Shown here: piece by piece, positions 1-64,000 of the stretch
Position numbering within the stretch: the first letter of the stretch is position 1
Layout of the letters: each line of letters begins with the position of its first letter
Source of the DNA: Macrostomum lignano
Taxonomy: Eukaryota
Length of the DNA stretch: 64,000 bases
Assembly (NCBI GenBank): GCA_002269645.1
Contig: NIVC01000264.1
Coordinates: 248,001-312,000 of the forward strand
Direction of reading: 5' to 3'
The notes under the pieces: generated by a model
The model's input: the letters and a program-made list of their open reading frames with translations, nothing else
Databases searched by the model: none
Told to the model about the DNA's origin: nothing
Program-made: the position numbers and the translations under genes

Positions 1-161
1 ACTTGAGACAGGTGCAAAAACTCATCAACTTATTTGAAGGTAAACCCTTCGTAATCTTCTAAATACCGGATTTTGCCATTTTACAATTTACATAATCCTT
101 AAAAGTGATTTTATTGCTCCTATAAAGAAATGCAAATGGTTCTGCAGAACCTCGAGCTCAC

Positions 162-1387
162 ACAGCACAGCGACTGTCGTGCGCGTCTCCACAGAGCCCA
201 GTCTGCAGGTGTAGCTTCCAGCGTGCTGAGGCTGCGCTCTGGGAACCCGCAGCTCCTGTGATGCAGTGCAGCTGCCGTTTGGAAAGCAGAGCTGCTGCTG
301 CTGCACATTGGATGGCGTGAAAGTCGGCTTGCCTCCACATAGCTGAGTACAGCTGACAATGAAGCTGGAGTTCTCAGCCAGAGCACCAGGTCCTGACAGC
401 TCTGCAATGCAGATCAGAGTTTCATGGGGTTCGCATAGATGATTCAAATCAGTTTTGTTGCTTCTACGGGTAACAGGTGCAAAGTGTATTAAATAAATCC
501 TATATTTTCCCTCACTCAGCTGCACTGTTTGAAGCATCAGGTCAGTAAAGCTCAAGAAGTCATGGTAACTCGAACTGTTTGCTGCAGCAACGTTTTTACG
601 AAGCAGCAGGTGCCTCATCTGGAATTCGTTTTATTACAGATCATAATTCAGATGCTGAAGTTTCCATGCAACAAGAGGCGTAGATAAAAATGATTATAAT
701 AACTTCTTACCTTTGCAACGCAGTTTACAGTAAAGATCTCCCCAGCTGCGATCTGTGAATTGTTGCTCTCCGTGACCCCACACAGTCTCCAGTGCTGCTG
801 GGACTCTCTGAACTGGCTGCTCATGCTCATTGAGCTGCAGTGATCTCCTGAGAACAGCTGGCTGCTGCTGTCTGATGTCCAGATCTCAACGCCTCTGGCT
901 CTTTCAAAGACCCACGATGCACCATCTGGAATGCGAGAGCACCGTGAGCAGAGACAGCAGACTTGGAGCACGCATTTGAGTGAGTGATTCACCCTCTCTG
1001 CTCTTCACAGTCACAGATCTGATGAGCAGTGACTCATCCAGCTGCACTGCGAACCAGTGAAACCCGCCGTCTGCTGAGCTCTTTTCTTTGCTGTGGAAGA
1101 ACCGGTAGCTAAAGGTTTTGTTTTTGAGCACGGATTCCTCATCAGTGTGGCTTCTGTTGAAAAAGCAAGTCGGGCCGTCATCAAAGGACGACTGCCAGGT
1201 GCTCAGGACGCGGCTCTGGCGAATCGGGAACTCACCTGCAATGGTGAGCACAGGAAGTCAAGCACAAATTGGTAATTTGTTTTAGCATAGCATGAGATTC
1301 AGTAGCAAGCACAGACTTACAGTCTCCGTAGACTGTAGCGCTCACCGATGCCATCAGCAGCGACATCAAACGGAGCCAGGATCTCAT
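162..1387 (-). CDS. F-type-lectin/Ig receptor copy A (5' part; gene continues off the left edge)
   Basis: GT-AG exons 1387-1321 (signal peptide MRSWLRLMSLLMASVSATVYGD), 1235-993 (243 nt), 925-711 (215 nt), 618-516 (103 nt), 401-162 (Ig-like, VSC...HAGSYTC). Exons 2-4 match copies C, D and E in size and phase; open frame throughout. Confidence 0.85.
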
Positions 1388-2054
1388 TGACAAGTACTTT
1401 CTTCAAGATTTTATTCTCTTCTGAAGTGTCTTGTTGGCGGCGACGTATTCGGGAAAAATTCGAAAACGAACCTACGCTCGTAATTTAGCGATCTTTTGTT
1501 TAAAGTCTTTCGGACGGTCACGTGATTCACAGCATATGCATTCCTAGCCCGCCCAGTTGATGTTACCGTCCGAATATAGCCAACTGCTGCCAAGAATACC
1601 CTGCAGGAATCTTAAACTCATTCACCACTAGCAATTGCAACCAGTTTAACTGAGGTTAATAAGTGTTTGTTCCAGTCAGAAATTGGACAGCGCCTCCGTC
1701 TAAAAATTCACTAATTTGGATGCATTCGGCGCAGCTTACTGTGGTTGACAAGTAAAAATAGACACTAATTTATAAGCAAAAACCAAATTCACGGATGTCG
1801 AAGACTTTGCGCGACGAATCTGACAGAATTCATGATTGAATTTTTTTTGGCGCTTTGATAAACAAAAACTTGAACGTGAAAATTATTTCAAAGTTTTCTT
1901 AAACATCAGAATAAATACCTATTTATGTAGCAGAAAAAAATCCATTTGGACGCAACATATTCATTATAAATGAAGTTAATGTGCCACTCTGAAATGTTCA
2001 CCAAAGAACTCCATGGGCCTGCAGCTTGCAGATGCTCGATATTTTCCATTTTAT

Positions 2055-2325
2055 ATCTGGAATGCGAGAGCACCGTGAGCAGAGACAGCAGACTTGGAGC
2101 ACGCATTTGAGTGAGTGATTCACCCTCTCTGCTCTTCACAGTCACAGATCTGATGAGCAGTGACTCATCCAGCTGCACTGCGAACCAGTGAAACCCGCCG
2201 TCTGCATCGTGCTTGCCAGCGCTGTGGAAGAACCGGTAGTTGAGGGTTTTGTTTTTTATCATGAATTCCTCATCGCGGTGGCTTCTGTTGTAAAAGCAAG
2301 TCCGGCCGTCACCAAAGGACGACTG
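2055..2325 (-). pseudogene. Truncated lectin exon-2 + intron-2 fragment of the receptor family
   Basis: Encodes ...YRFFHSAGKHDADGGFHWFAVQLDESLLIRSVTVKSRE. 2055-2205 is identical to 924-1074. It breaks off at the exon-3 acceptor, with no exon 1 or exon 3. Confidence 0.8.
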
Positions 2326-3199
2326 TAGGAAGTGAAGCTATCTGAGCTATCTGATCTGAAGCTATCAGATTAAAGACAGTAAAGACAATATATTTTAAGA
2401 CCAAAATTTTTAATCTACTATTTCAGATTTCATGGTTTTAGAATCTGAAGCTTCAAATACGCTATTAATTAAGTAAGGTAATAAATAGCTAGTCAATTTA
2501 CCTGCAGCTTGAGCTGTCGGTTGCACATCTGGCCCAATTGCATGGCAGGTGTAATCAGTTATTAAACCCAAATATACTAAATTTATTACTAAAGGTGGTA
2601 TTGGAAGCATTAGGCTGAATGACACCTGTACACTAGCATTGAGAAACACTGCAAGAGGGCAAGCGACATTAATGACAAACTTACAAATGTGCAACGCATG
2701 TGCTGGCGTCAAACATGCTTCAGAAGTTTAAAACTATTGATCAGATTTAGCACCACATCAAGTGAAAACGTGTTGCAAGCTGTGTACATAAAATCAGCTG
2801 AAGCCTACACCCTGAATGTACACATTGTACATCTACATTTATATATTTACGAGTAGTAATGCAAGCGTTTGCAATTACTTTTTCGTTTTTTGGCTAGCAC
2901 CCCTAGACTGAAAAGTAGATTTTTAAAGATTAAATTTACCATATGGAAGTCAGATCATCGGAAAAGCCGAGCTTACTTGCACTTGCCAAGATAAATGCTT
3001 TCAACTTCAACTTGCTATTCCTAAAATAGAAACACTGGATGGAGTAACTCTGTGATGAACTGATTTGCTCATGAGCACCTCATCATTGCAATCGTAGAAA
3101 ATTTTAATGACCTTTTTTGTGCTGCGCGCGGCACTACAAAAAATTATTAAACTCATACTTTAACTTCACCATGCATCACCTGTGATGGGGCTGAGCTCC

Positions 3200-5211
3200 A
3201 TCAGGGCCTGGCCTGGGCCTGGCAGTTGTCCTTTGAAATCATCTTTGGTGATTCTACGTGTTTCTATCCACAAAGCGTTTCGCATGAAGATGCACGAGTT
3301 TCAGCTGCCGGTTCTTCCACAGGGCTGGCAAGAGCTCAGCAGACGGTGGGTTTCACTGGTTCGCAGTGCTCAGATAGAGACAGTGCTCATCAGATCTGTG
3401 ACTGTGAAGGGGGAGAGGATGAGTCGCTGTGCTCACGGTGCTCTCGCATTCCAGATGGGGCATGGCAAGTCTTTGAAAGTTCAATGCATCACTGCATCTC
3501 TGGAGACGGTGCGGGCTGACTGAGGGCGGCCCAAGCATTTCCGCTGGTGAAAATTTCACAGTTGATTGCATGGCTGAGGTAAATACATTTCAAATTTAAA
3601 CTGGCTGTATATATTTACTAGCAAACTCTACAATGATGGATAATAAATAATCTTACTAAGTAGAATAAACAACCTGCTGCAGAGTTGTTAGAAAGTTGTT
3701 TTTCAATAACAAATTCTCAGGCGAGGTACATTCTTCTTAGAAGAATCATTACAAACGCGGACGTCTCGAGCTCTCTTGACTACATGAGTTTCGCTGACCT
3801 CCGGCTTCAAAGGTTGCAGCTGAGTAAGTCAGGACTGTGGTGATTGCAGCTGCTCAAGTGTCAGAAATATCGTACCTGAACTGCTGCTCCCTATGAAAAA
3901 TTCTACGTTTTAGGGATCTCAGAAGCTCAAATCGTTGCGGAGAACTCCAGCTTCACAGTGAATTGCTCATTGGGCTGCACAGACCAGTCAGATGCTGGCT
4001 TAGCAGCTCTGATGCAGCTCTGCTTTCCGAGCGGCAGCTGCACTGCATCACGGGAGCTGCGGGTTCCCAGAGCACAGCCTCAACACGCTGGAAGCTACAC
4101 CTGCAGACTGGGCTCTGTGGAGAGGCGCACTGCAGTCTCTGTGCTGTGTGAGTGCAGACTTGGCATGGGCTGGCAAGCCTGTCTCTGTGCTGTGTGAGTG
4201 CAGACTTGGCATGGGCTGGCAAGCCTGTCTCTGTGCTGTGTGAGTGCAGACTTGGCATGGGCTGGCAAGCCTGTCTCTGTGCTGTGTGAGTGCAGACTTG
4301 GCATGGGCTGGCAAGCATGTCTCATTGTCTCTTTCATTTTATTTCCCACAGATTCAAATCGATGCCTTTAATTTTATGATGGTGTCAACAAATCCTGAGA
4401 AAAGCAATTTTGTCAAACTTCTATTTATTATTGATAAATATGACCATTCTTTTTCAATTCTAATATGGTCACTTAATGAATTTTACAGCATTATCCCCGC
4501 GTCAAGTGGTGATGAAGAGCTCCAGTTTCTCAGTCTGCACTGCAACTGCTCAGATCTGTGCTCAAACTCAAGCGGACTGCAGCTCTGCTTGCCGAACGGA
4601 AGCTGCACAGGCAGCCACAGGACGGCCGTTGCAGTGGCGCAGCCTCAGCACTCTGGAAGCTACACCTGCAGACTGGGCTCTGTGGCCACTCGGACTTCGG
4701 TCACCGTGCTGTGTGAGACTTTTTGAGTTTCAAAGACTGTGTTTGACTAAGTAGATCTCTTCAATGCCCTAAAAGTTCTCTCTAACCCTGAAAAGTATCT
4801 ACTCTACTCTCACCCAGTCTACAGGAAAGAAGTTCCGCGGAGCTGCTCAAGTAAATCGACTGCTCTCTCAGCAGCGGTGATCTTCACTGCTGTGGGATTC
4901 GGGTCCGGCTTCATCGCCGCTACCAGCCTCCTCTGCGCGTTCTTTCGGGTGAGTTTCCTGAGATGCAGTGAGCTCATGAGCCTTCAGCTACACATGGGCT
5001 TGGCTTCCAATTGCAGGTGTCAGCTCGGCAGAGCAGCTGCTGTCAGCAGAGGTTTGCCATCCAGGAGTCGAGAGGCGCTCAGCAAGTCGGCATGGCGAGT
5101 AGCTGGAGTCGGGGCCGAACATCGGCAGCTGGGGGACCTCCGGATGCGGCCACAGAGTATGAGAACTCTGAGTACAAGCTGGAGAATGCAGCTGGAGTTT
5201 ACGTCAGCTAG
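3200..5211 (+). pseudogene. F-type-lectin/Ig receptor copy B (pseudogene, two Ig exons)
   Basis: Exon 2 has a frameshift/stop (FAVLR*) and an ATGAGT donor. Exon 3 (3455-3578) is 124 nt vs 215 nt. Exon 4 (3721-3823) and Ig1 (3914-4147) are intact. Ig2 (4489-4712) has a 10-nt deletion. TM exon 4818-4948; tail exon 5017-5211 ends ...TEYENSEYKLENAAGVYVS*. Confidence 0.8.
4141..4320 (+). repeat. 46-bp tandem repeat (4 copies) spanning the Ig1 splice donor of copy B
   Basis: Unit GTGCTGTGTGAGTGCAGACTTGGCATGGGCTGGCAAGCCTGTCTCT at 4141, 4187, 4233 and 4279. Confidence 0.9.
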
Positions 5212-6059
5212 ACAGTTTTGCCTGTGAGAAACAGTGAACACATGCTTGACGTCAGCTGCTTTAGCAAGTTGTTGCAGATGTTGGAATTCAGCCAGTAAAC
5301 TGCTTTGCTGGTGCAGCATGCAACTCTCGAACAGGTCGTGGTCCGCCAAGTGAACCACCCGATGCAGCGTTCGCAGCCGCCTTGTCGCGGTCGGCTTCTT
5401 TGTCCTTAGCTTCGTGGCTGCCACCATCCTTGTGTGCGGGGTTTTCCGAGTACGCCGATGAGCTCTCAGAGTTTGTTAGAATCGTTTCTGATTATGAAAC
5501 CCCGCATCTTTATGCAACCTACGAACGAACGGTCTTGAAATTTGTGGAATCCGACAGTACAGGCTTCAGTTCCGACTTCTGATTGAATTCTTCATAGAAG
5601 TTTAAAATTTTATACATTACATTTTCAATATCTTTTCTATCTATTCTAGTAGTAATTCTGTTTCTGTGAAAGCACTAATAGTTTGTATAGTACTGCTTGC
5701 TGGCTTCCTGTTATGGCCTAAGTACGAGCAAATGGTCTTTTCTGTGTGGCCCTTGCTTTTTAATCCCGAAATTACGTCCTCGTATTCAGTTGAACACTTC
5801 AGTTTATTCACAAACTAATCAATAAACAGTCTTTATTCACTAAACTCAATGAAAACGAAGTTACTAAGGAATCGTGTAAATAAATACATCTTGAATATTA
5901 GTGAAGAAGCTCCGCAACATGGAAAACCGCCTCTGTAGAGCCAATTGACTCAGCTCACAACACTGCATATTGGTTAAATTGAAATCTCGGCATGAGTCTG
6001 CTTGTGCAATATGAACGCCCCTGTCTGGAGTGTGTGCCTATGTGAATGGATCCTTGTGC

Positions 6060-6180
6060 TTGTATGCCTGCTCAGGGGAGTCGGCGGAATTGGCAGTATT
6101 GCCTCTCGCTGGTTGTGTGCCAATGTCGCTTAAAGTGCGCCAGGGTGCACACAACCCCCCTGCCTCTAAAAAAATAAAAA
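6060..6180 (+). mobile_element. 3' fragment of tRNA-derived SINE family 2
   Basis: Matches the 3' part of 17636-17997 (TGTATGCCTGCTCAGGGGAGTCGGCGGAA...CCTCTAAAAAAA). Confidence 0.7.
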
Positions 6181-6452
6181 CATGGTTGCTAATTTACTGG
6201 GTTGTGAAACTAAGATTTGAACTTGAAAACCATTTGCCGCAGCCAAAACTCCTAAAAGTCTCTGAATAAATGGAAACAAATTCAGGAGTAGCTAAATGGT
6301 AGAGTGTCACCTTAGAGAGGTTCCAAGATTCGCGATACCGATAAACTCAAACTGATCTTCCAGTCAAAAAAGCAATGAGAAGACTTCAACTGTCATACTT
6401 TGTCAGCGCAATGTCAGACACATTTTAATATTTTCGCATTACCTGTGGCATT

Positions 6453-6874
<422 letters not shown>

Positions 6875-6919
6875 CCTGTGGCATTTCCGCTCAGGTTCCG
6901 CTTGATTATTCTATTTTGA

Positions 6920-7167
6920 AGGTTGTAGCCTAGTATTCAGAGCGTCGGACTCACAGGTTGAAGGTCGGGGGTTCGATTCTGCGACTTGGAACAATTTGTC
7001 CTTGAGCAAGACACTCAACTCTGCATTGCTTCAGTTCACCCAGCTGTAAAATGGGTGCCAGCATTAGCTGGGGTAATTGAGGGTGTGTGTGTGTGTGTGG
7101 CGACCCCCCAGTCCTTGGACTGAACAGCCGTACGCAGCCTTCAGATGCGCCGCGCAATAGCTGCGGC
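6920..7167 (+). mobile_element. tRNA-headed CORE-like SINE (family 1)
   Basis: A-box-like TAGCCTAGT, B-box GGTTCGATTC, and central CCTTGAGCAAGACACTCAAC...CAGCTGTAAAATGGG resembling the MIR/CORE domain. Related copies at 7531-7737 and 26397-26690. Confidence 0.7.
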
Positions 7168-7386
7168 TGAGCTGTCGGTTGCACATCTGCACATTATGGC
7201 AGGTGCAATAAATCAAATTATGTGGCAACAAAAATTTGCCTTTAAACAGCTATTAAGGCCACACTAGTCACAACAGATGGTCTGAATATAGATTTAAACA
7301 GTGCCGTGAGTATGTGGAACTTGAATATACGAGTAACAGAGATAACATGGTGCGTAAGCATTTCGTGTCAATCTCCTTTTACAGAC

Positions 7387-10120
7387 TCAGTCAATGTAAA
7401 CCCCAGCTGCGTTCTCCAGCTTGTACTCAGAGTTCTCATAATCTGTGGCCGCATCCTGAGGTCTCCCAGCTGCTGATGCTCCGGCTCGGCTCAACTGAAA
7501 GCGAATTTTGCTGCGGATGCTGCTTACGCGAATAATAATAATAATAATAATACATAATAATACTTAATACGCAGAAGGCTGCGTACGGCTGTTCACTCCA
7601 AGGACTGGGGGGGGGGGTCGCCACACACACCCTCAATTGCCCCAGCTCATGCTGGCGCCCATTTTACAGCTGGGCGAACTGCAGCACTGCAGAGTTTAGT
7701 GTCTTGCTCAAGGACCTTATAACTGCTAGGCTACAACCCCCTTATAGCCTAAACAGTGAAAAAAAATATAGGCATCAATTCTGCATCAAGCAGCCGCTCA
7801 CCATTTCAGTTCGCTCAGCACCTGGAATCTGCTGAGCAGGTGTGGCATGACAATGGACACCTGTCAACTGCAATTATATAATATTCAAGAAATTATTGTA
7901 AATAGTGATGCCAGATGATCACAGAGTTGGTAATTCACAAACAGATCTCACTCGGAACAAAGCGCAAAGGAGGCTGGATGCAGCAAAGCCGATCCCAAAG
8001 AAAGCAGCTGCACAGGCTGCGTGCCCTTTTGCGCCGAGTTCACTCAGCTTTCCTGGGCAGCTCAGTCGAGCTCTGGCGCTGTGGACTTGCCTGAACTCGA
8101 TTCCTTCCGGGAGAGTCTGCACCGCACTGCAGGTGACCAGAGCACGGCTCAGTCCTTCATCATCAGTGTCCAGTTTCCATTGGCTGACTGAGCCATCCCT
8201 GCTCGAGCTCTGCTCGACCAGTGTCAGGCGAGTGAGATTTCTCACGAGCACTTCATCGGATTCAGCGCTGCATCTGTGCTTAGGCAGTGGCTTAGAGACA
8301 GAGGATGAGAATATAACAATCATATCTGACAGTCTCTGACAATTGTCGGACTTCTGCACTGAGATTAACACGGTTGACGGCGGGTCTGTAAGATGGGGAT
8401 CAGTGAAATGGCCTTATCCATGCTCTGGTTTAAGAAAACCCACATAAAATATGTCTAGTTAACTTATTTGAAGATAAACACTTCATTTATACAATAGATA
8501 GATACATATTCTGGATTCCGGAATTCAAAATTTTACAATTCACATAACTCCCAACAGTAATTTTGAACTGTTCCTATAAAGAAATGCGAATAATTTTATA
8601 AGCAATAGCATCGAAAAGTCGCCATCACAGAGGATTCCGTCTGTGGTCGCCACTTTTGAGAGTGCAGGTAAGGTCTCTCAATCTTTGCGAGTGACGCAAC
8701 TCAGCTACGCCGCGGCAGACTTGAGTTGAGGAGTGAAGTGGGGGGAGCGGTGTGCGAGGGTTGGGCGGATTAAAGCTACCCTGATCAGTTTTCTTGTATA
8801 TCTTTTATTTCAGAACAGTCCAAGAGAAATTGCTCACAGGCGCATAGAATAGTGACTTTCAATGTTGCTGAGGATACATAACCTCGAACTCACACAGCAC
8901 AGCGACTGTCGTGCGCGTCTCCACAGAGCCCAGTCTGCAGGTGTAGCTTCCAGCGTGCTGAGGCTGCGCTCTGGGAACCCGCAGCTCCTGTGATGCAGTG
9001 CAGCTGCCGTTCGGAAAGCAGAGCTGCTGCTGCACATTGGATGGCGTGAAGGTCGGCTTGCCTCCACACAGCTGAGTGCAGCTGACAATGAAGCTGGAGT
9101 TCTCAGCCAGAGCACCAGGTCCTGACAGCTCTGCAATGCAGATCAGAGTTTCATGGGGTTTGCATAGATGATTCAAATCAGTTTTGTTGCTTCTACGAGC
9201 AATGTAGGTGCAAAGTGTATTAAATAAATCGAATATTTTCCCTCACTCAGCTGCACTGTTTGAAGCCTCAGGTCAGTACAGCTCAAGAAGTCATGGTAAC
9301 TCGAACTGTTTGCTGCAGCAACGTTTTTACGAAGCAGCAGGTGCCTCATCTGGAATTCGTTTTATTACAGATCATAATTCAGATGCTGAAGTTTCCATGC
9401 AACAAGAGGCGTAGATAAAAATGATTATAATAACTTCTTACCTTTGCAACGCAGTTCACAGTAAAGATCTCCCCAGCTGCGATCTGTGAATTGTTGCTCT
9501 CTGTGACCCCACACAGTCTCCAGTGTTGCTGGGACTCTCTGAACTGGCTGCTCATGCTCCTTGAGCTGCAGTGATCTCCTGAGAACAGCTGGCTGCTGCT
9601 GTCTGATGTCCAGATCTCAATGCCTCTGGCTCTTTCAAAGACCCACGATGCACCATCTGGAATGCGAGAGCACCGTGAGCAGAGACTGCAGACTTTGAGC
9701 ACGCATTTGAGTGAGTGACTCACCCTCTCTGCCCTTTACAGTCACAGATCTGATGAGCACTGGCTCATTCAGCTGCACTGCGAACCAGTGAAACCCGCCG
9801 TCTGCTGAGCTCTCATTCGCGCTGTGGAAGAACCGGTAGCTGCGGGTTTTGTTTTTAATTATAAACTCCTCATCAGTGTGGCTTCTGTTGAAAAAGCAAT
9901 TCGGCCCGTCACCAAAGGACGACTGCCAGGTGCTCAGGACGCGGCTCCGTCGAATCGGGAACTCACCTGCAATCCATGGATATTTCAAGATTGCTTTATG
10001 AATTTTGATTCAAGCTTCTTTGCAGTTCCTACTCACAGTGAACTCACAGTCTGTGCGAGGTTCGGCCCTCGCTGGTGATGCCAGGAGCAGCAGAAGTATC
10101 TGAGCGGGCAGCAGTGCCAT
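7387..10120 (-). CDS. F-type-lectin/Ig receptor copy E (complete; 1 Ig; YEN-type tail)
   Basis: Exons 10120-10048 (MALLPAQILLLLLASPARAEPRTD), 9966-9724, 9656-9442, 9349-9247, 9130-8894 (Ig), 8385-7952 (juxtamembrane + TM AACAAAFFGIGFAASSLLCALFR), 7867-7802, 7494-7387 (…DYENSEYKLENAAGVYID*). All GT-AG with compatible phases. Confidence 0.85.
7531..7737 (-). mobile_element. Internally deleted family-1 SINE in the last intron of copy E
   Basis: Reverse complement of 6920-7167 with a central deletion; (TAT)n tail. Confidence 0.7.
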
Positions 10121-10476
10121 CTTCAGTCCCACATTTTCACTTTAGGTAAATCATTGAACGGAGACAGTGGTGTGAAACAAACCATATTATACAGATACTT
10201 CCAACTTAACCGCTGTGGCTTAAGTACTTAGATAGAAACTTCTGTTTTTGTGTCTACAATGTCAGATTAAAGACAGTAAATACAATCTGCGTGCGTAAAT
10301 CTTTTAAATTTACACTGAAGCATAACTTTAGCATTCATAAACAGCATAAATTGCGATAGAATTGTAACTAACTGTGGCAGTCAGCACCAACGAAGGTTTT
10401 AATGCTGAATTGTAGTGAATAACAAGAGATTAGTGTCCGATATCCAATAAGCCAAATTTCTTATTGCTGTCTCGAA

Positions 10477-10514
10477 ATGCAAATGCCAATGTGGCTGCTG
10501 CTGCTGCTGCTGCT
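10477..10514 (+). pseudogene. Signal-peptide exon remnant of a copy-C-like paralog, broken by a LINE end
   Basis: ATGCAAATGCCAATGTGGCTG(CTG)n matches exon 1 of copy C (19044). Upstream ~10290-10470 resembles ~18890-19040. Confidence 0.7.
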
Positions 10515-10788
10515 TTCTTTCTTTCTGTTTCAGGGCGCGCCCGAGCCGGAGGACCGATAGGGGCGGGGGCGCTAGAGGCGCCCCATACTGCGCCGGAGCT
10601 CGATGACCGCGGCCGGACTCTCCATCAAGGTCTCGGCCGGGATGCCTTAAAGGGCTCGCTAGCGGTCGCCTCTTGGGCAGCGGAGGACGACGTGATCGGC
10701 GCTGTCCGTCTGGCCGCAGTCGGGGCAAAGAGGGGACGCGTCGATGCCGAGCCGGTGGCGAGTCTTGTTTGCGATCATGCTGGCGCTG
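10513..10788 (-). mobile_element. 5'-truncated LINE 3' end
   Basis: Minus frame ...IANKTRHRLGIDASPLCPDCGQTDSADHVVLRCP (CCHC motif), GC-rich 3' region, (GAAA)n tail at ~10513-10530. Confidence 0.65.
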
Positions 10789-10812
10789 GATATTAATTGA
10801 CAAAGGGGGGAA

Positions 10813-13800
10813 TGTTGTGTATGGACTTTTGGTTTAGCAAATGCACTAATGCTTCCCTTCTTTTGTCTATAGTCTAGGGTACAATATTTTATTTCTTTAA
10901 GAGCCGAAGCTAACAGTATTACAAAGGGCAAACAAGACGTGCGACGGCTAGAGGCAAATAAAGCTTGTAAACAGCTCGTATTTTAAATAATGCTTCTTCG
11001 ACTTGACTTTGATGTCAGATGGTAGCCTGGAGGCAATAGTCGGTATAGAAGCAGAAGAAGAGGACATAACAATGGCGACGAGTGTAAAAATCGGAGAGTT
11101 CGACGTGGCTAAACCGGAGCAATGGGAAGCTTATGAAGAACGACTCGAGCAGTTTCTCGTCGTAAACAAAGTGACCGAGGAGGCACATAAGCGAGCAAAT
11201 CTGATTACAGTGATTGGTAATGACTGCTATCAATTGCTCCGCAACCTGCTGTCACCAAAGAAGCCCAAGGATGTGAACTTCGACGATCAAGTCAAGGCCC
11301 TGAGGGAGCATTTTAACCCAAGACCTAAGATCGTTGTCGAGAGATTCAACTTCCACAGCAGAGCCCAACATGAAGGAGAAAATGTGAGCGATTTCATCGC
11401 AAGTCTGCGGAAATTGGCTGCCACGTGTGGTTTTAATGAATTCTTGGACGAGGCACTGAGAGACAGGTGGTTCGTTGTCGGCCTAAGGAATCGCCTGACA
11501 CAGCAGCGTCTGTTGCAAGAAGACACACTGACACTAACTGGAGCACTTACCCTTGCGACTGCGATGGAAGCAGCGGAAAGAGGTGTGGTGACAATTTCGT
11601 CAACCGGTGCAATCCAGGCGGTGAAGTCTTCGAGAGCCAGTAAAAATCTGACAGACGGCTTGTCAGAGAAGAACAACAGAAACAATCAATCTGGATGCTT
11701 CCGCTGCAATGCACAAGATCACTGGGCAAAGAACTGCCCCTACCGTAGCAAGACGTGCAGCAAGTGCGGTCGAGTGGGACATAAAAGTGATGCCTGCCGC
11801 ACAAAAGACAGGACTAAAGATTCCGGAGGTGGAAAGCAAAAGAAACTCAACTCGTCCAGACATAAGAGACACGGCAGAGTGCACTATGCACAAGACAAAG
11901 CTAGTTCAACCAGCTCACACAGCAGGGACTCAAACTGTACGAGTCAGGGACACCACAGGGAGTGCTTTGAAGTCAGGACAGTGTGCTCGACTGGACAGGT
12001 CGCGCATGTCACTTCTCCACCGTACGAGTGCGAACTGGAACTGAACGGAAAAGCTGTAAGATTTCAAGTGGATACTGGTGCGGATAAAACCCTAATCAAC
12101 GAGAAGACCAGCAAGCAACTAGGCCTGAAGCTTTCAAGGACTACCGTAAGGTTGTCCAGCTACACGGATCACTCAATCCCAGTATTAGGTGAAGCAACAA
12201 TCGACGTGGTTAGCCACAACGTCCGGCTTTACCAATTGCCTGTACTGATTGTCAAAGGAGAACGAGTAAATCTGCTTGGACGCGACTGGCTTTCTAAGAT
12301 CAAGATTGACTGGGACAAGTTTGCGAGTGTGAACGTGACCACATTAGTCCAGCCTATGGATCTATTGGTAAGGAGGCATGAGCAAGTGTTTGCTGAGACA
12401 TTGGGAACCATTAAAGGATTGAAGGCCAATATAGTGCTGAAGGAGAATTCAATACCAAAGTATTTCAAAAGTCGGCCAGTTCCATTTGCAATCAAAGGTC
12501 TCATTGAGGACGAGCTCAAGAGTTTGCAAGCCCAAGGAATCATCACGAAGGTGAAGGCATCGGATTTCGCATCGCCAATCGTTCCCGTTCTCAAGCGCGA
12601 TGGAAAATCAGTGAGAATTTGCGCTGACTTTAAAAGGACAGTCAATCCACAGTTACAGGTCGATAAGTATCCTCTGCCACGACCAGAAGAAATTTTCGCA
12701 ACATTAAATGGCGGGAAATATTTTACCAAACTGGACATCTCGCAAGCATTCCTGCAGCTTGAGTTGGAAGAATCCTATAGAAGGTTTACCACTATCAACA
12801 CTCATCTCGGTCTGTTTCAATATAACCGACTCACAATGGGACTGGCATCCGCACCGGCTCAGTTTCAGGAGGCCATGGAGAAAATACTGCAGGGCCTGGA
12901 CGTCGTTGTATACATAGATGATATTCTGGTGTCTGGAACCAGTCTGGAAGACCACGATAATAGGTTGAACGCCGTGTTGGAGCGCCTTTCAGATTATGGC
13001 GTGCATTTAAACAGAAAGAAGTGTGAATTTCGTCTCAACAAGATTGCATTCCTCGGATACGTTATTGACGAAAATGGACTTCACCCATCAAACGAGAAAG
13101 TTGAGGCAATTCACAATGCACCGGCACCAACAAATGCAACCGAAGTTCGCTCTCTAATTGGAATGATAACCTACTACGCGAAGTTCATCCCGAATCTGTC
13201 GTCGATTCTGGTACCGCTCAATCGACTGTTGTGCAAGGAATCGGAGTTTCACTGGAGTGAGGAGTGCAACGCTGCATTTGACAGGGTGAAGAAAACGCTG
13301 ACGTCTGACCGAATGCTAGCGCATTTCGATCCGAAGAAGCAGCTCGTTCTACAAACGGATGCTTCAAAGTATGGAATCGGATGTGTCATCTCGCACGTGA
13401 TGCCGAATGGTGATGAAAGGCCAGTTGCCTATGCTTCGAGGACGCTATCAAAGCCGGAGATTAACTACTCGCAGTTGGAGAAGGAAGCGCTGGCCATAGT
13501 ATTCGGAGTAAAAAGGTTCCACCAGTACCTGTTTGGACATCATTTCGTGCTTGTGACGGACCATAAGCCGCTCCTAACCATCTTTGGAGACAAAAAGGAT
13601 ATCCCTAGCATCGCAGCAAGTCGTCTTCAGCGTTGGGCCGTACTTCTGTCCGCCCACCAATACACAATCAAATTTCGAAGGACAGAGGACCATTCAAATG
13701 CGGACGCGCTTTCACGCTTACCAGATCGAGCCAAGAACATCTTATGTGACAAAATTCTGGAAGTCAGACTTGAGATGCTACCGATCACGGCAGAGACGAT

Positions 13801-15672
13801 TAGAACCGCGACACGGAAGGACGCAGAACTTCGAAAAGTCGTTCACTACTGCCAAAACGGCTGGCCAGAAACAAGTGAGCCAGGTTTGGAACAGTATTTT
13901 CGTAAAAGAAATGAGCTTTGTATCGAGCAAGGAGTGATTTTCTGGGGACTGCGCGTCGTTATTCCAAGGAGTGTGCAACGAATGGTTCTGGAGTTGCTTC
14001 ACGACGGACACCCTGGAATAGTTGCTATGAAGTCTATCGCTAGGCTGCATGTTTGGTTCCCTGGAATCGATAGTGCCATCGAAGACCTAGTCCGAAGCTG
14101 TGAAGGTTGCCAGTTGCAAAGAAATTTACCTGCACAGGCACCTGTACAACCTCTTGTTTGGCCAGAGAAGCCATGGACAAGAATCCAGCTGGACTACATG
14201 GGACCATTTCACGGATATTTCTGGCTTATCATTGTCGACGCAACTAGCAAATGGGTCGAGATTTTTCCTATGAAACATGCGACTACAAGTAAGACAATTG
14301 AGTGCCTGCGAGATACTTTCACAAGGTTCGGAATTCCTCAGCAAGTCTTAAGTGACAACGGCAGTCAGTTCTGCTCATCTGAGTTTCGTGCGTTTTTGAA
14401 GCGAAATAATATTCGTCAAATTTTAACGGCTGTTGGACATCCGCGTACTAATGGACTTAGCGAAAGGATGGTCCAGACTGCGAAGTCTGCTATTAAAGCC
14501 GGAATCAAAACGCATGGAGACCCAATACTGAGTATGCAGAACTTCTTGTTCAGATACAGAAGTACACCTCACTCTACAACTGGTAGGACGCCAGCTGAAA
14601 TGATGCTGTGCTACAAGCGCCGGACTCAATTGGACTTTCTTAGGCCGGACACCTACTCAAAAGTACTGGATAAGCAGACTGATGTGACCGAACGACAAAG
14701 CCATAGAGGAGCGTCGCCGAGGGAGTTCCAGGAGGGAGAAAAAGTTCTGACGCTGGATTTCAGAAGGGAGAAAGAGAACAGATGGATTCCTGCCGAGGTG
14801 GTCACCCGCACAGGACCAATGTCTTACAGACTGCAGGTCAACGGTCAAATCTGGAAGAGGCACGTTGATCAAATTGTCAAGACAGACGTTCTTCCCACCC
14901 GAATTCCACCAATCATGAAGAGGCATCAGGACGATCAGACTGATATATTCCTGCACGGTCACGAGTGCGGGAATGACATCTGCACGAGTGCGCGCTAGCG
15001 CACGAGTGCACGATGTCCTTCACGCACGAGTGACCGTGAAGGAATTCCATTGTCGGGTGATTCATCGTGCAGGAATGCACAAAACCGTGCAGGAATGCAT
15101 TTCTGCGCCTAATGCTTTTTCAGTGAGATTTTACCATAGACATCCATTCCTGCACGCAAAAGAGTGCAAGAATGCCATTCTTGCATGGAAAATCAGCCGA
15201 CAATGACTTGGCTCGTGAGCAAATGCAGAGTGAGGACATCTCAAATCCAGCAACCCAAAGCGTGCCCGTGCAAGACGAACCACAGACAACCGACTCAGAC
15301 GGAACTCGTGGCAAGAGCACTGACACATCGGCTAAAGAACCTAGACGACTGAGGGACAGAGACAAATTGCAGAAACCGGACCGGTTGAGATATTAATTGA
15401 CAAAGGGGGGAATGTTGTGTATGGACTTTTGGTTTAGCAAATGCACTAATGCTTCCCTTCTTTTGTCTATAGTCTAGGGTACAATATTTTATTTCTTTAA
15501 GAGCCGAAGGCTAACAGTATTACAAAGGGCAAACAAGACGTGCGCCGGCTAGAGGCAAATAAAGCTTGTAAACAGCTCGTATTTTAAATAATGCTTCTTC
15601 GACTTGACTTTGATGTCAGATGGTAGCCTGGAGGCAATAGTCGGTATAGAAGCAGAAGAAGAGTACATAACA
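10813..15672 (+). mobile_element. Ty3/Gypsy LTR retrotransposon (Mag-like), near-identical LTRs
   Basis: LTRs 10813-11071 and 15413-15672 (TGTTGTGT...ACATAACA; 2 substitutions + 1 indel). PBS TGGCGACGAG at 11073-11082. PPT AAAGGGGGGAA at 15402-15412. Confidence 0.95.
11072..14998 (+). CDS. Gag-Pol polyprotein (gag with 2 CCHC knuckles, protease, RT, RNase H, integrase)
   Basis: CFRCNAQDHWAKNC and CSKCGRVGHKSDAC; FQVDTGAD; YIDD; QTDAS; HDGHPG...CEGC and LD...DNG...E. Single uninterrupted ORF in Gypsy domain order. Confidence 0.95.
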   Translation: MATSVKIGEFDVAKPEQWEAYEERLEQFLVVNKVTEEAHKRANLITVIGNDCYQLLRNLLSPKKPKDVNFDDQVKALREHFNPRPKIVVERFNFHSRAQHEGENVSDFIASLRKLAATCGFNEFLDEALRDRWFVVGLRNRLTQQRLLQEDTLTLTGALTLATAMEAAERGVVTISSTGAIQAVKSSRASKNLTDGLSEKNNRNNQSGCFRCNAQDHWAKNCPYRSKTCSKCGRVGHKSDACRTKDRTKDSGGGKQKKLNSSRHKRHGRVHYAQDKASSTSSHSRDSNCTSQGHHRECFEVRTVCSTGQVAHVTSPPYECELELNGKAVRFQVDTGADKTLINEKTSKQLGLKLSRTTVRLSSYTDHSIPVLGEATIDVVSHNVRLYQLPVLIVKGERVNLLGRDWLSKIKIDWDKFASVNVTTLVQPMDLLVRRHEQVFAETLGTIKGLKANIVLKENSIPKYFKSRPVPFAIKGLIEDELKSLQAQGIITKVKASDFASPIVPVLKRDGKSVRICADFKRTVNPQLQVDKYPLPRPEEIFATLNGGKYFTKLDISQAFLQLELEESYRRFTTINTHLGLFQYNRLTMGLASAPAQFQEAMEKILQGLDVVVYIDDILVSGTSLEDHDNRLNAVLERLSDYGVHLNRKKCEFRLNKIAFLGYVIDENGLHPSNEKVEAIHNAPAPTNATEVRSLIGMITYYAKFIPNLSSILVPLNRLLCKESEFHWSEECNAAFDRVKKTLTSDRMLAHFDPKKQLVLQTDASKYGIGCVISHVMPNGDERPVAYASRTLSKPEINYSQLEKEALAIVFGVKRFHQYLFGHHFVLVTDHKPLLTIFGDKKDIPSIAASRLQRWAVLLSAHQYTIKFRRTEDHSNADALSRLPDRAKNILCDKILEVRLEMLPITAETIRTATRKDAELRKVVHYCQNGWPETSEPGLEQYFRKRNELCIEQGVIFWGLRVVIPRSVQRMVLELLHDGHPGIVAMKSIARLHVWFPGIDSAIEDLVRSCEGCQLQRNLPAQAPVQPLVWPEKPWTRIQLDYMGPFHGYFWLIIVDATSKWVEIFPMKHATTSKTIECLRDTFTRFGIPQQVLSDNGSQFCSSEFRAFLKRNNIRQILTAVGHPRTNGLSERMVQTAKSAIKAGIKTHGDPILSMQNFLFRYRSTPHSTTGRTPAEMMLCYKRRTQLDFLRPDTYSKVLDKQTDVTERQSHRGASPREFQEGEKVLTLDFRREKENRWIPAEVVTRTGPMSYRLQVNGQIWKRHVDQIVKTDVLPTRIPPIMKRHQDDQTDIFLHGHECGNDICTSAR

Positions 15673-15812
15673 CCTCTCCTCTCCTCTCCTCTCCTCTCCT
15701 CTCCTCTCCTCTCCTCTCCTCTCCTCTCCTCTCCTCTCCTCTCCTCTCCTCTCCTCTCCTCTCCTCTCCTCTCCTGTCCTCTCCTCTCCTCTCCTCTCCT
15801 CTCCTCCCCTCT
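15673..15812 (+). repeat. (CTCCT)n microsatellite abutting the 3' LTR
   Basis: Direct reading. Confidence 0.95.
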
Positions 15813-16519
15813 CATAACCCCTACCTTAGAATAGAGCATAACCTTGGCGTGATTGACAACCAGGTGCTCTTTCTATGCACTCATCATGAGCCTTGAAAAT
15901 AGCAAATTAAATGCAAGCTTGATGCCCTCATTTACGGAATGCTGTCAATTTTAAAGTTAAATTAAATAAAAAATTTTCTTTTGACGTCAATGCCATATCG
16001 ACTTGTGTAGTTAATCAATTAGCAAATAGACTAACTATTAAAAGTTAAATAGCAACTTACTATTTTGATAAATTCTTTTAGAAAGAAATCTTTTTAAGAT
16101 CTGTCAAGAAAATCTATATAACTAAATGACTTTCAGTACTAAAATTAGAATGCCCCTTCTTAATTGGCAACTCAAGTTTCAGAAATGATATTTCCGCTCA
16201 AGTTTATTGGTGTTTTCGATTGCCTGCTTGTTTGTCTGACCTTTCGTATTTTCATTGTAGGCCTTGTGTATATCTGTACGGACATTATCAACTTTTATCG
16301 ATTGCCTCTACCGTGTTGCTCTCTCAAGTATCTAATGTACGGCTCGTACGCTCTGTACTCTGCAATCAAAATTACAGATGTATCGATCCAGAGGCTCTCG
16401 CCGAGAAGGGTGTTGTTTACTTTGCAGTGTTTTTGTTGCGCACTTTTGTTATACTTGTGAATCTTGCCTTCGATTTATTTAATATGGTTGATTTCCGAAA
16501 AAAAGGCCATAGTCTAGTG

Positions 16520-16850
16520 GTCTAGCACGGCGCTCTGATGTGCCAGCAGCCCAGGCTCGATTCCAAGTGCAGTCACATTAATTTAGTGCTTAATTGGAAT
16601 CTCAGCTTGGCTCTGCTCGTGCAATTAACGCTCCTCCAAGATACAGTAAGGCGTACATGCTTAACGATAAATAAAGTTAGGGCCACTGTACACTCCTGTG
16701 TGAGTGTGTGCCTGTGCGTATGACTGCGTACGTATCCGCGCGCTTGTGTGCCAGCTCAGGGGAGTCGGCGGAATGGGCAGTAATGCCTCTCGCCGGTTGT
16801 GTGACAATGTCGCTTAAAATGCGCCAGGGTGCACGCCGCCACCCTTGAGC
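16520..16850 (+). mobile_element. tRNA-derived SINE family 2, partial copy
   Basis: Highly similar to 17636-17997 (CCCAGGCTCGATTCCAAGTGCAGTCAC...GGGGAGTCGGCGGAATGGGCAG). Confidence 0.7.
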
Positions 16851-17544
16851 ATTGACTTCAAGCTCACCGCACCGCAGAGCTGATCATAAACCCCATCGAG
16901 CATGTCTGGAATTTCCTCAAGCGCAGCATACTCGTACAAAGAGAAAATCCACCGCAGAATGTTGTGCAGCTGCGCCAGGCCATTGCAGATACTTGGCAGA
17001 ACCTTTCCCAGAACTTTCTCATCCGCCTCATCTTGGAGATGCTTATTGACAACACGTGGTAACACGTGATGACAACACGTGGTATCAAGCATTGCAATTT
17101 CTTCTTCTTATGCAATACATAATTAACATGCAATATTGTTTGAATATTGCTTGATAATCGATGCACACCTCAATCAAAATAGTTAATAAGCAAACACGCT
17201 CGTAAACTGTTGAACTACTGAAGTTCTCTTTGACTGACGCACGATATGCTTGCGGGTTTCCGAGAATCAGTGAGCTTAGTGCGGAAGAGCTCTGCAATTT
17301 CTGACAGGAAGATTAATGGGATAAAGGCGGTGACTGGAAGTTACCTAAAAGAGTCGCACAGGGAGTTCAAGCCACAAAAGCCCGACTTTGATGAAAGCTT
17401 GGACTTCATCTCTGGAAATCTATCGATAAGCAATACCTGGTCGTCAGTACCAATGCATGAGCAAGTTGCGCAATACTAAAGATCACTGGAATTCATGGAG
17501 ACTGTGACTCACACAGTTTGGAGTCACTGTGAAGCATATCTCTT

Positions 17545-17635
17545 CACTGTGAAGCTGCAGAGAATGAGAACTCTGAGGACAAGCTGGAGAATGCAGCTGC
17601 AGTTGCAAAGCAAGCTGAAAGTAAGGCAGCCGTTC
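17545..17635 (+). pseudogene. Orphan cytoplasmic-tail exon remnant of the receptor family
   Basis: EAAENENSEDKLENAAAV aligns with DAATEYENSEYKLENAAGV of copies B and E; GAGAACTCTGAG.ACAAGCTGGAGAATGCAGCTG is shared at DNA level. Confidence 0.6.
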
Positions 17636-17997
17636 AGGGGGCCGTAGCCCAGCGGTAGCGCAGCTGCTCTGGTGTGCCAGCGACCCAGGCTCGATTCCAA
17701 GTGCAGTCACATTAATTTGGGGCTGAATTGGAATCTCGGCTTGGCTCTGCTCGTGCAATTAACGGCCTTGAGAGCCAACCCCCCAAGGCGCAGTGAAGTG
17801 TACATGCCTAACGATAAAATAAAGTTAGGGCCGCTGTACACTCCTGTGTGAGTGTGTGCCTGCGTACGTATCCGCGCGCTTGTATGCCTGCTCAGGGGAG
17901 TCGGCGGAATGGGCAGTAATGCCTCTCGCCGGTTGTGTGCCTATGTCGCTTAAAGGTGTGCCAGGGTGCACACAACCCCCCAGCCTCTAATAAAAAA
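17636..17997 (+). mobile_element. Full-length tRNA-derived SINE family 2 with TSD
   Basis: A-box TAGCCCAGCGGTAG, B-box GGCTCGATTCC, poly-A tail, 13-bp direct repeat AAGGCAGCCGTTC at 17623-17635 and 17998-18010. Confidence 0.85.
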
Positions 17998-19043
17998 AAG
18001 GCAGCCGTTCTGGCGTTGTTGAAAACAACCGGAAGCTCGAGTTTGCGATGGTCTTGATGGTAGATCCGCTGCTCGCCTCCAGTACAATACTAGTCGGTTG
18101 TAGCGGATGCCTCGCGAAGAGATTCATGAAAGTCTTCGTGTTTAACAACGAAACGGTGGGGGGGGGATTGTCACTGACTATTGACTGGTTGTCGTTCCGA
18201 TGCGAGGTACACAGGTTTCCTCAAGGAGTTCATCCCCGATCAACTCTTGAAGCGTCGTGAAAAGTGCCGAAGTTGCAAGTTCTCCTAAGGCCATCATCTA
18301 GTCACCGATGCTCTCGCTGTCGTGCTGGGCTCGCTACAAAAAAGGCGAATGACGCTCTGCAATGACACTTCTTGACTTCTCTTCTGAATTTGTACTTAAA
18401 TTAAAGTACAAAAACATATTAAAAACGACGATGGTGTTTAAAATCTTCAAGAGAAGAGTGCCGGTTTGTAATGATCTGGCTTTCTTAGTCAGTTAGTGCG
18501 TTAATATTGTATATGAAAGAAAGGCTTGGCAGGACAAGATTTGAGTTTCTTTGGAAAAGCAACGTGAGTTCGAGTCCTGAGGGTCCTCCATCGTCTTCTG
18601 TCACTAGGTGCAGAAACCTGTTAATGCACCTGCTTGAGCTGCCATGACTAAATATGACAACAAGCAGGTATCAGCAATGGTAAAGTTTGCATTAACTAAC
18701 ATATTCACGCGCTGAACATGTGTTGACTTTTCCCACGTGTCCACAAAGTTAATCAGCTTGAGGGCCATCCGTCGGTGTTAAGACAATCTTAACACTGAAG
18801 TGTGTATTAGGGACGGAATCAATTATCAATAAACCAATAATAGCAATACAGCGCTAAAATTAATATTACCAAATCAAAATATAAGACTGCGTGCCCAAAT
18901 GTTTTGAATTTACTCTGAAATATAATTTTAGCATTCATATCCAGCATATAAATTGCCAGCGATCTGTAACCGTGACAGCCAACACCAACTGAGCTTTCAT
19001 CAATGTCTGAATTTCAATAAGCCACACTTATTGGTGTTTCGAC

Positions 19044-22000
19044 ATGCAAATGCCGATGTGGCTGCTGCTGCTGCTGCTGCTGCTGGCCTCATCAGTGAGC
19101 ACCAGCATCCGAGGAGACTGTGAGTGCGTTTTCACCAAATCAACAATTATAAATGAATAGCACGGAATTAAATTGAGCTGACTGCTCAGCCTGTGCTCAC
19201 CATTGCAGGCGAGTTCCCGATTCGCCAGAGCCGCGTCCTGAGCTCCTGGCAGTCGTCCTTTGATGACGGCCCGACTTGCTTTTACAACAGAAGCCGCGCT
19301 GATGAGGAATCCGTGCTCAAAAACAAAACCTTTAGCTACCGGTTCTTCCACAGCAAAGGCCAGAGCTCAGCAGACGGCGGGTTTCACTGGTTTGCAGTGC
19401 AGCTGAATGAGCCAGTGCTCATCAGATCTGTGACTGTGAAGGGCAGAGAGGGTGAGTCACTCACTCAAATGCGGGCTCAAAGTCTGCTTCCTCTGCTCAC
19501 GGTGCTCTCGCATTCCAGATCATGCATCGTGGGTCTTTGAAAGAGCCAGAGGCGTTGAGATCTGGACATCAGACAGCAGCAGCCAGCTGTTCTCAGGAGA
19601 TCACTGCAGCTCAAGGAGCATGAGCAGCCAGTTCAATCAGTCCCAGCAGCACTGGAGACTGTGTGGGGTCACGGAGAGCAACAATTCACAAATCATAGCT
19701 GGAGAGATCTTCACAGTGAACTGCGTTGCAGAGGTAAGATTACAGATAGAGATGTGTACAAAAAGTTGAAAAGCTGAGGGCGTGATCAACTCAAGTAATT
19801 AATGATCATGCAATGCATGGAGGAGGAACTCTCTTGACCTTAAATCCATTTCGATACTTATAAATCTGTTTGACACATCTTTCTAAGTCTATTTCAACAA
19901 AATTGATATGCAATTCAGACAGTTCTCGTTTCACTCTCAATTGTCTCTTAAGACAAATTCATATTAATCAGTCATCATCTTATTTAGATAAGTTTTATTC
20001 AGTCATTTGGGCGACACTTTCCAATCTTTCCAATCTTTCTATTCGATGCTGGCATGCCTAAACAGACGCATAGAAATAATTTTCTAAAATGATATTACGA
20101 AATTGCATAATGAGATATCTGAATCACAGAATTTACAAAACACACAGTATATTCTGTGGTCTGAATTGCATATCGGTTTTGTTGAATTAGACAGGGAAAA
20201 TGTGATAACTCATAACGTATTTTGTTTTATCATTCGATTCTCTCAACTTTAGACAAGGCAGCTGCTGCTCAGAAGAAACATTACGTCAGCCGATGCATCG
20301 AGCTATCACGATTACATGAGCTTTGCAGATCTCAGGCTTCAAACATTTCAGCTGGGTGAGTCCGCAACTCTGATATGTAATTCTGCAGATTGTGGATACT
20401 GTCGAAACATGAATTAATGCAAAAAGCCCATCAAGATGATGCTCTTTGAAAATCCACTTTGGAAATTTACAGAGGCCTCAAAAGCTGAGTTGGTGGCGGA
20501 GAACTCCAGCTTCTCAGTGAGCTGCGCACTGCGATGCAGCGGCCCACCGGACGCAACTTCAAGGGATCTGCAGCTCTGCTCTCCGAACGGCAGCTGCACT
20601 GCATCACAGGAGCTGCGGGTTCCCAGAGCGCAGCCTCAGCACTCTGGAAACTACACATGCAGACTGGGCTCTGTGGAAAAGCGCACTGGCGTGGCTGTGC
20701 TGTGTTAGTGGCAATACTTTGTTCGGCTTCATTTTAAATATACTTTCGGGCTTTCTCAAATGATAGAAATATTATTAAATGCTCGCATGGTCGAAACACA
20801 GAAAATTATTCTCTTTGTAAATCTTGCTGCATCACTTAACATGCATTTTTTATCAAGCTAGCATTTTCAGAAGCGGTCAAGGAATATTGTGCTAAACTCG
20901 ATCTCTCCAGCGCCCTCAGGCCCACAAGTGGTGGCGGAGAACTCCAGCTTCTCAGTGAGCTGCTCGCTGCACTGCAGCGGCTCAGATCTGTGCTCAAATT
21001 CAAGCACACTGCAGTTCTGCTTGCCGAACGGCAGCTGCACAGGCAGCCACAGGATGGCCGTTGCAGTGGCGCAGCCTCAGCACTCTGGAAGCTACACCTG
21101 CAGACTGGGCTCTGTGGCGACTCGGACTTCCGTCACCGTACTGTGTGAGCTCTTGAAACTTTATATTTTGATGTGCACAAGCGACTAATGCTTTGAAACT
21201 TCTGAAAATGCTTCCAGTGAAAAGAAGTTTATTCTAAATATTAGAACTAGAATCATGAACGAGTAGGCACACGAGTCACAACGTGGCGCACGTTTCGCAC
21301 CTGGAAATGAATGCTCTGTACATTATTTTTGTCTGACTTACGCTCGAATTCATTCCTAATTGACTTATTACACGCTTTTGTTTTCGAAAGCCCAGCTGAA
21401 CAAATGAATTTGCTTCATTGGTTGAGTAACAAAAATTACCTGCCTCTTTCTCATTCAGCATCCTCTCAGCCCCAGATCGTGGCGCAGAACTCCAGCTTCT
21501 CAGTGAGCTGCTCGCTGCACTGCAACTGCTCAGATCTGTGCTCAAACTCAAGCGGACTGCAGCTCTGCTTGCCGAACGGCAGCTGCACAGGCAGCCACAA
21601 GATGGCCGTTGCAGTGGCGCAGCCTCAGCACTCTGGAAACTACACCTGCAGACTGGGCTCTGTGGAGTCTCTGACTTCAGTCACCGTGCTGTGTGAGTGG
21701 GCGAACTACTTTGATTTGCATGTACACTCTTCTATAGATGGTTTAACTGAGAAACCTAATCGAGCACTGACTGCATCGCTGCAGACCCGCCATCGAAGGT
21801 GTACATAACATTTCTGAATCAGGGTAGCTGCGTCAGCCCATCGGATGTGACAGTGCAGTTCGCTTCCTCTGCGTCTCATCCGCGTGTTGAGCACAAATGC
21901 AGCGCCGCTGACGCCAAGGGTGTCTCACTGCTCAATATGACACGCCTGTCTTTGGTGAGTTGCAGTTTGAGAAGATATGAGTCAAGATTGGCTGACTGAA

Positions 22001-23404
22001 TCATATGACGCGATGCGCATTGCAGAGCTCGGGTGGAGATGGCTCCGTCAGCCAGTGGAAACTGGACAGCGATGGAGAACAGAGTCTGGGACTGAAAGTC
22101 CGCATCAACTGTAGCGCACTGCAGAAGCTTCCAAAAAAAATCAGCTTCCAAGCCGCCAACCTCCAGGACTCAGCTGAGCTGACCTGCCCAATGCTTGCCA
22201 CCATCCAATCTCTCACTGGTGTCCTCGCAGCATCCGCCATCTGTAGCGCCGGTCTGGTCTTCCTCAGTGCAACCATCGCAGCTCTGGTAAATGATAAGCC
22301 TCTCCTTGAGTCAGTTCTCGTCACAGACACACACTAGTTAACTTACTACGTAGATTGCTTGAAAAAAACATGAAACACCTAAATACAGCGCGTGTGCATG
22401 GCGAGCAAGAGATAAGAGGAATGGTGTCCCTGCCCCCAGCCAGGCCGATAAACAGTTAGGCGCTATGTCTAACCTTAACCTCTCTCCTTACTGCTCTCTC
22501 ATTGGCTGAGCTAGATTGGGCCTGCCCCCTAGGCTGAGTTCGTCCGTCTAACTTTCACCTCTCTCCTTACTGCTCTCTCATTGGCTGAGCTAGATTGGGC
22601 CTACCCCCCTAGGCTGAGTTTCGTCCGTCTAACTGTAACCTCTCTCCTTACTGCTCTCTCATTGGCTGGGCTAGATTGGGCCTACCCCCCTAGGCTGAGT
22701 TTCGTCCGTCTAACTTTAACCTCTCTCCTTACTGCTCTTTCATTGGCTGAGCTAGATTGGACCTACCCCCCCCCCTATGCTGAGTTTCCGTCCGTCTTGC
22801 ATTTACTGTGTACATGGAGTTAAACATTATCAACTCCATTATGCTGGTGAGGTCGGAAACCTCGAGGACGGAGAGGAAATTTTATCTGCGACAGAAAATT
22901 TAAGTGACACTGCGCAAAACAACTACTGAAAGAGTCGACGCTATATATATTTTTTTGCGAGTGGCATATCTATTTTTATATCTGCAGTTCTCGTGTACTA
23001 ATTGCACAATGCCCTGCGTTTCAGCGCAAGGCTCGGTCCAGCCACCTGCCAGCAGCCCCGCTAAACGTCAACTCAACTTGCATCGTGGACTCGGAGCTGC
23101 AAGCGGTTGCTGAAGAAGCTCCCGTACAAGGCGGGGTGAGTCTCTGCTAATGGGATAGCCATTGCTTTTTGGAATGCAAAAGACAGCGGGTCATTTGGCT
23201 TCGGTAGCGGCTGTCGGGTGCTGCTTAGATGTCAAGCAGATGGAGCCGCCTGCCCACCTCACCCGATTCCAGGCAGTCGGCAGCAGTGAACCGGAGTGCA
23301 GCTACCTCACTGTGGCCGCCGCTGCACCCGCTGGTCAGGCTAAGCTGCGCGACTCCGACAGCGAATGCACCGAGTTCATCGAGATTGTGGCTGACGGCGA
23401 CTGA
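19044..23404 (+). CDS. F-type-lectin/Ig receptor copy C (complete; 3 Ig; YLTV-type tail)
   Basis: 11 GT-AG exons: 19044-19119 (MQMPMWLLLLLLLLASSVSTSIRGD), 19209-19451, 19519-19733, 20253-20355, Ig 20473-20703, Ig 20911-21144, Ig 21459-21692, 21785-21954, 22026-22286 (TM), 23025-23135 (starts RK), 23273-23404 (...EPECSYLTV...). Phases are consistent. Confidence 0.85.
22462..22795 (+). repeat. ~80-bp tandem repeat (about 4 copies) in intron 9 of copy C
   Basis: ATTGGCTGAGCTAGATTGGGCC... recurs at 22501, 22580, 22661 and ~22742. Confidence 0.85.
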
Positions 23405-24249
23405 CTCAGCTGGGGTGCTGCTGGTTGGAGAGCAAGCAATGAACTAAACATTTAACATTTCACTCCGGCATCTGAAATTGATCTTGAATGGATCTAAGAT
23501 CCTAATGATCTTAAATTACTCGCAATAAATGAGTTAATTCAGAAATCGTTAAAACAAAACATGGTTGTTAAGTGGAAATACAAACTGGAAAATATCGAGC
23601 ATCTGGAGGCTGCAGGCCCATGGAGTTCTTTGGTGAACATTTAAGAGTGGCGCATTAGCTTCCTTTATAATGAATATGTTGCGTTCATAATGGATTTTTT
23701 TCTGCTAAATCAATTGGTATTTTACTATTTAGTCTAGTGTTTAAGAAAACTTTGAAATAATTTTCACGTTCAAGCTTTTGTTTATCAAAGCGTCAAAAAA
23801 AATTCAATCATGAATTCTGTCAGATTCGTCGCGCAAAGTCTTCGACATCCGTGAATTTGGTTCTTGTTTATAAATTAGTGTCTATTTTTACTTGTCAACC
23901 ACAGTAAGCTGCGCCGAATGCATCCAAATTAGTGAATGTTTAGAACGGAGGCGCTGTCCGATTTCTGACTGGAACAAACACTTATTAACCTCAGTTAAAC
24001 TGGTTGCAATTGCAAGTGGTGAATGAGTTTAAGATTCCTGCAGGGTATTCTTGGCAGCAGTTGGCTATATTCGGACGGTAACATCAACTGGGCGGGCTAG
24101 GAATGCATATGCTGTGAATCACGTGACCGTCCGAAAGACTTTAAACAAAAGATCGCTAATTTAAGTTTTTTTTCGAAAAATTTTCCGAATACGTCGCCGC
24201 CAACAAGACACTTCAGAAGAGAATAAAATCTTGAAGAAAGTACTTGTCA

Positions 24250-27200
24250 ATGAGATCCTGGCTCCGTTTGATGTCGCTGCTGATGGCATCGGTGAGCGCT
24301 ACAGTCTACGGAGACTGTAAGTCTGTGCTTGCTACTGAATCTCATGCTATGCTAAAACAAATTACCAATTTGTGCTTGACTTCCTGTGCTCACCATTGCA
24401 GGTGAGTTCCCGATTCGCCAGAGCCGCGTCCTGAGCACCTGGCAGTCGTCCTTTGATGACGGCCAAACTTGCTTTTACAACAGAAGCCGCACTGATGAGG
24501 AATCCGTGCTCAAAAACAAAACCTTTAGCTACCGGTTCTTCCACAGCAAAGGCCAGAACTCAGCGGACGGCGGGTTTCACTGGTTCGCAGTGCAGCTGAA
24601 TGAGCCACTGCTCATCAGATCTGTGACTGTGAAGGGCAGAGAGGGTGAGTCACTCACTCAAATGCGTGCTCCAAGTCTGCTGTCTCTGCTCACGGTGGTC
24701 TCGCATTCCAGATGACAAATCGCATGTCTTTGATAGAGCCAGAGGCATTGAGATCTGGACTTCAGACAGCAGCAGTCAGCTGTTCTCAGGAGAGCATTGC
24801 AGCTCAAGGAGCATGAGCAGCCAGTTCAGAGAGTCCCAGCAGCACTGGAGACTGTGTGGGGTCACGGAGAGCAACAATTCACAGATCATAGCTGGAGAGA
24901 TCTTCACAGTGAACTGCGTTGCAGAGGTGAGATTACAGATCGAGATATTTTTACAATAAAATCTAAAAAATCGGAGGGCGTGATTAACTCCAAATTATAT
25001 GATTGTAAAATGCATAAAAAAGGAACTCTCTTGACCTGAAATACATTTCGATACTCCCAAATCTGTCTGATAAAGTGGTGGCATCTCGTAACGCATTTTG
25101 TTTTATCATTCGATTCTCTCAACTTTAGACAAGGCAGCTGCTGCTCAGAAGAAACATTACGTCAGCCGATGCATCGAGCTCTCACGATTTCATGAGCTTT
25201 GCAGATTTCAGGCTTCAAACATTTCAGCTGGGTGAGTTCCCAACTCTGATGTGCAGTTTTGATTGAGGATAGTGTCGAAATATGAAGATGAATGCTTTAA
25301 ATTTCATCAAGAAGAAGCTCTTAATAAGCCATGTTAACAAATTACAGAAGCCTCAAAAGCTGAGTTGGTGGCGGAGAACTCCAGCTTCTCAGTGAGCTGC
25401 GCACTGCGATGCAGCGGCCCACCGGACGCCACGTCAAGGGATCTGCAGCTCTGCTCTCCAAACGGCAGCTGCACTGCATCACAGGAGCTGCGGGTTCCCA
25501 GAGCGCAGCCTCAGCACACTGGAAGCTACACCTGCAGACTGGGCTCTGTGGCGACTCGGACTTCGGTCACCGTGCTGTGTAAGTTCTTTTAACTTTACAC
25601 TTTGATGCAGTATGTCAACAATGTCATTAATTAGCAGGAGTAGACGGATTAAGTTTTTTTCAATAAAATTCGAATTTGCTGTTTAGTTAGAAACAATCTT
25701 TGCAGACCCGCCGTCGAACGTGTCAGTCCCAGTGCTGCACTGTCAGAGTCAGTCAGCTGCGATGGTGCAGTTCGCATCGTCGGCATCTGAGCCGGCGCCT
25801 GAGCACAGATGCAGCGCTGAGTCTGTTGGTAGAATGACAGCGCAGGATCTTACTCTTCAGTCACTGGTATGTTTCCTGTATGCCCTGCTCTGATAGATCC
25901 TGTGTTTTTGGAGAATCACAATACAGTATACTGATGCGGCATTGCAGAACTCAAACGAGAGCGGCTCCTTTAGTCAGTGGAAGCTGGACATTGGCCGGGA
26001 TTGGCCCAATGACGGGACTGTACTCATCAACTGCAGTGCTCTGCTGCGACAGAATCTCAGTTTCCACTTGTTCCATTCAGACACTGTGCAACTCAACTGC
26101 TCAACGGCTGTTACCATAGCAGCCCCGATCCTCTTCAGTGTCGGACTGACCCTCTTAGCTGTTGTATCAACTGCTTTGGCGGTGTTGGTGAGTCAGGAAA
26201 AACACTGCTTTAGCGTTTGCTTATTTCACAATGAGTGACGACTCTTGCAACAGTTTCAGCGCAAGGTTTGTCGGTCAAGAGACGAGCCGCCAGCAACTGG
26301 ATTGAGTCCAAACTCAAGCTGCATCGTGGCCTCCGACATTCGAATAGTTGCTGACCAAGCTCCAGTGGAACGAGAGACTCCTGTGAGTCTGGCTTGTAAT
26401 TATTATTATTAGCTCGTAAGGTGATACTGAACGAGGTATGGCCGCAGCTATTGCGCGGCGCATCTGAAGGCTGCGTACGGCTGTTCAGTCCAAGGACTGG
26501 GGGGTCGCCACACGCCCTCAATTACCCCAGCTAATGCTGGCACCCATTTTACAGCTGGGTGAATTGAAGCAACGCAGAGTTAAGTTGAGTTAAGTTATTC
26601 GCAGAGGACGCAAATTGTTCCAAGTGGGTCGAGACTCGAACCCCCGACCTTTCAGTCGTGAGTGCGACGCTCTGACCACTAGGCTACAACTTCTTAAGCG
26701 TAAATGCAATCTAAACATACTCTTATAATTTTTCTATTTCTCTCAGCAAAACACAGCCTCTTAACTTTTTTAAGAGGCAAAAATTCCAGTTATTTTTTTT
26801 GTATGTATATATTATCCTTACCAGCTGCACTGGGTGAAAGTGCATCGGAGTGGGTGACCTCTCATTGGAGTGGGTAACCTCTCATTAGAGTGGGTGCCAT
26901 CTCATTGGAGTGGGTACCATCTCATTGGAGTGGGTGACCTCTCATTGGAGTGGGTGACCTCTCATTGGAGTGGGTAACCTCTCACTGGAGTGGGTGCCAT
27001 CTCATTGTAGTGGGTGGCATCTCATTGGAGTGGATGCCATCTTATTGGAGTGGATGCCATCTCATTGGAGTGGGTACCATCTCATTGGAGTGGGTGGCAT
27101 CTCATCGGAGTGGGTGCCATCTCATTGGAGTGGGTGCCATCTCATTGGAGTGGGTGCCATCTCATTGGAGTGGGTGCCATCTCACTGGAGTGGGTGCCAT

Positions 27201-27706
27201 CTCATTGGACTGGGTGCCATCTCATTGGAGTGGGTGCCATCTCATTGGAGTGGGTGCCATCTCATTGGACTGGGTGCCATCTCATTGGAGTGGGTGCCAT
27301 CTCATTGGAGTGGGTGCCATCTCATTGTAGTGGGTGCCACCTCACTGGAGTGGTGCCATCTCATTGTAGTGGGTGCCACCTTACTGTAGTGGGTGCCATC
27401 TCATTGTAGTGGGTGCCATCTCATTGTAGTGGGTGCCATCTCACTGGAGTGGGTGCCATCTCACTGGAGTGGGTGCCATCTCACTGGAGTGGGTGCCATC
27501 TCACTGGAGTGGGTGCCATCTCACTGGAGTGGGTGCCATCTCACTGGAGTGGGTGCCACCTCACCCGATTCCAGGCAGTCGGCAGCAGTGAACCGGAGTG
27601 CAGCTACCTCACTGTGGCCGCCGCTGCACCAGCTGGTGAGGCTGAGCTGCGCGACTCCGACAGCGACTGCACAGAGTTCATCGAGATTGTGGCTGACGGC
27701 GACTGA
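24250..27706 (+). CDS. F-type-lectin/Ig receptor copy D (complete; 1 Ig; YLTV-type tail)
   Basis: Exons 24250-24316, 24402-24644, 24712-24926, 25129-25231, Ig 25348-25578, 25706-25866, 25948-26187 (TM APILFSVGLTLLAVVSTALAVL), 26260-26382, 27575-27706. Open and phase-consistent. Confidence 0.85.
26397..26690 (-). mobile_element. Family-1 tRNA/CORE-like SINE in the last intron of copy D
   Basis: Minus strand TAGCCTAGTGGTCAGAGCG (A box) and GGTTCGAGTC (B box); body matches 6920-7167; (AAT)n tail. Confidence 0.75.
26844..27562 (+). repeat. 20-bp minisatellite (CTCATTGGAGTGGGTGCCAT)n
   Basis: Direct reading; runs up to the 3' splice region of the last exon of copy D. Confidence 0.95.
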
Positions 27707-28299
27707 TTGAACTGGTTGCTTATCAAGGAACTGCTGGCTGAAAAGCATGGAAGTGACGTGGATCTACACTTTTTAAAAATAATTAACCCTGCTGTGAAAT
27801 CGCTTTTTAGTTGGAAAGCAAAATACCGTATTCATTAATTCGAAGGTAAGAAAAATTAAACGTATCAACATTCATTCTACCAATTTTAAAATTAGTCGAA
27901 ATGTGTTTAGAGTATTACTAAAAATAGGCACAGATCTAAACCGCGTATTAAACACTGACAACGCTTAATTTCGTTATTCGAGAAGTGCAGAATGCGACAG
28001 GATTGTCATACATTAATCTATTTATCAAGCTTTGCATACTGTATATGTATTCCATTTCTTCACGGCTGTCTTGCTGATGTGCCCTTGAATATCCCCGTAG
28101 AATATAATTAGTATGGCTGCATGCCGAGTAAGATTTCGATGAACCTCGGTCGCCACTTTCTGTTATTCAGGCTGCACTACACAAATAGTCACAGGTGAAT
28201 GTTTGAGTGCAGATGCACCTGTCTGCTTTCTGAATTGCAGCAACATTGCTGGGTTCGAATCAGAATGTTTTCAGCCTCCCACAGAGGCTGTCAGTACTT

Positions 28300-28950
28300 C
28301 TCAGATGTGTTAGCATTCAACGGATGTCAGTATTTTACGTGTCAGCATCCCTCAGATGTGTCAGCATCACACAGATGTGTCAGCATCCCTCATATGTGTC
28401 AGCATCACACAGATTTGTCAGCATCCCTCAGATGTCAGCATCCTCAGATGTGTCAGCATCCCTCAGATGTGTCAACATCCCTCAGATGTGTCAGCATCCC
28501 TCAGATGTGTCAGCATCCCTCATGTGTCAGCATCCCTTAGACGTGTCAGCATCACACAGATGTGCCAGCATCTCACAGATGTGCCAGCATCTCACAGATG
28601 TGTCAGCATCTCACAGATGTGCCAGCATCTTACAGATGTGTCAGCAACCCACAGATGTGTCAGCATCTCACAGATGTGTCAGCATCTCACAGATGTGTCA
28701 GCAACCCACAGATGTGTCAGGATCCCATAGATGTGTCAGGATCCCACAGATGTGTCAGCATCCCACATGTATATGTCAGCATCCCACATATGATGTCAGT
28801 GGTTTTCAGATGTGTCAGCATCACACAGATTTGTCAGCATCCCTCAGATGTCAGTATCCCACAGATGTGTCAGCATCCCACATGTATGTGTCAGCATCCC
28901 ACATGTATGTGTCAGCATCCCACATATGATGTCAGTGGTTCTCAGATGTG
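28300..28950 (+). repeat. Degenerate ~20-bp minisatellite (CAGATGTGTCAGCATCCCT-like)
   Basis: Direct reading. Confidence 0.9.
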
Positions 28951-29341
28951 TGAGCACCTCATTGAATTTGAAAGTACTTATGACAAGCCTGCAACAAAAA
29001 TACATTAAATAATGATTTAAACGACTTAAAAACTAAAGCCAAAGTCTTTGCAGAACAAAGTTAAACTTACAAAAGCAGATGCTCAAGCAGCAGGGCATAC
29101 AGTTATATTAAAGCATATTATTGAAAGCTAGAGTAACAATTAAAAAACATAAGAAGCAACTCAGTAAAATGAAGCCCTGTTAACATTCGGGAATAATTCA
29201 GCAGAGTATCTCATTCAGAAGCCAATCTCGCAGCTATGTTGCAGAGAATTCCGCAAAACAAACGGGATTTGAAGAAACTGGGATTAAATTTGTTAGCAAC
29301 CGTCCGAGGTCAAAATGCTGTTTCACATTTCGAAGCCATAA

Positions 29342-32300
29342 TCAGCTGGCGCTGGCCGCGGCTCCAGCCTTGACGGTTGGCACCGGCAGGTGCAGCAGTT
29401 CGCACAGGCGGTTGCGCACAGGTCTCACCTTCTCCAGGGCCTCCTCCCAGACCGTCTCCAGCAGCAGGCTGCTCACCTTAGATGAGAAAAAAGATGCAAT
29501 GCACATACTTGACTAGGGAATCCCAATATGTACATACTTGACTAGGGAATCCCAATATGTACATACTTGACTAGGGAATCCCAATATGTACATACTTGAC
29601 TAGGGAATCCCAATATGTACATACTTGACTAGGGAATCCCAATATGTACATACTTGACTAAGGAATCCCAATATGTACATACTTGACTAGGGAATCCCAA
29701 TATGTACATACTTGACTAGGGAATCCCAATATGTACATACTTGACTAGGGAATCCCAATATGTACATACTTGACTAGGGAATCCCAATATGTACATACTT
29801 GACTAGGGAATCCCAATATGTACATACTTGACTAGGGAATCCCAATATGTACATACTTGACTAAGGAATCCCAATATGTACATACTTGACTAAGGAACCC
29901 CAATATGTACATACTTGACTAGGGAATCCCAATATGTACATACGAGGGATGTTCCATAAGTACTTATACTTTTGCATGCTGCTCAGGAACTACGCAACCA
30001 ATCATTGTAAGTTTTATGTCGCTGGAAAGCGGCTTTACTCATCTTTAATCTGTCGCCAAAATCATTTCGTTCTGTCAACTATGTCAAAAGTTACAACAAA
30101 AAACGTAGTCAAAGGTCACCCATAGACTTACAAGAAATTTAAAGAGCAACAACTACAATGGCAAGCATGAAAACAGAGGCGCGTTGTTGATGACAGAAAG
30201 TTTGACTTCTTTGTCACTCATCCTCAGTCGGTACCGACACCTTCTCAACGTAGTTTCCACCGGAGTTGATGCACTTGGTCCACCTGTTAAACATGCTTTT
30301 GATGGCTTCTGCGTACAGCTGTCGGGGGATGACATACAGCAGAATTCTGCGGACTTCCTCCTCGATCTGGTTCCTGGTCTCGTACACGCGTCCTTTCAGA
30401 TGGCGCTTCAACTCTGGAAATAAAGCAAAGTCTGCTGGTGCCAGGTCTGGAGAGTAAGGAGGGTGAGGTAGAAGATGGAGCTTCAGCTTGCTGATTGCCT
30501 CGACTGTCTTTTGTGCTGTATGAGGCCTTGCATTGTCATGATGAAGAATGAAAGGTCTGGGATTTTCACGACGCTTGTTCTGGATGTCATGATGCAGCTT
30601 TGTTAGCGTTTCAACGTAGCGCTCAGAGTTTATTGTAGTGTTTGGCTCCAAAAACTCGACAGTTAGAGGACCATTGCAGTCGAAAAACAGAGACAGCATG
30701 ATCTTCTTTCCATGTGCGTCCCTTTGAGCTTTTACCGGAGGATTGGTCCTTCCTGCTTCGAACTGCTCAACCCAGTTGTAGACGGTCATCCTGCTCACCG
30801 CATTAGCTCCATGAATGTTGCATAAATCCGCATAAATCTCTGATCGCTTTTTTCCGAGTTTCCAGAGGGTAAAAATTGCAGCGCGCTGTCCTTCCCTTGA
30901 GTTCACATCCATGGTGATGCAGCAGCAGCCAAGGTGGTGAAACTTTACAAGATTAAGATGCTGTGATCTTAAGATTAAGATGCTGTGAAAGCTTAGGCCA
31001 GTATTTTCCATAGACGAAAAGGGTGTGGCATTCGCTTATGAAGCAAAAAAGAATGCATTATGTAGAATCCGAAATAACTCTGCGTGCTGAACTTTGAAGT
31101 TTTGATTTTGAAAATTTCTTGTAAGTCTATGGGTGACCTTTGACTACGTTTTTTGTTGTAACTTTTGACATAGTTGACAGAACGAAATGATTTTGGCGAC
31201 AGATTAAAGATGAGTAAAGCCGCTTTCCAGCGACATAAAACTTACAATGATTGGTTGCGTAGTTCCTGAGCAGCATGCAAAAGTATAAGTACTTATGGAA
31301 CATCCCTCGTACTTGACTAAGGAACCCTAATATGTACATACTTGACTAAGGAATCCCAATATGTACATACTTGACTAAGGAACCCCAATATGTACATACT
31401 TGACTAAGGAACCCCAATATGTACATACTTGACTAAGGAATCCCAATATGTACATACTTGACTAAGGAATCCCAATATGTACATACTTTACTAGGGACTA
31501 CCCCGATAGTTACCTCATCGACAGTCTCCACTGGCACAACCGAGTCAAACAGCAGCACAGCCTCGTACAGCTTGGAAGCGGCATTGCGCCTCACCACTGG
31601 GTACTTGTGGCCCAGATGCAGCATCAGCGGCTTCAGCGCCCGGTCTGGCGGAGGAAACTGCAGCGCCGCGGTCAGCGTGTCCTGAGCGATGAGCAGTTTG
31701 CTCCAGTTGGTGCAGCCGGCGACCTCGGCCTTGACCAGAGTCACCACGTTGTCCAGCAGTCGCTGGGCGTCCACCTCGTCGGCCAGCAGCAGCCTCTCGG
31801 AGATGAAGGCGTCACGCAGCAGGCAGGTGAGGCTGCGCATGGCGGGCACCGTCAGGCGGTCCTGCCTGGCCCGCTCCTCCAGCAGGCGGGCGTGCAGGCG
31901 CAACACCTCTAGGGGGAAGCCCGGCTCGGACTGCAGTGGAAGAGGAATTCATGGGGATTGCGCTGCCGGAAATGAGGACTGAGAAACTGAGGATCTGGGA
32001 GGTTGGCCCAGCAAATGCCACTCTGGGAGGCTGGCCCAGCAAATGAGGATCTGGGGAGGCCGGCTCCAGCAACTGAGGATCTGGGTCCTGGGAGGCTGGC
32101 CCAGAAACTGAGGATCTGGGAGGATGTACATGAGTGAGGATCTGGGAATGGTGGCTCAGCAACTGAGGATCTGGGAGGCTGGCCTAGCAACTGAAGATCT
32201 GGGAGGCTGGTCTAGCAACTGAAGATCTGGGAGGCTGGCCTAGCAACTGAAGATCTGGGAGGCTGGCCTAGCAACTGAAGATCTGGGAGGCTGGCCTAGC

Positions 32301-35300
32301 AACTGAAGATCTGGGAGGCTGGCCTAGCAACTGAGGATCTGGGAGGCTGGCCCAGAAACTGAGGATCTGGGAGGCTGGCCCAGAAACTGAGGATCTGGGA
32401 GGATGTACATAAGTGAGGATCTGGGAATGGTGGCTCAGCAACTGAGGATCTGGGAGGCTGGCCTATCAACTGAAGATCTGGGAGGCTGGCCTAGCAACTG
32501 AAGATCTGGGAGGCTGGCCTAGCAACTGAAGATCTGGGAGGCTGGCCTAGCAACTGAGGATCTGGGAGGCTGGCCCAGCAACTGAGGATCTGGGAGGCTG
32601 GCCCAGCGACTGAAGATCTGGGAGGCTGGCCCAGCAACTGAGGATCTGGGAGGCTGGCCCAGCAACTGAGGATCTGGGAGGCTGGCCCAGCAACTGAGGA
32701 TCTGGGAGGCTGGCCCAGCAACTGAGGATCTGGGAGGCTGGCCCAGAAACTGAGGATCTGGGAGGCTGGCCCAGCAGGATCTGGGGTCAGTGAACAAAGG
32801 CAGCTCGGCAGAACCTACCTGGGCACAGTCGGCCACCACAGTCAGCAGGGCATCGCTGGCGGCTCGCTCGGTGCTCTCTGTGAGGCCGCCCACGCTGACC
32901 ACGAGGCCGGTGAGCAGGGCGTAGCGGAACCTGGCGTTCGGCACGCTGCCCAGCAGAGGCGCCAGCGCCGGGAAGGCATCGCTCGGGTTGGCCCAGTTGA
33001 AGGAGGCTGCAGCTCCGTCGCCGTCGCCGCCGGATGCCTCGGCCGCTGGCAGGCCGGCCAACATCTGGCGCAGCGCCGCAGGCGCCAGCCTTTCAGGCAG
33101 GGCGGCCACGGTTCGGCGAAGAGATTCGCCGGCGACTCGGCGCATCCGGTCGATTTTCTCTGCCGCCTGCTGCACCAGGCCGCAGAACAGGTCCTCCGCT
33201 AGGCCTGTGTGCGGTTTCATGTACTCAATATGCTACTTATAGCGACCAAAACTCAATACCTGCGCTGGTTATATGATAGCATATGATAGTACTTACAGTA
33301 GCATATACTAGCATTTACAGTAGTATATAATAGTACTTACAACAGCATATGATAGTACTTACAATAACATATGATAGTAATTACAGTAACATATGATAGT
33401 ACTTACAGTAACATATGATAGTAATTACAGTAGGATATGATAGTACTTACAGTAACATATGATAGTAATTACAGTAGGATATGAGAGTACTTACAGTAAC
33501 ATATGATAGTACTTACAGTAGTATACGATAGTACTTGCAATAGCATATACTAATACTTAAAGTAGAATAAACTTATATACTTACACTAATTACTGCTTTC
33601 AGTAGCATACATCAACACTTACAGTAGCATGCACTACTATTCATAGTAGCACAAAACTACTTATAGCACTAAACATAAAGCATTTCGCTGTACCTGGCGA
33701 CACCCGGTTAGCGATACGTGGCCCGGACAGGCACACCAGATCAGCTATGCCGCACAGGGCCGCCTCCCGGGTGAGGCTGCCCACATCGCCCCGCTGGTCC
33801 ACCGTGTAGTCAGTCAGGCCAGCCAGCAGGCACCGGGCGGCCCTGTCAAACACTCCGAGCAGCTGCTTATCCTCAGCATCCGTAGCCGCTGCTGGCGATG
33901 AGGCGGAAGCTGAAGCGAATGACAGGCAGGCGGACACGAGGGCGCGCAGAGCCGCCCGTCTGGCGTAGGCCCAGGTGCGTGTGTCCACTGCGGTTCGGGC
34001 GCTACTGCAGCTGGAGCAGTCGGCCAGGCAGTCGAGAACCCGGTCTAGCAGGGCCGCCTGCTCAGCTGAGCTGCCCGATGCTGATTGGTGGCGATAGTAT
34101 GAGCTGGGCAGCTGGCCCAGGGCTGAGCAGTGGCCAGCCCGGTGAGACTCCTGCGAGGCCGACAGCGCCTCGGTGCAGTACCTGTGCAGGTTGGGGCACG
34201 GCAGGCACAAGGACTACTCGTACTTAAGTATCGTTTATAGAAGGACGCTGCACTCGCGGTTCGTGTAATTTTTTTTGAAGGCCAATTTTCGCCGAAAAAT
34301 ACATTAACGAGATACAAAAAATTCACGATTTTCATCTTCAATGGCTTGCTCAGACTGACTACAACCCTGCTGAAAAGAAAAAACTGCTGAAACTTATCAA
34401 AAAGACCTAGTGTATTCGCTCCTCTATTGTATTTCGCCAAGTTAGTGTCCTTGACACGTTTACTTTTAAATACTTCGTATTTTTTCGAGGGTTTTCAATT
34501 CTGTAATGTTAAATGTTAAAGGTTGGATTAAAGTGTTAGTTTCTCTCAATAATCAGTAGTTTCTTTAGCATTCTATGATGACTGCTTTCTATGTCTTTAT
34601 TTTTTTGGTAAATTTAAATTAGCTATAGACATTCTATATTAAATGTTAGTCTATACCCTGGCTATGCCTGATATATAATAATATCTAGGGCCTACTATGC
34701 TTTTTTAGCATGTTCTACAAAAATGTTGTGTAGAAAGGACCTACTGATTAGTTTATGAGTAGATCGTTATAAAGTATTATTCTTAATTTGAAGGTAGATA
34801 GATATTAGATACTTGCATATTGTATAGAAGGTACTAATTTTACTATTCTGTCAAATATCTGTAGATTAGGCTTCTTAAACGGTTCTACTGGATACAAAAG
34901 TTCTATTTTCAGACTTGTCTTGAAACTTTATATTTTATTTAAATGATAGGCCTAACAACATATTGAATTTATTTCTGCTGTTTGGAGAGCAGTTTTTTAA
35001 CCTAGTCTAGTTTAATGGAACCAAGATATATTCAATACTCAGGCCTTGCATTGAATTTAAAATATAAATATTTATATATAGAAAGTGATTCTAAAGGAAA
35101 ATGCGTATAATAGACTTTAGAAGACAAATTTTCAACTTTAGTAATACTATTGAAGTGATTTAGTATAGAATTGATTATATTGGCCTGTTGGGATAAAAGC
35201 AATACAGTATTGTAGCAATTTTTTTACTAGATATAATGTATAGAAGCTGTATATATTTCTTTTTGTTAGCTTCAGAATTTCTGCAATGCCAATGAAATGC

Positions 35301-38300
35301 TGTCTTCCAAAGTGTACAAGTAACTACAAATCTGGTGAGAAGGTGACAGTGTATAGCTTTCCAAAGGATAAAGAAGACTACAGCATGTGGATCCGAGCTT
35401 TGCCACCAAATGTTAAGGTATGGTGCTATTGCTGCTATTGCATATTCTTGTCTTGCTTAATTCACATGCTAATGGAACATTAGTACAATATGATATAATA
35501 CTTACTGTTTTAGAGTCCATCTAAATACATGGGCATTTGCCAAAAACATTGGCCAACAAATGCACCAATGTTAAAGGTCAAGCGATTCATGCGCCCTATG
35601 GACCCACCAAGTGTATTCCCAAATCTTCCAACAGGCTCTCTTCGCCTGACTGAGCCAAGTAAGTATATCTCATAGCAAGGTTAAATATTACAGTTTGTAC
35701 CAAATGATAGGCTTTCTATAATATTTTACTTAATTAAGTTTTTGTCTGATTTCATACCTTACATATTATTATTCTTACTTCAGAGCACTCTAGAGATGTT
35801 CAACGCCGCGGTATTCTGTTAAACCAGCGGGCTCAAATTGCTGATGAAATGGACTCATTCAATGAGACTGATCGGATTCACTCATGGAGTTCCTTTGTTG
35901 AGAAATCTGCCACCCTTGACTTCGTTGCAAATGAGTGGATAGTGCAGCGTGACGAATCATGTGTGCGATTTGTCCTTCTTTGGGAACTAAGAGTTGAATG
36001 CTCAATTTCAGTCATGTCCGACTTTTCTGTTATTGCAAATCGTCATAACACCCCAGTGTCAGTGTCTGAGCTGCTGGGTTTTCAACATCGACTTGAGCGC
36101 TACAGCCAATTGGAAGCAGTACAAAATAAAGTTCGACAAGCTGAAGTAAATCCAATCAAGGAATTCAATGCATATTTGGACGCACTACAGCCACTTTGTC
36201 AGGAGCTGCAGAACCCGCGCCATTCATTCCTTGTTCGACAGCTGCAACTGAGTGTTGTTCAGCATCATGGCGTACGGTATGCTGCAAATGATATAATGAC
36301 AGCTGCCAGAATGTACTTCACCAGTCGTGCTGGCTATCGTGCAATGAGAGAGTTCGCCTGTCTACCACATCCAGACACTCTCAAACGTCATCTGGGTGGA
36401 CTTGGCAGCATTGGAACCGACACCGACTGTCAGCAAATTGTCAAGTCGAATTTCGAACACAACACACCGTCTCAGTGCCTGTGCTCAATCATCTTTGATG
36501 AAGTGTATGTGCAACCTTCACTTCGTCTCAAAGGTGTCCATGTAGTTGGCTTTGCTGAGGATGTTCCACAGAAGCTTGCTCGGACTATTCTCGCCATTAT
36601 GGTAAAACCATTTATGGGCGCACCTGCGTTTGTTGCCAGACTTGTGCCAATCTATAGTTTACAGCCTGCGTTTTTACACAGACAGGTTGTACGACTTATT
36701 GAAATTGTCCACGGCTGTGGTGGTACAGTTGTGAGCTTGATTTGCGATAATCACTTCACTAACCAGAACTGTTTCAAACTGTTTCATTGCGACACAAACA
36801 CACCATGGCTTGCCGAAAACCCTGCAGACGCAGAGAAACCATTGTTTCTGTTGTTTGACACAGTGCATTTGTTTAAGAATATAAGAAATAATTGGTTCAC
36901 TCAAGCGCACAAGGAGATCGATTTTCACCCATCAGCAGATAAGCAGGAACGTGTTTGCCGAGCACGCTGGAATGATATTGTTGAAATCGAGGAGCGATCC
37001 CGTGGACAAGTAGTTCGCCCGACTTCAGTCAACTCTGTCGCGTGCAATCCGTCTCCACTGGAGCGACAAAAGGTGTCACTAGTTGTCGACATCTTCAACG
37101 AGAAGACGGTTGCCGCACTTCGTGTTAACGGTCGCCATGACTCAGCCGACTTTGTGGACCATGTGGTCACCTTTTGGAAAATAGTTAATGTTAAATCACC
37201 AGAATCACACGTTGCCTTGAATGACAAACTTAGGGCTCCAATTACGTCGGAAGAATCTAGCAGCTTGACACATTTACTTAATTTCTCCGCACTGGTGGAG
37301 CGCATGCCGGGTGGACGAGGTGCGGGACGCGGTCGGTCGCTCACCACAGAGACGCGCAACGCTTTAATCCAGACAACAAGAGGTCTGGTGGGCCTCAGCA
37401 GACACCTTCTAACCAACCATCGATTTTCTTACGTTCTTCTTGGTGAGTTCTTTGCATTATTTACATGCAGCAATCAGTTTTTGAATAATTGTTGCTAGGG
37501 AATGAATTTAATGAATTGTGGGGATGCAGGTCACGGCTATCTAATGGGTCACGAAATTGTCTTTAAGGTGTACTGCAATCAGACAGATTGGAGGCCGAGT
37601 TCGCTCTCTACCGCCAGGGCCACGGCGGGTGTTACTACATAACAGTCGAGCAAGTTATGGCCAGTGCTCGGCTGCACCGAATGAAATTGTACGGAGCGCT
37701 TCAGAACAGCTTTGAGGCTCATGAGCCGGCGACATGCTGTTCCGATGGGATGAAGGACTCTGATCTAGAGGTGTTTGATCAGCTTCAAGACAAGATCAGC
37801 CACAATACAGATGAGGAGAATGCTTCTTTGTACTATATTTCCGGTTACGTTGCTGCTAAAGAGCATCTTCCAGAAGTTTTTGAAGCATTTGCAACTGAGT
37901 TTCCTGGCGGTAGCGAATTTACATCGCTGCTATCTCGTGGCAAGCTCCGGCACCCGCCAGAGTGGCTTTTAGTTTTCTCCAGCCTGTGCTATGCTTTTTT
38001 CTCCTCTGTCAAGATCCACTGCGTCAACTATTGTGTCCGATCTTTTATTAACGTTTTTGAAGCTTTCATGGATGTAACTGTTTCAGATCCAGCTCAGGTT
38101 AGCCGCATTTCCAGGAGGTTAGCTAACACATTTTTAAAGGACTCGTGCGTCGTGATTCGGACCATGTACGAGAGACGCCCGGCAGTGGACGGCGTCTGCG
38201 AAAGTTAGCATCAAGTTAGTTATGAGCTGTTTGTACGCTTTTTGAGAAATCCGTGACATTCTATCAACACACCGAGTTCGTATAAAACTTGAACACCCAT

Positions 38301-41300
38301 TGTACACTTAGACACCTCTAATTTAAACAAACGAAGTGGACACTGGAAAATATCGAAATATCCAACCAAAAATGCAATAAGCCAAAATCGGAGGCAACAT
38401 AGCTCGTAGAATTGAAGCGAACATTGTTAATTGATTGAGCATGTAATTTGACCCATAGTCCATGGTTGTCCATGTTTTATACAGACCCAATTCACATTCA
38501 CGTCATTGAATATGCTTATGCTTTCATAAGTTGGTTTATGCATCTGTTGCTGCTTTCATACGTTGGTTTAAACATTTGTTGCTGCTTTCATAAGTTGGTT
38601 TCTGCATTTTACTGCTGTTGCCTACCCAATAGTTGCCACAGTTTCTATACACTATACACTATACACAGTCTTATATTTGCAGCCTTACATACATATTTGC
38701 CTTACTGTAGCTATCAATTGAGATTAAAGTACAATGAGCTGCTGTGCAACAAGCAACCAGTTCAGTTCAACATTTTTTGTTTCCAGTCCAACAACGATAC
38801 ATCGATTGTTATCAGCACTGGCATTGTGCCAGTTTCTCTGCTTTTGCTCTTTGTTATTTTATTGTTGAAAAGATCAGGGATGGCTTTTGAAAAGTACAGA
38901 CTGACGGGCTTCGTTCTTTGTTAATCTCATCTCATTTTAATTGGATTACATTAGCTCAATTGTCGGAATTATCCTTTAAATATCCTAGCTTTATTGTTCT
39001 ATAATAAAGAAGGGGGTAACAGTACCTTGCTGTACATTTCTCGCGAATACATGTAGTTGCAGCCGAAACTGTTCACTCATCTAAAAGAGGAATAAATTCT
39101 GAGCAACCCCGTGAAAAAACTAGACCTCTACATGCAACCATTTAAAAATAACAGCATTTTGAAAAATGGCCTTCAAAAAAATCTACACCATTCGGGAGTG
39201 CAGCGTCCTTCTACTTAAGTAGTCCTTGGGCAGGCAGTGAGGGATTGACGGAGCTGAGCTAAGGCAAAATATGGGCCGGCTACTCAACACTTGACCAGCA
39301 ACACAGTCGTGAGTAATAAGCTTTGAAAGAAGTGATCAAGCAGTGAAAATACAATGAAGGTCAAGCAGTGAAAGATCAATGAAGGTCAAGCAGTGAAGGA
39401 TCAATGAAGGTCAAGCAGTGAAAGATCAATGAAGGTCAAGCAGTGAAAGATCAATGAAGGTCAAGCAGTGAAAGATCAATGAAGGTCAAGCAGTGAAAGA
39501 TCAATGAAGGTCAAGCAGTGAAAGATCAATGAAGGTCAAGCAGTGAAAGATCAATGAAGGTCAAGCAGTGAAAGATCAATGAAGGTCAAGCAGTGAAAGA
39601 TCAATGAAGGTCAAGCAGTGAAAGATCAATGAAGGTCAAGCAGTGAAAGATCAATGAAGGTCAAGCAGTGAAAGATCAATGAAGGTCAAGCAGTGAAAGA
39701 TCAATGAAGGTCAAGCAGTGAAAGATCAATGAAGGTCAAGCAGTGAAAGATCAATGAAGGTCAAGCAGTGAAAGATCAATGAAGGTCAAGCAGTGAAAGA
39801 TCAATGAAGGTCAAGCAGTGAAAGATCAATGAAGGTCAAGCAGTGAAAGATCAATGAAGGTCAAGCAGTGAAAGATCAATTTAAAGGTCAAGCATCAGGT
39901 TGAACAAGGGGAGCTCTGGATGATTAATAAGTTATCAGCAGTGAATAATCAGAGTGAATTCCTCAAATATCAGCACCTGTCCAAGTAATGTACTAAAAAA
40001 CTCACTTCTCAACTAGCCGCACATCAACCGGTTCACCGTCCAGAAAAGGCATCAGCGCCTCGGCCGCCGCCTCCTGAACTGTGGCCTCCCGATGCCGCAG
40101 ACAGTCGTCAAGGAAGGCCTGCCAAACGGAGCGCACTTCCGGGGGCACCGGAAACGGTCGGGCCCGGCAGAGCCGCTCCACTAGGGTGCAGCAGGCGCGG
40201 CGAATCAGTTCGCCAGCCAGGCCACGCATGTAGCCAGCGTTGCTAAGGACGCTAATGAGGTTTAGAACTCCGTCGGCAAGACTGGGCTCGATTTTTCCGG
40301 ATGCTTCTAAGCCGGCTGCGAAATGAAGGGTATAAATGTGCATACTTAAAAGGTACGATTTATAAGTGCATATGCACTTTACGAGTACATGTGCTAAATC
40401 AGTGCAAGTGTACTTTAACAGTGCATACGTACTTTAACAGTGAATATGTACTTTTAACAGTGCATGTGTACTTTATATAACAGCAAATGCCGCATGAAAT
40501 TTCTAAATCTCACCGTCTCCAAGAGCGTAGAGACTGTGAGCTAATGCCAGCACGGCACCGTGTCGCAGGCAGAGGTCCAGTCCTTGAGCCGAGGCCACCA
40601 GCTGGGGCAGGTGGCTACCAAGGCAGTGCTCGGCATCCAGGGGCACCAGACTGCCAAAGGCTTCGGCGGCCAATTCCCTCAGAGCCGGATCCCAATGGCC
40701 GAGCTTGTGCTCAACCAGGTGAGCCAGCATCGGGCGCAGGTAGGTGACGCCGAACCCGGCCACGAACAGGCTCAGCCGGGTGAAGGCGTGACTGCGGTTG
40801 CCCACGGCAAAGTAGTCGCAGTTGGTGACGATTTCGATGCCGTTAGGGAAATTGCCCTGTCGGCCGACATGCTCTTGGAATGCGGCGGCAGCGGCGCGGC
40901 GCACGTTGATTTCCCGATCGAACAGAGAGGTAACAACCAGGGCGGTTGCTATGGAGACCACGTGAGGCTGCAGCACCGCCGGGTGGTAGGCGCGAGCGAA
41001 GGACCAGAGCACGTAGCAGGCGGCGTCGCGCACGTTGGAGCCGTGATTGCTTTCGCCCGAGCGTTCATCGTACACCTGGACAGGGGGGGGGGGAGTTAAG
41101 TTAAAAGGGATTTCTTGGGTCACTAAAGCCTTTCAAATCTCAGCAATCCTAGATTAAAAAATATATATTGCTTGAAATTGCAATCCTAGATTGCTTTATC
41201 GAAATCTCACCCCCCTAGAATTCAAATATCGCACTGAAATACCTAAAATCTCACCCCTAGAATTCTAATCTCGCACAGGAAATGTCCAAAATCTCAACCT

Positions 41301-44279
41301 TAGAATTCAAATCTCGCAATGAAATACCATAAATCTCAGCACAAAACGACATGCCAAGCCCCCATTCGCCAGCTCACCAGCGACTCCTTGACGGAGGCCA
41401 GCACAGCGGGCAGACGGTCAGGCAGCAGGAGGCCCCGCCTGGACAGCTCAGCGGTGGCCAGGCAGGCTCCATGCCAGGTCTCGTAGCTCTCCAGCCTGTT
41501 GAACTTCGACAGCAACGCGTCAACGACTTGGTCGGCCAGGCCGAGGGGCAGCCGGCCGGCCACGCGGCCGATGCCTTTGGCAGCTGACCAGCGCACAATG
41601 CTGTCCCGGTTGCTAAGGGCGCCCAGCAGGTGGTCCAACACCGTCTCCACCTCGGGGGCCACCTCAAACTGGCAGATTAGGGCGAATAACCGTGATCTTC
41701 TATCTTACCTGATCTATCTGAGCTATACTTGATCTACCTGAGCTAGACCTGATCTACCTGAGCTAGAACTGATCTACCTGAGCTAGACCTGATCTACCTG
41801 AGCTATACCTGATCTACCTGAGCTAGACCTGATCTACCTGAGCTAGACCTGATCTACCTGAGCTAGACCTGATCTACCTGAGCTATACCTGATCTACCTG
41901 AGCTATACCTGATCTACCTGAGCTAGACCTGATCTACCTGAGCTAGACCTGATCTACCTGAGCTAGACCTGATCTACCTGAGCTAGACCTGATCTACCTG
42001 AGCTATACCTGATCTACCTGAGCTAGAACTGATCTACCTGAGCTAGAACTGATCTACCTAAGCTATACCTGATCTACCTGAGCTAGACCTGATCTACCTG
42101 AGTTAGAACTGATATACCTGAGCTATACATAGGCTATATACCTGATCTAAGTCCTACAGATCTACATCTATACAGTTGATCTAACAGCCACTGACCCTTC
42201 ATCTACCAGCCCCCAATCTACACTCTATGATCAATCCCTCAGTTCCTCACGTCATCTTCCAGCTCCTCCTGCTCCTCCTCATCCTTGTCAGTGGCGGCAG
42301 CGGCGCTAGGCTGATTCGGCGCAAGATTGGCGACCAGAGACCGGTGACCGCGCTTATAGCGCCAGGCTGCCAGGCGTTGGCGCAGGAAGATGGCGCCAAG
42401 GCGCTGGATAAGCTTGGCGCGCAGTTTATTGAGCAGGCCTTCGGTGTGCCGCGCCAATCGCTGGCAATGGCGCAGGGCGCAGGACAGCAGCGGGCCGGCG
42501 TGGGGCAGCAGGTCCTCCCTACGGCCGAGTTTGCACAGCAGGCCGAGGCTGCGCAGGAGGCCGCAGTGCTTGTAGGTGTCAGCGTAGCTCTCCAGCGGCC
42601 ACGAGTCCAGCCGCTCGATGGACCAGGCCGCGAACTCGGCCAGTGAAGCGCCCGGGCGAGTGTAGAATCTGGGCATTGGGGATATGGAGACATTCTAACG
42701 AGATCAAAATAAACCACTGAAATTTTTAAGTTAAAAAATCGAGCAATTAGGAACGTTGCTGAGATAGCAAGGCTCACGGGGGAGTTTCTGAGATGTCAAG
42801 GCTCAAGGGTGGAGTTTCTGAGATGTCAAGGCTCACGGGGGGGAGTTGCTGAGATGTCAAGGCTCAAGGGTGGAGTTTCTGAGATGTCAAGGCTCACGGG
42901 GTTGAGTTGCTGAGATGTCGAGGCTCAAGGGTGGAGTTTCTGAGATGTCAAGGCTCAAGGGTGGAGTTTCTGAGATGTCAAGGCTCAAGGGTGGAGTTGC
43001 TGAGATGCCAAGGCTCACGGGGGAGTTTCTGAGATGTCAAGGCTCAAGGGTGGAGTTTCTGAGATGTCAAGGCTCAAGGGTGGAGTTGCTGAGATGTCAA
43101 GGCTCAAGGGTGGAGTTTCTGAGATGTCAAGGCTCACGGGGGTTGCTGAGATGCCAAGGCTCACGGGTGGAGTTGCTGAGATGCCAAGGCTCAAGGGTGG
43201 TTGCTGAGATGCCAAGGGTCAATTGTAAGTTGTTGGTAGGCCAAGCCAAAGGCAGATCAAATGGAAAAGTATGGCTTAAAGGGAGGCTTTGATGCCTCAG
43301 CTCACGGAGGATACGGATACCTTAGGCTGGACAGTTGGCTTTCAGGTCTGATGCCTTTTATGCTTTAAACATCATTTCCTTCGGATACTACTAACAATAG
43401 CAACTGTACAAGGTCAAAACATACATGTAGTTTACTCAAAAAAATTTCACTTTGCCTTTGTTGCCTACTCAACTCTCTAATAGTCAGGCATGTTACACTG
43501 TTTTGGCCCTCATGAATCGCACAACTGCCCCCTGGCCAATTTTTGTGCACACAAGCTCCAAATCTGCAGTCTGCAGGTGAGGTCTCACATCGAGACACAC
43601 AAGACCTCAATAAGATAAAAGTGTCAGTTAGTTCGCACCTGGCCAACAGGAAGCAGGCGGCCTCCTGCTGCATGCCGCCGCGGCAGGCGAACTCTCTGGC
43701 CAGGCTGTCAATCCGGCCTGCCACCGTGGCCTCCGGCGCTTTCCCTACCGACTCTGCGGCAGCGTCGAAGCGAGCCAGATCGAACGGGATGAGCACCACG
43801 GTGGACAGCCACAGCAGCAGACAGCAGAGCATGTGATCCGTGAGCTTGCCAGACCGCCTGTCTAGCAGGTCGAGGATGAGCACCAGGTCGGAGGCTTCGT
43901 GCGGCATCCGCCTAGCCGAGGACTTGTAGCCGCGAGTCTTCAGCACTAGGTGCATGCAGTGCGCGTTGCCGGCTAGCAGGGTGTCCGGGATGTCCGGGCC
44001 CAACTTGAACCTGGCCAGGCAGTCGCCTAGAAGGCGGTCCAGCACCGGGTCCAGCATGTGCGGCTGCTCCTGGAACTGGTCCAATGTGTACTTCAGCCGG
44101 TCCAGCAGCACCTCCATGGCGTGCTCGTCCGCGTGATCCCGGTCTAGGCGCGGGCCCGCCAGCTCCTGCGCCTCCGCCAGCATCTGCCCGGCGTCCAGCA
44201 GGCAGCCGGTGTGCACGTCGCCGAACCCTTCGTCATCGTCTTTAACGGCGGAGGATGCCGCCGCTGCTGCCGATTTGGC
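29342..44279 (-). CDS. TBCD: Tubulin-specific chaperone D (HEAT-repeat), 9 exons
   Basis: Exons 44279-43639, 42668-42251, 41668-41378, 41075-40514, 40315-40006, 34181-33694, 33204-32819, 31930-31514, 29476-29342 splice in frame (~1,210 aa). Motifs: FQEQPHMLDP, VRWSAAKGIGR, WHGACLATAEL, GSNVRDAACY, DREINVRRAAAAAFQEHVGRQG, GDVGS, QQAAEKIDR, HKYPVVRRNAA, RNRLCELL. No start ATG located. Confidence 0.92.
29943..31309 (-). mobile_element. Mariner-type DNA transposon with ~198-bp TIRs and TA TSD
   Basis: TA|CGAGGGATG...CATCCCTCG|TA; 29943-30140 is the reverse complement of ~31112-31309. Confidence 0.92.
30214..30912 (-). CDS. Internally deleted mariner transposase (D34D), open frame
   Basis: N-terminal HTH (...SRMTVYNWVEQFEAGR) fused in frame to KKIMLSLFFD...HHDNARPH...YSPDLAPAD (34 residues between the two D). 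WVPHEL-like linker and first catalytic D are absent. Confidence 0.8.
   Translation of the reverse strand: MDVNSREGQRAAIFTLWKLGKKRSEIYADLCNIHGANAVSRMTVYNWVEQFEAGRTNPPVKAQRDAHGKKIMLSLFFDCNGPLTVEFLEPNTTINSERYVETLTKLHHDIQNKRRENPRPFILHHDNARPHTAQKTVEAISKLKLHLLPHPPYSPDLAPADFALFPELKRHLKGRVYETRNQIEEEVRRILLYVIPRQLYAEAIKSMFNRWTKCINSGGNYVEKVSVPTEDE
31975..32790 (+). repeat. 28-bp minisatellite (CAACTGAGGATCTGGGAGGCTGGCCCAG)n in a TBCD intron
   Basis: Direct reading. Confidence 0.95.
33270..33640 (+). repeat. 22-bp AT-rich minisatellite (ATATGATAGTACTTACAGTAAC)n in a TBCD intron
   Basis: Direct reading; degenerate at the edges. Confidence 0.85.
34208..39228 (+). mobile_element. P-element-superfamily DNA transposon in TBCD intron 5
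   Basis: Terminal inverted repeat CAAGGACTACT plus ~60 bp of subterminal inverted homology; 8-bp TSD GGCAGGCA at 34200-34207 and 39229-39236. Confidence 0.93.
35286..38208 (+). CDS. THAP-domain P-element/THAP9-like transposase, 4 exons
   Basis: Exons 35286-35417, 35514-35658, 35784-37442, 37568-38208. THAP C2CH (CCLPKC...FP...W...CQKHW...PPSVF); catalytic-like IIFDEV, ICDN, FDTVHLFKNIRNNW and QSDRLE motifs. Confidence 0.85.
39340..39893 (+). repeat. 25-bp minisatellite (AAGCAGTGAAAGATCAATGAAGGTC)n
   Basis: Direct reading, highly homogeneous. Confidence 0.95.
41720..42130 (+). repeat. 20-bp minisatellite (GATCTACCTGAGCTAGACCT)n
   Basis: Direct reading. Confidence 0.95.
42757..43216 (+). repeat. 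30-bp minisatellite (CTGAGATGTCAAGGCTCAAGGGTGGAGTTT)n
   Basis: Direct reading. Confidence 0.9.
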
Positions 44280-44315
44280 CTGAATGAGAGGGCAGGTGCT
44301 GGGGTTAGCCTGGGT

Positions 44316-44807
44316 GTTTCTGTCTTAGTGTCTTTGTCTGCCTGTCTTGTCTGTCTCAGTGTCTTTGTCTGCCTGTCTTGTCTGTCTCAGTGTCTTTGTC
44401 TGCCTGTCTTGTCTGTCTCAGTGTCTTTGTCTGCCTGTCTTGTCTGTCTCAGTGTCTTTGTCTGCCTGTCTTGTCTGTCTTAGTGTCTTTGTCTGCCTGT
44501 CTTGTCTGTCTTAGTGTCTGTCAGCCTGTCTTGTCTGTCTTAGTATCTGCCTTAGTTTCTGTCTTAGTGTCTGTCTTAGTGTCTGTCTTAGCGTCTGCCT
44601 TAGTGTCTGTCTTAGTATCTATCTGTCTTAGTGTCTGTCTGTCTGTCTGTCTTAGCGTCTGTCTTAGCGTCTGCCTTAGTGTCTGTCTTAGTATCTATCT
44701 GTCTTAGTGTCTGTCTGTCTGTCTGTCTTAGCGTCTGATTTAGCGTCTGCCTTAGTGTCTGTCTTAGTATCTATCTGTCTTAGTGTCTGTCTTAGTGTCT
44801 GTCTTAG

Positions 44808-44855
<48 letters not shown>

Positions 44856-44860
44856 AGCCT
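44316..44860 (+). repeat. TGTC-rich compound repeat (31-bp unit grading into (GTCT)n)
   Basis: Direct reading; immediately upstream of the first TBCD acceptor. Confidence 0.9.
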
Positions 44861-45227
44861 ATCTATCTAGCATTCTGAGGGATGGGGATCTGGTCTAGAG
44901 CAAAATGGATAATACAGTAAGTGTACCGGACAAGCATGAACTATACTAAAGCCAACTTACTGGATCATATCCCTACAGCTGGAACTATGGTAACAGTTCG
45001 GCCTAAATTCCTAACAACTGAGCAGTCAAAATAAAATGAAGAAAAACAGAAAACCAGCAATTCCGCTAAGTTGGCAAAAGACTGCACCATTTTTACACTA
45101 GATGGCAAGGCTTCGGAAAAAAGAATTTCTGACTCCACAAAATTGGAGAAAGCCGTAAAAAACAGATGAAGCATAGCAGCTGCACAGACAAAACCGATTG
45201 AGATCATAATCGGGCTATTTAACAGTA

Positions 45228-45870
45228 GAACTACTAAGGGGGAATTCCCCCTGACAATTTTTTGCTGATAAACAAAACTCCAGAACACGAGCTAACTCTC
45301 AAACAAGAATCAAGTCGCCATCCCTCCGGACCGTCGATATATTCAACCATTCTGCCAGAGGGTCTGATTTTTTCCATAAGCGCAAACTGTATTCAGTACA
45401 CCCCTGTGCGCCAATCAGCACTGCGCCTCAGTGCCGGCTTGCTAAGCCTCCAAATCTCATCATCACGTTGACCACATGTCTGCATCAGCACTGACTTCGT
45501 TGGTCACTGGCCTACACCCAGGCGGAGCATCTGGACCTTCAACAGGTGGCACCAGGTGACTATGGACACCCTGATGCGAATTTCTCTAGTTTCGCTGATC
45601 AAGCCTCGACAGTGGGCATGGGCAAGCCTCAACTGCTGGGCATCCTCAGCTGGTCTCTCAAGCATTCCGTCACCACCCCGAAGCCGTCATCGATCCTCTG
45701 ACAGAATCGTCAAATATCTCGACGGTCCGGAGGGCTGGCGACTTAATTCTTGTTTGAGAAAGTGCGCAAAAAAAGTTAGCCCGTATTCTGGAGTTTCATG
45801 TCTCTGCGTTGCTCCGTTCCGGCGCAGCAAAAAAAATCATGGGGGAATTCCTCCCCCCCCGTGGTAGTTC
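45228..45870. mobile_element. Foldback/MITE-like element with ~130-bp imperfect inverted arms
   Basis: GAACTAC..GGGGGAATTCCCCC..AAACTCCAGAA..CTCAAACAAGAAT.AAGTCGCCA.CCCTCCGGACCGTCGA (45228-45361) pairs with 45694-45870; no clear TSD. Confidence 0.55.
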
Positions 45871-45925
45871 GACGGGCGGAAAAGGTTCGGTATTCCTACT
45901 GTTAAGCAAAGCTCGGGGAGGCTCG

Positions 45926-46375
45926 TCAACTCTTCAATCGCGCCAGAAACTTGTCGATAGCCGCCAGAGCTTCGGGTTCCTCCCTATAGAGACGGGTCTG
46001 CAACTCCGGGCACCCGGCAACCATGGAGGACAGGTGCTTGCCGTGCACCGGCTCTCCCTCGCTGTTCAGCCTAAACAGGCACAGCGTCGGCTTCTCCATG
46101 GCAACCGCTTGGCCAATCTCGTAGCCAACGCCAAGAGAGGGAATGCTGACCTCGGCCACTAGGCAGTCGCACTCGGTCAGCCAGGCCATGTCCTGTCCGT
46201 AGATTTCCGTGTCCGACTTAAACCCCATGCGTGCCAGCCGCTCAGGCTTGGCGACATGCTCAGTGAGCACACAGCCATGCTTGGACAGGTGCTGCACCAG
46301 GCTCTCGTACAGGCCGGCATCGCCTCGGCCCGCCGCTATGGAGCCAGCAAAGTAAATCTTCAGCTGCTGGCTCGA
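45926..46375 (-). CDS. DNPH1: 2'-deoxynucleoside 5'-phosphate N-hydrolase (Rcl/DNPH1)
   Basis: SSQQLKIYFAGSIAAGRGD...VLTEHVA...IYGQDMAWL...LVAEVSIPSLGVGYEIG...LSSMVAG. A 450-nt open frame starts at a TTTCAG acceptor; no ATG before the conserved KIYFAGS. Confidence 0.9.
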   Translation of the reverse strand, partial: SSQQLKIYFAGSIAAGRGDAGLYESLVQHLSKHGCVLTEHVAKPERLARMGFKSDTEIYGQDMAWLTECDCLVAEVSIPSLGVGYEIGQAVAMEKPTLCLFRLNSEGEPVHGKHLSSMVAGCPELQTRLYREEPEALAAIDKFLARLKS

Positions 46376-46445
46376 CTGAAAATGTGCAATGGGTGACTGT
46401 CACTGGCTCATGTCTAATAGTTGAATTTTGAGGCAGTCTGGTAAT

Positions 46446-47020
46446 GATGGCATCTGCTGAGGGCATGATCAGGCATTGGTGGCATCTGCTGAGGGCATGA
46501 TCAGGCATTGGTGGCATCTGCTGAGGGCATGATCAGGCATTGGTGGCATCTGCTGAGGGCATGATCAGGCATTGGTGGCATCTGCTGAGGGCATCATGAT
46601 CCGGCATTGGTGGCATCTGCTGAGGGCATGATCAGGCATTGGTGGCATCTGCTGAGGGCATGATCAGGCATTGGTGGCATCTGCTGAGGGCATGATCAGG
46701 CATTGGTGGCATCTGCTGAGGGCATGATCAGGCATTGGTGGCATCTGCTGAGGGCATCATGATCCGGCATTGGTGGCATCTGCTGAGGGCATGATCAGGC
46801 ATTGGTGGCATCTGCTGAGGGCATGATCAGGCATTGGTGGCATCTGCTGAGGGCATGATCAGGCATTGGTGGCATCTGCTGAGGGCATCATGATCCGGCA
46901 TTGGTGGCATCTGCTGAGGGCATGATCAGGCATTGGTGGCATCTGCTGAGGGCATGATCAGGCATTGGTGGCATCTGCTGAGGGCATGATCAGGCATTGG
47001 TGGCATCTGATGAGGGCATT
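46446..47020 (+). repeat. 32-bp minisatellite (GCATTGGTGGCATCTGCTGAGGGCATGATCAG)n
   Basis: Direct reading; begins ~70 bp upstream of the DNPH1 acceptor. Confidence 0.95.
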
Positions 47021-47282
47021 ATAAGCCCCCAACATTTGTCAAACAATCTAATTATGTCCAATGTAAAATATATCTAATATATTTAAAGTCTAATATATAA
47101 TACATTTAAACAATATTATATATACACACATACATATATATATATTACTTTATTAGTGACAGAATACATATATAGAATATGATGCTATTATGAACATTAA
47201 AAATAAATATATGGTGCTAGCCTTTGAGTTAGCGTTAGGGGGAATTGCTAAGATTTCAAAGCTGATTGGGAGGATATTGCTA

Positions 47283-48061
47283 CGAGGGCTGTCCAAAAAG
47301 TAGTGTTACTTTCACTATATCTCTTGTTCTGCTGATCCAAAAAACATCATTTTGCACAGATTTATAGTGGCAACTCTCTTTTTTATGTTAACTTTAACAT
47401 CATTAAAAACAGACAATGGAAACAAAAGTTATAAACTAAAATGTAGCAGGACCTCGACTATAGACTTACAGTAATTTGACAAGTTAGTGGAAAGTAGTGA
47501 AAGTAATTTTGATAGAATGCACTCAGACTTCTTTGTTAGGCTGCTATAACAAAGAGATATCTATGGAAAATATTGGAGAAGCATATGGCTTTTAAAGCAA
47601 CAAAATATTTCAAAGTGGGCTTCAACTATATTGCTGTTTGCTCCCTCTTTTTGCTGCACTAAAATTCCTGGATTTGCATTCAAGTGTTGCTCAAAGGAGT
47701 GTAATATATACCCTTTGGGGGACGGAGGACAGTTGAGCCAAGATTCATGCTCAACTTTCATCGGCTCATAGGTCTATCACAGTCATTTACTGCAATCATT
47801 TTGCAGCATTCACTGCAGCCAATTACCCATTTGTCAGCTACCACTTCAATTTTTTAACTTGCCTATCTACTGTAAGTCTATTGTTGAGGTCCTACTATAT
47901 TTTAGTTTATAACTTTTGTTTCCATTGTGTCTGTTTTTAATGATGTTAAAGTTAACATAAAAAAGAGAGTTGCCGCTATAAATCTATGCAAAATGATGCT
48001 ATTTAGATTAGCAGAGCAAGACATATAATGAAAAGTAACACTACTTTTGGGACAGCCCTTG
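47283..48061. mobile_element. Non-autonomous mariner-like element with ~190-bp TIRs
   Basis: TA|CGAGGGCTGTCC...GGACAGCCCTTG|TA; arms 47283-47473 and ~47868-48061 are imperfect reverse complements. Confidence 0.85.
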
Positions 48062-48312
48062 TAAGATATCAAGGCTCATAGGGGGAATAACTAAGATGTC
48101 ATAGCTTATTAAGGGAAATTGCTAAGTTTATTGCAAGGAGAAGCTAAATGCAGTTTATTCAAAAATTTATATTCTATTCTTTGCTGGCTCTACAACAAGA
48201 GGTACTGATTGCTAGTTTTAGCTAATAGGCCTAATTATTTTTGTAAATATAAAAAATATAAATATTCCTTTATAATTACTTATAACTATAAAAGCCTAGT
48301 TAGAACAATCTA

Positions 48313-49140
48313 CGAGGGGTGTCCCAAAAGTTCCCGGAATGTCTAACGTAGCTCTTCAACAGAGCCATGAAATTTCACGCCCATGGTGTCAAATGAAAGG
48401 AAATTTTGTCACAAAGAATACAAAGTTAAAATCATGTTGATATCTTTTTTTATTCAAGAGCTACAGCAAGAAACTTGCGCAAAGGTCAGGGGTAGTGTTA
48501 CACAACCTCAACAATCTATGGCAATAATTTTTTCATCTCCATTTTTGGAGTTTTTCATTTTGAATTCGTGCTACTGACGTGTCAGAAAGACGTGGTAGTG
48601 TCTATGGAAAAAGCAGAAATGCTCATAAAGCTAATCTGAGCTTTTGCGCAAGTGCAGATAATTTGTACCAAGCACTTGCTTTCAACTTGAAATTTCTTTG
48701 CAAAAATGAGTTCTCTTCAGAGCCTTGAAAGTCAGCAAAGTCAAGTTTTTGCCCTTTGGTCAGTAGGATGGAGTGGAGCCAAGATTTCTGACAACTTATT
48801 CTTCATCCACGGTGAGAACAGCCTGAAAAAAACTGCAATTTATGGATAGATTGAACGCTTTAGAGATGGCCAGTCTGCTGTGAATGAATTCAAAATGAAA
48901 AACTCCAAAAATGGAGATGAAAAAATTATTGCCATAGATTGTTGAGGTTGTGTAACACTACCCCTGACCTTTGCGCAAGTTTCTTGCTGTAGCTCTTGAA
49001 TAAAAAAAGATATCAACATGATTTTAACTTTGTATTCTTTGTGACAAAATTTCCTTTCATTTGACACCATGGGCGTGAAATTTCATGGCTCTGTTGAAGA
49101 GCTACGTTAGACATTCCGGGAACTTTTGGGACACCCCTTG
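48313..49140. mobile_element. Non-autonomous mariner-like element with ~255-bp near-perfect TIRs
   Basis: TA|CGAGGGGTGTCCC...GGGACACCCCTTG|TA; 48313-48567 vs 48886-49140. Internal remnant IYG*IERFRDGQS resembles the mariner HTH. Confidence 0.9.
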
Positions 49141-51222
49141 TATATATCCCAATGGCCTATTCATTATTGATTAAATTTAAAAATATATAATGGCACTTTA
49201 AAAATCATTTTGACCAAACAAATTAAAATATTTTATATTTGTTAAAAATAATTATTTAAAGAGAATACTAAATAGTTTAATTTGTAGATTATAGTTGACA
49301 AAAAAATTATGAAATTTAGGGATAAAATTTATTAGGTCTAATGATAGAAATAATATTAGCTAGGCATAAGATAGCCCCTAGCCTGCCTACCCCTATGGCA
49401 TGTTTATGCTTAAAATAATTCAGATTAGATCTAGAAACAAAAGACTAAAAAAGCATCTTGAACATGGTCATTTAGTAGGTCATTAATAGACTTATAGCTA
49501 TGGCTTTAGGGTACATATAGATACATATTAGATCATATTAGATATTTTATTTTTGAGATAGGGTACTTTTCCTTTATAATAATAGTATTTTTCTTAGTAT
49601 ATATGTTACAATTGTGATTCATTTTCTTAGAAACTGCAATATTCAAATTTCCACCAATAGTAATAATTTTTTTTAATGTTATGAAGTCAAATAATATTGT
49701 ATGAAATGACCTGTTTGTTATAAATACATCTTTTAAGTAGTATAAATAGAAGCCTAGAGCAGGCCAAGAAACCAACTCATTGCAAGCATTCAATTTTGCT
49801 CAGCACAGTTAATACAATTGTTCTCATAAAAATCACTAGTATTCAAGACTTATTCTTTTTATTGAGCCCTATATTGGGAATAACAAAAACTGCTAAAAGC
49901 GAGAATTGCCTTTGGGTAGTAACCTAATAGAGCATATAACCACCTCAGGGCAGGAGAATTGCCTTAGAGCAGGAGAAGCACATAAAGGCTGTGACTCTCT
50001 GATCCAAGGAACACCCAGGACTAAGAGACAAATCCCCATAAAAGTAGATAGTGAGAAAATAGTGCCAATAGACTGCTCAGGCAAAGAGTACAATACATGT
50101 ACAAAGGCTACCAATAGACAAATAGATGCTACCAATATAGAAGTAGATAGAGAAGTAGTCATGCTACCAATAAGTAAAAGTATATGCAAGAGTATATTTA
50201 TTATTGAGGGCAATTAGTACTATTACAACATTAGTGGCATTGATAGGATCATTCATAAAAACAGAGGAAAACCCTGTTACAACTTTGGTATCAGCTAGCA
50301 GGATTTTCATAGAGAGTCAAAAGACCTGTTACAACTTAGTGGCATTAGTGGAATAGCTAAAAGAGGGAAGCAAAACCCACTGTCACAACTTTGATGGCTA
50401 ATGGTAGGATTTAATAGAGAGAAGCAAAACACCTGTAACAACTTTGTTATCAGCTGGTGGGATTTTTCATAGGGAGCCAAAAGGCCTGTAGCAATTTAAC
50501 AAGTGAATAAATCAACACCATCATTATTTCTACAAAATTTACCCATCTAGACTAAAATAGTTGGATTCATAGATTTTCAGTTTGTTTAACCAACTAGAAA
50601 AAATCAAGTGACAAAATCTTCTTCTTAGCTCTACCATGAACTGAAATAAATAACTTGCTGCCTTCAGAGCAGTGCCTTGTACTTGTAGGTCGTAGAAATC
50701 CATCTGACCATCTATTCTAATTTCTAGCTTAGCTATAAGTATAAATCATGTTAGATGTTATAGAATATAGTAGAAAAGGTCGAATAATGTGCAGACTTTT
50801 AAAAATTAGGCTTTTACGTAGGAAATTAATGGCAATGGAAATTCATACATTTTAGAATGTTTAGCATCGTACACACACTCTCCTTTGTCATGCTCAATAA
50901 GACGAAGAACTTGAAATTTCTAAGAAGCATAAACAGGCTGGAATTTAAATCGCACCCTGATGCGCTGTTGCGTGTGCTTTATAGCCTTAGCTCATAAGTA
51001 GAGTTTGAAAAATGTGAAATTTTGTGTTGATTAATTTTTTAGGCAAACGTTTCATCATAATAAATGATATTGCTGAAGTGTTGATCAGAATGTTTTTGTT
51101 AAACATAGTAAAAATGCAACTTCCCGGATGTTTAGTCGCGGTTCTTACTTTTGTAACTAGTTTTAGTTGAATTTGGAGTTGAAGCATAAATTTACGGTTT
51201 AATGTTAAAATTTATTAGTTTG

Positions 51223-51362
51223 CAGGGACTACTCAATACTCGGGACGGGAAACGACAAAACTTAAAGGCCGATCTATGAATAACTTAGTCCTCGAAAAGC
51301 ATTCTTGGATAACTTATGCTCTCAGCTTGAATAACTTAGTCCCGAGAATTGCGTAGTCCCTG
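51223..51362. mobile_element. 140-bp P-element-type MITE
   Basis: TIR CAGGGACTAC(T/G)CAAT(A/T)CTCGGGAC; flanks TTAGTTTG / TTAGTATG (8 bp, 1 mismatch). Confidence 0.7.
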
Positions 51363-51630
51363 TTAGTATGCTTATTGATGGTTTCCATATCCGTTTTTTA
51401 CAATTTACTGATACATGCACAGTATGGAAGGCATTTCAAATTCAAATCTTAGCCTTTCCGACCTGATCAGACAGGTCATTTTTTTTAAAATAGAGATTTT
51501 TCTTACGAAAATAAGAACCACAGCACATTGGCTAACAAACTAGATTTTACACAGAACTAAAAGAGAATTTAAACAGTAAAAAATTATGTGATTGTAAAGC
51601 ATCCATCTCAAGAACAACTAGAAGCGCGGT

Positions 51631-52086
51631 TGTAACGCCCTGCGGCGTGGTCAGAAGACGCTGATGGATGCTAGGTTGTGCAGAAGGCAAACTGGTGAAA
51701 GGTAGTCCTTCAGTCGTGTCGCTGAGCGTTCAGCTGTGGGTGTGGCCAACTATACCGAGGAGCCGACTATTGTCAAGTCCGAGTGCTGCACTGCTGCGCG
51801 GTTCCTCGGGTTGCTGGGACTCTGGTGCTACGTGGATTGGAAGATGAATGCGCAGAAGCTGTTTTGCTGGCTTTTTGCTTCATTTACAATTGGAGCCTGT
51901 CGCTTCCCTGCTGGCGGTGATGAGGTGGAGAGAGGAGCTGAGAGGCTACCGCCATGCTACATCATCAATAAAGGGCGTATCGAGGCGTGATGAACTGCAA
52001 TATGCCTGCGACGGAACATGAGCCTTCGAGCGTTTCACGCCCCGGGTGAATTTCAGATTTTTGCCAATGCCGCCCCACGTTGCATG
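51631..52086 (+). mobile_element. Possible solo LTR or small insertion element
   Basis: Begins TGTAACG and ends CGTTGCA(TG); internal AATAAA; AGCGCGGT on both sides, but 2 bp out of register with TG...CA. Confidence 0.35.
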
Positions 52087-53068
52087 AGCGCGGTCAGCTG
52101 CTTAATTTTTTACTTCTCTGCTATGGTTGCTGTAATGACTCAGACTAGCTTTTAGTTTTGGCGAGAGAAAACGATGCACTTAACTGAGCCGACAGCTCAA
52201 TTCAATATATTTATAGGCACGAGAGTATTGCGTAATAAGAATATTAATGCTATGAAATCATCGACCAAGCCAGCCGTACATTATTCAAGGACTTCTAGAA
52301 GTCCTTGACATTATTACCGCGCAGAGCGTACACTACAGTTGCGTTTGGCCAAATGTTTTAAATTCTCAGCATCGACACGGTCTTGGCTCGCCCACCGCCT
52401 CCTTAATTTTCAGGCCGCCGCGTCGCTACTGAGTGGCGCCTACCCGGCCGAGATCAAGGCAGGCAATCGGCAGGCAAGCCCGAGAGTGGTGCGAGTTCTG
52501 TGGCATTGACTAGATGCGATCCACAATCCTGCAATGTCACATGCTTGATCAACGTACTACCTCACCAACCTGGTCGGCACGCGTCTCAACTCCTACAGCA
52601 GCGTCTCGGCCGTCGCCAGTGCGCTGTCGCTTTTAACTCAAGCTCCAGACCTGAAGCGGCCGGTGTCACATGTCATGCTGGTCGAGATTTGGTGCTGGTT
52701 GCGCTCGTCTGGAAGGAAGCTGGACCGCTTCCTGCAAGACAAGTTCTCATCGGTCAGTTTCCGCAGCTCAGCGTTCTCAGTCCGCAGCCTACACCGCGGG
52801 GTGCGCCCTGGGCTTCAGTGCAAGTCTTGCCCGTCCCCGACATCAAGAGCATCGCGGTACCTGCCTCAGTTTCACCGGGTGGTAGAGGCGGATGTCCACT
52901 TCGCCGCTGGAGTTTCAGCTCCAATTTTAGTGCGAAAGACTTTCGTTTTTCTTTTTGGTTTTTCTTTCCCCCTTCCTCAGTTTTTTCTTTTCTTTGCTTT
53001 GGTTTGGAGGCTTTTGCGTGCTTCTTAGCCATGTTCGGTGTTTTCTGGACTGGTTCACTAAGGACTTT

Positions 53069-53101
<33 letters not shown>

Positions 53102-55674
53102 ACCTGTGCAAATTAACCGGCTTTACTGATCAGTCCAGATGCGTTATATCTATCCCCCGCCCTCCTGCCCCTCTGCCTCGTGCGCATGCTTGTACTCATG
53201 CTCTTCGGAGGAGGGAGGTTGGTGCTGGTTTGAGGTGGTGGGCCTCCATCTAGTTTTAAAGGTCTGCATGCATTGTGCCCCTGCGGTTTATTGAATTTTT
53301 ATTTTTTTACTTTTTATTGTGTGCTATATTTCCGCTTGCATGCTTGACAAAATTTTATTGCTTAATTAATTTTCTTTTAACTTCCGTTCCTCCCGAATTG
53401 CACAAATAAACGGCGCTTTGTATTGTTTGGATCACGAACTACTTTTGCGGGCCTTCGCTGACTTTGAAAGCTGAATTCGCTGACTAGAAAAGCTAATTCT
53501 TCGAAATCTCTCAATCCTATTATAGCCAGATGGTCAATCTGCATTTTCTGTGCTTTATTAGTTGAGAACTCTTAAGAAAGTCGAATTGTTCTGACAGCCT
53601 CGGAACGTGGTTAATGCGAGCCTGCATGATCGATCGTCCGATATTCGATTAAGATACTTTTCGTGGCTTCGACCTAATAGTCCTCTTTCAGAAGCCAGCT
53701 TTTTTGTGACTGCGCAGTCATTTAGTTCAATCTGGCAGCAGTTCGATATTAGAGTCTGATCCAAACGCTGATATGCAGTGTTTTGAGATGAAAATTTACA
53801 GTCGAATTTAATCTTCATATTTTTCGTGCAATTACGAGCTCGAGCGTTTTAATTCACGTAAGTTTATTTTGTCCGTTCACTTGCATTTTTGGGTAATTGC
53901 GAGCTGGAAATATAGTTTACCATGTCGTTAAAATCTCGTATTTTTAATGAGCGGATTAACAATTTAGTGAAGAAGTTTCCATAGTTATTTTCCATAGGCG
54001 ACATCGCCAGGGGTGCCTTCCTAGGGTCGTCATTCCCAGGAGCGCCATACCAAGAGGCTTTCCCACGGGCACTGAAGCTGCTGCAATTAATTAGGTGGTG
54101 CCACATGTTTATGCTATAGTCCTACCTAGCAGACACAACATTTTAGAAGTGAATTCAGGAAAATAAATGATGACGGGACAGTGTTCTCATTCCTAAAAAA
54201 TTCTTATAATGCTAGAATATAAAATTTAGGATTTTTAGCTACAGCTAATGGATGAACGCCTATTAGAGATTCAAGTTTAATCTACAAACTCTACGAAAAC
54301 ACAACCTGCAGAGACGTACGTTCTTTGAAGCAAGACTTTCAGTCCGATATTTTTCCCAGAAACGTGCTCTCACCTGCGCAGTTAGGTAGAGCTCATCGTG
54401 CTTTTCTATCTTTCAATTTAGTAATCACTGGTGTATGAAATGCTTTTTAATTAAATAGCGTCGACTCGTGTTTGACTGACATTCAAAGGGGGAGCGAGCC
54501 ATCAGCGAAGTTATCCGCTAATTCATCAGAGAGTGGGGAAAAAATTGCATTTGAAGCTGGGAGTCTACGCGCGTGCATGCGTAAATAAATAAATTTTCGC
54601 TGGAGCATTGTGGGCTACCCTGGCGCATCCTTCCCGCAACCAGCACTGCGGAGGCAACTCCAGCGTACCATTCCACTGATTCATGAGCATACAAGCGCCA
54701 ATACTGTAGGCAGGCACACGTTCTTAGACGCAAAGGTCATCGTCACGTCAGCGCGATCGGATTATTTAGGCAGGTTTTTTTAATGCATTCAAGTGCTATT
54801 TAAACAGACAGACAACACGAGCGCCATCTGCCATAAATTTCCATCAGATGCAGCAGTATGTCATCAATAGTTAATAATCAACAGATAAGTACTCCTTTGC
54901 TGTAGCTGTAATGCTACCCGAGCCCAGTATGTATAGGGGAGCTCACTGGGTGCTTTTATTCACAGCAATCTACATATAATCTTCTCTATATATCATTATA
55001 CAGGCTAAATTGCATGCACTATTTAAGATCAATTCTGGTGAAAAGGAATTCCTGCAATTGCTATTTGGCTAACAACTTGCCTATCGGGGTGAGACATTCT
55101 GTCAGTTTAGTGGATATAAATCAGATGTCAACTTGAATGACTAAGAATCTATTAAACTAGGTCATTCGACGCGAACTTTGGTACGAGTACAGCCATGCAG
55201 CTGCAGAGCGAGCATTTGCACTTTTATAATACAGAATTTTCGAATGCATTTTCATCATCTATTCAAAAATAAATATAATGTACCGGATCGGAGATACTCA
55301 ATAGCCTTGGGAGTGTAAATTACGCAGAAACAAAGAAAATTTTCTAATAAAGTGCATTGCTTGTAAACTGATGCGATTGAGATGGACAATGGGGCGAGAA
55401 GTGTAATCTGACTAGCGTGACCTTAATTGATGCACCGGTTAATACGAGCGTACAATAGATAAATAATCACATATTACTCATCTGGTTAATATGCTTCTGG
55501 CTTCTGGTTGTTCTCACCTACATGTAAGGTTTTCTGGCTTCTGCAGAGAGACAAATATGGGTTTTTTAATGTTCTGACTCTTCATGATCGACTGTTTGAT
55601 AAAGTTGTCTCTACATTGTAGATTGCTTTCCGTGACAATAAAAAAAGCGAGTGCGATACCTGAATAGTTTCAAA

Positions 55675-56330
55675 CGTCAATTATCAATTATCAAGTATCA
55701 ATTATCAATTATCAATTATCAAGTATCAAATATCAAATATCAAGTATCAAATATCAAGTATCAAATATCAAGTATCAAATATCAAGTATCAAATATCAAG
55801 TATCAAATATCAAGTATCAAATATCCAGTATCAAATATCCAGTATCAAATATCAAGTATCAAATATCAAGTATCAAATATCAAGTATCAAATATCAAGTA
55901 TCAAGTATCAAGTATCAAATATCAAGTATCAAATATCAAGTATTAAGTATCAAAAATAAAGTATCAAATATCAAGTATCAAATATCAAGTATCAAATATC
56001 AAGTATCAAATATCAAGTATCAAATATCAAGTATTAAGTATCAAGTATCAAATATCAAGTATTAAGTATCAAATATCAAGTATCAAATATCAAGTATCAA
56101 ATATCAAGTATCAAATATCAAGTATCAAGTATCAAGTATCAAATATCAAGTATCAAATATCAAGTATCAAATATCAAGTATCAAATATCAAGTATCAAGT
56201 ATCAAGTATCAAGTATCAAGTATCAAATATCAAGTATCAAATATCAAGTATCAAATATCAAGTATCAAATATTAAGTATCAAATATCAAGTGTTAAGTAT
56301 CAAGCATCAAGCACCAACCATCAAGTATCA
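55675..56330 (+). repeat. 7/14-bp satellite (ATCAAGTATCAAAT)n
   Basis: Direct reading. Confidence 0.95.
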
Positions 56331-58447
56331 AATGAGTTTTGTTAGACTGCGACAATCAGTAAGAGTACACGATAGAAAAAATGCAGCTTCTCGCGAGAGA
56401 GAGCCTGAATATTGGGGCAAGGCTGAATCCAAGCAACACAGCAGGAACATAATTTGAAAATTGCCGAAAAAAGTGGTTAATAAAAGACCGAAGCTTTTCC
56501 CGAAATTCATAATTAAAATGCCCCATCCGGAGGCTTCCAGCAACAGTTATAATTTGCACCTATGCAAGGCTTGAATTGCAATCTCTCGCTTTGATCGGTG
56601 AGGCGTTGAGTTGAGAGAAATTAAAAAAACAGCCGGCAGAGCACGCTCGGAGAGGGCGGAAGCTGAGCTGACAATTTCTGGAACAGCACAGGAAAGCCAA
56701 GTTGACAGCTCATCATCCATCGGCACTCGCAGGGAAACAGTCAATCTCGCCGCGTGTTGTCACTTGCTGTTCGTCTTAGGATGAGGCACTTCCGGAACTT
56801 CCGGTACAGCTGGGGCGCCGTTGAAATGCTCAAAAAAGCTTTTGACAGTAAGATTCAAATTGAGTGCCGGACAGAGGTGATAATGGGTCTTCAGAGGTCG
56901 AGTCCTCCTTAAAAATGTTCGCTCGCGTTCATGAAGCGAACCGAAGATGATCTCAGAAACAGCTCGATACGCTCCATGTGCTATTTATTTAAGATTAAAA
57001 GATTTTTCAGCTCAATCACGATGGTATGTAAAACTTTTGGATTTCCATAAGGTGTTTCAAAAATTAAGAGTATCTCAAAGTTTATTGGGGGGGCTTCGCC
57101 CCGCTAACAGCCTGATATCAGAAACCCACAACAATACGGACACGAAACCGAAAAAACCGAAAGAAAATTTTTTTATTTCCAAGAAAAAATTGCGAAAATT
57201 GGTGCGTGCAAATTTCTGTTTCACATAAAACAACTTTACATGTGCAGGACGAACACACGATATGGCCAGCTGAAGCAGAATGAATGATGCTGCGACACTC
57301 GAAAATCGTGCAAATCTGGTTGGAGGCCTTAAGTTCCGGTTTTTTCAACACTAAATTCCCTTCATCTCACCTTCTGAACTTTCGAGAATCCAGAGAAAAT
57401 CCATCCTAAAAATTACACTAAAGAGGCACAAAATCACGCCTTGCCTTGAATGGAATTTGGAAATCCAGAAAGTGAGATATCGGGAATTTAGTGCTGAAAA
57501 ATTCAAAACATCCCATCTAGCGAGATTGGCACGAATTGCAACTGCATCGCATCGTCATTTTGCTACAGCTTCCATAGATGGACGAAACAGTGATGGTGCT
57601 GTGACACTGACTCAAGCTAAAAAACAAACACAAACAGATGCAGCGAAACTTGAACCAAAAAGTACTTTATATTGCACAAAACTACAAATACAAAAATATA
57701 GAAAACACAATTCCTCCATGCTCAGTAACCATTCGTAATCAAAAGCGTTTTTGTGCATGAAAAATCTGCGAAAATCGAAGATGACTCTCCAGCCTCTTTG
57801 ATGGGGATTGAAAATAACCAAAAGGCCAAAGTGAAAGCTAAAGTTATCAACTGTTCATCAATAAGGCCTGATCAGTTGAGTAGATAAAAGAGTCGAATAT
57901 GATAGAAGTACATCGACAAATTTTCCTTCCAACGCACACAGAATCGAGGATAAAACCTTTAGGAGCTGATTCTAAACTGATCGATCTGGGAGCTTGGCCT
58001 GTGATCAAGGACTACGAAAGGAGATTTTACAAAAAAACACAGAATCTCCATGAAGCTGCTTTGACTCGATTCAATCTGTCAGTGCATGACTGTCAGTGGT
58101 GTGCGGATTAAATATCTGTTTCTTTCCCGAGACTTTTGCGATTCATTGCCACCCCCCCCCCTGTAACCATCATCTAAACGGGTTGACTGATTGAAATTTC
58201 TGTAAACCCTCACAAGACTATTATTTACTATGAACCTGTAAAATATTGAACCCACGGACGCGTAAATGACAGGACTTTCTGGGTCACCCGTGATACGCTC
58301 GATATTCCCTGTTCAAGCGTAAGGCACAATCCCCAACTCCATTTTAACGTTGGAATAGAACCAGAGGTCGTTTGCATTTGCAAATGCAAACATGCATTTG
58401 GTGGACCCCAAAACGGCTCGAAAATGATGCAAAACAGAACGGGAACC

Positions 58448-61400
58448 TCAGTGCGACTCAGAAGAAGCTGCCTCAGCCGCATCCTCTTCTTGGGGCGTCT
58501 TCGTTGCTACCGGCACCAGCCGCAGCGCCTGGTCCCCGGCTGATCCGCCTTCGGCGACGTCCCCGCGGCTGCGGCTGCTCGACCGGCGCAATCGGGACGC
58601 CCCGCAGGCCAGCTCTCCTCCTCGGCCGCCAATGAGGCCTCGGCGGCCGATGTCGCCGCCGAAGCGTCGCCCGCAGAAGCAGCCGACGATGGCCTGGAAG
58701 ACGGCCAGGTAGCCGGCGCTGAACTCGCGATTCGACACGCCGTAGACCAAGAAATTGACGGTGGAGTTGAAGTGGGCCAGCAGCAGGCAGTAGGCGTGCA
58801 GCTGAGCCGGCAGCTGGTTCTCCGGATCCGACACGATCACCGTGGCGTAGGGCGTCCACGTGACCACCAGCACGGCGAACACCATGAACAGGGTGCGCGC
58901 CAGGCGGAATGAAGCCGATGAGGAGCTCCAGCTGCCCCAGCTGCTACCACCGCCGCCGCCGCCACCACCACTGATGTCACCGCTCCGACGAACCACCGGC
59001 GCGGGCTTGCGAAGCCGCCGCCTGGACGAGCGAAAGTGCAGAAAGATGCGGGCGTAGCAGAACGCGATCACCAGGCAGGGGGCGCAGACGCCGCAGAGGG
59101 AGAAGAACACAGTGTAGGTGCGCGAGGCCAGCCGGTCCCACAGACACGCGAAACTCTTGCGATCGTATGAGTGGCCGCGCCAGCCGATGAAGTTGGGCGA
59201 CTCAAGCAGGAAGCTGGCCACCCACAGGCCCAGGCAGGCGTACAGAGTGCTACGCTGTGTGTAGATCCGATCGTAGTGCCGCGTGTGGCAGATGTGCACG
59301 TACCTGTTGACTGCGATGGCTCCGATGGTGAGCAGTGAGCAATAGCAGGAGGTCAGGCACACGGCGGCCACAACTTCGCATAGGACGGGCCGATTCTCGA
59401 AGTAGATCTCGCCGTGTAGGATACCTGAGCGAAGTTTCGTTATGAGCTGTGCCTATAGGTTTCAAAGTACATGCATAAAGGACTTCAGGTCAAGCGTTAG
59501 CAGAGTGATGAAGTGCTAATACAGAGGCTTAATTAGTTTTCTAATCAGTTTTCTATGAGCTGATTGCACGGGAAGATTTGAGAATGGTGTGATTTCTGGC
59601 AGAACTCGTCTCAAAGCTCATTAGAGTGGAATCATTCTCTCTGAAAGCTCCTCTTTTATCTTTGTGGTGACTGAAAGGCCGTCTTCGGTAAAAGCCTCAA
59701 TAAAGGAAGCAGCACCTGGGGTACTCAAAGGGGGGGGGGGATTATCGCTAATAAACAAATAAAAGCTGCCATGTTTCCCGCAACGCTCAGAAAGAGCCGC
59801 ACTCACTGGGGTGTAAGGCATTGGAGCCCTGATTAGCGGGCTGCTGGTGCGGAGGGCTCAGCTGAAGCGAAGGTAGAGACAAGAGGAGCTTAAAAGGGCT
59901 AGAAATTAAGAAGGGCGAGAGCTGCTAAAAGCCGACAGAAGAAGATGGCAGTCAAATTCCTTTTTTAGAAGGGCTTCTTCTGTTTTGGGAGATCAGGGAA
60001 AATTGAACTGAAAATATTGAGTAATGCAGAAAGAAAGAAATGAGAGACATTAATGAGATGCACGAAAGGCAGGTAATTAATTACCTGCTTGTTGTAATGT
60101 CCCATGTGTGTTTTAATGACACACCACACCTCGCCTGAGCAACTGACCAAATATAAACAGTTTTGAAAGCAGCGTTTAACGTCTGCACCGGCTGAACTCA
60201 CCAACAATGCCAAATGGATCAACGAACAGAGTGATGCACAGGTCCGCGACTGCCAGGTTCACGATGAAGTAATTGCCGATCTGCCGTAGTGACTAAAATG
60301 AGAAACTCTTTATTGCGTGTTTATTGCGTCTTATCATGCTCAAGCCTAGTCTCATCATGCTCAAGCCTAGTCTCATCATGCTCAAGCCTAGTCTCATCAT
60401 GCTCAAGCTAGTCTCATCATGCTCAAGCCTAGTCTCATCATGCTCAATCCTAGTCTCATCATGCTCAATACTAGTCTCATCATGCTCAAGCCTAGTCTCA
60501 TCATGCTCAAGCCTAGTCTCATCATGCTTAAGCCTAGTCTCAGCATTCTCAAGCCTAGTCTCATCATACTCAAGCCTAGTCTCATCATGCTCAAGCCTAT
60601 TCTCATAATTCTCAATACTAGTCTCATTATGCTCAATCCTAGTCTCATCATGCTCAAGCCTAGTCTCATCATGCTCAATCCTAGTCTCATCATGCTCAAG
60701 CTAGTCTCATCATGCTCAAGCCTAGTCTCATCATTCTCAAGCCTAGTCTCATCATGCTCAAGCCTGTTCTCATAATTCTCAATACTAGTCTCATCATGCT
60801 CAATCCTAGTCTTATCATGCTCAATCCTGGTCTCATCATGCTCAAGCATAGTCTCATCATGCTCAAGCCTAGTCTCATCATGCTCAAGCCTAGTCTCATC
60901 ATGCTCAAGCCTATTCTCATAATTCTCAATACTAGTCTCATCATGCTCAAGCCTAGTCTCATCATGCTCAAGCCTAGTCTCATCATGCTCAAGCCTATTC
61001 TCATAATTCTCAATACTAGTCTCATCATGCTCAATCCTAGTCTCATCATGCTCAAGCCTAGTCTCATCATGCTCAATCCTAGTCTCATCATGCTCAAGCT
61101 AGTCTCATCATGCTCAAGCCTAGTCTCATCATTCTCAAGCCTAGTCTCATCATGCTCAAGCCTGTTCTCATAATTCTCAATACTAGTCTCATCATGCTCA
61201 AGCCTAGTCTCATCATGCTCAAGCCTTGTCTCATCATGCTCAAGCCTATTCTCATAATTCTCAATACTAGTCTCATCATGCTCAAGCCTAGTCTCATCAT
61301 GCTCAAGCCTAGTCTCATCATGCTCAAGCCTAGTCTCATCATGCTCAAGCCTATTCTCATAATTCTCAATACTAGTCTCATCATGCTCAAGCCTAGTCTC

Positions 61401-62414
61401 ATCATGCTCAAGCCTAGTCTCATCATGCTCAAGCCTATTCTCATAATTCTCAATACTAGTCTCATCATGCTCAATCCTAGTCTCATCATTCTCAAGCCTA
61501 GTCTCATCATGCTCAAGCCTATTCTCATAATTCTCAATACTAGTCTCATCATGCTCAAGCCTAGTCTCATCATGCTCAAGCCTAGTCTCATCATGCTCAA
61601 GCCTATTCTCATAATTCTCAATACTAGTCTCATCATGCTCAATCCTAGTCTCATCATTCTCAAGCCTAGTCTCATCATGCTCAAGCCTATTCTCATAATT
61701 CTCAATACTAGTCTCATCATGCTCAATCCTAGTCTCATCATTCTCAAGCCTAGTCTCATCATTCTCAAGCCTAGTCTCATCATGCTCAATCCTAGTCTTA
61801 TCATGCTCAATCCTGGTCTCATCATGCTCAAGCATAGTCTCATCATGCTCAAGCATAGTCTCATCATGCTCAAGCCTAGTCTCATCATTCTCAAGCATAG
61901 TCTCATCATGCTCAAGCCTAGTCTCATCATTCTCAAGCATAGTCTCCTCATGCTCAAGCCTAGTCTCATCATGCTCAAGCCTAGTCTCATCATGCTCAAG
62001 CCTAGTCTCACCATGCATAATTGTCATCAGAAGTAATTGAATTGAAATTTCTCTATCAAAATTTCAAACCTTCCGAAAAACAACAGCTAAGATGACCAGG
62101 ACATTTCCTATGCTGCCGAGAGTTGTTCCGGTGAACAGAATCAACAGGCCAGGAAAAGTCACCTCTGCGAATGTCGGGAAATATTAAAGAGGCAATTTAA
62201 AAAGATTAGCTAATGCACTCATGACCCAATCAATCTGCATACGTCTAGCTAATGGGGTCTAAACCTGGAAGCAAGTTACCAGCAAATCCGTGTCCCCAGA
62301 CCAATCTAAATAATGCATTAAAACACAAAATTAATCAAGGAACTCACCGGGCATGACATAAAGCAGACTCTCCTTTGTGTAGTTGTATGAGACTCCTAAT
62401 CCAGAGATGTCCAT
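58448..62414 (-). CDS. Class A GPCR, melatonin-receptor-like, 4 exons
   Basis: Exons 62414-62348 (MDISG...NYT), 62164-62070 (TM1 ...GSIGNVLVILAV), 60292-60202 (TM2 NLAVADL), 59424-58448 (NRYVHICH, SFACLW, VTWTPY, HFNSTVNFLVYG). Phases are compatible. Confidence 0.85.
60330..62012 (+). repeat. 21-bp minisatellite (CTCATCATGCTCAAGCCTAGT)n, ~1.7 kb, in GPCR intron 2
   Basis: Direct reading, with higher-order variant blocks. Confidence 0.95.
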
Positions 62415-62461
62415 TCCACAGAGCGGCACCTGCTATGAAGAAAGGGAGATAGGAATGACTT

Positions 62462-63222
62462 GAGGAGAGGAGAGGAGTGGAGAGGAGAGGAGAGGAGAGG
62501 AGATCAGAGGAGAGGAGAGGAGAGGAGTTGAGAGGAGAGGAGAGGAGAGGAGAGGAGTTGAGGGGAGAGGAGAGGAGAGGAGAGGAGAGGAGATCAGAGG
62601 AGAGGAGAAGAGAGGAGAGGAGTTGAGAGGAGAGGAGAGGAGAGGAGAGGAGAGGAGTTGAGGGGAGAGGAGAGGAGAGGAGAGGAGAGGAGAGGAGAGG
62701 AGAGGAGTTGAGAGGAGAGGAGAGGAGAGGAGTTGAGAGGAGAGGAGAGGAGAGGAGAGGAGAGGAGAGGAGAGGAGAGGAGAGGAGTTGAGAGGAGAGG
62801 AGAGGAGAGGAGAGGAGAGGAGAGGAGAGGAGAGGAGAGGAGAGGAGAGGAGAGGAGAGGAGAGGAGAGGAGAGGAGAGGAGAGGAGAGGAGAGGAGAGG
62901 AGAGGAGAGGAGAGGAGAGAGGAGGAGAGGAGAGGAGAGGAGAGGAGAGGAGAGGAGAGGAGAGGAGAGGAGAGGAGAGGAGAGGAGAGGAGAGGAGAGG
63001 AGAGGAGAGGAGAGGAGAGGAGAGGAGAGGAGAGGAGAGGAGAGGAGAGGAGAGGAGAGGAGAGGAGAGGAGAGGAGAGGAGAGGAGAGGAGAGGAGAGG
63101 AGAGGAGAGGAGAGGAGAGGAGAGGAGAGGAGAGGAGAGGAGAGGAGACGAGAGTAGAGAAAAGGAGAGGAGAGGAGAGGAGAGGAGACGAGAGTAGAGA
63201 AAAGGAGAGGAGAGGAGAGTGG
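62462..63222 (+). repeat. (GGAGA)n microsatellite
   Basis: Direct reading; same motif as 15673-15812 on the opposite strand. Confidence 0.95.
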
Positions 63223-63304
63223 GGGGAGGAGAAGCACAACGCTGAACATGTGCTCAACTGTTTCCTTAGCAGACAGTAAAAGTTAGCCACACAATCCAGA
63301 GCTC

Positions 63305-63615
63305 GGGAATCGGGAACTGCCATGGTTTACAATCGGGGAAACTGCCATGGTTTACAATCGGGATTCACCATGGTTTACAATCGGGGAAACTGCCATGGTT
63401 CACAATCGCGATTTGCAATGGTTTACAATCGGGATTTGCCATGGTTCACAATCAGGATTTGCCATGGTTTACAATCAGGATTTGCCATGGTTCACAATCA
63501 GGATTTGCCATGGTTTACAATCGGAGAACTGCCATGGTTTACAATCGGGAACTGCCATGGTTTACAATCGGGAACTGCCATGGTTTGCAATCGGGGGAAC
63601 TGCCATGGTTACAAC
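63305..63615 (+). repeat. ~22-bp minisatellite (GCCATGGTTTACAATCGGGAACT-like)
   Basis: Direct reading. Confidence 0.9.
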
Positions 63616-64000
63616 TTACAAGAAGATTATAATGATTAGCAAAGCAAGCAGTACATTGCCGCTTTCTTGTGCAAACAAAACTTTGTCTTTTACCTGTCTG
63701 CAAACGCGAAATGAAGGCTCTAAAAATTAAGTTGATGAAGCTGCAGCCTCTATTGGATTTCCAGACGGAGCTCCGACTGAAGCAGCCAGTATTATTGCAC
63801 CGAGTAAGGCGACTCAAAATTTTACAGCTCTAGCGTGCCTTTCCTACCCTTGAGCTGCGATTGGTCAGTGTTGAGCAATAGAAATTTTCAAATACATGAA
63901 ATTTACAGCCTAAATTTTTCAATAGATAGAATCCGTTCTGTTCGGTTATTGATGGAAGTGGATTTGATTGAAATTGTTTAAACTCACCGAATAGGAATAG

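Follow-up and report, generated by a model that had tools for sequence, protein, structure and literature searches.

A tandem cluster of genes for F-type-lectin-like, Ig-containing membrane proteins in Macrostomum lignano

Results

The first 28 kb of the window, i.e. of the whole stretch of 64,000 nucleotides of Macrostomum lignano DNA that was analysed, is a tandem cluster of uncharacterised genes for membrane proteins in which a strongly divergent F-type-like domain is joined to Ig domains. Between positions 162 and 27706, six units of one gene family are found on both strands, namely four intact genes (A, C, D and E), the decayed copy B and the fragment A'. A 28-nt probe covering the 3'-terminal part of intron 2 matched exactly these six units, while no match is expected by chance. 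The intact genes all splice in frame via GT-AG introns with identical phases; exons 2-4 comprise exactly 243, 215 and 103 nt in 4/4 cases, and the Ig exons measure 231-240 nt with phase 1-1. The first-pass annotation, made from the sequence alone, had claimed an exon set recurring at least five times, plus fragments, on both strands, and its coordinates and exon sizes were all verified. The peptide string given there is indeed the product of the spliced exons (FFHS...HWFAVQL...IRSVTVKGRED...ERARGVEIW...CG...FTVNC...LLLR).

Three genes are complete. Copy D (19044-23404, plus strand, GT-AG gene model) encodes 669 amino acids in 11 exons (19044-19119, 19209-19451, 19519-19733, 20253-20355, 20473-20703, 20911-21144, 21459-21692, 21785-21954, 22026-22286, 23025-23135 and 23273-23404). 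Its exons 2-4 (19209-20355, plus strand; 243/215/103 nt) specify the F-type-lectin-like domain of approximately 187 amino acids, as identified by profile and hhalign comparisons, and the three Ig exons of phase 1-1 (20473-21692, plus strand; 231, 234 and 234 nt) match Pfam Ig_2. The protein carries a type-II tail (...EPECSYLTV...CTEFIEIVADGD), and the proteins P0006 and P0007 are 100% identical to copy D over exons 3-5, with the same junctions. Copy E (24250-27706, plus strand) encodes 504 amino acids in nine exons (24250-24316, 24402-24644, 24712-24926, 25129-25231, 25348-25578, 25706-25866, 25948-26187, 26260-26382 and 27575-27706); it has a single Ig exon, and its tail is of type II. The last intron of copy E harbours a minisatellite of 20 nt x 36. 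Copy C (7387-10120, minus strand, GT-AG gene model) encodes 492 amino acids in eight exons (10120-10048, 9966-9724, 9656-9442, 9349-9247, 9130-8894, 8385-7952, 7867-7802 and 7494-7387), which specify a signal peptide, the lectin-like domain, one Ig domain, a stalk with the transmembrane helix and a type-I tail (...DYENSEYKLENAAGVYID). Its two stalk exons are fused, the former intron having shrunk to the in-frame GTCGAGCAG. To the M. lignano protein P0002, copy C shows 77-100% identity in a piecewise manner.

Of copy A (162-1387, minus strand), a family gene, the 5' part is present and intact; the remainder lies past the window start. Its exons (1387-1321, 67 nt; 1235-993, 243 nt; 925-711, 215 nt; 618-516, 103 nt; 401-162, 240 nt) are joined in frame by GT-AG introns and comprise the signal exon, the lectin-like exons 2-4 and one Ig exon. 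The copy is a mosaic of E-like and C-like parts: from the upstream sequence through intron 2, approximately 330 informative sites favour copy E versus approximately 14, and from exon 3 through the Ig exon approximately 215 sites favour copy C versus approximately 7. The breakpoint falls within 956-939, inside intron 2. Fragment A' (2057-2330, minus strand) consists of 208 nt from the 3' side of exon 2, aligned to positions 36-243 of exon 2 of copy D, and of the whole intron 2, which is identical to intron 2 of copy A; the homology stops 2 nt past the acceptor. Copy B (3193-5211, plus strand) is probably a pseudogene. Its exon-2-like stretch (3193-3418) contains many frame-breaking indels of 1, 2, 4 and 5 nt and has lost the donor (GA in place of GT), the exon-3-like part is shortened and ends at 3569, and a search for a signal exon in this copy found none. 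The downstream part still includes exon 4 (3721-3823), two Ig exons (3914-4147 and 4489-4712), the transmembrane exon (4825-4948) and a type-I tail (5017-5211), with the second Ig exon measuring 224 nt and being shifted in frame by a 10-nt deletion.

The N-terminal domain appears to be a highly divergent F-type lectin domain (FTLD) within the galactose-binding-domain-like jelly-roll fold, as far as profiles and a structural model can tell. When a 21-sequence family profile was compared with all PDB sequences, six sequences were matched at E <= 10 and 6/6 are F-type lectins (E 2.3e-5 for 3cqo and 8.2e-4 for 1k12, with lectinolysin and pneumococcal SpX modules behind); no discoidin/F5-F8 type C member was reached in this search. 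Alignment with F-type lectins by hhalign gave probabilities of 87-89%. Against a 5-sequence FTLD profile the probability was 88.8% and the score 42.9, compared to 11.6 +/- 1.9 (maximum 17.3) for column-shuffled controls; the family scored 39 against 1k12 alone and 19 against factor VIII C2 alone. The paralog P0001, which is 60% identical to copy D in the lectin-like domain, was modelled with AF2 (pLDDT 88.4, pTM 0.87) and compared with the PDB by Foldseek. FTLDs took the top five places and seven of the top nine (E ~2e-6), with target-normalised TM-scores of 0.61-0.67 except for 3cqo (0.34), a chain with two such domains. It must be mentioned that the E-values of CBM32 and other jelly rolls were only 2-5 times weaker. 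The model of this paralog supports the F-type reading of the first-pass annotation. In Pfam, Ig_2 is above its cut-off, and the F-type-lectin-like domain remains under the curated thresholds of PF22633 and PF00754 (approximately 17 bits versus 27.8 and 28.2). Such sub-threshold matches occur in 7/10 members, and genuine FTLDs match the same pair, PF22633 first and PF00754 second.

The proposed His/Arg/Arg sugar pocket is not supported in the stated form. In HMMER and HHalign alignments, the His of FFHS pairs with His47 of eel agglutinin, and the position of the fucose-binding His52 is occupied by Ser in the family. The spacing from RxD to the second Arg is seven residues versus four in the canonical motif, and neither the calcium motif (h2DGx) nor the Cys82-Cys83 pair is present (motif definitions in PMC5712786). 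What is retained are the two arginines (R79 and R86 of eel agglutinin) and the aromatic pair (F45/Y46). Relative to canonical F-type lectins, the loop between the arginines has three extra residues, and it belongs to the most variable segments across paralogs.

Ig domains and a membrane anchor are present as claimed. In copy D, Ig_2 matches three stretches (E 5e-9, 36.7 bits versus a 27-bit cut-off), each Ig exon contains the SxSC ... GxYTC motif, and Ig2 and Ig3 share 84% protein identity. The proteins have one to three Ig domains; a single paralog from a different locus has none. Close to the C-terminus lies one hydrophobic segment, followed by R/K, which corresponds to a single predicted transmembrane helix; the proteins have 8-19 N-glycosylation sequons, all but one of which lie N-terminal to this segment in D and E, and the membrane-proximal stalk contains Cys. 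The tails are short and acidic and fall into two types, both of which contain conserved motifs built around Tyr. Neither an ITIM nor an ITAM of canonical form was found in the tails of the window copies. The paralogs P0004 and P0027 have an ITSM-like TxYxxI motif in the tail, and the corresponding site of D and E reads TEFIEI, with Phe where the paralogs carry Tyr.

Among approximately 15 billion proteins, all recognisable relatives belong to M. lignano, bar one metagenome contig, and when the profile was run against 1.84 billion cluster representatives, 21 matches were returned, again from M. lignano except for one JGI metagenome contig. In these searches, the family is restricted to this lineage. 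A second cluster on another contig contains at least three members and a fragment in 22 kb, with 0-3 Ig exons. P0004, P0016 and P0027 are GenBank NIVC01 gene models, which derive from RNA-seq assemblies (PMC5730564). Whole-domain dN/dS values of 0.30-0.62 (dS 0.07-0.37) point to overall purifying selection; therefore, positive selection is not demonstrated, and the label "diversified" used in the first-pass annotation is not supported as it stands. Birth-and-death evolution, in contrast, is borne out by the pseudogene, the fragment, the variable number of Ig exons and the mosaic copies. Tandem duplication, exon duplication, pseudogenisation and recombination within intron 2, which is conserved and 67 nt long, account for this turnover.

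Discussion

Taken together, the cluster probably encodes M. lignano type-I membrane proteins composed, from N- to C-terminus, of a signal peptide, a divergent FTLD, one to three Ig domains, a stalk, a transmembrane helix and a tail with Tyr motifs. Our literature search found no description of the F-type-lectin-like, Ig and transmembrane architecture. Ig is also not among the partners of F-type lectins listed in the reviews consulted, which are CTLD, pentraxin, CCP, FA58C, HTLD and transmembrane segments (PMC12221842).

The closest comparison is with the F-type lectins themselves (eel agglutinin AAA, 1K12; striped bass FBP32, 3CQO; streptococcal lectinolysin; SpX), which share the jelly-roll fold; among PDB entries they match best by structure, and no others were matched by the sequence profile. 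Both align end to end, with WQSS/ATQSS, FFH/F45-Y46-H47 and HWFAVQL/PWWRVDL in the N-terminal half, followed by SVTVKGRED/SVTITNRGD, ERARGVEI/ERISGAEI and LRLQT/LCEVEV. However, the family domain is approximately 45 residues longer and is fused to Ig and a transmembrane helix. Drosophila Furrowed (CG9095) is likewise membrane-anchored, with a single F-type lectin domain and an incompletely conserved triad (PMC5712786), but it includes numerous CCP repeats along with a C-type lectin domain, lacks Ig and is a single conserved gene, whereas the family is lineage-specific and tandemly arranged. Snail FREPs and other lectin-Ig immune factors also combine Ig with a carbohydrate-recognition-type domain and form a multigene family whose members recombine. 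FREPs are secreted, with Ig N-terminal and the fibrinogen domain C-terminal; the present family has the opposite domain order and another lectin-like fold, the proteins are membrane-anchored and no fibrinogen domain was detected in them. Oyster bindin shares the F-type lectin scaffold and within-species diversification by duplication and recombination, and many of its isoforms lack the His-Arg-Arg triad (PMC5712786), but it is a secreted acrosomal protein with one to five lectin repeats and without Ig, transmembrane helix or tail. Finally, the discoidin/F5-F8 type C receptors (neuropilin b1/b2, DDR, factor VIII C2) have the superfold in common with the family and include membrane receptors with a distal jelly-roll domain, yet their sequence similarity is clearly weaker, as the hhalign scores indicate.

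Regarding the mode of action, the N-terminal domain would be located distally on the cell surface and may bind its ligand at the "top" of the barrel, which is ringed by loops and where both arginines and the aromatic pair persist. This ligand would most likely be a glycan; given the loss of His52, of the Cys82-Cys83 pair and of the calcium site, it need not be fucose. Ig domains and stalk could act as spacers, and the tail may couple the protein to sorting or tyrosine-based signalling. The proteins could serve to recognise non-self, to let cells adhere, or to recognise mates or gametes; immune or environmental glycan sensing is ranked first, although only tentatively and well short of an even chance.

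In its full form, i.e. as diversified innate-immune receptors that recognise microbial fucosylated glycans, signal via tail tyrosines and represent a flatworm analogue of snail FREPs, the immune reading is less likely than not. It fits the distal lectin-like domain and Ig on a membrane anchor, the tandem expansion within this one lineage, accompanied by pseudogenes and exon shuffling, the variable loop beside the retained arginines, the TxYxxI motif of P0004 and P0027, and the immune functions of F-type lectins elsewhere (PMC5712786). However, dN/dS stays below 1 across the whole domain, the fucose-binding His, the calcium site and the Cys-Cys pair are gone, and in D and E the ITSM-like tyrosine is replaced by Phe, in tails without canonical ITIM/ITAM. 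We regard as unlikely, too, that the proteins act in cell adhesion or conspecific recognition, either in tissue adhesion like Furrowed or in sperm-egg and mating-partner recognition like oyster bindin. Furrowed shows that a membrane-anchored FTLD protein can have its basic triad partly replaced, bindin FTLD isoforms, half of them without the triad, diversify via recombination (both PMC5712786) as was observed among the cluster copies, and reproduction-related genes of M. lignano are reported to evolve rapidly (PMC7336406). But bindin is secreted, with tandem FTLDs and neither Ig nor transmembrane helix, and the CTLD and CCP domains of Furrowed are absent from the cluster proteins.

It is rather improbable that the N-terminal domain is a generic galactose-binding-domain-like/discoidin module which has lost sugar binding and, like factor V/VIII C2, binds a protein or lipid. 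The loss of one of three triad residues, of the calcium site and of the Cys-Cys pair, the almost equal Foldseek scores of many non-lectin jelly rolls and the sub-threshold Pfam matches would agree with such a module; the sequence profile, however, matches FTLDs exclusively, factor VIII C2 is far less similar, and the domain retains both arginines as well as the aromatic pair. An assembly artefact or a functionless array of dead pseudogenes is very hard to reconcile with four copies having intact frames over 5-11 exons and canonical splice sites, even if the M. lignano assembly is known for its redundancy (PMC5730564), copy A is a clean E/C chimera at the window edge, and copy B and fragment A' are dead. 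Moreover, dN/dS is below 1, orientation, intron sizes, Ig exon number and tail type differ among the copies, and paralogs elsewhere are transcript-derived gene models (PMC5730564).

Organization of the gene cluster

The window DNA is eukaryotic, and the exons proposed in the first-pass annotation could be joined at canonical GT-AG sites into clean reading frames. Four units of the lectin-like and Ig gene family are intact, i.e. copy A on the minus strand (exons 1387-1321, 1235-993, 925-711, 618-516 and 401-162, after which the gene runs off the window edge), copy C on the minus strand (10120..7387, 8 exons, 492 aa), copy D on the plus strand (19044..23404, 11 exons, 669 aa) and copy E on the plus strand (24250..27706, 9 exons, 504 aa). 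Each of the four has exons 2, 3 and 4 of 243, 215 and 103 nt (phases 1, 1 and 0) and Ig exons of 231-240 nt (phase 1-1), so that splicing confirmed the recurring exon set that had been noticed by eye.

The two remaining units are not intact. Copy B (3193-5211, plus strand) is decayed: its exon 2 carries many indels of 1, 2, 4 and 5 nt and has lost the donor, exon 3 is shortened, a signal exon was not found in this copy, and a 10-nt deletion shifts the frame of the second Ig exon. Fragment A' (2330-2057, minus strand) comprises most of exon 2 and the entire intron 2. A 28-nt probe from intron 2 matched exactly these six family units and nothing elsewhere, with 0 matches in 100 shuffles. Within copy B, the first Ig exon ends in a tandem array at 4135-4323: a 46-nt unit that includes the exon end and the GT donor occurs in 4.1 copies with 99% identity, which gives four successive candidate donor sites.

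Fold of the N-terminal domain

The domain of approximately 187 aa encoded by exons 2-4 is so diverged that domain databases miss its F-type fold. In seven of ten members, Pfam returned F5_F8_type_C (PF00754) and F5_F8_type_C_2 (PF22633) below threshold (E 0.0009-0.03), the best score being about 17 bits compared to curated cut-offs of 27.8 and 28.2. Genuine F-type lectin domains (FTLDs) taken from PDB alignments match the same two Pfam families, PF22633 first, with 55-87 bits. PDB searches with a single sequence or with a narrow profile of 10 sequences gave nothing relevant. When a family profile of 21 sequences including distant M. lignano subfamilies (A3 profile) was searched against 177,635 distinct PDB sequences, six matches were obtained at E <= 10, and all six are F-type lectins: striped bass FBP32 (3cqo, E 2.3e-5), eel agglutinin (1k12, E 8.2e-4), two lectinolysin sequences and two pneumococcal fucolectin-related modules. 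In HHalign, comparison with an F-type profile of 5 sequences yielded a probability of 88.8% and a score of 42.9, compared to 11.6 +/- 1.9 (maximum 17.3) for 100 column shuffles of the F-type profile and 7.1 for the reversed profile; across runs, the probability ranged from 87 to 89% with P about 2-4e-6. In single-sequence comparison, the family scored 39 with eel agglutinin versus 19 with the factor VIII C2 domain.

The structure was modelled for the database paralog P0001, which is 60% identical to copy D, with the window exons included as partial alignment rows. The AF2 model from a 21-row alignment reached a pLDDT of 88.4 and a pTM of 0.87. Among its Foldseek matches in the PDB, FTLDs occupied the top five and seven of the top nine places (E 2-5e-6), with target-normalised TM-scores of 0.61-0.67, but 0.34 for the two-domain 3cqo chain. 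CBM32, galactose oxidase, muskelin and other jelly rolls followed close behind. A first model, built from a shallow 13-row alignment, was mediocre (pLDDT 73.7): factor VIII C2, UBR4 and CBM32 headed its Foldseek matches, and FTLDs ranked only 20th and 46th. It was replaced by the deeper one. The N-terminal domain hence models as a discoidin/F-type fold, the outcome on which the first-pass annotation had staked its lectin reading, and the assignment with the best support is F-type.

Departures from canonical F-type lectins

Both HMMER and HHalign matched the family residues to the same positions of eel agglutinin, with the feature definitions taken from PMC5712786. Several elements are kept: WQSS of the family corresponds to ATQSS of eel agglutinin, HWFAVQL to PWWRVDL, and the C-terminal strand LRLQT to LCEVEV. 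The stretch F-F-H corresponds to F45-Y46-H47 including the aromatic pair, which forms the fucose methyl pocket (PMC5712786). KGRED aligns with NRGD, so that Arg79 and Asp81 are kept (the latter position is Asp in the window copies and Tyr or Val in some paralogs), and the conserved Arg of ERARG corresponds to Arg86.

The fucose-binding motif is defined as H-X24-R-X-D-X4-(R/K), i.e. His52/Arg79/Arg86 of eel agglutinin, and the contiguous Cys82-Cys83 pair stacks on fucose (PMC5712786). The family lacks this motif in its strict form, because the His52 position is occupied by Ser and the second Arg lies 7, not 4, residues past the Asp in a loop three residues longer than canonical. The Cys82-Cys83 pair is absent (the loop after RxD reads HASWVF, GASWVF or DKSHVF), and the calcium motif h2DGx (AIDGN) is absent as well (the aligned stretch reads SVLKNK or AVLSKP). 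The His/Arg/Arg sugar pocket originally proposed from sequence reading can therefore not be upheld, since the His of FFHS aligns with His47 in both methods and not with the fucose-binding His52. Parts of the triad are also missing in Drosophila Furrowed and in half of the oyster bindin isoforms (PMC5712786). The domain of the window family extends about 45 residues beyond the canonical length, with helical insertions. Between paralogs, the core strands form conserved blocks, and the variable segments lie at 31-44, 52-56, 85-94, 136-141, 153-157 and 166-175 in domain numbering, segment 85-94 being the lengthened loop between the two arginines. The most fitting name for the N-terminal domain is divergent F-type-lectin-like domain.

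Ig domains, membrane helix and tails

Each Ig exon encodes a domain of 77-80 aa with the pattern SxSC...GxYTC (SVSC ... SGNYTC). The assignment to the Ig fold relies on the B- and F-strand cysteines, the GxYxC motif and the curated model Ig_2, which in copy D scored 36.7 bits against a cut-off of 27, with three stretches. The number of Ig exons varies from three in D and two in B to one each in C and E and none in the paralog P0004; Ig2 and Ig3 of copy D are 84% identical. The two exons after the Ig part code for the stalk, which contains Cys, and for a single hydrophobic helix with R/K after it. In copy C the stalk exons are fused at 8223-8215 (minus strand), where the intron is down to nine in-frame bases, GTCGAGCAG. 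In D and E, these exons are still separated by the intron, of which the remnant keeps the GT start and the AG end; the same read-through of the two stalk exons is found in the database protein P0002.

Hydropathy analysis gave one 19-residue window >= 2.0 near the C-terminus, and in D the hydrophobic N-terminus passed too. The proteins contain 8-19 N-glycosylation sequons; D and E each have one of them in the tail, and all others lie N-terminal to the helix. Taken from sequence features, the proteins have a predicted type-I single-pass topology with a putative signal peptide, one helix and a cytoplasmic tail.

Two tail types were found. The type I tail (C, B and the paralogs P0001, P0002 and P0003) ends with ...(D/E)YENSEYKLENA(A/T)G(V/I)Y(I/V)x, where x is D, L or S, while the type II tail (D, E, P0004 and P0005) contains EPECSYL(T/S)V and, approximately 25 residues later, CT(E/V)(F/Y)(I/L)EIVA. 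The tails were inspected for the motifs (S/I/V/L)xYxx(I/V/L), YxxL-x6-12-YxxL and TxYxx(V/I), and this inspection found no canonical ITIM, ITAM or ITSM in the window tails. The tail of C contains YENS, EYKL and VYID; those of D and E contain ECSYLTV with Cys at position -2 and TEFIEI with Phe in place of Tyr. An ITSM-like TxYxxI occurs only in paralogs (TVYLEI in P0004 and P0005, TEYLDI in P0027). Signalling competence, which had been proposed for the family, may be inferred from the motif pattern only.

Distribution and transcription

The N-terminal domain profile, searched against 1.84 billion cluster representatives, retrieved only 21 proteins, all of them from the free-living flatworm M. 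lignano except for one 1.6-kb JGI metagenome contig, and at HMMER sensitivity no relative from other flatworms or other animals was reached in this set. The protein relatives as a whole show the same restriction with the same single exception. The contig in question (L002, JGI sample 3300040801) encodes the relative in an uninterrupted frame of 636 nt at 284-919, and the two introns present in the flatworm genes are absent there. This contig may be transcript-derived or may come from another small eukaryote.

Another locus in M. lignano, L001 on contig NIVC01002544.1, contains at least three further members and a fragment within 22 kb, with 0 to 3 Ig exons per member. With this second cluster, the family is organised in several tandem clusters. 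At 19019-19046 of L001, the member nearest to copy D keeps the end of intron 2, but CAT replaces the CAG acceptor; this member may be a pseudogene or may use an alternative acceptor.

The relatives P0006 and P0007 are 100% identical to exons 3-5 of copy D and share its junctions. P0004, P0016 and P0027 are GenBank gene models of the NIVC01 assembly, the annotation of which was made from RNA-seq assemblies (PMC5730564). Since these three models derive from RNA-seq assemblies, paralogs sharing the exon junctions are transcribed. The window genes themselves are predicted gene models.

In databases, the relatives are named 'hypothetical protein' or 'Ig-like domain-containing', or they bear mutually conflicting automatic labels. 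UniRef names P0008, P0009, P0010, P0017, P0019, P0020 and P0025 after Fibrinogen C-terminal, CUB, MATH, SRCR, Sushi, Ricin B, Coatomer zeta and RNase H domains. These names were set aside as identities; no precomputed Pfam domain is present in the relatives listed by homolog searches. Several database models are evident mis-predictions. The P0010 model runs through the region upstream of copy E or A, and the P0009 model links a tail with exon 2 of the next gene. In P0017 (2224 aa), a family C-terminal half ends a model named 'RNase H domain-containing' by UniRef, which is possibly a fusion with a retroelement.

Evolution of the cluster

The pairwise dS of the lectin-like domains is 0.07-0.37 and the pairwise Nei-Gojobori dN/dS over exons 2-4 is 0.30-0.62, i.e. 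the duplicates are of recent origin and evolve under relaxed purifying selection. Positive selection at the whole-domain level is rejected by these ratios, and the description of the family as diversified does not hold in the sense of a dN/dS above 1 over exons 2-4.

Copy A is a clean mosaic, which should be read with caution as a chimera, given that M. lignano assemblies are redundant and that this copy lies at the window edge. Its E-like part takes in over 500 bp of upstream sequence, the first two exons with the intron between them and most of intron 2 (about 330 informative sites versus about 14). The C-like part comprises the exons from exon 3 to the Ig exon together with their introns (about 215 sites versus about 7). 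The switch point falls at 956-939 within intron 2. Fragment A' ends 2 nt beyond the intron 2 acceptor. Two independent rearrangement breakpoints, the mosaic switch of copy A and the end of A', are hence located in or at intron 2.

This intron of 67 nt (926-992, 2057-2123, 9657-9723, 19452-19518 and 24645-24711) is 93-100% identical among the copies (93-97% among the intact ones), which equals or exceeds the conservation of the flanking exons, compared to 59-83% between subgroups for other introns. RNA structure was considered as a cause of this conservation and set aside, the fold being slightly better than that of shuffles (z = -1.98). The intron is conserved only in the closest subfamily, at L001 in one of three members; hence, recent duplication or gene conversion explains the likeness. 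A clean breakpoint in a conserved 67-nt intron provides a small concrete case of exon shuffling in a young gene family. Birth-and-death evolution, as the first-pass annotation had inferred, is borne out, together with exon shuffling, given the young duplicates, the mosaic copy A, the decayed copy B, the fragment A' and the varying number of Ig exons.

Relation to known systems and possible functions

F-type lectins represent a well-studied recognition fold. Snail FREPs, to which the family had been likened, are secreted and carry N-terminal IgSF domains and a C-terminal fibrinogen-related domain, whereas the window family has the reverse order and a transmembrane helix, and Pfam gave no fibrinogen match. 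As partners of F-type lectin domains, a 2025 review lists only CTLD, pentraxin, CCP, FA58C, HTLD and transmembrane segments (PMC12221842). Ig does not occur among the partner domains in two F-type lectin reviews (PMC5712786, PMC12221842), in which flatworms are mentioned once ('planaria'). In our literature searches, the architecture of F-type lectin, Ig and transmembrane helix was not found described, and searches combining Macrostomum with F-type lectin, discoidin, lectin-Ig, pattern recognition or the gene identifiers returned nothing on this family. The window genes are already in databases as unannotated predictions, and both the fold and the general theme of lectin receptors expanding within single invertebrate lineages are already familiar.

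We firmly conclude that the window family comprises lineage-restricted type-I membrane proteins, in which an Ig and stalk spacer carries a divergent F-type-lectin-like domain. A ligand, probably a glycan, might be bound at the face ringed by loops, where both arginines and the aromatic pair are retained; the specificity would be set by the paralog-specific loops, and the tails may mediate sorting or tyrosine-based signalling. Regarding the biological context, immune or environmental sensing is a tentative possibility, a role in adhesion or mating recognition is slightly less likely, and it is somewhat less likely still that the domain serves as a non-lectin binding module. These readings are not all mutually exclusive. 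A more far-reaching proposal would be that Macrostomum built its own membrane immune-type receptors from a divergent FTLD and Ig exons, with loops and Ig number reshuffled by recombination at the conserved intron, and with paired activating- and inhibitory-type tails tuning the signalling. Such pairing would oppose type I tails with YxN to type II tails with ITIM-like and ITSM-like motifs, some of which have Tyr changed to Phe. We regard this proposal as improbable; if true, it would mean that a flatworm had independently invented a variable system of lectin-Ig receptors.

Fold recognition provides a testable biochemical hypothesis for about twenty M. lignano protein clusters. Should the family turn out to be a recognition system, this species would be convenient for studying it. 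The animal is transparent and RNAi is to hand, and transgenesis has been established as well (PMC5730564).

Other elements in the window

A Ty3/gypsy LTR retrotransposon lies between copies C and D at 10789-15672. The two LTRs, at 10789-11071 and 15389-15672, share 99-100% identity, an uninterrupted gag-protease-RT-RNaseH-integrase frame of 1331 aa spans 11003-14998 on the plus strand, and the element is young. A (CCTCT)n run at 15673-15813 directly follows its 3' LTR. The window is unusually rich in minisatellites, with 31 rows in the tandem-repeat scan, some of which are overlapping descriptions of one array. Examples are arrays in an intron of D (22467-22797, 81 nt x 4) and in an intron of E (26843-27563, 20 nt x 36), a further array of 21 nt x 80 at 60328-62016 and a (GAGGA)n stretch at 62462-63219.

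Downstream of the cluster, a mariner/Mos1-type transposase frame of 265 aa is located at 30214-31011 on the minus strand (Pfam HTH_48, Transposase_1 and DDE_3), and this element is probably truncated. Exons of a tubulin-specific chaperone D (TBCD) gene follow at about 31400-44200 on the minus strand (Pfam ARM_TBCD_2nd, E 1e-39). Within a TBCD intron and on the opposite strand, a P-element/THAP9-like transposase frame of 549 aa with a TNP-like RNase H domain occupies 35849-37498 (plus strand). The remaining part contains a nucleoside 2-deoxyribosyltransferase-like (DNPH1-type) exon at 45926-46297 (minus strand) and a rhodopsin-family GPCR exon of 307 aa at 58448-59371 (minus strand; 7tm_1, E 8.5e-32).
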